Assembly: GCA_004431415.1 (NCBI GenBank)
Contig: QPMI01000502.1
Coordinates: 1-64,000 of the forward strand
Length of the DNA stretch: 64,000 nucleotides
Origin: Cyanophora paradoxa CCMP329
Taxonomy: Eukaryota > Plantae > Glaucophyta
Reading direction: 5' to 3'
The number at the start of each line of letters is the position of its first letter. The stretch's first letter is position 1. Shown piece by piece: positions 1 through 64,000 of this stretch. The notes under the pieces are model-generated. The model did no database searches and was not told where the DNA came from. It worked only from the letters and a program-made list of their open reading frames with translations. The position numbers were made by a program, and so were the translations under genes.

Positions 1-1177
1 TCAGAAGGGATTTGCGAAATCCTGATTGTTTAAGATTTTTGGCAATGGTCATCAATGTTTTGGATCTTTCTTCGAAAGCTGCTTTGTTTTCCTCATCCTT
101 GCTCTTTGACTATAATGCACAGCCCTTCCAAGGTATTGGGGACAACAAGACGGCTTATATCTAGGTAAATCTTAAGGTTTGTGTCATCAAGCTCCCAAAT
201 CCCAGTATCAGTATTGAGTTTGAACCATGACTTTTGGAGTATCTCCAAGTGTGTTTCAGAACCTCTTTGCATACTAAACTTACATCATAATGAGCGCCAC
301 CTGAACCAGCGGATTTATCTATAAGATTAAAGATATCAGATTGCATTCCAATGCAGATGAATCGTTTTTTGCAATTTCCACTGTAGCTTGACACAATGTA
401 TTTGTTATCATCTCCTTTAGCTTTCATAACATACCAGTTTTCGATTCATGTGAACCATTGCAGCATGGGCAATTGAGTCCCTTGTTAGCAGCATCAAAAG
501 TTAAAGCCAAGTTCAGTTTTAGAGATTATATTGGGATGCATAAATCCCATATCCACCAGCTCTTTGATAATATTGTTTTCCAGTTCATCATGTGAGGTAG
601 CATTAGCAGTATACTCACTCTTATAGATGTAGTTATCTATTATCCACTTTTTGAAGTCATCAGTAGGCTCATTGAAATCACAGGTATCATCCCATGGGGA
701 GATCACCCAAGCCTTGTTGACACTGGGACACACATGATCAATCCAGAAGTACCAGTTCCAGTGATTGTTTTCAGGTCAACCTTTTCAAAGCCTTTAAAGC
801 CAGGAGCCTTATCGGTGATTTTGAGTTTAGTGAACTCCTCAGGTCGTTTAAAGTAGACATGATAGCCTTTTTTAGTTTTTGCCATGGGCTGATTGCATCA
901 AAGTCATCAGGAAACATATCCCGGAATTTCTCAAAGTTCTCCTCATCATCGAAAGTCAATAACCATCATGTTGTCTGAGAGCAGAATGCCCCAAGATACA
1001 TACTGATTAGTTGCCAGCGCTTCCTCATACTTTTCCAGACCAAGCACCTCCCTTATGCTTGAAAACAGGGTCTTTGCTGTCAGGTTTCACCGGGATAATC
1101 ATGTTTTTGGCTAGATCCTCATCAGATCTGAGCCAGTTAGCGAGCGATTTGAGCGATTTAGTCTGTTTGGCGTTCAT
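1..1177 (-). pseudogene. Bifunctional primase-polymerase (Prim-Pol)-domain protein, probably the N-terminus of a primase-helicase; frameshifted, runs off window
   Basis: ATG at 1177 (MNAKQTKSL..IIPVKPDSKDP). Pieces in different frames read DFDD, KTKKGYHVYFK and DLKTITGTGTSGLIMC.PS, matching AEP/Prim-Pol motifs. Confidence 0.7.
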
Positions 1178-1197
1178 TTTCAGCGATTGGGGGTCCC

Positions 1198-1234
1198 TTT
1201 TATATATATAGAAGATTTTTCTTTAAGTAGTTTT
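1198..1234 (-). promoter_or_regulatory. Putative viral promoter motif AAAACTACTTAAAGA-n-TCTTCTATATATATAAAA (copy 1; others at 1662-1697 and 2522-2558)
   Basis: Near-identical motif lies ~5-20 nt upstream of the ATG of three consecutive minus-strand genes. Confidence 0.65.
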
Positions 1235-1390
1235 GGGTCCCCCAATCATTTTTTGTTGGAAATCGAGAAAGTATCCCTACGAAATATTTCCACACGACTT
1301 ATCGAGTGGTTCAGATACAAAAAGGATGAATGGGTATTTCAGCGAATAAACAGCATATCCCCAGCCTAGTAATATGCTGGGAAAAATAAT

Positions 1391-1645
1391 TTAGACATGT
1401 TTCAATTTTCTCCCTCTGTTTGAGTAAGGGACATCATACAAATACTTGACAAAGCAGACTGCATTGGCTGCATACTTTCGCTGACATGAACTGGCTATTT
1501 TCATGGCTCTATAAGTATCATCATTGTTATATAGATCTCTTAGCTGTGTGGCTATTTTTTCGTTAAACTTTTTGATTTGAGCCTTACCTTTTTCAGTTTG
1601 CTGATATCTTTTCATAGCTCTCTTCTGGGCTTCACTGAGTGGCAT
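1391..1645 (-). CDS. Small basic putative DNA-binding protein
   Basis: MPLSEAQKRAMKRYQQTEKGK start, preceded by the promoter motif. YNNDDTYR segment resembles YNEDPDYR of the ORF at 21828-22103. Confidence 0.65.
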   Translation of the reverse strand: MPLSEAQKRAMKRYQQTEKGKAQIKKFNEKIATQLRDLYNNDDTYRAMKIASSCQRKYAANAVCFVKYLYDVPYSNRGRKLKHV

Positions 1646-1761
1646 TTTTCCTTTGTCTCTCTTAATATATATAGAGAATTCTTTAAATCATTTTTTTGTT
1701 CTCTAACCTCTTTGTCCAAATCGCTCAATATACATAAGTTTGAAATGCTTACCTAGCAATG

Positions 1762-2516
1762 CTACAAATGGTTCAATTTCCAAGGTCTCCCATGTTTCTT
1801 GTCCTTATTCCATCTGCAATCTAATCCTTTTGCGATATCTTTTTTAAGATAAGGCACCTGAAACCCAGCAACCAATGTATTTGTTGTACTGAGTTCTGCA
1901 TACATTTCAATCAATGCAGATCTGCCCTCTCTGAACCTCTCTATATCATCTCTGCGAAGATTATCCATTTTCGGAATAAATTGGTTGCACCAAATCAGGA
2001 AAAGATTAACTGCATGTTTATTCCTTGCTCTTTCTTGTTCTAATTCTCTCTGTCTTCGCTCTCTTTCTTCTAATTCAAGCTGCCTCTTTCGAGCTTCCTC
2101 TTGTTTTTCAAGTTCTCTTTTTCTTTCCAGTTCTTCTTGCTTTAAAGCGATTCTGCACTTATTACAGAAATTATCCTTTCGGTTTTTATGCCGATCTCCA
2201 CATCTTTCACATATATCTTGACCTCTGGCACCCTTCGGAATAAATCGTAAAATGCAGCAATTCCCAACAATGACCACAATCTTTTTATTAACATGCAGAA
2301 TATAGCATTGCTCTTTAATTGGATGATCACAGGCGCAATGCTCAGACTCTGGAGGCAGGTCATAGTCACTTAATCCATATTTTGCAAGCTTTGCCCAAAG
2401 AGGGAGCGGTTTCCTGTTACTTCCAAGAGCAACATAATCATTGAAGTTATCAGATCCACAAAGCAACATTAAAGCCGCTTGAGCTTTTCCAGGCAATACG
2501 ATTTCTTCTCTGCCAT
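1762..2516 (-). CDS. Zn-finger/coiled-coil protein with C-terminal DUF5710-like motif (5' frameshift)
   Basis: CACDHPIKEQC...GNCC and CERC...FCNKC Cys clusters, an E/R/K coiled coil, and VPYLKKDIAKGLDCRWNKDKK. The ATG at 2516 is out of frame with the main ORF. Confidence 0.6.
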
Positions 2517-2625
2517 TTTCCTTTTATATATATAGAAGATATTTCTTTAAGTAGTTTTCATCAAATTTTGTGTTCAGAATTCCCCATTTAAAACCTCCGC
2601 TTTTAATAGGAACAAGTTAGGAACA

Positions 2626-5600
2626 ATGCCCCGAATTAGCAACAGACTTATTAGAGAAAAGAAATGGGAACTCATGGGATTACTGGGAACACTGTATGCA
2701 GCCCATGAAATCACAGAGGCTGAATATGACCGGGAAATCGGATTTATTTCAAGGGGCAGACCCACTTTAGCAAAATTAACCAGAAAAGCCAATACCCTCT
2801 ATGATAAAGTTGAAACTCTTGATGAACTCGATCGCCTGAGGCAAATAGAACCAGAGGCAGAAGATGGAACAGCTATGAATGAATTATATCGTTGGCTCAC
2901 ATACAGAGCCAGAAGGGAAGTTGTTGTAGATGTGATTGAATATTTAGATAGAATTGCAACCTCTCTACCAAAACGTTTAAGGATAGTCTGGATCAATTCA
3001 GGGCAATCAAAGTTCGCTTGTCGTTTATCTGCAAGTTCGTAAAAGTCAGCAATCCACAGGTTTGGATATCGAAATACATTTACAGCGATTATTTTGTATT
3101 AACCAAATCGAGAAATATTCGAACTGAGCTGAATAAAGCAGCCCAAATGTGTCAGGAACAGATGAATGTTGTTGATAGCTATCGATTGGAGAGAATCGAA
3201 ATGCTAAGAGTTGCTATTATGAGTTATGCCCCAACTGGTGGCTGCTATGTTAAAACACCAGAATCAATTGCAGCCAAGAGAGCCACAGTGAATATTCGAA
3301 ATATTGATGATTCTTGCTTTGAAAATGCCATTTTGGCATGGATCCATAGGAAAGATGTAAATTCCCACAAGAGGAGTGAGCTTACACAATATCGCAAATG
3401 GAAATACTCACCATCCACATACAATCCTTTGGCTCTCAATTTCGACAATATCCCATTCCCTGTTCCTTGTGATGCTGAAATCATTGATAAATTCGAAGCT
3501 CAAAATGCAGGCATTAGCATAAACATCTTTGGAATGGATGGAGATGTTATATATCCGCTGCATCAATCCAGCAACCCAGGCAGAAAGCAAAAGATTAATC
3601 TCATGCTCATTCATGATGATGAAGGGAATGGTCACTATATTACTATTATGTCACTCTCAAGACTTCTAAGAGTTGCCCTTGATAAAACCAAGGATCAAAA
3701 GTTACACTACTGTGATACATGCTTATCTCGATTCAGGTCTGAGGCTAAACTCACTGCTCATGTGGACTCAAACAGATGCATTGATTGGAGACTCTCAAAG
3801 GGAGTCACCCCTAAACCTGAAACCACAATAGAGTTTGGACTCAAAAACCTTAGGAAAACTGTTTGGCTTCCTGTTGTGGTCTACTGCAAGATTGAACATA
3901 GAAGCATCCCATTGATGCATCGAAATCCAAGAGGGAAGTCTCAGCAGTCAACCTGAGAGTAGTCACTGGGGCAGATGTTCAAGATTTTCGATTTGAGGGG
4001 CAGGATCCAATGGGAGGTCTCTTTGAATGCTTGGAGTCCAAAGCTAGAGAGCTGATCGATTTCCTGTTCACCAATATTCCCATGAATGAACTCACAGATG
4101 AGCAAAAGGCTGTTTACAGGGCTACTAAACACTGTTACCTTTGCAGTGAGAGGTTCACCAAGGAGAACTTCAAATGCAGAGATCATGATCACCACACAGG
4201 TCAGTACATTGCTCCTGCATGCAGAAACTGCAATCTTCATAGGAGAATCTCAAAGCAAACAAAAGTAGCAGTGGTTGTTGACCAAATGGATGACTGTGGG
4301 ACATTCATTTTCAGAAAAATAGCAGGCATGGGTGATAAAAGCGAATCGAAATCCTTTCGAAAAACTTTGATCAATACCTTTCATTGCAATGGGGTCTTTA
4401 CAAGTTCATTGATGCAAGTAATTTTATGGACTTTGGGGCTGCTGATGTAGATGAGTTAATGAGCAAATTCCAGGCTTTCAGAAGGCTTTCACACTCAGTA
4501 TATGGATTGGACCCAGTTCATTATGTATCTGCACCTGGGTTATCTTGGGATGCTATGCTTAGGACCACCAAGGCAAAAATAGAGCTTATAAGTGATGTAG
4601 AGCAATACGAATTTGTTGAGAGGGGAATCAGGGGTGGCTTTGCAACAATGCCTTGTAGGTATGCTGAGGCTGATGGTGAGAACTCCCATATAATGCTGTT
4701 TGATGCTAACAACTTGTATGGCTACTGTTTGAGTCAGCCAATTCCAGTTGGTGATTTTAGATGGGAGACCGAATTCAACCCACAAGATAACAGATCCAGT
4801 TTCCTGGAAGTTGATCTGGATTACCCAATTAGGCTATATCTAGACCACAGTGATTTCCCCCTAATTATTAACAAGAAAATAGTAGAATATGCCGAATTAT
4901 CACAATATCAAAAGAGCCTATTAGATCTCTCAGGAGAAGAGCTTGATAAGACCCCTAAGCTAACTGCAACCTTTGGTTCTGTGACCAACTATGTGATTTC
5001 TGAGCCTCTTCTACAGTATCTGTTGGACAAAGGGATGAAACTAAAGAAGGTTCACAGGGTCCTATCATTTACTGTGGCTCCTGTAATGAAACCCTACATT
5101 GAGCTGAACACTGATATGAGAAGGAAAGCAGTGAATAAATTTGAGGCTGATTTCTATAAGCTCATGAATAATTCAATCTATGGGAAATGCATTGAATCAT
5201 GTAGAGGTAGATCTGTGGTTAAGATTGCAAACAGTGAGAAACTATTTATGAAATATGCAGCCTCTCCATTGGTGAAATCAACAAGCCCATAAACGAAAAA
5301 GCAGTTGCCTTTGAGTTTTACACAAAGCATGTGAAACTAGATAAGCCTGTTGCAATTGGGGCTTATGTTTTGGATGCAGCCAAACTGCATAATTACCAGT
5401 TCTTCTATGATACTGTAAGGTCCCAATGGACAAAAGCAAAGTTACTATTCCATGATACTGATTCCTTCTGTCTATATATCGAATCTAAGACCTTACAAAA
5501 AGATATAGAGAATATATCTTATGCCTTGGACCTTGGAGGTGATTCAAGAATGACCCCAGGTAAATACAAAAATGAGATGCCAGGTTCTGCTATACTGGAG

Positions 5601-5867
5601 TATGTGGGTCTGAGAGCCAAAGTTTACAGTTTCAGAACAGCTGAGATTGAGAGGAGTAAGCTCTCTGGGACTTCAACTGAGGAACTCCAATTTAATGATT
5701 TTAAACAGTGTTTATTTGCAGGTATCAGCAAGACTGTGACTGCAAAGCAGAAAAGAAGGGCAGATCACACAATAATAGACACTGTGAGTAGAAGGGTTGC
5801 CCTAAACTGCTTTGATGCAAAGAGATACATCTTACCAGATGGTATTAATTCTGTTCCTTTTAATTAA
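2626..5867 (+). pseudogene. Protein-primed family B DNA polymerase (Polinton type, with EndoVII-like Zn insert), split by frameshifts
   Basis: GGCYVKTP..VNIRNIDDSCF, CYLC..RDHDHHTGQYIAPACRNCN, YGLDPVHY..PGLSWDAML, RGIRGG, FDANNLYG, KLMNNSIYGK, HDTDSF and GLRAKVYS across ORFs 2626, 3018, 4010, 4384 and 5331. Confidence 0.9.
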
Positions 5868-5870
5868 GAG

Positions 5871-7256
5871 ATGCCAGCAACTGGAAGAATAGTTAGGAGA
5901 ACCACTGAGCAACTACAAGGTAACCTACTGCCTATCACAGTTCCAAAGGAGGAAAAGGGGGAATCTCGAATTGTCAAAAAGTCTGAAATGAAAGAGCTTG
6001 TCCCAGTAGAGATCCCAGTTGCTATTGCAGTGAAAGAAACCAACAAGATTGCCAAGAGATTCTATGATGTGAGAACTGGTTATAAAGGGCTTCAAGCTAT
6101 GAGGGCTGAGTTACCAGATGAATCCTATAAGCAGTTGCAAGAGTTCTATAAAAAACAAGAAGTTGTTCAGATCAATGCACCTGCTATATCTAGGAAGAGA
6201 GATCCCATGGTCCCAATTAGGCAACCCCTTGATACCTATGTGATTGATTTGCTCTTTTTCCCAGCTTATAAGAAACAAAACAATGGCTATGATACATTTA
6301 TGACTGCAATGGAATCAACACTGAGAACTGGGTATATTATACCTATAAGAGATAAATCAGCTCTCACTACATTGGCTGCATTTAAACAGCTTGAGATGAG
6401 AGTGGCAAGACCAATAGTAAAGGTTCAATCAGATGCTGGAAGTGAGTTCCAAAATCGAATATTCCAGGAGTATTTATCTAGTAAATTCATAGAACACCAA
6501 GTGAGTGGAACTGCTGACCACAGAAGCCAAGGTCGAATTGAAGCCTTTAACAAGCAGATTAAGAGACTGATCACAAACTACTGCATAGCTAATAACACAG
6601 CTAGATTCTTTGATGTGTTAGGTGATATTGAGTATAATTACAATAATACAGTCCACTCAGCTACTAAGATGAAGCCAGGTGAAACTACAGAGGATCATTA
6701 TAGGTATATAGTGGGATTAGAAGATGAAAGATTCAAGAAATCAATAGCTTACCTTGATACCATGCAGCCTGGCATGTTTGTTAGAGTGAAAGTTGAGAAG
6801 AACCCCTTTGCTAAACAGGGTAACAATTGGTCTAGGATGGTTTACACTGTTGATAGTAGGGAAGGCTTTAAATTTAAGCTAAGGAGTCCCACTGGAGAGA
6901 TCATAGATAACAGGTTTGCTTTCCATGAGCTGTTGCCTGTGAATGCAGTTGAGTATCTAGAAACACCTACAGTGGATGCCTTGGAGCAAGCTAAAGAGGA
7001 AGCTAGGGTTGATGCTGCTATAAGGAGAGAGGGCATAGAAGCTGCTAATGAAGTCCCAGATAAGCCTTTGATAGAGGCTAGAAAGGAGAAGGCTGGGAAA
7101 GTTAACAGGGAACTCAAAAAGCTCACCATAGCAGGGACACAGAAACTTTCAGAAGTGAATAGCCAGAGATGGTATAATGACTTTCAGACTACTAAGGAGT
7201 CATATACAGCTCCTAAACCTCAAAGAACACTAAGAGAAAGGACCAAAACTAGCTAG
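5871..7256 (+). CDS. Retroviral-like (rve) DDE integrase of PLV-A
   Basis: Intact 461 aa ORF: YVIDLLF (D), VQSDAGSEF (D), QGRIEAFNKQIK (E), YNNTVHSATKMKP, and an SH3-like GMFVRV..NWS..VYTV segment. Confidence 0.92.
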   Translation: MPATGRIVRRTTEQLQGNLLPITVPKEEKGESRIVKKSEMKELVPVEIPVAIAVKETNKIAKRFYDVRTGYKGLQAMRAELPDESYKQLQEFYKKQEVVQINAPAISRKRDPMVPIRQPLDTYVIDLLFFPAYKKQNNGYDTFMTAMESTLRTGYIIPIRDKSALTTLAAFKQLEMRVARPIVKVQSDAGSEFQNRIFQEYLSSKFIEHQVSGTADHRSQGRIEAFNKQIKRLITNYCIANNTARFFDVLGDIEYNYNNTVHSATKMKPGETTEDHYRYIVGLEDERFKKSIAYLDTMQPGMFVRVKVEKNPFAKQGNNWSRMVYTVDSREGFKFKLRSPTGEIIDNRFAFHELLPVNAVEYLETPTVDALEQAKEEARVDAAIRREGIEAANEVPDKPLIEARKEKAGKVNRELKKLTIAGTQKLSEVNSQRWYNDFQTTKESYTAPKPQRTLRERTKTS

Positions 7257-7744
7257 TTTGCTAGCCGAAAACTCGTTTTTTCAAAATATATGTATGACTG
7301 ATATACATATATGCATATGCTATACACATAGTCTTGTAGATCTTTTCAAGCGCTTCACAGCGATATGCAGAACGTTGCGTTTTGATGATCTGGTGATGAG
7401 ATATAACAGTTTGAAGATGCAAAAGTCACTTGCCATAGTAGACTTGGTGAAACATAGGTTTCCCACTGAGAACGCGATATATACGAATATATCCGCTGGT
7501 ATATATAAATGCTCCGACTATGAGAGTCGATGTGACGGGCGCGTTTATACGGTAGAAAAAAGAGGGAATTTTTTCCGATTTTTGATTATATATATGTATA
7601 TGTATATATATTTTTTAATTATTTTTTTCCAAACATTTTTTCTTGGTCAACCGGCAATACGGAGGTTTTGGTATATATAGTGTATATATGTCGTGACGTC
7701 ACGTGTATATATACGGTATATATGTCGTGACGTCATGCAAGATT

Positions 7745-7855
7745 TGTAATGTAAGAATTGTAAACATTGTAAGAATTGTAATGTAAGAATTGTAAGAATT
7801 GTAAGAATTGTAAGAATTGTAAGAATTGTAATGTAACTATTGTAAGAATTGTAAT
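7745..7855. repeat. 9-bp tandem repeat (GTAAGAATT)n with variants
   Basis: Directly visible. Confidence 0.9.
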
Positions 7856-8442
7856 AAGTCGATACCCCGTCGCACATTACAACCGGGGGAACAAATACAA
7901 TTACAATTGGAACCCAAGAAATCCAAGAAAAGCATACAAACTGCTGTAACTCTTCACCAACTCATCCGTTTTAAAAACCGCGACCATCGCCGGAATCCTC
8001 TTTGCATCCTCTACACATCTATGCTACTTTCGCGAACTGGATCGTAGATTTGCCCGGGTTTGTGGGGCTGAATATGTCTCTTTTGTGGTCTGAAAGTCTG
8101 TATACCATCTCTGACTGTATGATCTCGAATAATCCACCTAAATCTACTTTATAGATAATCGTGATTACACCTGTGAAACCATCAATCTAACACTGCATTT
8201 AGTAAGCATCTGCCCTAGATTCCCCTATAATTAAAGTGGAATCAAGGTTGACTCATATTAATCGATAGTATATGGATTTTGTTACGAATTCAATGCAAGG
8301 GTTGACTAAGTGGGTTGAGTTGACTCAAATTTCACAGGAAATAACAATGAATCAGAGTATAAAATGCATTTTTTTTTGAATCAACTACACCAACTAACAC
8401 TGAGATTTTCACAATATATGAGGTCCTTACTGAATATGGTAT

Positions 8443-8741
8443 GTGTCACAGGTGTCACAGGTCTATCCCAAAGTTTTCTATAGCATAAAAATGAACTCTC
8501 AAAAGTTTGGGATGGACCTGTGACACCTGTGACACTCGATTATTTCATTTGTTTATTCAAGTAGAATTACATAGATAAACTTCTTACTTATTGTTACTGA
8601 GTTTTTCATTATAAAAGAGGATCTTACCATAAATGGTGTTGTTCACAGGTGTCACAGGTCTATCCCAAAGTTTTCACATATATAAAAATCAACTATCAAA
8701 AGTTTGGGATTGACCTGTGACACCTGTGACACCTGTGACAC
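8443..8741. repeat. Two copies of a ~95-bp imperfect palindrome built from TGTCACAGG units (8443-8535, 8643-8741)
   Basis: GTGTCACAGGTGTCACAGGTCTATCCCAAAGTTTT ... AAAAGTTTGGGAT(G/T)GACCTGTGACACCTGTGACAC occurs twice. Confidence 0.9.
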
Positions 8742-8982
8742 CCAATTTTCTAAGGGTCCCCCCTTAGACTCAACAAAACAATGATAAAATCATATAAGTT
8801 TCATGTATAATTACGATTGAATTCAATAAGAGATCGATTTGTTAATATAAACAAATGAATCATTTATGGATCTTAATCGAGTTTAGCGATATATTTCCGA
8901 TTAAATGAATTAAATTTAATTAAATTTAATCGAGAAAGTACATGAATATAATATCGATTAAATCAATTACCTTTTAGACCAA

Positions 8983-9269
8983 TCACACATAGTAAAATGC
9001 GGAGTTTTAACCAGAGGCAAGATCTAATTGAGATTCAGTTATATTATTCGGAAATATATACAGATTATCGATTGACTCAGTAAGACTAATCGGAAAATAA
9101 GAGAAATTTACGATAAAATATCGAAAAGAATACAAAATAATCGAAATAATTGAATATTCGATAAGATATACACAGATTATCGATTGATTGAAATAGAATA
9201 TACGAGATATATCAACAAAATCAATTAAGATAAGCCGAGGGTTAAAACTCCGCATTTTACTATGTGTGA
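8983..9269. repeat. Perfect 30-bp inverted repeat pair (8983-9012 / 9240-9269)
   Basis: TCACACATAGTAAAATGCGGAGTTTTAACC and its exact reverse complement, flanked on both sides by CAA. Confidence 0.9.
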
Positions 9270-9271
9270 CA

Positions 9272-12200
9272 AGGCCCGTCCTGTACCAGAGAAGAGCTGA
9301 CGAGAAGGCGGAGCCGAGTTCCTTGAGCCGCTCGAGCTGCGTCAGCAGGGGCGCAGGACGGCGCTCTGCTGAGCTCGCAATGCGAGAGAGCAAGGGGGCA
9401 GCGCGGCCGTTGATGACTCCTTCAACAACGGTCGCTGGCTCGACGGTCTCGAGCGTAGTAGAGTCAGGGTGAGGCTCCCCGATCGAAGCTCCTCCGGGAG
9501 AAGAGGCGGGCGACCGAAGAAGAGGGTGAAGGGCGAGAAGCCCGTCGTGCTGTTGCGCGAAATTCGATGCTTGTACGTAGCCCAAGGGAGGAGCTTGGCG
9601 ATGTCGCCGGGCCCCTTCCTGCACTGCGTCATCAGAACACGCAAATTCTCAACGAGAGACAAGTGAGCTCGTTCGAGAGCCCCCTTAGTCTGTGGGTGGT
9701 AGGCCGTCGCGACGGAGTGCTTGACCCCGAGACGAGCCAGCGCTTCAACCAGCGGAGCTGCGATGAAAGCAGAGCCCCCGTCAACCACGATTTTCCGGAA
9801 GAAACCGCAGAAGCAAAAAATTTCGCGGAGGAATCGGGCGACGTCGGTGTGGTCATGGGCCTTGCGCTTCGGGTCGGACGTGAACAGGAAGCCCGAGAAG
9901 GCGTCCATGGCGGAGAGAATCCGCTGAGACCCGATCGGCTGCTGACCGAGGCCTGAGCTGCCGTGGTTCAGGATGGTGGCCGCGTCGCGGGTGCCCTTCT
10001 GGCCGGTCGTGAGGAACACTTCGTCCATGTAGAGGATCTCGCAGGGCCCGTTGGTGATGATGGCGTGCGGAGGAGCTCGCACGAGCTTGGCCTGCTTCGC
10101 TTGCTGGCAAATCTCGCACGCACCAACGAACTTACGGACGTCGTGATACATCCCGGGCCAGAAGTAAGCCCTCTTGAGGTCGTGAAGCAGGCGGCCGACG
10201 CCTTGGTGAGAGGCGATACCCGGAGGGCCAGCCACTGCGCGAGGCGACGAGGGCGCGACACGCCCACCATGCTTCGAGCGGAGGAGAGCGTCGCGAACGC
10301 TGTACGGCACGAAAAACCGCTTTACTGCAACCGGGCGATGGGCGTTCGGCGGCGTCTCGTGGTAGAGCGTGCGATCCTTGTCCAGCAAGAAGAATCTGCG
10401 GACGTGCTCACGGAAGCTCGTCTCCCGCGACCGTTCCGCTTCGCCAGCAATCGCATCCAGCGGCTCGGCCTTGCCCTCGAGGATGTTGATGATGCGTCGG
10501 CATTCATCATCTGCATGCTGGGCGAAACGAATGTCACGGACAGAAACGGGCGGTGGCAGCGGGTCGCGGGTGGGCGATTGTCCGGCGCGACGGGCGGCGC
10601 GGCCTGAGGCTTGGGGCGTTGGCAACGGCTGGGGGCGACGGCGGAGGGCCGTGGGCGAGGGAGATGGGCTCCGCGGCCGCTTGGCTCCAACCTTCGGTCG
10701 CTCCTGGCTACCCTCGTCCTTGGCCTGTCGCTGTGCTGCTCGTTCTCGCGGGTCGACCCGAACAGATGGCTTCGTGTAGTAGGGCCCGTCCTGCAGCCCT
10801 GTGCCGCACGCAGTCTCCACCTTGAGGCACGCCGCCAGCTGCTCCTTCGCCTGAGTGACCGCTGCGGCCATCGAGGGTGAGTTCGGCAGCGGATGGAAAC
10901 CGCGGTCGAAGGCTCGGAAAAGGGACTCGGGGTCGAGTTCGATGGTGAGGACGTCGACTCCAGATCCACCCCAGAGGTCTTCGATTTCTTGTTGGATCGA
11001 CGCCGTCAGCGCAGCGATGTACTCCTTCCTTTCCGCGCTCTCGGGTTTCACCATCAAGTTCGCAGAGAGCTCTGCGAGGGCATGGATCAGCTCATGCGGG
11101 TCTTCGTCGCCGTCGTCGGATGGGGGCGCGGGGTCGACGGGGTGACGCGATAGTCCGTCGACAAACATCTTGCTCCCGGGCTTGTACTCGGGAATGATGG
11201 TGAAGCCAGCGAAAATCGTGCTCCACCGGTTGAATCGCGCGTTGACGTCACGGTTCTCAAGGATCCACCTGAGGGGATTGTGATCGGTCTTGTGGATAAA
11301 GGGGCGGTGCCTAAGGAAAAATCCAAAACGCTTTAATCCGTAGAGCAGTGCTCCAGCCTCGAGATCCGTAGCGCCGCGGCTCGACTCTCCATCGGTGAGG
11401 CGCCGGCTAGCGTACGCGATGGGACGTTCGACACCAGTCTTCTTGTCGACCTGCGAGAGGCAGACTCCCAGCCCGATCTTGCTGGCGTCCGTCGTCAGGA
11501 TCAGGGGGTTGGCGTCGGGACTCCAATCGGGAGACGCCAGCACTGGCGCCTTCGTCACGAGGTCCTTGATGCGCTCAAAGGCCTCCATCTGCTCCGGCCC
11601 CCAGACGAAGGGTGTCTTCTGTCGTGTCAGCCGAGTGATCGGCTCTGCAACCTCCGCGAGGCGATCGAGCGCGCGTCGCAGAAAATTTATTAGACCCATG
11701 AATTGCAAAACCTCCTTCTTATTCTTGGGCGCTTCGTAGTTGCGGACGGCGTCGGTGAAGCGAGGATCAAACCTGACTCCCTCGCCGGAGATGATGTGTG
11801 CCAGATGGGGAAGCTCGTCCACGCCGAAGTCGCTCTTCTCCATCCGCAACTTGATGTTGTTTTCACGGAGACGGTGGAGTACGATCTTCTGATTGACAAT
11901 TAGTTGATCGGGGTTTTCGGCGGCGATAGGCAGGTCGTCTATGAATGGGTGCGCGGCGTGGACGACAACGGCGGGCGTCAACGCCGTGTCTAGAGCGTAC
12001 TGGAAGAACGAGGGCGCGTCCGTGCTACCGAAAGGCATACGCGTTGGGCAGAATTTGCCAAACACAGTGTTGATGGCGAGTCTCAGTGATGCCCGCTTGG
12101 TGCACTCGAGGAGATTGAAGGCTCCGGGACAATCTGTGTATGTGAAAATTTTTTTCCCGTGAAATCTCGATAACGACTCCTCCACGGTGGGTTGTGTATA

Positions 12201-12822
12201 TACAAAGGGCTTCCCGTGTTTATTAATTGCCTCGTTCAATGGTCTATAATCATTAACCATACGTTTCCCGTCTGGTTTCTTTGGGACTAAGAACGTGGCG
12301 GCGCCCCATAAGCTGAAGCATGGTGCGAGTTGGCCCCTCTTAACTTGTTCTTGGATGATCTCATATAAAAGGGCTTGGTCGGGAGGGGAGAGAGCAATAG
12401 GGCGGCGGGAAATGGGTTGGGCGTCTCCGGTGTCGACGTCATATTTTAAAAATGGGATGGGGGGACCAAGGGTGTCAATTTCGAAAACGTCACCGAACTC
12501 ATTCAGATGGTTGAACATCCGATCCTTCAGCTCCTGCGGCCAGTTCTTCTTCTCCAGCTTCTCCCGCAGCAGCTTGGCGTTCTTTTCAGACAGCGGCCGC
12601 TTGGGATACTCTGCGGGGAGGTAGAACGCGGTGCGAAGAGGAAGGGGTGCGAGTTCATAATCTGGGTCGATGGCAGTCGACCCAGACCCACCCTCCGCCT
12701 TCGAGGGCTCCAAGATGAAGCCTTCATCAGCAGAGGCGGCGATCTCGGTGATCCGCGACGCCGAGAGGCTGATGGCTGGCGCCGGGTGCAGATCGATGGT
12801 GCCGATGGTCGTGTGATGCATT
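9272..12822 (-). mobile_element. pol: Ty3/Gypsy LTR retrotransposon pol, 3' part: RT, RNase H, integrase
   Basis: RT: NDYRPLN, MPFG..APSFFQ, FIDD. RH: LTTDASKIGLG, TDHNPL, DGLSR. IN: H..H..CEIC, MDEV, VDGGSAF, GALER. Order is PR-RT-RH-IN. Probable 1-nt indel in the G-run near 9478; truncated at 9271 by PLV-A. Confidence 0.95.
12817..12822. repeat. 6-bp target site duplication TGCATT (partner at 36582-36587)
   Basis: Identical hexamer immediately outside both TIRs. Confidence 0.95.
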
Positions 12823-13105
12823 TGTTGTAAAGGGGAGGACCCCCCCCCAAACCAGACCGCCCCCAAAGTCTGGTTTTACCTTCAGGGATCCACCCCTTCT
12901 AGCGTCATCAATTAGCGATTTTTCTGAGATCAGTTAGGCGTGTTAATTAGGCGTGATGATGGACGAGCATGGATTTGAAGATTGGAAGGCGTGAGGGCGA
13001 GTGCATTTGGATCTGAGTAGAGAATATCGAGGGAGCTCTATCTAGGCGCTATCAGGGGCGACCTCCCAAGCGGTACGGGCCCCCAGAGCGGTCTGGTGCG
13101 GCCTC
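12823..13105 (+). repeat. Left TIR of PLV-B
   Basis: TGTTGTAAAGGGGAGGAC...GTGCGGCCTC is the reverse complement of 36299-36581, with no mismatch seen by eye. Confidence 0.97.
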
Positions 13106-13304
13106 TGGAGATGAGAAACGTCGAGATTAATATGTACAGTACTAGTGGACCTATAGCTAACTGCTGAACGTAACTGCTCCTCACACAAATCAGAGTCATA
13201 TATCAGAGTCAGAGTCAGAGTCTGAACTGTTCCTTACTGAGTCAGAGTCAGAGCCATAGAGTATTCTATAGCTAATCATTTGATAGCTATAGAATAATTC
13301 AAGA

Positions 13305-13880
13305 TCAATGCGCCACCGACATGGAGGGCAGTAATCTGATATATCGATATATAGGTGTCAGAAAGCATTTCAGCAAAGAATGATATATAGTCATTATATA
13401 AGTAAACGCACATTTGTGGCGGTCGGGCACGTCCGCATCCTGTAGAGGACGAGAGTCTGCACACTCGCAGCAGCAGGGCATACAACCGGACTTGACAAGG
13501 GCGCATGCTGCCTTTTCGCCGTAACGGTGAATCTTGCGCGACGGCTCGCACACGTTCATTCTTGCTTCGACGCGCCAGCGGCACGGAGGGCAGTAATCTG
13601 ATAGATTTTATTAGGCAAGGCACAAATTGTACTAAGTGTACGTAATTGCACACGCACACATATGGTAGCGAGAAGGGATGCTAGAACGTATACTAGAATC
13701 CATGCACTCGCAACAGCAGGGCAAACAACCGTACTTTACAAGGGCGCATGTGGATTCGAAATTGAGCTTGTGGGACGGCTCGCACAGGAAGCTGGTAATG
13801 TGAAGGCAAATCTCTTCTGGAAACGGCAGAACCTCAGTCAACAGCTGTGCAACTTCTGTGACGGTTGCCGATCGCGACAT
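13305..13880 (-). CDS. Two tandem paralogous small Cys-rich ORFs (13632-13880 with F-box-like N-terminus; 13305-13559)
   Basis: Both contain CEPS.K...E..CALVK.GC.PCCCEC.DS. The first begins LPFPEEICLHITSFL. Confidence 0.5.
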
Positions 13881-15879
13881 GGCCCAGTGGTCTACTAGGC
13901 CCGGGCTAGCGCTAGTACGACTCTGTAGTAGAGTCTGTACGAGTAGGCTACGCCGCTACTAGGCTACTTACTACTACTAAGTTAGCCGCTAGTAGCCCGC
14001 TACTATAGTACGCCGCGACCGCGACTTGCCAAGTTGCCAAGTTGGCGAGTGTGATAGCTGAAAGCCGCTGAGCACGCCTTTTATACTACGGTTGTGTTTC
14101 TTTATTCAGAAAGAAAGATAATAATTGCAATTTGGCCGGCTTAAGAAGGTTCCATCAAGTTCTGCTACTTCATATAACAAAATTCGCATTTAACATAAAA
14201 GAATTAAATTCTGGGTCCCCGAAGGTTCCAGCTGCCGAGTCAGACGTGGCAGCTTGCCATTGGCCAACGTGGCAGCTCGCCATTGGCCAACTTCAAGAAT
14301 TGTGCAATTAGCAAAATGAGTTATATTCGTATTTGTTTGCGCCATGATATTGAAAAACAGTACAATTGTAAGATTTGTCTATAGCAATTCTCAATTCTAT
14401 TGCTGAAGTTCTAGCAATTCTCAATTCTCTACCTGCCAGGCTGTTGCTGCAACTTCAAATTTCAGGCTTGCTAGCATGCTGGCCTAGCTAGCGCCGCCGT
14501 CAAGGCCGACGTACTACTGTAGGCGTAGTTTTTTAGCCGTTGTAAATAATTCGGCAATTTAGTATGACGGCAATTGCTTTGGGGGTAGGTAAATGCTCAG
14601 CCCGCCATAGAGCAGAAATCTGGATTCGGCAATTTAATACCACGGCAATTCCGGTTTTGGACAAATTCGGCAATTTTACTACGCGGCAATTTAACTACGC
14701 CTAAAGTAGACTACTAGCTATAGCGCGGTACTAGCGCCGCTAGCTATAGCGGCTAGCGTATTATAATTACATTTGTACATCAAGTCGAGCTGATGTTAAT
14801 TTGATGCGGATCGGAGTCATGGGAAAGTTTGCAATTGACTCATTGACTCAGTGATGGCTATCATAGTATTTGAAGCCGCCGCCGTCGACGTCAGTAGGCC
14901 TGCACCGCGCGCGACTCAGCTCGAGAGTCAGAGGCTCAGAGCTAGCGACGCTCAGGCTACTAGGCTAACCCATTAATTAGTACAGCTAGCGCTAGCGCAG
15001 CGCCACGCACGTTTGATTTTGATAGCTTCCATTTCAACTTCTTCCTTCAGCTTGAGCACGCGACTGCAGATCGCGTCGAGATGTTGCATGCTACTATCGT
15101 GCTCTTGCTGGCTCTGCGCAAGCGCCGCGAGCGTTAGTGCATCGGACTCGCCGACGCCAGCGCTAGTCGCGCTAGTCTATCTCCTCACCATATTGTGACT
15201 CTTGAGCTCGAGATCATGTCTGATTTGCCGCATTCCTGCAGCCATGCTGCTCAAATCCTCGAAAAGGGCCGCAAACATCTGCTCGCTAATTTCTGCTCGC
15301 ATCGAAACTCGTATGTCGTCGAGGCGCCGGCGCTTGTTCGACATAGCGTTCTCAAGGCTGTGCTCGGTGTTGTTGGCCATTGGATTTGGGGTCTGTACGC
15401 TCGCAAAGCTTGCTGCGCACGCGTGTACTCTTCTTTTGCTAGCTCTATTGCCTGCTCTGAGCGTCCGGATCCTGATTTATCTGCCCGGTCTAATCTGGCC
15501 TTCGCGTTTTTGCAGTCTTTCCTCAGCCGTGCCTTCTCCGGGTGCTCCGCCTTTTTCCACTTTGCAGTGCGCTCCTTTCCGGGGACTGGCGGCGGCCGCG
15601 GCGCTGCAAGGCGCTGGTGCCGGGCTGGACCGCTTACTAGTTTAACTGAGCTTGCCGGTGCCGCCAGCCTGGCCTAAGAGTCTAGGACTTCCCGGGCCGA
15701 AGCTTCGAGGTTTTCCACCGACTTTCTTTAATTGGCTGAAAAGAAAGAAAGAGAGAAAACACGAAAAAACGTGAAGAAACGAGAAACAGTCAAAAACCAA
15801 TTGCAATTCGAAAAAAGTCACGAGTCTCAAAAAAACAACATATTGAACGTGTACCGTCACTACCGTGACATCCGTATCC

Positions 15880-16078
15880 GACGTACGGCGGGTGTGACGG
15901 ACGTACGGCGGGTGTGACGGACGTACGGCGGGTGTGACACTGTGACAGTCGACGTCAGGCCGCTAGTACTAGCCTAGTAGGCCCGCTACACCCGCTAGCG
16001 CTAGCGCTAACCTAGCCTAGTAGCTGGTACGGCTTGCGGACGTTCGGCGGGTGTGACGGACGTACGGCGAGGGTGACG
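15880..16078. repeat. 20-bp tandem repeat GACGTACGGCGGGTGTGACG (3 copies at 15880-15938, 2 degenerate at ~16038-16078)
   Basis: Directly visible; no unique spacers. Confidence 0.9.
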
Positions 16079-16241
16079 CGGGCGGTCTGCAGTGACACTG
16101 TGCAATCGGCTAGCACAGCAGTAGCGCTAGCGCTAGCGCTAGCTATATATATATAGGTCCTAGCAAGTCTTAGAGATAGCTTCACGATCTAGCGCTACAG
16201 CTCCGGCCGCGGATCGAGAGCGCCACAATCACTAAGCCAAG

Positions 16242-17170
16242 ATGCCGTCGCACAATCCAACAGCGTACCGGCGTGCTCTGAAAGAGGGGCTGAAGCATCT
16301 ATGTTCGACGGCACTGGAGCGCCAAGTAATAAGCCAGCGCGATTATGCGTATTTTGAGCTATTTTTCAGCAGCAACTCGAGGAAAAGTCTTAACTCGATT
16401 AACATGTGCATACTATCAATTCACAGAATCATGCGCGACGCAAATCAGCAGTACGTGCAAATGATGGAGATAGCTGGGTCGTCCCCTGAGCAAGCTCAAC
16501 TGCGGGCTGACATCGAACGGGCTTATCAACGAGTTGAAGAAGCTGATCTGACTGCGTTTTCCCTAGCGAGTATCAAAACGTTCTCGCACCAGGCTGATTC
16601 GATTTGCCCAATTCCAGATGTAGGCGTTGAGGATTCACAGTCTATCGCTAATGCGTCAGAGACAGCGAGCACCGTACTTGGCGAAGCCGAAGAGCCAGCT
16701 GCAGCGGAGGGCATAGCCAGCGCCGGCCAAGGCGAAAATGACGAGAATAATAATTCAGCACCGGCTGATGCAGCTGCTGAGATCGAACAGGGCTCTGATC
16801 GTGAGGAGATCGACGCCACGCGTACGGCTCTAGATCTTGATCCAGTGGTTGATGGCTCCGTTCCAGGGGGCTTGGGGGTTGGAGGGAGCGAAGTGGTCCG
16901 GCTATAGCTAGCGCTAGCACCGACGCCAGGCGAGCTCAGCAGCCTCGCCGGCAGTTGACAGCAGAGGAGCGCGCAGAGCGACTACTGAAGCGTAAGCGTA
17001 AGGCGCAGCACGAGCTCTGCCTAAAATTGAAAGCAGCTGGGGTTAGAGTGGCTGTGGTGGGAATCAGACGAGAAGATGGCGGCCACTATTTCACAGAGCT
17101 CGTCCCGACTTCAGAGCAGTTTACAAGATGGTCACAAATCGTGAACACGATCATGCTGGCCAGCCCTTGA
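16242..17170 (+). CDS. Hypothetical protein(s): 221-aa acidic ORF, possibly continuous with 16955-17170 via a frameshift in G-runs near 16865-16885
   Basis: ATG at 16242. The downstream ORF lacks an ATG and its frame is open back to 16853. Confidence 0.45.
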
Positions 17171-17276
17171 CCTCTCTTGCATGGCTTAGAGGTTTCCTGC
17201 ATTCTATCTAGCAGTCAGAGATTGTTGCGCTGAAATCCGAAATTAATTTCAGTCCCTCTTCTTGGAAGCGCATGCA

Positions 17277-20200
17277 ATGGCCAGCACTGCAGCACTTAAG
17301 GCCGAACTTAGAAATTTAGCGACAGAACTTTATGATCGTGGATATGTTCACGGGACATTTCGAAACAAACTGATGCGCCTAGCGGACGCTAGCAGCGGGA
17401 CCTGGGGCCAAACGATTCGCAAATATATAGCGACACTGCTGCGACTGCGGAGCACGATTCGCCCAGCACGCCGCTTATATGAAGGCCAGCTCGCAGGCCA
17501 TTTTGGCGCAATTGCAGCAGCTCGCGCAAACGCGGTTCAGGCCGAGGAGGCGATACTGGAGGACGTTCCTAATATATTTCAGGATGTTGAAGAAATTCCC
17601 GTGCCACAAGATCTGGATGGGGTGCTCTCTCACAGGCACCACCGCTATCCGAATTTACTATTCGATAAGCACGTATATGCAATCGAGCCCACCTACGATC
17701 TGGAGTCCGTAAAGAATTTAACTATCGACGTTCTGGGTCAACTGGGCATTGCAGAGATGATAGGGCGATTTGTGTTAATCCGGTTCCGCTTTGACAATAA
17801 TCACATGTATACGACCCAGCTGATCCAAATAAGACAGAACGGGTTGCAGAGTTTGACTGAGAGTTTAGATGAGCGGATTGCGCAGTGGATGTCAGCACAA
17901 ATGTCATATCAGGAGGACGATTTCTGGACGGTAACATCGATCGAGGTGTTAATTGCAGACAACGCGGCTGGCGCCCTAGGCAATGTTCCGAAATTGCCAT
18001 TTTATCATAGGACAGTCGATAAGCTATACTGCCCGATGTCCCCAGCGAATGACTGCGTGCTCGAATGCTTTGAGTACGTTAAATTAAATCCACGCGGACT
18101 GAGCCTGAAGACAGTAATCGAAAAGCTGGCAAAGGCACCCTATGCATCTATTCGAGAGCGGCTCGGACTGGGAAAGGGCATGATATCTCTTGATCGCAGC
18201 ACAGTAGAAGCAATCTGCGGATTTTATTCGATAGATACAACTGTGACGGAGTGGGCAAACACGAAATTCAAGGAGCTTTTTCGAACCCAGTTTGATTATT
18301 CGAAGCGTGCAATTCTCTGCAACATTGATGGGCATTGCTACCTGATTAAAAAGGAGGCGACACTAGGTCTGGAGCGGTGCCCTTGCTGCGGAAAGATGTT
18401 TGATTTGGCAACGCATGTGGAGCAATGCACGTTCTGCAATAACTGCAAACGCGCGTACGACCCCAGAAAAGATCATTCATCAGAGTGCCAGGAGATGACG
18501 CGCCGTCAAAACGTGATCGGGCGGCAAATCAAGCCCTGCAAACCGGAGACAGAATTTACAGCGTTGGACAGCGTTGTCTGCGCGGATTTTGAAACGTTTG
18601 CTGCCAACGGCAAGACGCACGTTCCATATGCTGTCAGCTATTGCACGATTGAAAAAGGGGAGGTCTCGCCATGCGAGTTAATTTATGGTGAGCAAACGTT
18701 GGACTTGTTTATGCGCTGGCTTGAGCGCCGCAGCGAAAAGACGACGTTGGTGTTCTACAATGGGTCTGGCTTTGACTATATATTTGTCTACAAATGGCTC
18801 GTGTTAAATCGACCGAATACAGCATTAAACGTTCTGCGGTCGAACGGCAAGATCAAGAATATGTCGTGGAAAACGGCTGCAGGCGGGCCTATAAGTACGT
18901 TTGATCCGTGCCTGCACATCCAGGCTTCGCTCAAACAGGCCTGCAAGGACTACGGCTGCACTAACGTAAAGGGAGATTTTGATCATAGCAAGATTAAAAC
19001 GTGGGAGGACGTTGAGCGCTTTAAATCTGAATGGGAGCCGTACGTGGAAGACGACGTTAAGGCAATGACAGAGCTTTACATTAAATATTCGACAGCAGTC
19101 TTCGATCTGTACGGCTTAAACGTGAACACAACGCAAACAACCACAGCTTCGGCAATGGCGTTCCAGATTCATCGGCAGACGTTGATCAATCCAATTTCGC
19201 TACCGACCTACAAGGATGATCAGGTGCTGCGCCAGGCAATATATGGTGGACGGTGTCTCCCATTTAAACGCAAATTCGTCTCATCGGGCCCGGATGATTA
19301 TTTAGTCGACCTGGATGTTGTAAGCTTGTATCCGACGGCTATGTACGAGAATTGGTTTCCAACTGGAAAGTACAAGCATATTACGTCGCCCGATGCGCTG
19401 GACAGATTCTGCAAGATATTACAATCGAATCAGCGTTCGTTGATGTTTATTGCGTGCGTGGACGTGACAATTCCGCAAAATCTGCTGCTCTCTCCGCTGC
19501 CACGGCACGAATCTAATCTAGGCTGGTCTAATCTCAAGCCAATTGAGCGCGGTTGGTATACGTCAGTCGATATTAATCGTGCAATTAAACTGGGATGCGA
19601 GGTGACGAAGGTGCGCGAGGTCTACCTGTTTGACGGTAAAGATCAGATGTTTAAGACCTACATGGAGCGGATGTACTGCCAGAAAGCTAGATCTCGCAAG
19701 GGAACAGCTCCGTATGCGACGTCAAAGATTTACATGAATGGCCTTTACGGTAAATATTGCCAGCGGCCTGTGATCACAACCTCGGATCTGGTCACATCAT
19801 ACAAGCGATTTCGAGAAATTCAGCGATCAGCGCAGATCACAGACATTTCGATCGAATCAGACACGCGGATGTTTGTCACGTACGAGATTGAGGAGTCCAA
19901 GCGTGATAGAGCTGTCACTAAACCGTGCTTTATTGGCGCATTTATTCTGTCATATTCGCGGGAGATCATGGACAGGTTTCTGATTGAAATAGGCGCATAC
20001 TGGAGCATCGATGCAATGCCGTTCTATACTGATACGGACTCTTTGATTGTCCATCGAAAATACGCTGATCTGCTGCGGGCAAAAGGTTATATGAAGCCAG
20101 CATATGATATAGCGACGGCAACAGATGCGGACATTTGCAGGCAGGAACTAGGGAAACTTGACTGTGACATTAAAGGGCGGATTGTGGAAGCGTACTTCAT

Positions 20201-20603
20201 TGGGCCGAAGCTTTATACGTGTTCATTTGTACGTGACAGCGACGCGCAGCTTGATCTGCATGTACGCGCAAAGGGGATTCCGCAATCGTGGATCCAGGAG
20301 CACTGGCTACCAGACGAACCAGAGGCGAGGAAAGGGGCCCTCGACCGCAGGATCGCTCTGGATGCTTACAGGTGCATGCTCGAGGATCCCACGTACCAAC
20401 CCAAATGCACAATCGAATCAAAGCTGGCCCGTGTTTATAAACCGAACGGGCGGCAACGGGAGAGCGGAATCAGCTTTAGTTCCATGATCCAAATTCCGTT
20501 CGCTCGACAGCTGAACAAGTCGCAGTATACAAAGCGCAAGATAATTTCGGACGAATACTATAGTAGCGTCCCCCATGAGTACCGCGCAGGCGAGCCGAAT
20601 TAA
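17277..20603 (+). CDS. Protein-primed family B DNA polymerase (intact, with 3'-5' exonuclease)
   Basis: ExoI CADFET, ExoII FYNGSGFD, ExoIII YVEDDV; IYGGRC, DLDVVSLYPTAM, KIYMNGLYGK, YTDTDS, GPKLY, AKGI. Confidence 0.95.
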   Translation: MASTAALKAELRNLATELYDRGYVHGTFRNKLMRLADASSGTWGQTIRKYIATLLRLRSTIRPARRLYEGQLAGHFGAIAAARANAVQAEEAILEDVPNIFQDVEEIPVPQDLDGVLSHRHHRYPNLLFDKHVYAIEPTYDLESVKNLTIDVLGQLGIAEMIGRFVLIRFRFDNNHMYTTQLIQIRQNGLQSLTESLDERIAQWMSAQMSYQEDDFWTVTSIEVLIADNAAGALGNVPKLPFYHRTVDKLYCPMSPANDCVLECFEYVKLNPRGLSLKTVIEKLAKAPYASIRERLGLGKGMISLDRSTVEAICGFYSIDTTVTEWANTKFKELFRTQFDYSKRAILCNIDGHCYLIKKEATLGLERCPCCGKMFDLATHVEQCTFCNNCKRAYDPRKDHSSECQEMTRRQNVIGRQIKPCKPETEFTALDSVVCADFETFAANGKTHVPYAVSYCTIEKGEVSPCELIYGEQTLDLFMRWLERRSEKTTLVFYNGSGFDYIFVYKWLVLNRPNTALNVLRSNGKIKNMSWKTAAGGPISTFDPCLHIQASLKQACKDYGCTNVKGDFDHSKIKTWEDVERFKSEWEPYVEDDVKAMTELYIKYSTAVFDLYGLNVNTTQTTTASAMAFQIHRQTLINPISLPTYKDDQVLRQAIYGGRCLPFKRKFVSSGPDDYLVDLDVVSLYPTAMYENWFPTGKYKHITSPDALDRFCKILQSNQRSLMFIACVDVTIPQNLLLSPLPRHESNLGWSNLKPIERGWYTSVDINRAIKLGCEVTKVREVYLFDGKDQMFKTYMERMYCQKARSRKGTAPYATSKIYMNGLYGKYCQRPVITTSDLVTSYKRFREIQRSAQITDISIESDTRMFVTYEIEESKRDRAVTKPCFIGAFILSYSREIMDRFLIEIGAYWSIDAMPFYTDTDSLIVHRKYADLLRAKGYMKPAYDIATATDADICRQELGKLDCDIKGRIVEAYFIGPKLYTCSFVRDSDAQLDLHVRAKGIPQSWIQEHWLPDEPEARKGALDRRIALDAYRCMLEDPTYQPKCTIESKLARVYKPNGRQRESGISFSSMIQIPFARQLNKSQYTKRKIISDEYYSSVPHEYRAGEPN

Positions 20604-21761
20604 GCAAGCTTATTACGATCCGGAAACTGGCTTTCAGTCTGCGGCGAGGATAGCTAAGCGGCTCAATTTACCGCTATCAAGAGTGCAGGACGTACTTTCA
20701 AAATTGACGACTGCGCAGCGTTTTGCGAAACCTGTAAAGGAAAAGCCATCGACCAGCATAATTTACGGGGAGCCCGAAAAGTACTACGAAGTCGATCTGA
20801 TTGATGTGACCCCGTACGCGAGAACTAATCGAGGATTACTTTTATTATGAACGGTATCGATGTGACGACGCGCAAAGCGTATAGCATCCCTATGAAGACG
20901 AAATCGGAAAGCACTCTGCTAGCCAGTTTGAAGAAATTGATTGATGCACTCCCCTCGAAGCCGGACGTCATTCAGACAGATCAGGAGTTCAAAGGAACCG
21001 CAGCAACAATGCTAGCGAGTATGGGCATCAAGCATAATGCAGTGGAGGCGCATCGCCCGCAAGCAAACGGCAAAATAGAGAGATTTAATGGTACGCTTAA
21101 GCGCATCATTGCAAAGTACATGGATGCGTACGACACGGACAGATATATCGATAAGCTGCCTGCTTTCTTGCGCAATTATAATTCGTCAGAGCATAGGTCA
21201 ATTGGTACGTCGCCGAACGCTGCAGCAGAAAATCCGAAGGAGACAATTGCACGCAACGACTACCAGAGAGAAGCGTACGAGCAACAGCACTATTTTGCCC
21301 AAGCGGAATTTAAGGTAGGCGATCGGGTGCGAGTGCAGCTAGAGCGGCAGCGTTTCGACAAGTCTTCAAAGCCGACGTATTCAAAAGAAATCTACACGAT
21401 CACGGAGATAGGTGGCTTTGGGCCGCTGCTCAAATTTACGCTTTCGGGCTACGACAAAGCGGTGACCTACCAGCGACTATTGAAAGTAGCGGCAGATTCA
21501 GAGGAACGTCGTGCGGGCAATGCAGCACAGCGGGCACAGCAGCGCAGGAAGAAAGAGATTAATCTAATGCAAGAGAATCTAGACAAGAGTGATATAGAGA
21601 GAGCGCGCAAACTCGAGCGTTTGCAGAAGCAATTGTTGACTGCAGGTAAAGAGAAGCTGAACCCAGGAGGGGCAACACAGAGATGGTATTCGTCGTTCCA
21701 GAATAAAACTGCAGCGTACTCAGCCCCTGGCAATACGCGAACTCTCCGCCCACGCGCGTGA
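20575..21761 (+). CDS. rve DDE integrase of PLV-B, split by a single frameshift at ~20835-20847
   Basis: YYDP..GF, YEVDLID, GIDVTTRKA, IQTDQEF, NGKIERFNGTLK, YNSSEHRSIG, FKVGDRVRV. Adding one A (GGA ATT ACT TTT ATT ATG) joins the two ORFs. Confidence 0.9.
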
Positions 21762-21827
21762 AAAAGAAAGGGAGCCATCTTGGCTTCCTCCTTCTTTCGC
21801 TCCCCTCTTTTTACTAATTGCCGGCCA

Positions 21828-22103
21828 TTAGAGAGCTATAACAATTGTTTGTTGGAGGGACTCTAGCAGAGCTAACTTTTCGTAGATTCGATTGCGATAG
21901 CGGCGATTGGCCTCCAGATGGCCCTCACTGTTATTGCGTTGATATTTCAAACTGGCTTCGATGTGACGTCGCCGGTAATCAGGATCTTCATTGTACCTGC
22001 GCCGATGGCTCTCCGCTCGCTTGGCCTTCCGTGCCGCAGCGATTTCAGGGGTGACAACAATTGGCTTGCGGCCTGGGCGCTTTGGCGATGATTCGGCATC
22101 CAT
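21828..22103 (-). CDS. Small basic putative DNA-binding protein with AT-hook-like KRPGRKP
   Basis: Arg-rich 91 aa; similar segment to 1391-1645. Confidence 0.6.
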   Translation of the reverse strand: MDAESSPKRPGRKPIVVTPEIAAARKAKRAESHRRRYNEDPDYRRRHIEASLKYQRNNSEGHLEANRRYRNRIYEKLALLESLQQTIVIAL

Positions 22104-22214
22104 ATTTGCGGGTTTCTCGTCACAAACAAGGAGCGAAATAATTTTATGGCATCAATCGCAGAACGACCAACTGCGTTGGATTTCGAGAATTAAATCCGAG
22201 ATATAATTAAAACA

Positions 22215-22511
22215 ATGCCAGCAACGATCCGATTCGGCAAGTATCGAGGGGAGACGCATCTGGAGGTTGTTTACAGGGATCCAAAATATGCAGAATGGTT
22301 AATTTCGTGGCCGCATTTGCGCCCATACGATAAGCAAAAGCTTGAGCGTGCATTCGAAATGTGCCGCACAATAGAGGGCTCTGAGCTTAGGAAGATGATT
22401 GACTTCGCAAAGCAGCAGCGACGTCCTACAGTCGAAGCCGATGGGCTGGGCGAACTGATTACAGTCGAATCCGCCGACCTCCCAGAGCTCCCTTCATTTG
22501 AGAGCTTGTAG
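22215..22511 (+). CDS. DUF3820/QSregVF_b-like small protein
   Basis: IRFGKYRGETHLEVVYRDPKYAEWL matches the FGKYxG...D..Y..W motif. Confidence 0.7.
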   Translation: MPATIRFGKYRGETHLEVVYRDPKYAEWLISWPHLRPYDKQKLERAFEMCRTIEGSELRKMIDFAKQQRRPTVEADGLGELITVESADLPELPSFESL

Positions 22512-23091
22512 AATTGGGCTCAGAAACATTGGGGGTAGCTGGCTTTACAGCTGCATCATCGAGAGCTTGTGAAGCCTTTTCTTTTTCGATTTTTAAATAG
22601 CGTAAATCTGGCACGTCCATAGGTCTGTGCTTAAACATCTCGCTTCGAAGCATCTCCCGAATTTTCGCTCTCTCTTGCTTTTCCTTAACGTATGATTCGA
22701 CATTAGCCGACCGCGCTTCCAGATCACGCAATTTCGCTGCAAGCTCATCGAACTGGCTTTTGCTCAAAGCTGGCGCACGTATTTTCGGGCCAGAGTACCG
22801 CGGCTCGCTAGCCATCGCTTGGAGAATTCTTGCAGCATCATCGTCGATATCGGACTGCATTTCGCTCACGGTTTTAACTTGTCCATGGCGATCGTCGGTC
22901 GCACTGGCATTCGCTGCTGCCGAGGCGATCGTTTTAGCTACGGGTGCATTTAGGCGGGGGTCACTAGCTAGCTCACCGCTAGGATCAGCAACAGCTGCGC
23001 CCTCAGTTGAGCCGCTTTCAATCAGTGGGGCGTTCGGCTCGGGGAGCACCCTTCGTTCCCGGTAGCCTTTTCTTGGAACACCGCGTGGCAT
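22459..23091 (-). CDS. Hypothetical protein (basic N-terminus, coiled coil); possible virion core protein
   Basis: 210 aa ATG ORF co-oriented directly downstream of the ATPase. Confidence 0.55.
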   Translation of the reverse strand: MPRGVPRKGYRERRVLPEPNAPLIESGSTEGAAVADPSGELASDPRLNAPVAKTIASAAANASATDDRHGQVKTVSEMQSDIDDDAARILQAMASEPRYSGPKIRAPALSKSQFDELAAKLRDLEARSANVESYVKEKQERAKIREMLRSEMFKHRPMDVPDLRYLKIEKEKASQALDDAAVKPATPNVSEPNSTSSQMKGALGGRRIRL

Positions 23092-23100
23092 CTTTTTCTC

Positions 23101-23844
23101 TTATGGTAAGATTTTAAAACGCTTCTTTTTGGGATGAACAGGCGTTGAATTTTCTTTCTTAGGCTCTTCTTGTCTTAGCCATTTAGTAAAACGAAAGCTC
23201 TTATCTTCAACGGCTTTATCAACGTACCAGGCCGTATCATACTTAGTTCCATCCAGGACTAGGCACTGATAATCATGCGCCCAAGTCTCGAACAAGGCGA
23301 TGAACTTATCTTTTGGGAGATGACTGAACTCTCTATAGATCGCCTCGAGCTCGGTATGATTAGAATAACTAAAGAAAAAGCAGTAATCGCTGTTTGATCT
23401 TATAGATTGACTAAGAGCTGTTAGCTTTTGCGTCATAAGAATCGTACTTATATTAAAATGGCGGCCCTGCGTAAAAAGTCGATTTACAGCCTTGCTGTTT
23501 CGCAGATCAACAGTTTCAGAGGCGGCAACTAGATCGTCCAATACAAGCAATATCTGCGGTGCTTTCTCTTTGTTTTCGATCAACTTTCGCTGTGAATCAA
23601 TGATTTCTGCAACTATGGCGGGTTGAAAATCGTCGTAAAGCTCTTTAGTTATTGCAGAGTATTCACCATTGAATTTGGTGGCAGTGAAAACGACGACTCG
23701 GTTGATCTTTGGATACAGCAGTCGAAGCAGATGCTTTGTGCAATAGAACGATTTGCCGCTATTGGACTTCGATATAAATAGGGCTTTGAAAGGGACCCTC
23801 ATGTCTCCCGGCTGGAACTGTGCGAGCTCTTGAGACTGATCCAT
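23101..23844 (-). CDS. A32-like FtsK/HerA genome packaging ATPase
   Basis: Walker A SKSNSGKS, Walker B LLVLDD, LFTQGRHFNISTILMTQ, IRSNSDY. Confidence 0.93.
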   Translation of the reverse strand: MDQSQELAQFQPGDMRVPFKALFISKSNSGKSFYCTKHLLRLLYPKINRVVVFTATKFNGEYSAITKELYDDFQPAIVAEIIDSQRKLIENKEKAPQILLVLDDLVAASETVDLRNSKAVNRLFTQGRHFNISTILMTQKLTALSQSIRSNSDYCFFFSYSNHTELEAIYREFSHLPKDKFIALFETWAHDYQCLVLDGTKYDTAWYVDKAVEDKSFRFTKWLRQEEPKKENSTPVHPKKKRFKILP

Positions 23845-23906
23845 CAAAAAATTAACTACCGAGATTCGCAGGCGCAGCCAAGGCAGCTTGTCTGACGACA
23901 CTTCGA

Positions 23907-25295
23907 CTAGAGGTTCACCTTGCGAAGGCCCGCAGCATCAACAATTAGGACAGTGTGCAGGAGAGCGCGAACCTGGACGTAAATCTTGTTGTTTGCATCG
24001 TAAGCGGCAGGATTCATGATATTCAGGAAGCAGCTGCTGCTGTTGGTGAGATCCACGAAACCAGTTTGAGCTGCATTTCGGATCGATTTATCCCCACTAA
24101 TGCAAAATGGCAATCCACTCAGGACATATCTGTTAAGAGGCGCGTCGAGATTTGAGCACTTGAACACATCAGCAATGAGCTCAGCACCTTGCAAGAGTGG
24201 CACAGGCTCGTTAGAATAAAGTCGCTGGCCATTCAATTCGCAGGAAATAGTTATGTCACGAGCATTGGCCTCAGTTTTAAGGACACTGTGTTTTCCATCA
24301 GTTTGGTTCATATTTGTCTGCTTGCGAATGCTAACAAAAAGGCCATAGCAGAGCCCACTGATCTGCGACAGATTAATCCGTGTAGGTGCACCAGCCCCTG
24401 CATAGGTGATCGAGTCAGCATCAACCCAGCCAACCTCAGTGGCAGGAATGGCGATTCCAGACGATTTGACTTTTTCAATAACCTGTGCAAAAGTAGCCTC
24501 ATCAACGTTGATGCAGTGAGCTATAATCTTTGGATTCGATAGCTCGGGATTGGCAGGAGTGACAGTGAGGACATTGGGGGTTATATTCTGGCCAATGTTT
24601 GCAGGGGATGCAGCGGCAGCTCCTACGCTCCCAAGTCCATCATCTTTAGAGGCATCACCGTTTGCGGCATATTCTGCTACAAACCTACCACCATAGCTGG
24701 TCTCAACGAAGCCCTGGGCACGGTCACGGAACCAAACCTCCACAGACACCTCGCCCGATAGCGCACCAATTGGAAGCACTGAGCCCTCCCAGGGACAGGG
24801 GATCTTTACACTGAAAATACCTCCAGCACGATTGCTCCCCTGAGGTGGTGTTCCATGAAGCCAGCCACCGGATCGGTACTTCTTTTTAAGCTGAGCATCA
24901 TCATTGAAAATCAGAGCGCTGTGAACAAGCCAGTCCTCGGGGACAATGTAGCTGTAGGAAGCATATTTGATTTCGATTCGCTTTACGAGAGCACCAACCG
25001 ATCGCAAATAACCAGTGCGAACCAGGTCAGTGTCACCAGTAAATGCGGTCAGCTCTGGAAGGGTAAACTGGAGTTCGAGCCCCTGAAGGAAATTGTAGCG
25101 GGGCAGGAAATAAGTAACCCTCTTTCCGAAGCAGTCTCCATAGTCATTGCTTGGGTTGACAACAACACGCACAGGCTTTGTTTGGCTGGTTAGACCTAAC
25201 ATAAGCTCATTGTTCATGAAAAAGTCCTTAGCTTCCTGCGGAGTTGTCAGGAGCTCTTTGAGACCGAGTCGCTGCAAGTTTTGGGTAACATCCAT
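23907..25295 (-). CDS. Probable double-jelly-roll major capsid protein
   Basis: 462 aa and beta-rich, between penton-like and ATPase genes. FGKRVTYFLPR..FL..LELQFTLPEL..G..LVKRIEIK and GFVDLTN resemble NCLDV/PLV MCP segments. Confidence 0.8.
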   Translation of the reverse strand: MDVTQNLQRLGLKELLTTPQEAKDFFMNNELMLGLTSQTKPVRVVVNPSNDYGDCFGKRVTYFLPRYNFLQGLELQFTLPELTAFTGDTDLVRTGYLRSVGALVKRIEIKYASYSYIVPEDWLVHSALIFNDDAQLKKKYRSGGWLHGTPPQGSNRAGGIFSVKIPCPWEGSVLPIGALSGEVSVEVWFRDRAQGFVETSYGGRFVAEYAANGDASKDDGLGSVGAAAASPANIGQNITPNVLTVTPANPELSNPKIIAHCINVDEATFAQVIEKVKSSGIAIPATEVGWVDADSITYAGAGAPTRINLSQISGLCYGLFVSIRKQTNMNQTDGKHSVLKTEANARDITISCELNGQRLYSNEPVPLLQGAELIADVFKCSNLDAPLNRYVLSGLPFCISGDKSIRNAAQTGFVDLTNSSSCFLNIMNPAAYDANNKIYVQVRALLHTVLIVDAAGLRKVNL

Positions 25296-25339
25296 CGAAG
25301 TATATAATTGCAGTGAAAGAAAATAATTTGGGACTTAGC

Positions 25340-26296
25340 TCAATTTGACGAATTGATCCAAGGATATGTCTTCGATCTTTTCTGGAGCTGAAGCTTGGCG
25401 AGCTCGTAGACAACATCACCATTGGGTTCATCTGGGCCATAACGAATTTCGAGTATAAATGAGACAGGACCTCCATTTAAATCAGCAATTCGCTGCATAA
25501 AATCGTAAATCTCAATAGTCACAGAGTAGAGGTCCAGCTTTGAATAAATATACTTGTACAAAGGATGTGCTTCAGTTGAATCATAGTATGCTATCTCGCC
25601 TGGACGAAGGACGCTTGGAATGCTCAGCTTTGAGAAGAAGCCAGGTATTGACGTGTTCGGCATACTGACAAGGTCACCAATTTCAGGAATGCGTAGGAGC
25701 ACATGATCATCGGGAGTGACATCAGGCTCATAAGCGCCTGCTATATATTCAGTATTTATAGATAATGTCTTTGACCGAATCGGTAGAATTGATCGCAGCC
25801 CTAGAAGCTTTGCAGTTCGCTGAGCCCTTGCAACGGCCTGGTAGTTTCTGACTTCCCGCCCACCCTGGTTCGTTGGCAACATCAGAGCAATAAAGAACTC
25901 GAAGTTAGCTGTGAACCCTATTAATTTGATCGCTGAATTATACGTGCACGTGATACCTGTTCCCGTCAACCTTTCGTTTATCTCTGTCACAAGCGAGGTG
26001 ACGTCGTAATTTCCAGGTGGAATTGCAATGTTATTCCACGCTCCAAAGCCGGCCTGAGGTGGGTCGGGTCCTTCATTAGTAGGATCATATTTGCACCAAT
26101 ATATGTAGGTGTCAAAGACCAAATCCTCTGCTGGATCGAGTACATCAATTGTGCTCATTGTGTTGGGGATCTCAGCTGATACCAAGCGCACGGCTTTCAC
26201 ATCCTGATAAACTTTAGGCAGTCTTACTTTAAATTTCGAGGTGGATGTCAGCTCCTCCGCTTGGTGACTTGCAATGCAGACGTAGTCCGTAGGCAT
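25340..26296 (-). CDS. Minor capsid (penton)-like protein 1
   Basis: FKVRLPKVYQDVKAVRLVSAEIPNT, IPPGNYDVTSLV..IN, and C-terminal VTIEIYD...DLNGGPVSFILEI. Confidence 0.75.
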   Translation of the reverse strand: MPTDYVCIASHQAEELTSTSKFKVRLPKVYQDVKAVRLVSAEIPNTMSTIDVLDPAEDLVFDTYIYWCKYDPTNEGPDPPQAGFGAWNNIAIPPGNYDVTSLVTEINERLTGTGITCTYNSAIKLIGFTANFEFFIALMLPTNQGGREVRNYQAVARAQRTAKLLGLRSILPIRSKTLSINTEYIAGAYEPDVTPDDHVLLRIPEIGDLVSMPNTSIPGFFSKLSIPSVLRPGEIAYYDSTEAHPLYKYIYSKLDLYSVTIEIYDFMQRIADLNGGPVSFILEIRYGPDEPNGDVVYELAKLQLQKRSKTYPWINSSN

Positions 26297-26323
26297 CTTT
26301 TTTATATCAGTTAGAGAATAAAA

Positions 26324-27214
26324 ATGCGGCTTACCTTTGACAGCAGAGACAGAAGGCCAATCGATTCCGAGGCAAACTTTGTGCTCGAAATCAATGAACC
26401 TATAATCAATCCAGTTGCTGTTCGACTTACCCAGTGTGAGTTCGCAAACAGCCTTTACACCAGCATTAAAGATGAGTATCTTTCGATCACCTTTCCCTAC
26501 ATTGGGACAGAAAATCTGGCGGTTTTTGAGCCTGGCATAATTACTACTGCAAATCTGGGCGAAACAGATATTTATAACTTTGGCCTATCGTTTAATATTA
26601 GGCTAGAAGGGATCTCAATCGCATATTTCAAATTGTTTCGAGACCCAGAGACGTTGAAAATGTCTGCCTATTGCAGCCGTTCCTGCACACTGACCTGCCA
26701 GTTCAAAGCTCTATCGAATCTGCTTGGGCTGAACCGAAATGAGTCTCTCCAGCTGTCTCCTATCGTGCTTGAAGGGGGGCAAAGACCAGCAACTGCAGCT
26801 GAGCGGTATCTCGAGGTTGCTGGCATTCCAGTTACACCTGCTCACCCTGAGTACGGCATTGATTTCACCGGAAGAATGCGGAGTGAGCCACTTGGTTATG
26901 CTGTCGAATTTCCAAAGATAATCGACATGAACAGCGACCAGTACCTCTTCCTTGTCTGCGAAGAGCTACGGCCATTTGCTTCAAAGCTTCGCCGCGGGGC
27001 CAAAACAATGTGCAATTATGGGCTCGCTCGAATTCAAATGAGCCAGGACGTTGGCAAGTTCGTTTATATAAATCAGGAAAATGACGGCGAGTGGATCCCC
27101 ATCGAAGAGCGCCTAGTGCTGACCTCTTTGCGACTGCGCATTGTCGACAGAGATGGTGATGACGTCTCTCTGAATGGCCTGCCATGGTCTGGTGAACTGC
27201 AATTTTTAGTTTAG
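26324..27214 (+). CDS. Minor capsid (penton)-like protein 2
   Basis: FDSRDR..NFVLEINEPI..AVRLTQCEFANSLY, YLFL, and LRLRIVDRDGDDVSLNGLPWSGELQF; same architecture as the neighbour. Confidence 0.75.
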   Translation: MRLTFDSRDRRPIDSEANFVLEINEPIINPVAVRLTQCEFANSLYTSIKDEYLSITFPYIGTENLAVFEPGIITTANLGETDIYNFGLSFNIRLEGISIAYFKLFRDPETLKMSAYCSRSCTLTCQFKALSNLLGLNRNESLQLSPIVLEGGQRPATAAERYLEVAGIPVTPAHPEYGIDFTGRMRSEPLGYAVEFPKIIDMNSDQYLFLVCEELRPFASKLRRGAKTMCNYGLARIQMSQDVGKFVYINQENDGEWIPIEERLVLTSLRLRIVDRDGDDVSLNGLPWSGELQFLV

Positions 27215-28690
27215 GTAACGTCCCCGGAAATCAAGCCGGAACGCATTCACATTTATAAATTCGTTTGTTATAATTTGCACATAGTTATAAACCTGTGGGG
27301 TGATCAAATGCGAGTCACTATGCATTAGATCAAAGCCTGTCATAGATGGGTTTGCAGCAAGCACATTTGCTAGGACCGTATTCTCAAATAGTGACCCGTC
27401 TCGTAAATATCCTAAGTTGGTCAGAATGCTGAAATTAAATAGGACTCCGGCAGCAAAGGCTGGCCCATACATAATGATTTGATGTAGCTCAAAAGGCTTT
27501 GGAAATTCGACTCTGATCCAGGGATTAGGTAGAGTGCCACCTTGGAACCCTGTTGAGTTGGGTCGCACATGAGAAGGTGGGTGCAATTCCTCAAAGTCGT
27601 TGCTTATGATGTTTGCATCTGGAATTATAAACCAGTTTACATCAAATGGCGGCTCAACTGTTAAAGTAGACGATATGATTAGTCTCTCATCGTTCAGTAG
27701 GTCGTAGTTCGCCAATAGAAAGCTGCAGAGTGCATTTATTTTAGCATTTATTTCGATTTGTTTCAGCCATAAATCTGTTGTGGAAATCAAATAAGAAATA
27801 TTCGATGGGGAGGCATCATCAAGCTTGCTCATGACTGCAGCTGGCAGCGGAACACTTAAACGCCAGTATCTAGTTAGATTCCTATCTGCATCAACTGGAA
27901 GCAGTTCCTGCATTTGAAAGTGCGATTCCAGCTCGCTACCTGACATTAGCATAGAAATGATTGGGCTGCCTGAGAGGGATAGGATCCAGCCCAGAGCGCC
28001 CCAGCCTGACGTCTCCGAATTCGAAAAGCCTGCAGTCAATTGCTCACTGGCTTGGACCTCACCACAGCTAATGCTCACAAGAACAATTGGATCTTCTGCA
28101 TCGTAAATTTTACTGGCGTGGCTGAGTGCAGCAACTGAGGGATTATTCAAACAGGCTATCGCCCCGTCAACAAGGTTTTTGTCCCCTAGAACCTTCGGTG
28201 GAAAGAATGTAGGCGCTGCAGAAGATGCTCTCACTGCATCACGAATCAGCGTGCTTGAATATGGCCCATCCTTCGTAAAAACTACTGGCTGCATCCGAAC
28301 TGTATCAAACGCTGTAATTAATACGTCTTTTGTCGATTCTGCAATTGTGTAGTCCAGGGCAACGTCTGTAAGCACCGACTCCAGAGGATTTGCATCATAG
28401 CGGCTTCCTGAGAGCAAGCTTGTCAGTGATCTTGGATTTGCAAATATTGTTGGCAGGTTCGTTTGATATAGACTCAAGATATCACCTGCAGAATATCGGT
28501 AAGCAAGAACAGAGCCTGGAGTTGATGGGATCGCCAATCCGGCCGCTATTATTGCCCCTGTTGAGGTGCCTGCAAAGAAATCAAACAGCTGTGGTATTGC
28601 TTTCCCAGTAATCGCCTCAATCCGCTGTAGAATTCGGGCTATGACTATTCCACGAGCACCTCCACCTGATAGTGAGAGAATGACCTTCAT
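27206..28690 (-). CDS. Patatin-like phospholipase with extra C-terminal beta-sandwich-like domain
   Basis: LSLSGGGARG, nucleophile GTSTG, ASSAAPTFFPP, LVDGA..NNP, WG.LGW, LDDAS. Confidence 0.92.
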   Translation of the reverse strand: MKVILSLSGGGARGIVIARILQRIEAITGKAIPQLFDFFAGTSTGAIIAAGLAIPSTPGSVLAYRYSAGDILSLYQTNLPTIFANPRSLTSLLSGSRYDANPLESVLTDVALDYTIAESTKDVLITAFDTVRMQPVVFTKDGPYSSTLIRDAVRASSAAPTFFPPKVLGDKNLVDGAIACLNNPSVAALSHASKIYDAEDPIVLVSISCGEVQASEQLTAGFSNSETSGWGALGWILSLSGSPIISMLMSGSELESHFQMQELLPVDADRNLTRYWRLSVPLPAAVMSKLDDASPSNISYLISTTDLWLKQIEINAKINALCSFLLANYDLLNDERLIISSTLTVEPPFDVNWFIIPDANIISNDFEELHPPSHVRPNSTGFQGGTLPNPWIRVEFPKPFELHQIIMYGPAFAAGVLFNFSILTNLGYLRDGSLFENTVLANVLAANPSMTGFDLMHSDSHLITPQVYNYVQIITNEFINVNAFRLDFRGRYLN

Positions 28691-28714
28691 TTTTAAAAGG
28701 GGGCTTATATAAAA

Positions 28715-31700
28715 ATGTCCTACATCTTGAAGAAGCCAGTGCCACTTCGTAAAGCTCCAGATTTTGTGGATGATCGGCATATAAATATTCGCGTATTTGG
28801 GAGTACTCTAATTGACTACAATGCTGACAAAGATATACACCAGACCGAGTTTAATCGCCCAGCTGCGTTAATTCTGCGCAACTCACATGTTGGCGCCCCG
28901 GACATTGCACAGAGATTTTGTCTAGGTCCAGCTGAGAACTATGTTGCTGAAATAATTGGATCCAGGGCGTTGCCGCGGCACCTGCGAATTGCCTCCTCAG
29001 GCACTGTTTCCAAGTATGATTCTGGTAGATTAATCTTTAGGCTCCAAAATGATAGAGGGGTCCACACATCAGCTCTACGCCTAATTGATGAATCCAATGC
29101 TGTCACAAACAAGACTGCGGCTCACATTACAGGGCGAATTCTCCTTGGCGAAGATGCAGGAATATCAGTGCTAGCATCACAAATCCAGCCGTTTCCCTGG
29201 GATTTACTTTTTACAGCTGCACGAGAAGCAAATATTTTATACGGTTTTGATGTAAATCAAATCGATACCGAGCCAGCCACCAGGTTAGATATTCCTGGAT
29301 GCACCTTTGGCTCGATCCTGATGGAAGCTGATAGGCACCTGCTCCCGGCGTTGCATGACAGCTACGATCTTGGGCTCCGCACCAGGCAGTGGCGAAATAT
29401 TCACGGCACGTCGATTTACCAAGATGGAAAAAAGGTCATCACTGAACCGGAGATAATAAACATTTTCAACTACTACTTCGGACCTATTGTCCCTATACCA
29501 CCTATACCACCTCTTCCAGGGCTACCGAAGCCAAACCCTGAAGGGCCAGGTCGTGAGAGAGTTGCAGATGAAACAATTCCATTCGGGCAAAATATTATTT
29601 CGTGGGAGGCTGTCAGGAATCGCCCCGTGATAGAACGCTATAAGCATCCGCATGAAGAATACCTGCCGCCTGATATTGAAGTTTTCCCGCTCGAAATGTA
29701 CACAGAGCCTGAAGAGCAGTTACTTCCTGATGGCTTAGATGTTCAAGAACTCCAGTACGAGCAACCTGTGATTCCACATGAGCAGCTGCTTCCAGACGGC
29801 TTTGAACCTATTCTCTTCCCCTTGGAGTTCACCGTAGATTGGGAATCAATAACCAATAAACCTGGGAGTTTTCCACCAGAGGAACACAGGCATGATTGGG
29901 ATGAAATCGATAATAAACCGTTGCGGTTTCCCCCAGAGGATCACAGACATGATTGGGCTGAGATCGATAATAAGCCTTTACGGTTCCCCCCAGAGGATCA
30001 TAGACACGACTGGGGTGACCTTGATAATGTTCCGCTTGAATTTCCACCGGAAGATCACAGACACATTTGGAGCGAAATAGATGAGCAGCCCGAGTTCGCA
30101 AAGATTGAGCTTCCTGTCACACTAGCTGTCTCTCTCTACAAATCAATTAACACCCCTGAAAGGTTATATTTGAATGACCACTATGTCCACAGGCAGGGAA
30201 TTCGTGCTAACACTGACATGTCAGGCTCTTTGTTTGTAAGGATTCCCCGTGGAATGGAGATAGTTGCTGCTGGCGGGAATATTGGTTTGCAGGACACGTT
30301 CCCAAGTATTTATGTCACAAACTACTACGCCTCTGACATCGAAATGACATCTGTTCTACCTCCTTTGCCTTCACTGCCGTTGGATCCTCTCTCCCATGCT
30401 GATTTTCATTCTGCAATCCAGATTAATGTAACAGATGTTAGCGATTTAGATTCATCGAGACCGAAATTAGTTTTTAGCCGTGAACGCCTTTTACCCAATG
30501 CTCTGATAGGAAATCGAGATGATTATAAGAAATGCGAAATAGCATGGATAAAAACGAACTATAACGGTGGAGTTGGGGAGGGCATTTTAGAAATTAATCA
30601 GAGGGCAGCAGCAAAAAACATTCACAACGAGACTATATCCAGAGTGGTCACAGAGGATTACCTTCAAGCCCAAAATTATGTAGATGAAACAGAGCTCGCT
30701 TTAGTTATTGCAGGTCTAGCTGTGACAGGGAATTACCTGCCCTTGACAGGAGGAACTATTGACGGAACAGTGACTGCTGACAACTTTTTTGTTCACACTG
30801 AAAGTGATCAGACCTTCCCTGTGGTTCACCCAGGAGCTGAGTACGAGATTCCTATTGATCCTGCTATTATGCCCATAAAAATCGATCTCCCTTCCGATTA
30901 TGTTGGACGGGGTGAACTGAAAATAATCTCTTTCACAGGAGATTATAATGATCTTTTAAACAAGCCTACTGCTGAGAACCTTCACCCTGTTGCCTATTCA
31001 GGAAATTTCCTCCATTTAAATAATAGGGCACACACCCACACAAAGGCTGAGATCACAGATTTTGCACACACTCACACGAAGTCCCAAATAACAGATTTTG
31101 CACACACCCATACCGAGCAGATATAACTAATTTCGCTCACACCCATGTTAAATCAGAGATAACTGATCTTGGGAATGTTGCTTATGTTGGTCATACCCAT
31201 ACCAAGGCAGAGATTACAGACCTGGAAATGTATCGTACGTTGGTCATACCCATGATTGGAATACTGATATCTATAACAAACCGGCGTTGTTCTCAGGCAA
31301 CTACAACGATCTGACCAATAGACCCACTCTTGATCCCTTCACAGCCACCACTATCAGAGCCAATAATACAATGTATGTAGGATCAGGTCAGATTGTAGAA
31401 CCAGCAGGGCCTATGTTTGAAGAAACATGGTTCTTCCACAATTCGCAGAATTACTTTGATAAAACCTTACTTGTTCGTGGAAATGCCTATGCAAGAAATT
31501 TCTATGCTATGAACCCCTCAAATAATGCGACCATCAGTCGATGTATTACAGAGGCAGATCTTTCCAGTCAACTCAATGCATATTTTAATGGGAAAATTCA
31601 AGCAGGGAAGTATGTTTACACTACTCCCGTTTTAGATTACAATAATCTCTATGTGTTCAATCTAACTATCTATTTTACCAATGCCTTTGCTTCTCCTCCT

Positions 31701-31886
31701 GTTGTGACAGCAACAGTAAGGCATGAAGGACAAGATCCAAATTATCAATTAACTCCCGTCGTTTTTACTGTGAACCTGTTGAATGTTTATAGTAACTATT
31801 TTACTTGTGAACTTTTCACTGATCCATATGCAATGATTAATTCATCCAAAACTGTTACAATTCATTACATTGCTGTCGCAATTTAA
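28715..31886 (+). CDS. Large tail-fibre-like protein (803-aa ORF continued via frameshifts into 31287-31886)
   Basis: LLP..DSYDLG...QWRNI, 19-aa DWxEIxNKP.xFPPExHRH repeats, 12-aa AHTHTKxxITDF repeats, YLPLTGGTI, SGNYNDLxNxP. C-terminal IQAG..F..AF..PP.V..T..IHYIAV resembles an H-type lectin/gp53-like tip. Confidence 0.75.
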
Positions 31887-31905
31887 CTGTTTGGTAATTA
31901 TAAAG

Positions 31906-32827
31906 ATGACATCTGTATTAGAAATCCCGAATTATGAATTAGCAGCCAAATCACTGCATAGCACGTTATCATAAACTGCTCAGCAACACGTTATCGTGGT
32001 GCTGAGCAGTTTATGATAACGTGGGTGGATTCACCACGGCAAAGATCGTAACTTTCGATAACACAAGCAATAACTCCGCTCTTGTGGTTAAGAGTGGTGG
32101 AGCCTATATTGGTGACGGAGCGATTGTAGTGGGGACTGTCACAGCAAATCAATTAAACGTGAGTGGTACATGCATTTTCAGTTCTTTGATGACTTTTAAC
32201 TATGGCCTTTTAGGTAACATAATTTATGGGACTCTTCAGGCATTTCTGAGAGTTCAAGCACCCGAAATTGGTAGTGGAACAGATTCCAACATGAGCTACA
32301 AACGAAATGGTAATGCAATTGTCACTCTTGAAAAAACGACGGTAGCAGAGATAGAGATAAACTCATTCACACTTTCCCCAACTTGCTATTTGAAAAGGAC
32401 TTATTGCCCAAGATTTTGTGTCACAAAACTATTACCTAATCAGGCAGCATCATCCTCATCATGGTCATCTGGCGTCCGTATTACCTTCACAGTTCCTAAT
32501 TTCGCTACTTATTATGTCAACAATGAAGGCAACTGGAATGATTCGTATATATTTACTGCACCTGTTGCAGGTGTTTACCGGGTTTTTTTCACAGCTCTCA
32601 GAATAGATACTCAGACTTCTTATGTGACTATCTTAAAGCTTTCAATAAATGGAATTGCATCCGATTACGAATTTCAATGTTCATTAACGGGACAAATGGC
32701 TATCACATACGAAACTTTACTTACTCTTAACATGGGGGACAATGTTGGAGTATTAAACTCAACAGGTGTTACCATCACTATTAGCACACGCTGTTACTTG
32801 GGGTGCTATCTCGTAAGTGCTATATAA
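31906..32827 (+). pseudogene. Fibre paralog with C1q-like C-terminal domain, 5' end disrupted
   Basis: The ATG at 31906 hits a stop inside a 24-bp inverted repeat. The remainder has FTAPVAGVYRVF and LTLNMGDNV. Confidence 0.7.
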
Positions 32828-32849
32828 TATTGTCTGTGTAATATAAAGA

Positions 32850-33875
32850 ATGGCTACTCAAATAGCAGTCCCTGTTTTCTGTTACGCTGCACCGAAAATT
32901 CATCAACTCAACCACACTGTAACAGATGCAACTCCGGGTTTTATTTGCACAGAAACAACAGGAGCAGATTCATTTTCGCAGAACTCTTTGATTCGATGCA
33001 AGGAAATCCGGTGTGATCGCAATGGGGGCAAAGTGAGAACCACAGGTCTCATCGTTTCGAACAAGAACCAAGTTCAATCAGGACAGATCGTTTCTGATTC
33101 CGCAATCTATGATGATGTGGGAGGGTTCACCACACCCAAGATTGTTACGTTTGATAACACAAGTAATAATTCTGCTCTTGTCGTGAAAAGTGGAGGTGCT
33201 TACATCGGAGATGGTGCGAGGATTGATGGAAACCTTACAGCTGAGCAACTCACAGTAACAGGAACGACTACTTTTAATAACTTAGTAACAGCTAATGGTG
33301 GTGTGTATGTCCCTGGTGCTCAGCAGTCTATTGTGACAGCAACTACCAAAATTGTTACACCCGAAGTAGATACAGGTTCGAGCTCAAATCTTCTCTTGAA
33401 ACGCAATAGTAATCTCATGGCGACACTGGAAGCCAATAGTCTCACTCTAAATACAGGTTGTTACTTCAAGTACGATTTTCAACCTCGATTCTGCGCACAA
33501 CTTGGTTACACACATGTTGCTTCAAGTGCTGCTCCTCTGATCAACTGGACAACAGTTTTTATAGACAACAGAGGTGCCTTCAATACAGGCAATGGAAGAT
33601 ATACAGCTCCTGTTGCAGGACATTACAGATTAACTGTAAATTCTTCCTCAACATCTTCAACAGCTGTAAGTCTGACTTTGCAGGTAAACGATACTAACCC
33701 TGGTGGTCTGACCATCTTCACATCTGGAACTTCAACTACAATTGCAGCGAAACCTCTATATATCAACGTTATACTCAATCTTGCTGCCGGAGAATATGTC
33801 ACAATTGTCACAGGAACAGCTGGTAGTTATGCAAGTCGAACAACATTTACAGCTGAACTTCTAAGTATCACATAA
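32850..33875 (+). CDS. Fibre protein with C1q-like C-terminal domain
   Basis: QPRFCA..INW..FIDNRGAFNTGNGRYTAPVAGHY..LNLAAGEYV..FTAELL. Confidence 0.8.
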   Translation: MATQIAVPVFCYAAPKIHQLNHTVTDATPGFICTETTGADSFSQNSLIRCKEIRCDRNGGKVRTTGLIVSNKNQVQSGQIVSDSAIYDDVGGFTTPKIVTFDNTSNNSALVVKSGGAYIGDGARIDGNLTAEQLTVTGTTTFNNLVTANGGVYVPGAQQSIVTATTKIVTPEVDTGSSSNLLLKRNSNLMATLEANSLTLNTGCYFKYDFQPRFCAQLGYTHVASSAAPLINWTTVFIDNRGAFNTGNGRYTAPVAGHYRLTVNSSSTSSTAVSLTLQVNDTNPGGLTIFTSGTSTTIAAKPLYINVILNLAAGEYVTIVTGTAGSYASRTTFTAELLSIT

Positions 33876-33897
33876 ATTTTCTCTCTATAATGTAGGA

Positions 33898-34164
33898 ATG
33901 TCGAATATCTACCAAGTGGTTCTCTCAGATACTGAGAAGTTGGGAATGGAATATTGTGCTGCTTCTGTTCAGGATTGGATTGATAATGTCGTTCATAACA
34001 GGGCAAGAATTGCAATTGATGAGATTGTTCAGAAAGAAATTCAATCTTGCATCTCATCAGGAGTTCAAATACCAACCTCAAAGGAAGCCATTGTGTCACA
34101 GGCATTCCAAAGGGGAACTGTAAAGAAAGGCATCGAGTATAATAATGTCACAGAAGAGCAGTGA
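33898..34164 (+). CDS. Small phage-like protein, possible fibre chaperone
   Basis: LSDTEKLGMEY.A.SVQDWIDN.VHNRARIAIDEIV..QIP..E.IV..AF resembles small proteins next to C1q fibre genes in marine tailed phages (recall, unverified). Confidence 0.6.
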   Translation: MSNIYQVVLSDTEKLGMEYCAASVQDWIDNVVHNRARIAIDEIVQKEIQSCISSGVQIPTSKEAIVSQAFQRGTVKKGIEYNNVTEEQ

Positions 34165-34212
34165 AGCTATAGCTTGTCTGCAGCCTATTTTTTTCTCTCG
34201 CATTTCTATCAA

Positions 34213-35061
34213 ATGACCGAGTACAATCGGGTTCAGCTACCTATCTACTCACTGGGCTCCCCAGCCATCCATATGAGGCAGCATGAAGTTAGCGATGCTA
34301 TTGCGGGATTAGAGTCCACTGAGCGTCCAAACTCAACTAATGCATTTGATCAACGATCTGTGATTCGGTGTAAAGAATTGCGCGCAGATAAAAACTCTGG
34401 GGTTGTAAAAACAACGCGATTATTAGTCACTAATGCAAATTTTTCCCAGCCCATAACAGGGGGAGTTGATTCGTACAGTGTTGACCTCCGAAGCATAAAC
34501 TATGATCAAAACACTGCTGCCCTCACTGTGCGCTCCGGGGGAGCAGCTATTACTGGAGCTTGCCGTGTTAGTGGAGGACTATCATCATCGATTGCCATCA
34601 ATGATGTTCCAGACTTTTCATTAGAGAATGTCGAAAATCGTAAACGAGTTCGAATGTACTTACCTTGCTGTGACCTCCCCTATGCACAAGCTCTAGTAGA
34701 AGTTGAGATAACCATAGCAAATTCAAGTACACCAAATGGTCTGGATGGTGAGAGGTTGCTTTCAAACAGAGAAATACCGAAGGCACTTCAATCACTCTGT
34801 CAGGATCAAAATGATCAGATAGGGCATGTGTATACGTTCTTTGTGCAAGGTCTTGGGCATGCTGGCCGGGGATACGTAGTTCGTAATATCAATACAAGGC
34901 ATCTTTTCGATTTATATGCTACCGCTATAGGCAGATATTCTATCCTAATAATCGGATATCGCTCCGATGTAGCTGCATCAGCGGCCACTAGAGGACTGAA
35001 CCCTGATCCAGCACTCAATAATATGTATGAGGAGAACAATCCAGAAAATCCTATAGCTTGA
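34213..35061 (+). CDS. Fibre-family paralog (shared N-terminal domain)
   Basis: H.VSD...GL.STE...IRCKELRADKN.G..KTT.LLVTNANF and AL.VRSGGA.I shared with 32850 and 35090. Confidence 0.7.
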   Translation: MTEYNRVQLPIYSLGSPAIHMRQHEVSDAIAGLESTERPNSTNAFDQRSVIRCKELRADKNSGVVKTTRLLVTNANFSQPITGGVDSYSVDLRSINYDQNTAALTVRSGGAAITGACRVSGGLSSSIAINDVPDFSLENVENRKRVRMYLPCCDLPYAQALVEVEITIANSSTPNGLDGERLLSNREIPKALQSLCQDQNDQIGHVYTFFVQGLGHAGRGYVVRNINTRHLFDLYATAIGRYSILIIGYRSDVAASAATRGLNPDPALNNMYEENNPENPIA

Positions 35062-35089
35062 GTGAAAGTTTTATCTTCTGTTTTCTAAA

Positions 35090-35842
35090 ATGGAAGCTGT
35101 TGAAAGAATTGTTGTTCCCTCTTTGACACTAGCAGCCCCAGCAAATCACGTCCTCCAGCATGCTGTCTCAGACGACGTGCCTGGTCTGCAATCAACTGAG
35201 CAGCAGCCAACTCTAAATACCTTCCGGGAGAATCACATATTACGTTTAGGCGAGGTTCGATGCGACAAAAATAATGGGACAATAAAAACAACAAGTCTCC
35301 TTGTAACCAATGCAAACTTTAATTCACATTATGGGGATCCTGATAGCTATGACGATGCTAATAAGGTCAATACTTTTACCTTTGAATCAAGAACAGGTGC
35401 CGTCACCTGCAGATTTGGAGGTGCTTATATTGGCGATGGTCTGAGAGTAGGCGGCGCTGCTTGTGCTCCTATATTTGTTAATGATCAACCTAACCCTGAA
35501 AACACAAATGAAAGAATTCGAACCTATGTGCCTTCTATGAATTCGCCTTACATTATTAAACTATTCACCCTAAACATAAATGAGCAAACATCGATTGTAG
35601 ATAACGTTCAGCCACTCGGAAATCATTTCAAGAGTGTTGTTGATATTCCCCCGGATGTCTACTTCCTTTGTAGAAGGAATGATGCTCTCCGGCCAAACAT
35701 AGCTGTTTTGATCAATCCTATCGATAATTTTGGTGTCGCTTTCCATTCGACTCCAGTTGGGGTTGAAGATTACCAGTTTATTGTGAGGGCCACGCTAATG
35801 GGTGCCTACAAATTATTCTATTTGCTGAAAGAACAGATGTGA
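35090..35842 (+). CDS. Fibre-family paralog (shared N-terminal domain)
   Basis: HAVSDDVPGLQSTE..EVRCDKNNGTIKTTSLLVTNANF, GGAYIGDG. Confidence 0.7.
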   Translation: MEAVERIVVPSLTLAAPANHVLQHAVSDDVPGLQSTEQQPTLNTFRENHILRLGEVRCDKNNGTIKTTSLLVTNANFNSHYGDPDSYDDANKVNTFTFESRTGAVTCRFGGAYIGDGLRVGGAACAPIFVNDQPNPENTNERIRTYVPSMNSPYIIKLFTLNINEQTSIVDNVQPLGNHFKSVVDIPPDVYFLCRRNDALRPNIAVLINPIDNFGVAFHSTPVGVEDYQFIVRATLMGAYKLFYLLKEQM

Positions 35843-35955
35843 TTGCAAGCGGGGTCAAGTATGGTGAGACCTTCAATTCGAATCGTTACTTTCCAATTGG
35901 AGGGGCTGATCCCAACCCATAGAATCTTTGTTTTTATATATATTACCCCTTGTAG

Positions 35956-36300
35956 ATGGATCTGCTCCGTAAATGCATGGACATGTTCCATCTCAACGTC
36001 ACCAGCAAATTGAAATGCAGTTGCTGCGAGACAACTATCAACCTCGAAATATCTGACACTGAGGGCTCACGCACCCCTGATACTCAGCTATCGCCTAATA
36101 ACACACCCGGGACTTCTAGGTCCAATTCTCCTTTTACGCGATCTGATTCACCTATACCATGGCTTGATTCTGAAAGCCGAAGATCGTCTTGGCCACCCCC
36201 AAATATCCCGAAGCCCCTGAAAAGAAAGAAGTCCTTGCTATCAAGTTTCAGAAAGGAGAAGACTCCAGTTGCCGAAAAGCAACCAGATCAAGTGGAATGA
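35956..36300 (+). CDS. Small Ser/Pro-rich protein with CSCC motif
   Basis: 114 aa ATG ORF whose TGA overlaps the first 2 nt of the right TIR. Confidence 0.5.
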   Translation: MDLLRKCMDMFHLNVTSKLKCSCCETTINLEISDTEGSRTPDTQLSPNNTPGTSRSNSPFTRSDSPIPWLDSESRRSSWPPPNIPKPLKRKKSLLSSFRKEKTPVAEKQPDQVE

Positions 36301-36581
36301 GGCCGCACCAGACCGCTCTGGGGGCCCGTACCGCTTGGGAGGTCGCCCCTGATAGCGCCTAGATAGAGCTCCCTCGATATTCTCTACTCAGATCCAAATG
36401 CACTCGCCCTCACGCCTTCCAATCTTCAAATCCATGCTCGTCCATCATCACGCCTAATTAACACGCCTAACTGATCTCAGAAAAATCGCTAATTGATGAC
36501 GCTAGAAGGGGTGGATCCCTGAAGGTAAAACCAGACTTTGGGGGCGGTCTGGTTTGGGGGGGGGTCCTCCCCTTTACAACA
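36299..36581 (-). repeat. Right TIR of PLV-B
   Basis: Reverse complement of 12823-13105. Confidence 0.97.
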
Positions 36582-37834
36582 TGCATTTTAAGAGTTGAGT
36601 AGTCGAGCTTCCAGCCGCCATGCGCCATGATGAAAGAGAGACCTACGATTGCCCCGTGGGCGACCCCATCGAAAACTCGAAACAGCACCGGAACAAGAGC
36701 TCCAGGTAACTGTAGAGTGACAGCCGCCACGTGATTGACGTACGCCACCTTGCCCTCTTGGCCCAGCGCAACTGCGACGGGTTTTTTGAGTGCGAGGAGG
36801 CGGACGCCGAGTGCTAGGGCGGTTTTCGAATCCATGAAGCAGTTTGATGCTCCCGTATCGAGTAATCCCTTGATGGTCTGAATTTCGCCAGCGGTGGACG
36901 TGACGATGGGCAGTTCGATGAGGGTCGCTCGAGTTGGAGCTTCGTCAACTGTGGGCATGACGGAAGCAGACGCGAGATCGAGAGAGGTTTGGAGGGGAGG
37001 GGCATCTGACGGAATGGTGCCGTTGAACTTGAGAGTCGGTTGCAACCCCTCCGCTTCTGCGAGCTCGATCGCATGGAGCGATTCAACATATGCAGCGATA
37101 AGGCGGGGGCAGGCGCCGCCGTCTCTGCAAATTTTACAGCACGGCTTTAATTTGTCCTTGAGTTCGATGCAGGCCTTGCAGGTGTCGTCGTCACATCTGT
37201 GCGTATAGCGGAAGGCGTCCATAGGGTCGCCTTTACCGTACTGGTAGTCATCGCCTGGTGGCGACTGCAGGCCATCGAGCGTGCAGGGCGTGCCCTGCGC
37301 GCAGAGAGCGCAACCCTTACTGCATGGTCTGAGCTTGGCTTCTGGATCCTTCGGGTGGGCCTCGGCTTGACAGTCTTGCCCTGCGGAGCAGGACGAGCAG
37401 CAAGTGGTGTTGCAACCACTCGCCTGGTTGGGGAAGCGAAGACAGGTGTCGTCGCTGATGCACGCGCAGCAGTGTTGGCCAGCGCGTGCCGTCCCGTCGG
37501 CGTTGGGCGGGACCACTGTCAGCCGAGAGCCATCCTGCTCGTACCCAGGAGTGAGCTCATCGCCAATGCAATAAAGGAAGGCGGGGCCGTTTTCTTCCTC
37601 TGAATCGCTCGACACTAGCAATTCAGAGGACGGCGGTCGTGTAGGATGCTGCAGATGTCGCTTCGAGATCCGGGCAGCTCCATTGCCTCGAAGTCCAGCT
37701 TCACTTGAGTCGTCAGACGATGTAGATTCGTCCGAGCTCGACTCCGTCGAAGAATCCGATGAGGACTCCTCGGAAGGTCCCAGCAATCTGTCGGCCCGCT
37801 GGGAGGGCACAGAGGGACCGCTTACGCGTTTGGG
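36582..37834 (-). CDS. pol: Gypsy pol 5' part: Cys-rich region and aspartic protease
   Basis: GLLDTGASNCFM..IVGLSFI; in frame with the RT part once PLV-B and one TSD are removed. Confidence 0.9.
37776..37834 (-). promoter_or_regulatory. Putative -1 ribosomal frameshift signal (C CCA AAC plus stem-loop/pseudoknot)
   Basis: Heptamer in gag phase just before the gag stop, with pol in the -1 frame and a structured RNA starting after an 8-nt spacer. Confidence 0.75.
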
Positions 37835-39435
37835 TACGCCGCGCAGGTGCACGGCGACTGGCCGCAGGCGTCGCAGCTGGGGAGCTCGTTCGCCTCCAGA
37901 ACTGCGAGCGCGGCCTGGAGCTGCTTTTTCACAGCCTGGTCGCGTTCCTTGCGCTTGTCCTTCTTGCCGCCGGCGCTGGGGCCTGAGGTGGCGGCGTTAG
38001 CCGACGGGCCGGCAACGGGGAGCGCAGGGCCGCGGCCGTGGGCAGCGGGGGGAGCAGGGGCGCGGAGGAAAGTGGGCGGCGGCAGCGGGCGCCCGGCCCC
38101 CCCAGCCTTGAGCTGATGCGCGTTGTCGAGGATCTTCTTGATGCCAGCGGGGACGTCCTGCATGGGGATCCAGCCGTGCCTCCCGAAAATTCGGTAGATA
38201 GCTGTCTCCGCTCCGCGGTCGGCCGCGCGGACGATGCTAGTGAACACCGGGTTGGAGAGCCGCTCGTTGTCGTTTGCCGCCAGCGCTGCGAAAGCGGCCT
38301 GCGCGGTCTCGGGAATGTAATAGCCCTCGTTGCCCGCGGCGTCGTAGCCGAACTGGACAGCGGCAAGCGCGGAGGTATCCCGCACGGGTACGCCCTCGAA
38401 CATCTTGCTGATCTTGTCGAGCTCGTGCCACATCTGCGACTTCATGGCGCGGAGGTCCTCCACCGTCACGGGTGGGGACCCAGCTGCCGGCGACGAGTGA
38501 GTAGCGGCAGGCGACGTGATCGGGGCGGCGTTGGTGGGGGCGCTAGTGGGGGTGCTAGCAGCGTTCACAGCCTCGCGCGCGCGACGGCTCTTCTTGGACA
38601 TGCGCTTCTTGTGCTCCTTGCGCCGCTCTGCGTTCTTTGAGCGCTTCCCGTCCTTCTTGCGGCCCTTGCCCTTGCGCTTCCGGTTGCTGCGGTCGCGGTC
38701 AGAGTCGTCGCTCGATGAAGAGGAGGCACCCTCCTCGTCCGAGCTCTCGTCGCTCGACTCAGACTCGTCGGCGTCGGACTCGGTGTCCGACTCGGCGTCG
38801 GACTCGGAGTTGTCGCGCTTCTTGCTGCTCTTGCTCTTCTTGGCCTTCTTGGCCCGGACGCGAGCCTCGTCAGCCGCGTTGATGAAGGCAGCCCAGACTG
38901 CGGAGAAGGTTGCAGCCCCCCCACCGTACTTCTGAACCAAGTCATCTGCTGAGAGTTCAGAGTCGTTCGTGAGATAGTAGTAAATTTTATAGTGGCGGCG
39001 GCTGAAATGGTTGAGAATTTTGCGGATGGCGCCCGCAGCGTCGACGGTTGAGGCTTGCGGGTCGTTGTCGACAGCAACGTTGCGGGAGCGAAGCCAGACA
39101 TCACCGTACTGCGTGAGGTACGCCCTGAGGTGGAAACCCTTCTTCGGCGGCTTCTTGTCCAGGATGTCGGTGTACTCCTCCGCCGTCTTGGTCTTCAAGA
39201 AGTGCTTCTTGAACTCCTCGACGAACGTATCATAGTCGCCGCCGAAGCTGGCCCGATTCTGCTCGAACCAGCGGGCTGCAGCTTCATGAGAAGAGAGAGC
39301 GCGCTTCGCCGCTGCCATCTTTCGGTCCTGCAGCTGCTGAGCATTCCTACTGATTTTGTCAGTAACTTCATTGAGCTTGTAAATAAATGTTTCGAAGTGC
39401 TTAGGCTTCGAGGCCCACGAATTGAGGTTCACCAT
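37822..39435 (-). CDS. gag: Gypsy Gag
   Basis: AARWF....DYDTFVEEFKKHFL (Retrotrans_gag-like), S/D- and K-rich tracts, terminal CxxC..CxC; directly upstream of the protease. Confidence 0.85.
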   Translation of the reverse strand: MVNLNSWASKPKHFETFIYKLNEVTDKISRNAQQLQDRKMAAAKRALSSHEAAARWFEQNRASFGGDYDTFVEEFKKHFLKTKTAEEYTDILDKKPPKKGFHLRAYLTQYGDVWLRSRNVAVDNDPQASTVDAAGAIRKILNHFSRRHYKIYYYLTNDSELSADDLVQKYGGGAATFSAVWAAFINAADEARVRAKKAKKSKSSKKRDNSESDAESDTESDADESESSDESSDEEGASSSSSDDSDRDRSNRKRKGKGRKKDGKRSKNAERRKEHKKRMSKKSRRAREAVNAASTPTSAPTNAAPITSPAATHSSPAAGSPPVTVEDLRAMKSQMWHELDKISKMFEGVPVRDTSALAAVQFGYDAAGNEGYYIPETAQAAFAALAANDNERLSNPVFTSIVRAADRGAETAIYRIFGRHGWIPMQDVPAGIKKILDNAHQLKAGGAGRPLPPPTFLRAPAPPAAHGRGPALPVAGPSANAATSGPSAGGKKDKRKERDQAVKKQLQAALAVLEANELPSCDACGQSPCTCAAYPNA

Positions 39436-41786
39436 CTTGGACGGCTACCTGCGCGAGCAAGGACGCAAAGGTTCGTAAGTATTTCGTTGGTGCGTTGAAT
39501 TGCACGGATTCGAAGATGATGAAATTGGGTATAGTAGTGCTCATCCACAACGACACGACAAATTGTAGTTAAGCTGAAAGGTTGAACGGAGGCGTCGATA
39601 TTAATAAGTTAGTGGCTCACGCCCCCAACACGAGGAGGGCGTGTGCCATTAAAATATTAGTGAGCCCCGCCGGCAGGGCGGAGCGTTGGATGTCAACGCT
39701 CATGCTCGACCTTTCGAGCGAAAACAAATTGTCAGGTGCGTTAGTGGCGCCTAGCTGACATCGTCACCACACCGCACAACCGTCACCACACCACACAATC
39801 GCGAGAGAAAGGGTCACGAATTTTATGCGCAGAGGGGAAAGCAACCAGAATATTATTCGTCGAGTAGGTCGAATCCGTGCAATCACGCAGGTCTCCCCTG
39901 GCTCTCCGGTCGGGGCCAGGGTTTTAACCGTGGTCGCATTTGCACGACTGCACGGTGCCTGGGGCATCTGCTCCTTAACCACTGTAGGTGTGGCACCCGG
40001 CCGCAAGCGGCGCGTCAGGCTAGGAGTGGATTTATATATTAATGTGTCGACGTTGATGATAATATTCGTGATTCGAATTATAATTCTCTGCAAAATTCGT
40101 GAGTCGGCGTGTGCGGTGTAGCAGGCCGGTACTCAGGGAATTGAGGCCAGTGTTGTGGGGTCAGTGCGGTCGAGCCAGCGTAGGCCAAGTAAGGGAAGGG
40201 GGCGGGAGAACTGAGATCAAATCTGGGTCCGACGAACTGCAGCCTCGAGCTCCGGCCTCCGGCGACGCCACAGGGAACCGACAGAGGGAACTGTCGAGCA
40301 TGTGGGAGCGCGAGAACAGGGCCGGGCGCGCACTGGCAGCGAAGTTTGGGGCCGTGGGATCGGCCGTCCGGACCACCGCCTTCGTTTCGGAGCCTCGGAG
40401 TTGCGGCATGATATGTAGCTTAGGTTAGCACACAAAACCGGGCTCCGTGCGCATCGAAATCTGCAAGTTCGTGGAAACCGCGATCCGCGAGAAGGGCGTT
40501 TCACCGCGTTTCGGCGCCTTCCGAGGCGGGGCCCGCTCGCGTAGCGTTCCCAGAGGTGATCTATATCTGTTCGCACGTACAGGGCCGCGAGCGTGGCGCT
40601 GGGCCCTGCTCCACCCTCCCTCCCCGGCGAAGATCTCCGAAAACGCGCGCCAGCGCGCCGGCCAAGCGCGTATGCACTACTATACGCATGATCTAAGCGC
40701 TGTAAGATGGGCAGGCGCACCACTATGTCGTGACCACGGGTTGATCTTACGCGTATAGATCTGCGCAAGTAGTTAAGCCCGGAAAACGCGGCAAGTTCGT
40801 ACCAAGCGAGGGCGATACGCGCAGCAACTCTAGCTAGCGTAACTAGCTAAAGCAGGTGCCGTCGTACAGCCTTAAGACGCTAAAGGCGAGAGCCTTGAGG
40901 TCCCAAGACAGACTCAGCCCCGCGGAGACGACGCTCCCTAAGCCTGCCATTTGCATAGCATATAGGCCGTGTGTATATACATATACAGCGGCAGCTTCAC
41001 AGTACAGCTTGAGTCTCGCAGCCTCGAACCTGCCGTGGCCCGCGGCTCAGCACAAAAGTACGGGCATCATAACGGTGTACGGTTACAGTCAGTATATACG
41101 ATAACCGTGAGTACTCTGCTAGCCAGCCCGCACGCAGTTACGCTGATCCAGTCAGCCGCGATCTACGGCAAGTCCAGTCTGCCGCAAATGTACTGTTCAG
41201 TTCGAGTCGACTCAGATTAATAATAATATTAATGAATTTTATAAGAGAAGTCGAATCCGATTCGAAGCTTGAAGTTTGCAAGCTCCGACTCCGCAATCCG
41301 GAGGGCCACCTGACCGGGGCAGATTCCGTAAGACTTACTGTCAAATATTCGGCTCCGAACCGGGAAAAACTGAATCAGCAAGGAAATCATAAACGCTTCC
41401 TGAATAGGCTCGGAAACTGGAACGTCGCGTCACATGATCAGATCGATCGTGCACGTTCCCCGGCCGTTCAGGTAAAAACAGAATGACGTCAGGTCGTCCA
41501 GAGATAGTGACGCGGCCAGCAGGTCGAATTCGAAGAGCGAGCTGGCCTCACATATCTAAATTAAATATACATAGTTACGGTACCAAGTATATGTTACTGA
41601 GGGAGAGCCCACAGTAGTTCGCCAACTGCAGTCATGGTAGTGCTTCTGAGTAAGCTGAGCGCTGTGCACGTAAAGAAGGCCCGGAGCACGCGCGGCCGTG
41701 GGCTGCGCAGGCCAAACAGTAGTTAGTCGGCCCGGCGCCGATACTATTCCCTCGCTCAAGCTAGAGACGGCAGTGCTAGAGCGAGC

Positions 41787-42602
41787 ATGAGCAGCGGAGA
41801 CAGTGGGGTCAACAGCAGCGACAGCGCCTTGACGGGCTCGCAAACGGAGATGCAGAAGTTCAGTCCACATTCGAAGCTTGCCGGAGTGGAGTTCAAGCGG
41901 GGTCAAATGAGGACCGTAAGCCACAGCCTTGGATTGTTGGGACACAAGTCTTGCATAGTAATCGGAGTCACAGCAGACGGGGAGAAAGCAGCATTCGCAG
42001 CGGATTCACGACGCATCCCGTATCACGAAGTCAAGTGCCCGGTGGAACTGTCCGGCTGGCAGCTCATGGAGAGGGTCGGGGCCAAGAGGGGCGGCTATTT
42101 CCAACGAGCTGTAATGCGCGGCGTAGCCCTGGACAACCTCGTTGGATTCGAGAGCGGCCCGCCGGAGGCATTCGGAGTGTACGCAGTCAACGAGACGTCT
42201 GGACACGTGTACCACTGCGATCCGACACCTCGTACACGGTCACCAGCTGAAGGTGATGACGTGAAGATCGTAATTCGCGAATCCATCCTCGAGCCGGTGT
42301 GTACACACATATATATCGGACCGATATGTATATCTCGAATGACGAATACTCACCCGTAATATATATATAATTACACGTATGTATACGTACTCATGATCGT
42401 GTACGCGCAGGAAAACGATCACACCGCGTACGGAGGTCTGGCCTTCTTGACTGTCAGCTGGGCTGGCCTCCTCGAGGTGTTTGCCAAGGAGAAAACATGC
42501 TGGGAGCGATCGGTGCCGCCTTCGACTTCCGAACCTCAGCTCAGCAACCTGACTGACTACGACGAGGACGCGGCGAATGTAGCCTGCTTCGAAGGCTGGT
42601 GA
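41787..42602 (+). CDS. Hypothetical intron-containing gene
   Basis: Coding-like ORF segments separated by GT...CAG intervals; no recognised domain. Confidence 0.3.
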
Positions 42603-43020
42603 GCGCTGCGGTTGTAAATCCGAGTGGCCTGAAACTGACGCGTGGAGGTGCGAAGGGTGGGCGTCGGTGCCGACGAGCGTCTAGCTCTGCTGGCCCAGGC
42701 GGGGTTTTACCGCTGCTACCTTTGCCAAAGGGGGCTGGAGGCCCTGCGGAAGGCACTCCTGGCGGCGGGAGCTCACGACGGGGCTCGCAATTGAAGCCAA
42801 TGTCGATGTCGAGGCTGAGTAAAGCTGTATATGTTGGGACACAATTGGGCAGTTGATCTCATTCTCCATTACGACTCGCTTTGATCTAGCATGGATAACG
42901 GGAGGCGGGGAAGCACGCTTGCATGCACGAATATTTACAAGTACTGAGATGATAAATTAAATACACAACACAACAGCGGAGGCGTTGACCACGGAGGCCG
43001 CTGCTGCCCACACATCCTGC

Positions 43021-46000
43021 TCAGACCCAGCACATTCCGAAGAGCCTGCGTCGGGAGCCGGCTCTGTCTCGACGGCTTCCCAGACCGCCTTCCCAGTCCA
43101 GAACGCGGGCCAAAATGACGAGGCCGTCGTCAGTCTTTAACAGGTCACTGGGGTCGCGCCAGACACCGCCGAGGTCCTCCATGTACAGGAGCGCCCAGAA
43201 GAGCGCATGCACGTGGAGGCTCCCGCGTGCCTGACAGAAGGGTGAGAATCGACGTTCGGGAGATAGCAAATTATTCTTTTCGCTGCACCTGGCACTCGTA
43301 CCGCCAGAAGAAGTCCTTGATCTTCCCTATGGGAGCCGAGGGATGGTTCAGAATTTCCTTCAGAAACGTTTGCCAACGCCGCGTAAACAGCTCCATCGCG
43401 AGGACGGGGTTTTCAGCAACGATCTTGTTCATCTGGATGCGAGAGAGGCGTCGCGCCTCATCAGCCGTGCGGACGACCTTGGCTGCAATGGCGAGCTCGA
43501 CCCAGACGGTGTCCGCGGCCGACACTGTGAAGAACCACGTAGGCACTTTGACCTGCGACGCTTTCGTCAGCACAGCGGGTGCAGGTGACGAAAACGTCGA
43601 AACGCGTGGACCTCGGACAACGCCGGGGAAGCAATCATTGCGAGGATGTTTGCGCGGACCTTCTTCCAGAAAGCCGCTGTATCTTTGAGGCTTTGCGTCG
43701 GCGGCCATCAGGACGGCACCCAGAATTTTTTGCAACAAAAAAGGGCACCGGTCGAAGAACGGAAACGTACGTAGGAGGAGACGCTTGGCTTGCTCCGTAT
43801 TCGCACCGCTAGCAATGCTGCTGAGCTCTGAAGTGCTAGGAAGCCTCCCGCGATCGGTCTTTTCCATCCGGAACCCGATTCGGCCCGCCTTCCGCCTCTG
43901 CAGGATCTTCAGTGCGAGCAATCATCGTTTTTTCGCATCGAATTTTGTACCTGTGTGAGGTTGAGCGTGTAGAACATGAACGTGAAGCACCGCGCGAATC
44001 GCTGGTCATGAAAATACATACAGTGTTCCAACCACTTGTCAAATGTCAGCACGTCGGCGCTGCGCTTGTCTTCAACTCCATACAGAGAGGAAAAAGGGCG
44101 GTTTTCGAAAGCGCAGCGCCCATACGGAAAGAGCCACGGGCACATCAGCCCGAATAAATTCGGGTGTTCAAACTCGTTGACAGGAGCCGTGTTCCGGGGA
44201 ACAGTAACAGTCTACGCGCGCCGCAAACAGCATTAACGTCGACGTCGCGAAAGCAGAGTCTGCATCTGCAACAGAAAGCAAGCACCTGAAGGCTCCTGTT
44301 GATCATTCGCTTGACTGCTTCATTGGCGGTTTCTGGATGCCCATCGCAGATGACGCCAACGTGCTCTGTCGACATGGTGTGTAACACGTCGTCTCCAAGC
44401 TCTCCGTCGGCATCTTCAGGGTCCTCGTCGAGCGGCAAATGCCGCGCAGACTCAATTATTTCGGAGGAATTGACAGGCCCATCTGCTGTATGCACGACAT
44501 CGCCTGCCTGCGGGACAACCATGACGTTCCGATTGTATGTGGCCAAATTCTCCTCGCTGATCTCGATGTTTTTATACAGAATATTGTTCTGCGAAGCGGG
44601 CACATGGTGTCATCCGCTGTTGCAAACGGCTGAAAGAGAATATTACAATCGGCCGCAAACCTTTTTCAGCCAGAAGAGAGCTCGTCGAATGAGCCAGGGC
44701 CGCACTTTCAGAGTCACGGTGACGGGCGCACCCTCAGTTTGAATGTAAACAGTTTCGGACTGCCCGGCCGTGCGTGGGAGGACGAGGACGAGTTCGTTGA
44801 TCTTGTTGAAGAATGAGATGCAGTTGCCACGAGTAAAGCGCTGGCCCGAAGGGTGGTGTGTACGGACGCGAGTCTCGCCGCTGACAATCGCAATCAGCTT
44901 TCGTTCCGCCTCGTTCAGGCAGCTCAGCTCCTCGGGAATATATCCGAAGTCCCACAACGCCACTGCGGTTCGCGGCATGTCGCCCGATTTGAGGGGGGGG
45001 ATGCAGCGCTGGCAAAGACGAAAATGCGGAATATTGGATTTGCAGGCAACCTTGCAGCTGCACATCTTGCCAGGGCACGACTCGACGAAGGTGCCCGAGT
45101 CGCCTTCGACTTCGAGTACGGCTAGCATTTGCTGCAGGCCCGGCCGGCTTTCCGTGCCGGTTACGCGCTCAAAGGCCGGCGGCAGCAGAAGAGAGCCCTC
45201 GCGTTTTTCAACGCCCAGCTTTTTCTGCCATGGTGGGGGCGCCTCGATATCCTCCCTGCACCCAGATAAGTGCTGCGCAGTGCAAATGTAGAACACGTTC
45301 GGAGTGCTCACTTGTACACCCAGAGGGGAGTAAAGATCTCGAGCGAGGCGGGGAAGAAGGGGCACTTGGGGAAGTCTGCGGCAGGCCGATACTCCGCGCA
45401 GCAGGCGCACGTCCAAAACGTGCTGTTTCGCGGCCATGTCTTCATCCACGTCGTAGTAAGAGCTGGCAGTGCGTCCCAAGGAGCGATATCTGACCGGCGA
45501 TATCGATGATTCAGCCAGTGAATCGGGTGTGCACATGTGGTTGAAAATAGAATCCACCTGGAGGGTGCTTCTTCTCTTTGTGCTTCCGCAAAGAGGATGC
45601 AGAAGCGCCGCTCCAGCCGCAGCCCTCATGATCGCAGCAATGCGTGGCCCGTCTGGCCGTTCGTTTCCGGCGGCCTGACGCCGGGTCGGCTTCTTCCTCG
45701 GACGAGCTGCTGCTGCACTCTGACTCGACAACGTCCTCTGCAGCCTCTGCATTGCGGACAAAGTGAGTATATCGAGCTAGCTCAGCCCCACATCACATGT
45801 TACCTCGAGCGTGTGCAGCCTCGTGCTGGCGAAGGGAAGGAGCCGACGGACAAACAATAGAGCACTGCCTGCACGGGTACTGGCCAACCGTTGCGGATGT
45901 TGGAAGAGACATGTCGGTAGGTACAGTTTGCGGCGAGCACTTCCCATGCTTCACGTGCCGGTCAAACGAGTACTTGCAGTTGAAGAGCCGCTTGCAGGTG

Positions 46001-46026
46001 TTGCACGACATCTTATACGAATGCAC
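43021..46026 (-). mobile_element. Helitron/Helentron-like Rep gene with introns, 3'-truncated (C2H2 fingers, DUF6570-like and Helitron_like_N regions)
   Basis: IPEELSCLNEAERKLIA..GNCISF..LPR..LKVRP..IRRALFWLK; PWLFPYG; DQRFAR..FMFY; PTWFFTVSAAD; NPV..F..R; YECQ|ARGSLHVHALFW (HUH). No motif-3 tyrosines or PIF1 helicase seen. Confidence 0.85.
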
Positions 46027-47781
46027 TGAGGGATAGCATTAAGGACCAGGCGCCAAACAGCGTACCGGTCTCCAACGCGGGCCGGGATGTTGGAAACTGA
46101 GCCGTTCCACTTCTCGGCTCACCGACGGCTCAGTCTCGCGGGATGCGCATTCGGTTTCGCGCTGATCGGGACCATGAGTTCGCGATTCAGAATTCGGAAT
46201 GCAGAACTCGGGGCTTGAGTCAGTGTGATTAAGATCGTTTTTGTCCGAAGACAAAACACGATCAGCTGATCTCCCATTGCAGCGCACGCGTTTCGAGGAG
46301 GGTTCCTGCACAGCGTTTCAGCGATTTGAAGAAGTCTCTTGAGATTCGTTACACACTGCGGACGGCAATGGTGGCAAAGCCTGGAGCAACAAGTCATTCA
46401 CATTAATCGGGATGCATATATGATTCTATCGCTAACCTGATTGATTTGACGGGCCGGCGCTACTCCAATGTTCGTCTCAGGCAGTTCCAACGCTCCAGGC
46501 TCAGCACGCGGCAGTTGAAACGCTGCACGCTGAGCGCACACGTCAATGCGGCGGGAAAATGCATGTCACCCAACAAGAGAGTACCCCCAGAGGAAGAGGC
46601 GACGATAAGCCTGCGGGAGGACTTCTCTGGTCTTCAGCTGCATGCACAGCGACCTGTGTATGCAATTGGAATATAACCTCAGAAAGCTCAACGCCAACTG
46701 AAGACTGTGCACGCACTGCTCCAGGGTTCGCAGCGACGCCGAACGGCGGTTGGGATGTAATCTGGGGAGGACCCTAATCGCGTGCTGACATCAGTATGTT
46801 TTACTGGATTGCAGAGCCGGCAATAGTGCACCTGAGAGTCGAACCGAGAGCCAGGAACCCCGCCTGCGGAGACGTTTGCTTCAAGTTGAGGACGACCCTG
46901 CAAGCCGCTTTATGAGAAACGTTGTGTAAAGACAGCATGCATTCATGCAACCGACGCACTTGCACAGCACAGCGAATGCTAGATGAGTCAGACAGACATT
47001 CCGCTTCAGGTAATGGAGCGCTCTGATCATGAAATTAAAGGGTGAAAAATGTCAGCTATGCGCTACACCGCACTGCACTCCTATACTATGATAGGCCCTG
47101 GCCCATTGCTTAGGACGCCGCACCCGTAATCCGCTTTGATGACTGCGGATGTGCCGGTAGAGATTTAGGCGCCTACAGAAATGATAGCGCTCCGCGGCTG
47201 GGCAAAGAAGACAAAGCCCGCCGTTGCAAGCCCCATGGCCAGTGCTGCAACGCCGTAACTGTATGCTCTCGCCTTCAACGATGCCTTCAGGCAGCTCTGC
47301 ACCAACTTTGCGCCCTCGTCCCATATAAGCTTTAATTTCTGAAGCTCAGTTCACGCCCCGATTCTCCAGCGCGCAATGATCTCGCTTGATCGCTGTTCAG
47401 GCGCTGCAGCTGCACATGCGCCGCTCTTTGTTATTCGCAACTCGAGCGCTCGGTTTGCCGCTAATGCGTTCGCAAGAGCTGGTCAGCTCGCAAGAGCGGC
47501 GGAGGCGGCCAATCGCGGGGCCGAGGCGCCCCCGGCGACACTCGAGGGTGCGGGCCTCCCGGCGCCGAGGGACAACCGCCGGGGCGCCAACGAGGTCGGC
47601 GCAGCGGTGCGGCGGCGAGCAGAGGCTGCAGCCACGTCCCCCGCCGAGCAGCACGCGGCCTTCGATCGCAAGGAAAAGCTACGTGGTACGCTCCACGCCG
47701 GCTCACGGGCTGCGCGTGGCTGCGCGTGCGTCGGTGCTGCGGTGCAAGCTTGATGCAGTGAAAAGTAGTCCAGGCGGCACG

Positions 47782-47965
47782 GGTACCGTGCGGCGTACGC
47801 GGCGCAGTGCGAGGAAGCGGAAATCTAGAGGAGATCGATCAAGACAGCTAGGGAGAAGTGGTTCCATGCATATGCAGAACCGCGCAAGGTACCGTGCGGC
47901 GTACGCGGCGCAGTGCGACGAAGCGGAAATCTAGAGGAGACAGCTAGGGAGAAGTGGTTCCATGC
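47782..47965. repeat. ~100-bp imperfect tandem duplication
   Basis: GGTACCGTGCGGCGTACGCGGCGCAGTGCGA.GAAGCGGAAATCTAGAGGAGA and CAGCTAGGGAGAAGTGGTTCCATGC each occur twice. Confidence 0.85.
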
Positions 47966-48289
47966 CGAACCGCCCAAGGGAGAGCCCGCAGTGAGAGAAA
48001 AGTTGGTTTTCCCCTCGAAAACCACTTTTCGCGAGTTCGAGAGAGCTCTCGCGCTGCAGGCGTCAAGGCGAGAGAAAACTGGTCTTCGCCCTCGAAAACC
48101 CCTTTTTGCATGGACGGCCGCAGCGACAAACACGTGTCGCAACCCAATTTCGACTCATTTTTGTTGCAAACTGGACCTCGAAAACGGCCTCATAGAAAAC
48201 TTTTGGCTGAAGCGAGGGAACGGGAAGCAAGGGGGGGAAGACCTTCGGTCTTCTTTTCCCCCCTTGCAACAACTTGAGCGGGCGCGACT

Positions 48290-49134
48290 TCGCGTATGCA
48301 TCGAAGCGATTCTGGCACAGGAGGCTCCAAGGGCCGACGCAACGGCCGCCGCCGCCGCCGTCGACGCACGCGGCTTCTCCCCTCTTCACGAGGCCGCCGG
48401 TTGCAGGCCGGGGACCTTCACCTGTTCGTCCGCTAGCGCTGCTTGAAACTCTAGATATCTAATAATGTCCCTTCGGCGCGATCATGAATGTTAACTCTTG
48501 AGCACGATCGCCCCAGGGAGACGATCGCCGGCGTGCGACTCGGCGCTGGCGGAGGTCGTGCGGCTCCTCCTGGGTGCCCGGGCTGCCCTGCATGACTGCT
48601 AGGGCGCCGCCCCTTCTCGAGATCAGCGACGCCGCGCAGCGCGCCCCGAGGTCGACGTGAACGCGAGGGACGAGGAGGGGCGCACGCCGCTCTACGCCGC
48701 CGCCTTCTCCGGCGGTGCCGCGACCGTACAGGTGCGCCGGGGCCTGCAGCAGGCCGGTGGCGAGATTGACCTCGGCAGGCGATTCTCGCCGCCAATCTTC
48801 ACCGTGGCTCCTCGCAGGCGCTCCTCGCGGCGCCGGGCGTCGACGTGAACGCGGGCCGCCGCGGCGCGACGCCCCTCTACGGCGCCTGCATGCTCCACAA
48901 CGTCGATGCCGTCCGCGGGCAAGCAGCGGCCGGGCGCCGTTTTCAGATCTCGACTCTCCGTGCTTCCTGAGCGTGCGCAGGCTGCTCGAGGCTGGAGCGG
49001 ACCCATCAGCGCGGCCCCCGGGGCACCCTTCGCCCGTCATGCGCCTCCTGAAGGAGGTCAGCAGATCGAGAGTAGTAGATATTGTTTCGATCTTCTACGA
49101 GCAATTCATAGCTTTCTCTTGCAATTGCAACTGA
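48290..49134 (+). CDS. Ankyrin-repeat gene (multi-exon, boundaries approximate)
   Basis: DARGFSPLHEAA, NARDEEGRTPLYAAA, TPLYGAC..VR|LLEAGADP. Confidence 0.7.
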
Positions 49135-49677
49135 CTGCAAGCAGATGTCGACAACGAAGAGTCCGGATCCGAACGCAGAAGTCGACGCTGGTTATCGGAT
49201 CACTCACAACACTCTCCAAATGCAACCGGAAGCGCTAGTTCTTTCTGCTTCCGAGCGGGTCCGCGCGCAATTAGAAGCTGCATTGACAGCCTGCCTCGTC
49301 GCGATCGAATATAATCGATATACAATTTCAATCGTACATATAGAAATTGACTTCTATAGCTAGATCTAAATTTAACGTCGACGTCGCAACTGCATGTGAT
49401 TGCGAATAAAAGGCAATCCGAATTTCGAGTAAAACAAAACCCCCGACCGCGAGTCCCGTGCAGAAGGACATGCGCGAGTTATTCAAGTCGAAGGGCGCCC
49501 TCGTTGAGCGCCTGGGTGCGTTGCGCATGCCCGCTTGAGATCCCTCCCGATCCCTTTCCGGCCAAGTTTAAATGTTTCTCCAGACATCGACGGCAAATCC
49601 GCCCTCCACTACGCCGTTTCCCGCAAGGCGAAGTGCGTTTCCAGTGGTTTTATATATAATTACGTATAATCATATAA

Positions 49678-51750
49678 ATGCGAACCATCGCTGATGATCG
49701 GGGCCCCGGTCCAGCCCGCACGCCGCCCTGGCGGAGGAAGAGGACAAGGAGGCGGCTCTCGCCGTCCGCGACTCAACGGGCGCGCCAAATTTTAAAGCCC
49801 TCGCAGTGTCCACACGCCCTTCGGATTTTGCAATGCGATAATCGCAGTCGCCGCCTGTCGGCTCGCAGGACTCACGCCGCTGATGGCGGCGTGCGAGGCG
49901 GGGAACTTCGAGGCGGCGAGGGCATTCAAGAGGGGCTCGGACCTGCTGGCCGCCGTGCGGCCTCCCTTCTCGGCCCGCCGTTCCCGCCCGCCAGGATCAC
50001 ATGCTTTCGAATTCATTTCAGGACGTGGACGGCAACACGGCGCTGCACCTCGCCCTCGGGAACGGGAGCGTGGGGAGCAAGAATGACCGCTTCCACATTG
50101 TCTCCGAGCTCATTTGCGCGTGCAGCGAAGCCCAGGCACGCGTGACTTCTACCCGATCTTGATCCGCCATCAACTCACGCTCTAAACGTCTGAAGAATCT
50201 GGCCTTGGCGACGAATCTGGAAGGCCGCACGCCTCTCCATATCCTCGCCGCCGCATCGTGCGCCATTGCGATCATTTAATTTTGATTACAAATTCAAAAG
50301 CACCCCCTAATTATAACGCGCCCCACGCCTCCGAATCCACGGGCAGCTGGCTGGAGACGCGGGCGCACGGGTACACCGCAAACTGGCTGACGCGCCATTC
50401 GGACCTGACCGCGCGCGACCTTCTCGGCCGCACGCCGGTGCCCCGGCCCCTTCTATTGTCCAGGGATTTGGACCCGTACTCGCGCATTTTTGCCCTGCTT
50501 TTATTTCTGCCTGCTTTGCGTGCACGCGCAGCTGCATGCCCTGGCCCGCGTCTCTGGGAAGCGGCTGCCGTCCCATCTCTCGCGCCGCGCGGGGAGCGCA
50601 GTGCCCATCGTTCTGGAGTCGATGCTCAGGCACCCTCAGGTCCGCACACGCGGCGATCCGCCATCGCGATCGCAAGCTCGTGTGATCCCCTAGGCCTCTG
50701 TGATCATGAAGTCCGCTCCCCGCCAGGCCGCCGAGGCGCTGTTGATGGCGGACCTTGAAGGGAACACGCCGCTGCACTACGCAGCGCGCGGAGGCGACGC
50801 CGAGGCGAGCACTCGCCGCCCCCGCAGGGCGCAGGGACTTCGATTTCCGCGCACTCAAAGGCCGCAGACCGTGGCGGCGATTCTGCGACGGGGGGCGCTG
50901 GGGGCCACGGAGCGGGATCGAGAGGGCCGCGTGGCCGTGGAGGTCGCCACGCCTGCCGTCCGCGCCCTCGTCGAGCGTGCGCGAGGGCCGGCCGCAGGCT
51001 CCTCCGTGGACGCCCCTCCGTCTGCAGCTGATTATGGGCGGCGCCCGGCCCACAGGTTACCTGGCGACTGGGCGCCTTGACGTCGATCGCGGCGCGGACG
51101 AGCTCGAAGGCGGGCAGGGCGAGAAGCGGGCCGGGCCTTCGGATTCCGCGGATGCAGAGTCCGGGTCGGGGGATCAGGAGGGGACGGCTGACGGAAGCGA
51201 GGCCGAGGAGGAGTCTCCGGCGGCCGCGGCCCCTGCAAAGCGGCTGAAGGCGTTGTCCGCTGCGGTTCGGCCAGCTGCAGATTCGTTCATCGCGGGCGGC
51301 CCCTGCCGCGTTCTGACGCGCCGACAGAAGAAGAGGCGGCGGGCGGCCCCGGGCGAGTCGGACGTCTCGGATTTCGACGAGGGCGGGGCGGGCAGCGGCG
51401 GTTCGAGCTCCTCGCCGGCGCCGCGGCGGGCCTCGCAGCGCCCCTCGAAGGCGCGCGGGATGAGCTTCGCGGAGGCCGAGGACGAGCCCGATCGCGGGCC
51501 GGAAGAGGAGGAGGAGGGGGAGGAGGAGGCGGAGAGAGCGGCGGGGGGCGGGGCCCCGCTGGCGAAGAGGGGCCGCACCGCCCACGACCGCGAGGCGGCC
51601 GCCGGGGCTCCCAGCTCCAGCGAGGACGGGGCGGACCCGGAGACGGGGGCGGAGGAGGAGGCCGCTCCGCGAGGCCGGCGCCAGGGCCGGTCGCGCGGCC
51701 GCGGCCGATCGCAGGGCCGCGCCCGGGGCCGGGGCAAGAGCCGGAAGTGA
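49678..51750 (+). CDS. Ankyrin-repeat gene with acidic/basic low-complexity tail (multi-exon, approximate)
   Basis: TPLMAACEAG, DGNTALHLA, EGRTPLHILA, LGRTP|LHALA, DLEGNTPLHYAARGG, DREGRVAVEVA. Confidence 0.7.
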
Positions 51751-51788
51751 TGGCGCTGCAGCTCTGGAAGTGACGTCGATGACGGCTT

Positions 51789-53706
51789 GATCATGGAGCT
51801 CGAGACTCTGCGTAGCTCTGTAGCACTGCGGCATTCGAGCTCATGTTTCGCACTACTGCTCCAAACCGACAGAATTCGCGAATCCAAACCGATTCAAACG
51901 AGTTTCGCATTCTCGCGAAATCCGCTGTTTTACCCGAACACCATTAAAGTAGATGGGCATGCGCGCTGCGCCGAGGCATCGCAGTTAGCTTTTTTTTTGC
52001 AAAAGCCCAACCGGGCAATGGTCGTATTAAGGACAACAACCGCCGCCCCGTCGCTGTCATCGACTGGGGGGGCGCCTAGGCTAGCTCTGAGGCTCTGCGG
52101 CATAGAAGGAAGACGTCTTGCTATTCTATCCTAGCTATCCGCGGTCGAGCTGGGGCGTGAGGAAGTCGTGGATCGGGGTTGTCCTTGACCCTGAGGGGGG
52201 GGAGGGGGGGGAGGGGGGGGGCACTTTCTGCCAGGTTGGGCTGGGGGGGAGGGTAGTAGCCGAGTAAAGGAAAGAGGAAAAAGGGGGAAAGGGGTCTCGG
52301 AGGAGATAGAGCTAGCTGCCACGGCCCGAGCGCCGCCGCCAACTGCCTAGTTTCAGCACTGAGGCCGGCTGCCTAGTTCCGCACTAGACTCAGCGTCCGG
52401 AGGGAGCCGGGACTCTACGCCGCCGCCGCGTCGTCCTCTATGGACGCCACGATCGCCTGGAGCGAGGGGTGGCGGGCGAGGGCCGAGGGGTCGCGCTGGA
52501 GGAGCGCGAGGAGCCGGGCCGCCGCGCCGGCGTTCGCCGAGGCGTTCGCCGCGGCGGGGGCAGGGGCGGGGCGGGGGCGGGGCGGGGGCGGGGCGGCGCC
52601 GTCCGCCGCGGCCTCCTCGGCCTTGCGCTTGCGGGAGCGGGCGGCCGCGGCGGCGACCTCCTTGAGGGCCTCCTCGATGGGGACGCCGCGGAGGACGGCG
52701 GAGACGGCGTTGAGGTGGCGGGCGTGGGCGGTGGTGCCCGCGCGGCGGGAGACGCGGCCGCCGATGCCGTCCGGGTAGTAGACCCGGTGGATGTGGGCGA
52801 GCTCGTCGGAGCCCGCCGCCGCCCGCAGCGCGATCTCGTCGGCGTAGATGACGTCGGGGCCGACCACCATCTCGCGGCCGATGATGGCGATGTTCGGGAG
52901 GAAGGGGACGGCGCCGGGGCGGGGCGGGATGATGATGTGGCGGACGTTGCCGTTCTCGACTGTCGGGTCCAGGTGGAGCGCCTGGATTGCGAGCAGGGTG
53001 GGGGTCAGCGGGGTGCGTCGGGGCGGGCGATGGCAGTCTACGCATGGGGGGGGCAGAGGCGGGGGGGTACGCGGTGTTCGGGGAGCCGGGGTCGCTCACC
53101 GCGCATCGAGAGATGCGCCGACGTACCCACGTTTAGAAACGTGTGCCGCGGCGGGTCGAGAGACCGGCCTTGCGGTCGGGGCCGAAGAAAAGGGGGCGGA
53201 GGTCATGCCAGTCGGGAGCGCTGACAAGTGCCTGCGTGCCGCGAGGGAGGGGTGCGACTGGGGGGGGAGGGGCGGGCGGGGCTCAGCGCATCGCAGTTAG
53301 CTATATATATAGAAAAGGATTTGCAACTTCGCAAATCGCAAATGCAACTGAACATAAATTCTAAAAACATCATAACGCACGGTTCAACTTGCAAGGCCTT
53401 TAAAAAGTGCAGAAACGCTGTGTGTACGGCGCTTCTGGTTTTTGGCGCTCCGGATCCTGTTTGCATTGCAATTGCCAAGTTGCGGCGAACGTTAACGGAT
53501 TGGATTCGCCCGATCATGAAAGAAGCGATCTTGCCCGATCATGGAGACTTCGCGTAGCTCTGTAGCATTCGAGCTCATTGATATCAATCCAAACCGACTG
53601 AATTCGCGATTGCAAGTTCCGCGCCTCTGCAAAAAACGAGTTAACGTTTTGCATTTTCGCGAAATCCGCAGTTTTACCCGAATACAATTAATTTAGACGC
53701 GCATGC
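51789..53706. repeat. Diverged ~170-bp direct repeats (51789-51965 and 53537-53706)
   Basis: Shared GATCATGGAG, CGTAGCTCTGTAGCA, CCAAACCGAC.GAATTCGCGA and TCGCGAAATCCGC.GTTTTACCCGAA. Confidence 0.75.
52415..53045 (-). CDS. Hypothetical host-like protein (spliced)
   Basis: GC3-rich coding-like exons (NGNVRHIII, PFLPNIAIIGREMVVGPDVIY). Confidence 0.4.
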
Positions 53707-54132
53707 CCTGCACATTAATTTTTGCGCGCTGAGTCACAGATAGAAAAGGAGTTGCAACTTCGCAAATCATGATCATGATCATATTCGCAAATTAAATGTA
53801 TTTGAAGATCAAATTTTAAAAACACCATAAGAGTACGCTTCAAGGCTTCAAGGCCTTTCGAAAGCGTGACAACGCTGTGTACATGTCTAAGGTGCTTTAT
53901 GCGCAGCTCAACCCCCCTTGCAATTCGTGGCACCGCAAGCGAACTGACTGGATTCGAGTTCACAAGTTTCACATCTGCATCACCGTGGCACCTTACATAA
54001 TCACAATCAACACAATTCGCTTCTTTCATTTCATGCCGTCATGATCACTTCACACATTCTCATGATCACAATATATTGAACTTCGGAAAGTGGCGATGAA
54101 AGACTCTTTTTCCGGACGATGACCGGAGAAGC

Positions 54133-57100
54133 TTAGGAGGAGAGCCCCATTTGCGCCATGAAGGCGGCGATCTGCGGGTCGCGCCCCGCCGCGCCCTGGA
54201 CCAGCCGCTCCGCCTCCGCCTCCGCCTCCCGCAGGCTCGCCCGCTCGTACAGCGGCACCAGGAAGCTGCGCGCGCGGGCGGCCGCGGTCAGCGCCCGCTC
54301 GCGGCGGAGGGAGAAGAGGAGGCGCGCCTGGGGCGGAGGGGCACGCCGGCGACGGAGACGGCGCTGGCGGCGGGGTCGAGCAGGCGCGCGTTGGCCGCCA
54401 GCGTGCGCCGGAAGAGGGCCAGCTCCTCCTCCGTCACCTGCCGGCCGCCGGCGTTCACAATCAGAGGGGCGGCGGCGGGCCGGGGCGCAGCCAGGGCGCA
54501 CGGCGATGCTGTGGAGGCCGCCGAAGCGGCCCGTCTTCGGGTCCGTCGTCGCCTCCCGCGCCAGCGCGCCGATCTGCGCAGAGGCTTGAGCCCGCGGCCC
54601 GGGGGCGGGGGCGAGGCTCGGGGGCGGGCCTGGGGCGGGGAGAGGTGCTGCTCGGCCGAGTCGGCGAATCCGACGTGGAGGAGGGGCACGCCGGCCGGAG
54701 TGCGCAGCAGGGCCCGGATGTAGAGGACGACGTCGTTGCGGGCGCCCGGCAGCTGCAGGCCGTGGTGCCGCCGCCCCTCCTGCCCGGCCGAGCGCGTGAG
54801 CGCGAGGGGACGCGGATCCCCGAGACGCAGATGCGGAGGGGCGCGCCGTGGCGAACTTGAGGAAGAGGATCTGGAGGGACTCCTTCAGGTCCGCCACCGC
54901 CTCCCCCGTCGACGCCCCGTGCTCCCCCGCCGCCAGCCGCGCCCCGCGCCGCAGCGTCCCCTCCACCCCGTGCATCCCGCTCATGTGCCACCCGAGGTCC
55001 TGCCCCGCGGCGGACGCGTCGGACGAAGGGGGTGCCGCCGCAGGGGCGGGGCGCGCGCGCACGGAGAGGCCCTCGCCGCGCGGGTCGCCCCACTCGGGCA
55101 GGGCGGAGAGGTCCAGACGCTCGGGGTCCGCCGCCGGCACCTGCCCGCCCCGGCGGCCCTCAGCGACGGCGTGGCACGAGCGGCGAGCAGGCGGGGAAGC
55201 GCAGGGAGCGCCTTCTTGAACGAGAAGACGTGCGAGGGGGCCGCGGCTCCCGCGCCGGGGGGCTTGCAGCGGGCCTTGTGCCCGCGGCCCCAGTCCTCCC
55301 GCTGGCACTTCGCGCCGCAGTACCACGCGCCCTTGCACCTGGAGCCGAGGGCGTCGGCGCGAGAGCACATGCAGAGGCGGGCTGCAGGGCGGCGGGGGCA
55401 CCGGGAGCAGCAGCTGAGGCCGGCGGCGCGGCCGCAGGCGTCGCAGCGCGCGCCGGCCGGGCGCCCCTCCAGGGCGACCGGGTGGGCGAAGACGACGCGC
55501 GCCCCGGCCCCGCCTGCCCGGCCCCCGACCGTCAGGAAGGCGGGCGCGAGATCGAGTCTCCGCCTTCGAGCACCGGGGGGCGAGAAGACGGCCTCGTGGG
55601 CGGACTCGAGGCGGGCGCCGGCGGGGCCGGAGAGGCGGACGACGTACCCCTCGCCGGTCTCCTCCACCTCCGCCACGCCGGGCGGGAGCGGCGAGGCGGC
55701 GAGCGGGGGGCGGGGGCCTGGCGGCGGGCGGGCCGGCAGGCGGCGGAGGAGGGGGTAGGAGAGGGGGAGGGGCAGGAGGGGGAGGCCGCTCTCGCCGCTG
55801 GCGACGGTGACCTCGGTGCCCGGGCGGCGGGCGCGGGCGTCGAGGTCGGCGGGGACGTGGAGGCCCAGCGCCCCGCCCCACGCGTCGGCCTCGAGCAGGT
55901 CGAAGCACTCCGTCGCGACGCCCGGCGGCGGCCGCCCGGAGGCCATCGCCGCCAGCGCCGCCGCCGGCGAGAGCGCGCCGGCGCCGGTGGTCACGAGGAG
56001 CCGCACGGTGGGGCACGGCGCGTTGAAGGCGGCGGGCCGGAGGGCGAGAAGGGCGGGAGGCCCTCGGCCCGCACGTACACGAGCTCGGCCCCCGCCCCGC
56101 CCGCCGCCTCGCCGCCGATATCGACGCCGGCGAGGGCGCGGGCGGCGCGCCACTGGGCGGCGAGCGAGGAGCGGATGGGGCCGGAGCCGCCCTCGGCGCG
56201 CGCCGCGACGAGGGGGTCGGCGAGGCGGAGGGCGGCGGGGCCGTCCGCGGCGCGGCCGGCGAGGTCGCGTGCCGCCACCGCGAGGAGGTACGCCGTGGCG
56301 TGCGTCGGGGCGCAGGGCCCCCCGCCTTGCCCGAGCCCTGCGCGGCGGCGGGGCGTGAGCGCGCGGGCGGGAGGAGTGAGGCTCCGGGGCGGGCGCACGA
56401 GGAAGAGCGGCGCGGGGAGGATGGATCGGTCGGCGAGGGCGGCGAGGGCGGCGTGCAGGGCGCCGCCCTCGCGGAGGGCGAGGCGCGTGGGGGCCGCCGC
56501 GCGGCCCGCGCCCGTGGCGGGCGCCTTCCAGCGGAGGGAGACCTCGAGGGCGGTGTTGCTGAAGTGCATGCGGCCGCGGGGCGGCGGCGGCGCGAGGAGC
56601 CGCAGCGCCTCGAGGTCCGTGGCGAGGCGGAGGCCGAGGAGCGTGGGCGCCAGCTCCGGGCCGAAGCCGAGCTCCGCCCGGATGTACGCCCCCGGGTCCG
56701 AGTGCTCCCCGATCCACTTCATCGTCGTCGTCGCGAGCGCGGCGTGCGGCCCCTCCCGCAGGCGCCACCCGCACGCCGTGAGCACCGGCCAGAGGCCTGC
56801 GCCGATGCTCAGTTCTGGAGAAATGAGGGGGGCTCCGTAACGCGGCCTTACCCTCGTTGTCGGCGAGGTTTGAGCCGTCGATGAAGTCGAAGCGCTCGCC
56901 CGCCGGCAGCGCCCCCGCCCCGCCCCCGCTCGCCCCCTCCCAGCAGAGCTGGAGCCCGTCCGCGGGGTAGAAGCTGGCGGAGACGCGGCCGGAGGCGACG
57001 GAGGCGGAGAAGAGGGCGGCGAGGGCGGCGAGGCGGCGGGCGGCGGCGCGGCAGAGGGCGCGGGGGGGCGGCTCGGCGAGGGAGTCGGCGGGGGCGCCGG

Positions 57101-59237
57101 CGGGGGGCTGGAAGAGGCCGCCGGGGGCCGCGGCGTCCGAGCAGGCGGCGAGCTCGGCCGGGGAGAAGGCGCGGAAGGGGTGCAGGGCGTAGTGGACGAG
57201 GCAGAGCCCGCCGGGCGGCGTCACGAGCGTCGGGTTCAGCACGGGCGCGTCGCTGCCGACGGCGGCGGAGGCGGCGGCGTCGTCCGGAGAGGCGGAGAGG
57301 GCGCGGAACCAGTCCGCCATCTCCCGCGGGGCGTCCCCGAAGTGGCCCCCGACGATGTCGGCGATGCGCGCCGCCTCCGACTCGCGCCCGCCGATCGCGG
57401 CGTCGTTCGTCCGCAGCTCGGGCCGGGGCGCCCCGGCGCCCGGGCCGGCCGAGCGGGAGGCGAGCCTGGCCGTCACGCGCAGGTCGTGGGAGTGGCGCTG
57501 CACGCGCGCCTGCGCCAGCGTCGGGAGGCCCTCCGAGAGCCAGTACTCCCACACCTGCGCCGCGCCACTTGGGCGGCGGAGGCGGGCCCGGGGAGGCGGG
57601 GGCGGCACCTCGCGGAGGAGGGCGAGGTCGCCGGGGCAGGGGACGCGGAGCCAGGCGCCGTGCGGGGAGGCGGCCCAGGCCTCGGGGCTCGCGGCGGCGC
57701 CGGCGAGCTCGGCCAGCAGCGCGCCGAGGCGGCGGCGCTGGCCGGGGCGCATGTCGAGGCAGAACCAGAGGCGCCAGAGGAAGAGCGCATCCTCCTCCGC
57801 GGCCGGCCCCGCCATGCGCGAGGCCGCCACCAGCAGCAGCGCGTCCCTGCGCGCGCGGGGCGCGGGAGCAGACTCAGAACGAAGCCGCAAGACGGCCGGG
57901 AGCGGCGCTCGCCTCGCGAGGACGCAGCGGTCGATGTCGCAGAGGTGGAAGGCGAGGGGCGGGCCCGCCGGCCCCGCCTCCTCCGCCGTCCGCAGCACGT
58001 TGCGCACGTCGCCGACGCCGAGGAAGAGCAGCGAGACGGGCGCCCCGCTCGCCGCGTGCGCCGCCTCGAGCTCTGCCCGCGAGGCCGCCGCCCGCGCCTC
58101 CGTGTTCCCGAAGGGGTACTGGCCGGCGGTGAGACGGCGCGTGCGCGCGCCCCGGCCCGCGCGCGCCGCACCTGCAGGTAGTGGTTGTCGTAGTACACGG
58201 GCCGCGCGAGGAGCGCCCCGCCCGTCGCCAGACGCGGCACTCGCGCCCTGTTCCCGTCCAGCGGCGCCGGCGGCGGCTCCGCCTCCGCCGCGCGCTCCGC
58301 CGCCTCCAGCCCGTCCCTTGCGTCGGCTTGCCCCGGGGCGAAGTCGAGGGCGAGGCGGAACGAGGCGGCCGCGTCGGCGTGGAGGCCTAGCGCGCGCAGG
58401 GCGCACCCCGCCCGCACGAAGAGCTTCGCCGCGACGGGCCGCTGCTCGGGGGCGACCCGGCCGGGGCTGCTCGGCCCCTGCAGGCCCCTTCAGCTCGCGA
58501 TCGGAGCGAGAGGCGGGCGGGGCGGAGGGCGCGCCATGAGAGCAAGCTCGGCGACGTCGGCGTGCCTTCCGAGCGCGAGGAGCGCCGCCGCGAGGTTCGC
58601 GCGCGCCGCCACGTCCCCGCTGCCGGCATCCTCGGCGAGCGCCGCGCGGTAGCGCTCCGCCGCGTCCAGCGGGCTCGTTGGCTGCGCGTCCCGGTGAGCA
58701 TCGAGGCGGGTGCCGGGGCGGATCGGAGGGTGAATCGAGAGCACGTACGAACAGCGCATTGCCCGCCTCGCGCAGGTCCCGGGCGGCGGTCGCACCGCGC
58801 TCGGAACAGAGAGCCTCCTCACGACCGCGCTCGTAGGTGGCTTTCAGCGCGGCGCCGCAGTCCATGGAGCCGGCCGCTGCCGCGCACTCGTCGGCTGCCT
58901 CCGAGAAGCGACGGAGCGCGTAGAGCGCCCTCGCTAGGCGCCAATGGGCCTTCGCAGAAGGCCTGAGGCCGAGAGACGCGCGCGCGTCCCGCTCAGCCTC
59001 CTCCAGACGCCCAGCTCGAAGCAAGGCCGCCGACCTGTCACTCGCATTCAGGCGGAGGCGCGCAAGCACGCGAGTGTCCCGCGCGTACCTGTTGCCCAGG
59101 ATGGATGCGCGCTCCGATGCGCCCGTGCTCGCCCGCTCGAGCGCATTGTCGAAGCAATGAATGGCGTCCTTGTAGCAACCGCGCTTGTAGAGTGCCGCGC
59201 CGCGCTGCGCGCAGTCGGCTGCGCTCAAAGCACGCAT
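54133..59237 (-). CDS. TPR + DUF4470 + MYND zinc finger protein (many short introns)
   Basis: N-terminal TPRs; YPFGNT, LFLGVGDVRNVLRT, FDFIDGSNLAD; CDACG..CS|RCKGAWYCGAKCQREDW..HK..C. Confidence 0.85.
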
Positions 59238-59540
59238 ACGCGGCGCGCTCAGCGTGCGCTCGAGCTCGGTTAAAAGTTCGGTCGAACGCTCATAGAGTCT
59301 TGTGACGTACCCCACCTAAAACTTGTACCCCAACCAAGACTCGCGGTACCCTTCCGAGGGGGGCGGCTCGTGAGGGAAGATGCATATATAGCGCTGGGCA
59401 GATAGCCGCGGGAGCGACGGAGGCGGGCGGCGGCGCTGTGGCACCCAGCCTCGCGGACGGCGGCGGCTTCGAATTCGGATTAATTGCAGTTAAATGCATA
59501 TGCGCACAATCGAGGCTGGGGCGGCGGCGGCCCGCCGCGT

Positions 59541-61273
59541 CTACGCCGGGGCGTGCTTCGCCTCGGAGAACTTTGCGATGGCGCTGAAGAGCGCGTCGAA
59601 GTCCGCCTCGCTTGCTGTCGCCGGGCCCGTCCCCGTGAACCTGCCACGAAAGAGGGGGGTACCGTGAGGCTTCCCTGCGGGAGAGGTACGGGAGAGCACG
59701 CACAGGTCGAAGGTGCGGTTCGCGGCGCCGGCGGCCCTCAGCGAGCGGACCGCCATCTGAGGGGGCGGGGTAAGGGGGGGAGGAGGGGGGGTGGGGGGTG
59801 GGTGGGGGGTACTTCTGCGACGTCGGCGCGGGGCACGGAGGGGCGGCCGGCCCCCGCGATGTCGTCGTTCCCGACCAGGAGCTGCTTCTGCCCCGCCGGC
59901 TCGTCCAGGAGCCCTGCCGCCGCCGCGTCGGCCGGGCCGGTGCGGCCCGAGCCGGGCGGGGGCGGGGGCGGGGCGGGGACGGGGGCGGGCCTCCCGGGCG
60001 GATGACGGTGTACTTCAGGCCGCTCGCCCGCAGGTGGTCCTCCGCCTTCTTCTTCCTGCGCCCCGCCCCCGCTTCCTCGGGCCCGGCGCGGCGGGGCGGG
60101 CGGGACAGGGCGGGGCGCACCACTTGAGGATGTTGCCGTCGGGGCCCATCTTGTTGAGCATGTGGTTCGGGTCGGACATGCCTGGCGGGCGGGGGGCCAC
60201 CGGGTCAGGCGCGGCGCGGCGGGCGGCGCGGCGGGCGGGCGGCCGGACCCATGGAGGAGATGATCTGCGGGGCGGGATGAGAGGCGGGCGGGCGGGGCGG
60301 GGCGGGGCGGGGCGGGCGGGTGGGGCGCGGACCACGACGTGCTCGACGCCGGCGGCGCGGGCGGCCTCGATCTGGGCGACCTGCCCATGGAAGTCCACCG
60401 TCTCCGGCCACAGGCCCTCCGCGAACGTCGCCGTCGGCCGCTCCGCCCCGGGCGCGAACGTCACCACCGGCATCGCGCTGCGCGCTCGCGTTCGCGGGGC
60501 CGCCGCCGCGCGCGCCGGGCGCGACTGCGGGAAAGGCGCGCCTGCTGCAGATGACGAGGGCCTTGCAGCCAGCGAAGGCGGCGTCAAGGGCGCCGCGCAG
60601 CGCCGCCGGGTTCTTCTCGGGCGCCGCGTCGGCGAGGTTCCCGCTGAAGGCCCGCACGCCCTGCGCCGGCAGGTCCTGCGCCGCCTTCTCCGCGTTCCGC
60701 ACGAACTGCCGCCGCGCTCGCTCAAGCTTCGGCGGCGCGGCGAACCGCGGGGGAAGCGCACGGCGTGCACGAGCTTGCCGTCCTTCAAGAGGCGCTGCAC
60801 GACGAGCTTGCCAGTCTGCACGCTCCACGTCAAAAAGCGATCCCACAAGCGCGAGCGAGCGCTGGTTCTGGGTGTTTGTGATCATGATTGCGCACCCGGC
60901 CGGTCGCACCCGTGACAGCGACGGACATCTGTCGCGTGCAAAGCGCACTTAGAACAAGCTGTAGCTACGCGCTCGATATCTACGCGTTGGCGGGGATCAA
61001 AGCTGACCCTGCTCGAAGCACGTGCACGTGGGCGCGTCAGCGCGTATCGGAGACAGGGAGGCGGGAGGGCCGTAGGTTCGCGGTTACTCACTCTTCGGCG
61101 GAAGCGACGAACACGATGGTGGTCGCTGGAGCGAATCTGCGGTTACCGGCGGAAGAAGGGCCGGCAGCGGGGCGGCTGCTGCTGGGGCTAACGATTCGGC
61201 TGACGACTGGACTGCCGCAGAGCGAATTGAGGCCGGAGCGAGCGACGAACGGGGAGGCGGCAACGAAGGCCAT
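59541..61273 (-). CDS. Plastid-targeted NAD(P)-binding Rossmann protein (At5g02240-like atypical SDR)
   Basis: VAVTGATGR|TGKLVV, PETVDFHGQ..QIEAA, DPNHMLNKMG..NILKW|KKKAE..L..SGL.YTVIRPG|GLLD, VPRADVAE. Upstream exon MAFVAASPFV is a Ser/Ala/Arg-rich transit peptide. Confidence 0.85.
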
Positions 61274-61872
61274 CGATAGAAAGGCCGTTCGGTGGATCGA
61301 ACCCGAGCTCGATCGAGGCCTGCGCCTGCAGCTGGCCATGGCATGCATATATATGGCCATGGACGCCGGCCGCGCGCGGACGAACCGAGCTAGCGCTAAT
61401 AGACACGACGCTAACGTTAACTTAAGCTCTATCTCTCATGCCATGATGATCATGGGCCGGTGCGCGCTCAAAGAATGGGCGCGCGCACCCCATTCTTGAA
61501 TTCGAACACAATAAGCACAGATCTACAACTGAACGCTTCTGAGACCGGGGCAGACCTAGCGCCGCGCTGGCCGCAACTGCAGATGTAGACACGAAGAAAG
61601 GCACGTACGGGCCAGCCGAGACAGCCGGCCGGCCGCTTGCAATTGTAAATTGCCCCCGGTGCCAGATCGGCCCCAACAGCTGCTAGGGCTAGTCCAGATG
61701 TCGTAGGTCGTGTCTGAAATGCAATTGTAAAGCGCGTCTGAAATGCTCCCTCTCTCTCTCTAGCTGCGGAACGGATCCCGGAGAGAGAGTGAGAACGACG
61801 CAGCTGCATGCGCGGCAGCTGACGACATCGCGTCGGAGTAGGGTCGATCGGCGCGTGACCCCCAGTGCCATG

Positions 61873-62390
61873 CTAGCGCTGTTGCCGGAGTGAGCATTGG
61901 GCTTCGCGACATGTCACGCCTTCCGCGGCCGCAGTGACGCCTGCAGAGCGGTCGGATGACGCAAGGCGGGGCAGCGCAAGCGCCGCACCTTGACCAACTC
62001 CCAGCCATCGATCTGCGGCGCTATTGATCAGTGCCTCGTTTCGCATGCAAGCTACAGCGCAGCTGCAGCACGCGCTGCGGACCTGATACTGATACTTGAA
62101 CACAATGAAGATGAGAACGACCATCACAGTGTAGAATGCGATGTCCAGCTTCGTCGACAACCGCATCCCCTCCGGCCTCGCCTGCGCATGCAGGGCGTCG
62201 ACCCACGAAGCGCCACCTGCATGAGGCGCACCTCTTTCATCTGCATGATTCTCTGCTTCAGCTCAGCGAGGCTCTGCTTCTCCTCCTCCAACTCCCTGTC
62301 GAGCTCTGAGTTGCGGCTGGATACCGCCGCTGGTGCCAGATCTTGACCCTCCGCTCCATCGCCGGTATCATTCTCTCGCCTGCGCCGCAT
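61873..62390 (-). CDS. Small coiled-coil plus single-TM protein (spliced; 3' end uncertain)
   Basis: ELDRELEEEKQSLAELKQRIMQMKE | ..IAFYTVMVVLIFIVF. Confidence 0.5.
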
Positions 62391-62533
62391 GTTCGAGAGG
62401 CGGCGCACCGGGCGCAACTTTACCCGGGTACAGTCCCTTCAGCTATTCACAGCAGCCAGCAACAACCTCGGATCTACAGCAGCGGCGCGAGCTATTGCAG
62501 TCCCGGAGGGTGTGGGAGAGCGCGTAGATCACG

Positions 62534-63482
62534 ATGTCCGACGCGGGAGAGGATGAGGGTCCTCAGCCCATTGCGGTACTTGTGCTCGGCATCTTAGCAT
62601 GGCGTCCAGCGCTCACAGCGGGCCGCGCAGGAGTACGAGGGCCCCAGGAACGACCTAGGCGAGCGCCACGGGCTGGGCAAGACGAAGTACCCGAACGGTG
62701 CGACGGCCGGAGCGCTGCGGCGGCGAAGCGCGCTGACCAGGCGGACGCAGGCGACGTGTACGAGGGGCAGTATGTGAACGGCCTCAAGGAAGGCAAGGGC
62801 AAGTACATATACAAGCTGAAGGAGAAGATGACGGTGCAAGCGTACTATGAAGGAGACTGGGTCGCTGGGAAGAAGCAGGGCCACGGAACTTTCTTCTTTG
62901 AGAACGGCGGCAAGTACATCGGTGAGCGGGAGGCAAGATTGCCTTAGCTTTGGATGCCGCGCGCTCAAGCTACCCGCAGGCGAGTTCGCAGAGGACCAAA
63001 GGCACGGCCAAGGCACCTACGAGTATCCGAACGGCGACATTTACACAGGCCTGTGGGCGCGGGGGAAGAAGCACGGCCCTGGGAAGTACTACTGCAAGGC
63101 CAACAGCTCGACGGTGCGCGCCTGCGACCAAGCCGCGCCCCGGCCCGCTTGGCTGACGTGCCTGCGCGCCCTGCAGTTCGAGGGCCACTGGTTCAACGGG
63201 CAGTTCCGCAGCGGCGAGTGGCTCGCGCACAAGGACAAGTACAAGGGCTCTTTCCAGACCGACAAGCCGGTCCGCGCCGCGCCGCGGGCCTTCCGGTTCC
63301 TTTTCCTTCCTCGGCGCCGACGGGGCGGCAGATCGGGCGGGGCCACTACACGTTCTCGAACGGGAACGCGCAAGAGGGGACGTACCAGGTGACGAAGAAA
63401 GTGGTGAACGAGGAGGACCCCGAGGCGGAGGGCGCCACGGTGGAGGAGCTCAAGTGGAACGGCCGGCCCGTCGTCTCCCACC
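62534..63482 (+). CDS. RSPH1: MORN-repeat radial spoke head protein (RSPH1/RSP10-like)
   Basis: MSDAGEDE..|EYEGPRNDLGERHGLGKTKYPNG|DVYEG; successive MORN repeats joined in frame across five ~55-65 nt GT-AG introns. Confidence 0.8.
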
Positions 63483-63558
63483 GTGCGCCCGTCTCCCGCC
63501 CGCCCGGCGCCGGCTGCCCGCGCGGGCAGGCCCGCTGAGGGCGGGCGGCGCGGCGCAG

Positions 63559-64000
63559 AGCTGGACGACGGGACGCTGCCGCCGGGGGTGGACGAGGACG
63601 AGTCGGCGGAGTGGGGCAAGGACCCGCACAGCTTCATCCAGGCCCGCTTCGAGCGCTACGGCTCCGTCTTCCGCACCCGCGTGCGCCCCCGCCCCACCCC
63701 GCCCCGCCGCCCGCGCCCGCTGCAGGGCGCCGACGCCGCCGCCCCTGCCGGCGCAGGTCCACGGCACGCCGGCGATCGGCCTTGTGGGCCCCGCCAAGTA
63801 CCAGCTCTCCCTCGACAGCAGCCAGTTCACCCGGGAGGACGCCTACCCCGCCGGCTTCTCCGAGGCGCGCCGGCCCCCGCCCCCCGCCCCCCCTCCCCCT
63901 CACGAAGTCCGCCTCCGTTGACGAGGCGCCGCGCGCTGTGCAGCTGCTGAACGGGCAGGCGTGCGCGCTGCTGAACGGGCCGGACCACACGCGGCGGAAG
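63559..64000 (+). CDS. Cytochrome P450-like N-terminal region (runs off window)
   Basis: LPPG....DPHSFIQARFERYGSVFRTR|VHGTPAIGLVGP...|LLNG..ALLNGPDHTRRK. Confidence 0.7.

What the first reader, a model, noticed from the sequence alone, without database searches (positions are those of the whole stretch)
12817..36587. Complete, apparently recent endogenous Polinton-like virus with integrase but no maturation protease
Seen: identical 283-bp TIRs, a 6-bp TSD, and excision restoring the Gypsy pol frame exactly, which implies a young insertion. Known: canonical Polintons/Mavericks carry pPolB, rve-INT, ATPase, MCP, penton and an adenain protease, and begin with AG. This element begins TGTTGT, shows no recognisable protease, and adds two pentons, patatin and five fibre genes. 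Inference: a distinct virus lineage that may be reactivatable.
Basis: partly seen in the sequence, partly recalled or inferred. Interest (0 to 1): 0.85.

Follow-up and report, generated by a model that had tools for sequence, protein, structure and literature searches.

The report
Young Polinton-like virus inside algal retrotransposon
A 23.8-kb virus genome with identical inverted ends sits inside a retrotransposon of what is likely a glaucophyte alga; it likely arrived recently, but its apparent lack of a capsid-maturation protease and its extra genes are ordinary for an already catalogued group of such viruses.

Summary
In detail: identical 283-bp TIRs (12823-13105 / 36299-36581), a 6-bp target-site duplication, and a Gypsy pol frame that stays in phase across the insertion. 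The element encodes pPolB, rve-integrase, A32 ATPase, a double jelly-roll MCP, two likely pentons, patatin and five fibre-type genes. The novelty claim is weak. The nearest MCP (65% identical) is a published Cyanophora paradoxa endogenous-virus capsid, and a published table finds a protease in 0 of 156 glaucophyte PLVs and lipases in 89. TG...CA ends are the usual retroviral-integrase ends (recalled). First, pPolB carries an OTU-fold cysteine-protease domain, likely for releasing the terminal protein. Second, as assembled the copy is not intact: the integrase and the long fibre are frameshifted, and one C1q fibre has a fold-back deletion. Contigs of 4 of 4 runs read an extra base at the integrase break, and 7 of 7 frame changes examined are -1, so most breaks are likely assembly errors. 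About four near-identical copies exist. Verdict: a real, young, probably competent new member of a known but unnamed PLV group. Reactivation is untested.

The parts
12817..12822 (.). Left copy of 6-bp target-site duplication (TGCATT)
12823..13105 (+). Left TIR, 283 nt, begins TGTTGT
   Evidence: junction covered by contigs in 3 of 4 runs shown
13106..16241 (.). Left arm, mostly non-coding: two small paralogous minus-strand ORFs (13305-13559, 13632-13880), short direct and inverted repeats, 20-nt tandem repeats at 15880-15938
   Evidence: about 4-4.5 times flank depth
16242..16907 (+). 221-aa ORF, unassigned, acidic C-terminal half
   Evidence: no Pfam, PHROGs, NCBIfam or Atlas hit; not folded
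17277..20603 (+). Protein-primed DNA polymerase B, 1108 aa: terminal-protein-like domain (about 126-231, inferred from position), OTU-fold protease domain (about 245-361; Cys260, His353), Cys-rich finger, exonuclease and polymerase motifs present
   Evidence: PF03175 E 2e-50; fold search 4BOZ Z 8.0, rmsd 3.1, 110 aligned, plus many OTU rows; motifs; Cys260 invariant in 11 of 11
20575..21761 (+). rve-type integrase, split in the assembly into ORFs 20575-20850 (first Asp) and 20847-21761 (second Asp, Glu) by a -1 frame change near 20832
   Evidence: rve_3 E 1.4e-8; all covering contig depth in 4 of 4 runs reads one extra base there
21828..22103 (-). 91-aa basic ORF, unassigned
22215..22511 (+). 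98-aa ORF with ExoX-like_C motif
   Evidence: PF20600 E 4.8e-6, just under cut-off
22459..23091 (-). 210-aa ORF, unassigned; holds no cysteine, so it cannot be a cysteine protease
   Evidence: sequence
23101..23844 (-). A32-like packaging ATPase
   Evidence: Pox_A32 E 2.4e-9
23907..25295 (-). Double jelly-roll major capsid protein, 462 aa
   Evidence: model (mean pLDDT 55) matches PBCV-1 capsid proteins Z 20.5 and 19.4, faustovirus 19.4, mavirus 12.0, Sputnik 11.9; 65% to P0002
25340..26296 (-). Minor capsid (penton) protein 1
   Evidence: ESM Atlas 0.97-0.98 to clusters with DUF5901 (17% of members) and Sputnik V18/19 (26%)
26324..27214 (+). Likely minor capsid protein 2, head-to-head with penton 1
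   Evidence: colinear global alignment to penton 1 beats 500 of 500 shuffles, z about 3; local BLASTP and hhalign not significant
27206..28780 (-). Patatin-like phospholipase (G-rich loop, GxSxG and DG motifs present; likely start near 28687) with an unassigned C-terminal domain of about 160 aa
   Evidence: PF01734 E 8e-26; motifs; C-terminal part no Pfam hit
28715..31886 (+). Long fibre gene with phage-tail repeats (PTR) and C-terminal H-lectin-like domain; two -1 frame changes (about 31112, about 31220)
   Evidence: PHROGs tail/fibre hits to E 1.7e-11; PTR E 4e-4, H_lectin E 0.004, both under cut-off; part of contig depth reads an extra base at 31112
31906..32827 (+). C1q-type fibre gene broken by a fold-back at 31962-32023 with loss of about 65 codons
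32850..33875 (+). C1q-type fibre gene, open
   Evidence: C1q E 1e-5
33898..34164 (+). 88-aa ORF, unassigned
   Evidence: only sub-threshold hits
34213..35061 (+). Fibre-family paralog (shares about 125-aa N-terminal domain with the C1q fibre); C-terminal domain unassigned
   Evidence: tblastn E 2e-18
35090..35842 (+). Fibre-family paralog, same N-terminal domain; C-terminal domain unassigned
   Evidence: tblastn E 2e-20
35956..36300 (+). 114-aa ORF ending at the right TIR, unassigned
36299..36581 (-). Right TIR, 283 nt, ends ACAACA
36582..36587 (.). Right copy of target-site duplication
9272..12816 (-). Target Gypsy pol, downstream part (RT, RNase H, integrase)
   Evidence: Pfam
36588..39435 (-). 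Target Gypsy, upstream part (gag-like ORF 37822-39435, Asp protease)
   Evidence: Asp_protease_2 E 3e-6; gag label inferred from position

Best explanation
This is an endogenous Polinton-like virus, flanked by identical TIRs and a 6-bp duplication inside a Gypsy pol gene, that was likely inserted recently by an rve-type integrase and likely belongs to the protease-less PLV group already catalogued in the glaucophyte alga Cyanophora. Shown: the ends, the duplication, the gene set, the capsid fold. Inferred mechanism: the DDE integrase joins the TG...CA ends to a staggered 6-bp cut; after release the linear genome is copied from its ends by pPolB, primed by a built-in terminal-protein domain that the OTU domain would cut free; MCP and two pentons would form an icosahedral capsid filled by the A32 ATPase without a proteolytic maturation step; the fibres would bind the cell and patatin would breach a membrane on entry. 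No transcription genes were recognised, so expression would need the host nucleus or a co-infecting giant virus. Most frame breaks in this copy are likely single-base losses of the assembly.
For: TIR, TSD, phase. Zero differences in 283 bp bound TIR divergence at about 1% (95%). Left-arm contigs with 0-2 differences run at 4.0-4.5 times flank depth in 3 of 3 runs where the flank contig is shown: a rough sign of about four near-identical copies. MCP 65% identical to P0002, whose sequence and contig label match row 106 of Table S2 of PMC10120064 over the part shown. PMC12220804 Table S6: 156 glaucophyte PLVs, 0 in all nine protease columns, 85 rve, 49 PF03175, 89 lipases; its text names PTR-PTR-H_lectin in a C. 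paradoxa PLV. OTU fold in pPolB matches the TP-vOTU-EXO-PALM layout of 10.1101/2024.03.18.585575. At 20832 all covering depth in 4 of 4 runs has the extra base; 7 of 7 frame changes in three broken plus-strand genes are -1; split genes in such elements were shown to be assembly artefacts elsewhere.
Against: Contigs drop rare variants, so a break private to this one copy could be hidden by its siblings. Only part of the depth shows the extra base at 31112, and none is listed near 31220 (tables were cut). The fold-back deletion at 31962-32023 does not look like a simple base-calling slip and was not resolved. TIR identity is not a clean clock: truncated EMALEs also have TIRs. The host is inferred from one homolog and a fibre architecture, not from a host gene. 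Penton 2 rests on weak similarity. Three unassigned regions large enough for a small protease were not folded. No virion or expression data.
Confidence: 0.65

Rival explanations
1. Same virus family, but this copy is truly crippled (integrase frameshift, broken fibres). It was inserted with help from a sibling or decayed soon after, and can move only if complemented.
For: Four lesions in three genes in the assembled sequence; the fold-back deletion; differences from all covering contigs at 17701, 18710 and 20024, of which 1 of 3 is non-synonymous; contigs hide minority alleles.
Against: No in-frame stops in pPolB, ATPase, MCP, pentons or patatin; all 7 frame changes examined are -1, including 4 in the unrelated neighbouring element; 4 of 4 runs show only the longer integrase allele.
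Confidence: 0.22
2. A separate, undescribed class-level lineage of small viruses with an NCLDV-like capsid module, confined to glaucophytes.
For: Only 1 homolog among 7990 candidates scored and 3 at E<=1e-10 among 1.84 billion representatives, one of them a low-complexity false hit; no relatives in viral or metagenome contigs; the fold is nearer NCLDV capsids than virophage ones; the host's 366 MCP hits fall in two unnamed clusters, none in the Maverick-Polinton columns; two 2026 frameworks do not mention glaucophytes in their main text.
Against: PMC10120064 notes that PLV and Polinton MCP models in general resemble NCLDV capsids, so the fold does not separate it; every gene type is a standard PLV part; modules are widely mosaic; no HUH, VLTF or Mriya48 gene was recognised.
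Confidence: 0.1
3. A canonical Polinton whose Ulp1/adenain protease is too divergent to be recognised.
For: pPolB with exonuclease and vOTU plus rve-INT is the Polinton pairing; Pfam also missed the MCP, pentons and OTU domain, so it is not a sensitive test.
Against: No peptidase hit in 50 frames at E<=10; no H-W...D...Q...C-G layout in six frames; the 210-aa ORF has no Cys; 0 of 156 glaucophyte PLVs have one under nine profiles.
Confidence: 0.03

Closest known systems
Cyanophora paradoxa endogenous PLVs (PMC10120064 Tables S2, S4; PMC12220804 Table S6, section 13)
   Same: MCP 65% identical to a listed capsid; no maturation protease; rve-INT, pPolB, A32 ATPase, mCP and lipase all frequent in the set; PTR plus H-lectin fibre.
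   Different: Those papers give capsid lists and pooled counts, not a description of single elements or a name for the group; I could not tell whether this very locus is among the 156.
Maverick-Polintons (class Polintoviricetes)
   Same: pPolB with TP-vOTU-exonuclease-polymerase layout, rve-INT, TIRs, 6-bp TSD, ATPase, MCP, penton.
   Different: No Ulp1/adenain protease detected; TG...CA ends instead of (AG)3 or (AGT)2; MCP type outside the Maverick-Polinton clusters in the published table; two pentons and a fibre array.
Mavirus and EMALEs (Virophaviricetes)
   Same: rve-INT plus pPolB, TIRs, short TSD, endogenous in a protist, near retrotransposons.
   Different: MCP fold nearer NCLDV than mavirus (Z 20 against 12); exonuclease motifs kept; no protease; here the virus sits in the retrotransposon, whereas Ngaro elements sit in EMALEs.
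NCLDV-like PLVs (Zephyrvirus, Zoravirus, Mriyavirus; 10.64898/2026.06.19.733378)
   Same: Small genome, NCLDV-like capsid fold; lipase and pPolB in some Zephyr members, RVE in Zora.
   Different: No HUH, VLTF or Mriya48 recognised; no sequence link shown; Zephyrviruses have no endogenous example in that preprint.

Membership tests
Polinton-like viruses, broad sense | Double jelly-roll MCP | tested here: met
   Z 20.5, rmsd 4.0, 309 aligned to a PBCV-1 capsid protein; BFVD E 4e-16
Polinton-like viruses, broad sense | Minor capsid protein | tested here: met
   Penton 1 by Atlas features; penton 2 weaker
Polinton-like viruses, broad sense | A32-like packaging ATPase | tested here: met
   Pox_A32 E 2.4e-9
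Polinton-like viruses, broad sense | 14-40 kb with TIRs and an integrase | tested here: met
   23,759 bp, 283-bp TIRs, rve_3
Glaucophyte PLV set of PMC10120064 / PMC12220804 | MCP within the listed Cyanophora capsid types | tested here: met
   65% identity over the full length to P0002, a listed entry; published clusters were cut at 25%
Glaucophyte PLV set of PMC10120064 / PMC12220804 | Host is a glaucophyte | tested here: inconclusive
   Inferred from P0002 and the fibre architecture; no host gene was placed
Polintoviricetes (Maverick-Polintons) | pPolB and rve-INT, 6-bp TSD | tested here: met
   integrase split in the assembly
Polintoviricetes (Maverick-Polintons) | Ulp1/adenain maturation protease | tested here: inconclusive
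   None by Pfam (49 of 79 frames of 70+ codons plus the pPolB N-terminus) or motif scan; three candidate regions not folded
Polintoviricetes (Maverick-Polintons) | (AG)3 or (AGT)2 end motif of vertebrate elements | tested here: not met
   Ends are TGTTGT...ACAACA; motifs from PMC8097293
Polintoviricetes (Maverick-Polintons) | MCP or ATPase nests in Mavpol group 1 or 2 | not testable with these tools
   No labelled reference set on hand; the published table puts none of the host's 366 MCP hits in those columns
Virophaviricetes, mavirus-like | pPolB lacking most of the exonuclease | tested here: not met
   Exo I-III motifs present at 435, 494, 589; mavirus layout
Virophaviricetes, mavirus-like | Virophage-type MCP | tested here: inconclusive
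   Mavirus and Sputnik match at Z about 12, well below NCLDV capsids, on a model of mean pLDDT 55
Mriyavirus-related / NCLDV-like PLVs | HUH endonuclease, VLTF2/3, Mriya48; ATPase placement | tested here: inconclusive
   None recognised by Pfam; no Mriya48 profile and no tree available

The most novel reading that the evidence does not exclude
A still-mobile, glaucophyte-specific lineage of NCLDV-like small viruses, unplaced in current frameworks, with a hetero-penton capsid and a fibre array, whose intact copies can be reactivated in a cultured alga, perhaps by an as yet unknown glaucophyte giant virus, and which repeatedly lands in Gypsy elements (two unrelated viruses hit the same Gypsy 3.5 kb apart).
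Probability: 0.15. Interest if true: 0.65.

Novelty: new member of a known kind. Interest (0 to 1): 0.3.

Why it matters
As it stands it is a clean, datable example of an already catalogued group, with exact ends, an exact target site and about four near-identical siblings. That makes it a practical handle for asking whether glaucophyte PLVs still excise, replicate and form particles, and for placing this unnamed capsid type in the PLV tree. It also shows that apparent pseudogenes in such assemblies need checking against reads. It does not show a new way of building a virus: lacking the maturation protease is the rule among PLVs outside Gosseviruses and Maverick-Polintons.

Tried and rejected
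No whole genome is held for the window, so sibling copies and their target sites could not be listed. Relatives were sought without result in viral contigs with MCP, pPolB and ATPase, in metagenome contigs with the MCP alignment, and with the TIR end as a pattern. None of 10 element proteins is in the protein collection by exact sequence. The integrase search gave only distant relatives (best 39%), no full-length sibling. No RNA holder was listed; this says nothing on expression. Read evidence for the right junction, free ends and the fold-back at 31962-32023 was not obtained. PDB sequence searches with penton 2 and the MCP profile gave nothing significant. The 221-aa ORF had no usable Atlas hit. 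A discoidin domain in the patatin tail was not confirmed by Pfam. P0004, P0007, P0008 and P0009 were left out of the MCP alignment as likely low-complexity matches (P0004 read, the other three judged by length and multiple short stretches). No Ulp1/adenain row appeared in the fold searches of the pPolB N-terminus, which excludes nothing for other ORFs. No tree was built, for lack of labelled reference sequences. Three look-ups of earlier findings returned nothing. Rejected: assembly chimera (left junction is in contigs of 3 runs); programmed -1 frameshift in the integrase (no X XXY YYZ site in 20829-20850 by eye, and contigs read an extra base); TG ends as a mark of novelty.
Full report
Observation. 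The element runs from 12823 to 36581 (23,759 bp, 46.8% GC against 60-61% in the flanking Gypsy and 71% at 50-64 kb). Its TIRs are 283 nt and identical, it begins TGTTGT and ends ACAACA, and TGCATT is duplicated on both sides. The target is a minus-strand Gypsy pol: Asp protease to the right, RT, RNase H and integrase to the left. The bases on both sides, counting one TSD copy, sum to a multiple of three. In runs X1, X9 and X19 one 3615-nt contig covers 12400-12852 without a difference and runs 30 bases into the TIR; no such row is shown for X2, and the table was cut. So the left junction is real, and no common empty allele breaks that contig, though contigs drop rare variants. The right junction was not checked against reads.

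Genes. pPolB (PF03175, E 2e-50), rve integrase (E 1.4e-8), A32 ATPase (E 2.4e-9) and patatin (E 8e-26) are Pfam hits. The 462-aa ORF folds as a double jelly roll (mean pLDDT 55) and matches PBCV-1 and faustovirus capsid proteins at Z 19-20, mavirus and Sputnik at Z 12. One penton is supported by Atlas features; the second by a colinear alignment to the first that beats 500 of 500 shuffles, though local BLASTP and hhalign are not significant. Five fibre-type genes follow: a long gene with phage-tail repeats and an H-lectin-like end, and four paralogs of which three intact ones share an N-terminal domain of about 125 aa; two of the four end in C1q. The fibre label for the last two rests on that shared domain only. 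Coding density from 16242 to 36300 is 95%.

Protease. No peptidase family was hit at E up to 10 in 50 frames: 49 of the 79 stop-to-stop frames of 70 or more codons plus the pPolB N-terminus. The 30 frames left out were pPolB and the ATPase (scanned) and 28 alternative frames inside assigned genes. A six-frame scan for a recalled adenain-like layout found none. Pfam also missed the MCP and pentons, so this is 'not detected', not 'absent'; the 221-aa ORF and two fibre C-terminal domains were not folded. But the element does hold a cysteine-protease domain: pPolB residues about 245-361 match OTU deubiquitinases (4BOZ Z 8.0, rmsd 3.1, 110 aligned, and some twenty further OTU rows at Z 4.5-7.2; Foldseek top hit 4BOZ at E 0.004). 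Cys260 is invariant in 11 of 11 aligned sequences and a His column lies at 353. This is the vOTU domain described for Polinton pPolBs and proposed to release the terminal protein. It is not the capsid-maturation enzyme.

Is the copy intact? Not as assembled. The integrase is split near 20832 with its first catalytic Asp in one ORF and the Asp and Glu in the next; the long fibre changes frame near 31112 and 31220; the C1q gene starting at 31906 has lost about 65 codons at a fold-back. At 20832 all covering depth in 4 of 4 runs has one extra base; at 31112-31113 part of the depth does in 4 of 4 runs. All 7 frame changes in three broken plus-strand genes (integrase 1, fibre 2, pPolB of the neighbouring element 4) are -1, the pattern expected of long-read base losses (established knowledge). 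Split genes in similar elements proved to be artefacts on resequencing. Against this, siblings could mask a private lesion, and the fold-back is unresolved.

Age and copy number. No difference in 283 bp bounds TIR divergence at about 1%, with the caveat that truncated EMALEs also carry TIRs. Left-arm contigs with 0-2 differences stand at 4.0-4.5 times the flank depth in the three runs where both are shown, and summed depth over the capsid module is about ten times higher again from copies at 90-99% identity. Contig depth is a rough measure, but it suggests about four near-identical copies within a larger family. Twenty DNA-type runs of one coded organism hold 72-76% of the sampled words.

Relatives and literature. 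The only close MCP is P0002 (65%; also first, followed by P0003 at 40%). Its sequence and contig label match a C. paradoxa entry in Table S2 of PMC10120064, whose Table S4 counts 366 MCP hits in that species, 272 and 94 in two unnamed clusters and none in the Maverick-Polinton columns. PMC12220804 pools 156 glaucophyte PLVs: 0 in all nine protease columns, 139 with PF04665, 97 with its mCP profile, 85 rve, 49 PF03175, 89 lipases, and names a PTR-PTR-H_lectin fibre in a C. paradoxa PLV and discoidin-patatin fusions in PLVs of Rhizaria and glaucophytes. It calls a reduced morphogenetic module typical of Aquintoviricetes and ties rve-INT to 6-bp TSDs. A 2026 preprint says Gosseviruses are the only major PLV group with a core protease and reports two pentons in Trimcap B members. 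AG-type ends are described for vertebrate Mavericks, with an exception; that TG...CA is the usual substrate of retroviral-type integrases is recalled, not looked up. The host is therefore likely Cyanophora or a close glaucophyte; this is inferred, as no host gene was placed.

What is not in print, by my searches: a description or name for this group. Searches for Cyanophora with Polinton or with endogenous viral and capsid returned one paper; the main texts of PMC10120064 and two 2026 preprints do not mention Cyanophora. Supplements of the preprints are closed and could hold a placement. Papers as seen: PMC10120064 parts 1-3 of 7, passages and supplement rows; PMC12220804 section 10, part 1 of 2 of section 13, passages and supplement rows; 10.1101/2024.03.18.585575 passages; 10.64898/2026.10.13.758929 and 10.64898/2026.06.19.733378 parts 1-3 of 5 and passages; PMC8547959 section 10 and passages; PMC8097293 passages.

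Mechanism. Shown: ends, TSD, gene set, capsid and OTU folds. Inferred from known families: integrase-made insertion; protein-primed copying from the TIR ends with OTU release of the terminal protein; ATPase packaging into an MCP capsid with two penton types and no maturation cleavage; fibre attachment; patatin-aided entry. Whether it replicates alone or needs a giant virus is open. It works like a Polinton in replication and integration and like a protease-less PLV in capsid building; it should be filed as a PLV in the broad sense, not as a member of Polintoviricetes.

Verdict. Real and young, probably competent, a new member of a known kind. Interest 0.3; the bolder reading (an unplaced, reactivatable glaucophyte lineage) has about 15% probability and would merit 0.65.

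Noticed in passing
window 1-about 9271: A second, unrelated low-GC (38%) Polinton-like element: pPolB in five pieces (2551-5867, four -1 frame changes) and an open rve integrase (5871-7256, 30% identical to the first element's). It appears to end near 9271 in ...TGTGACA and to interrupt the same Gypsy; its other end lies outside the window. The 3615-nt flank contig would end at about 9238, which fits a second multi-copy end there. Two viruses in one Gypsy reverses the nesting usually reported.
   Followed up: partly
window 8983-9031 and 9221-9269; 7161-7213 and 8064-8116: Inverted repeats (49 nt, 82%; 53 nt, 83%) near the end of the second element; the latter is an inverted copy of the integrase 3' end.
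   Followed up: no
window about 9490: The Gypsy integrase tail seems to change frame here and to continue to the junction at about 9271.
   Followed up: partly
window 26296-26324 and 28687-28715, and upstream of the fibre genes: Structural genes sit in head-to-head pairs with AT-rich spacers of about 27 nt, and most have TATA/AAAA-rich sequence right before the ATG, loosely like late promoters of cytoplasmic DNA viruses (recalled); no statistics done.
   Followed up: partly
window 13305-13559 and 13632-13880: Two small paralogous Cys-rich ORFs in the left arm; the second has a weak F-box-like match (E 0.02).
   Followed up: no
window 17000-22500 against 23000-31600: Summed contig depth is several-fold higher over the capsid and fibre module than over the replication module, which suggests that this capsid module pairs with other replication modules in the same genome.
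   Followed up: no
window 43271-45752: Fragmented Helitron-like sequence (Helitron_like_N E 5e-11, DUF6570 E 4.5e-10).
   Followed up: no
window 54981-59315: GC-rich host gene with TPR, DUF4470 and MYND matches, apparently broken by many short introns.
   Followed up: no
window 27206-28780: The patatin's best NCBIfam match is the CBASS phospholipase model (E 6e-42, 144 bits, under the 200-bit cut-off).
   Followed up: no
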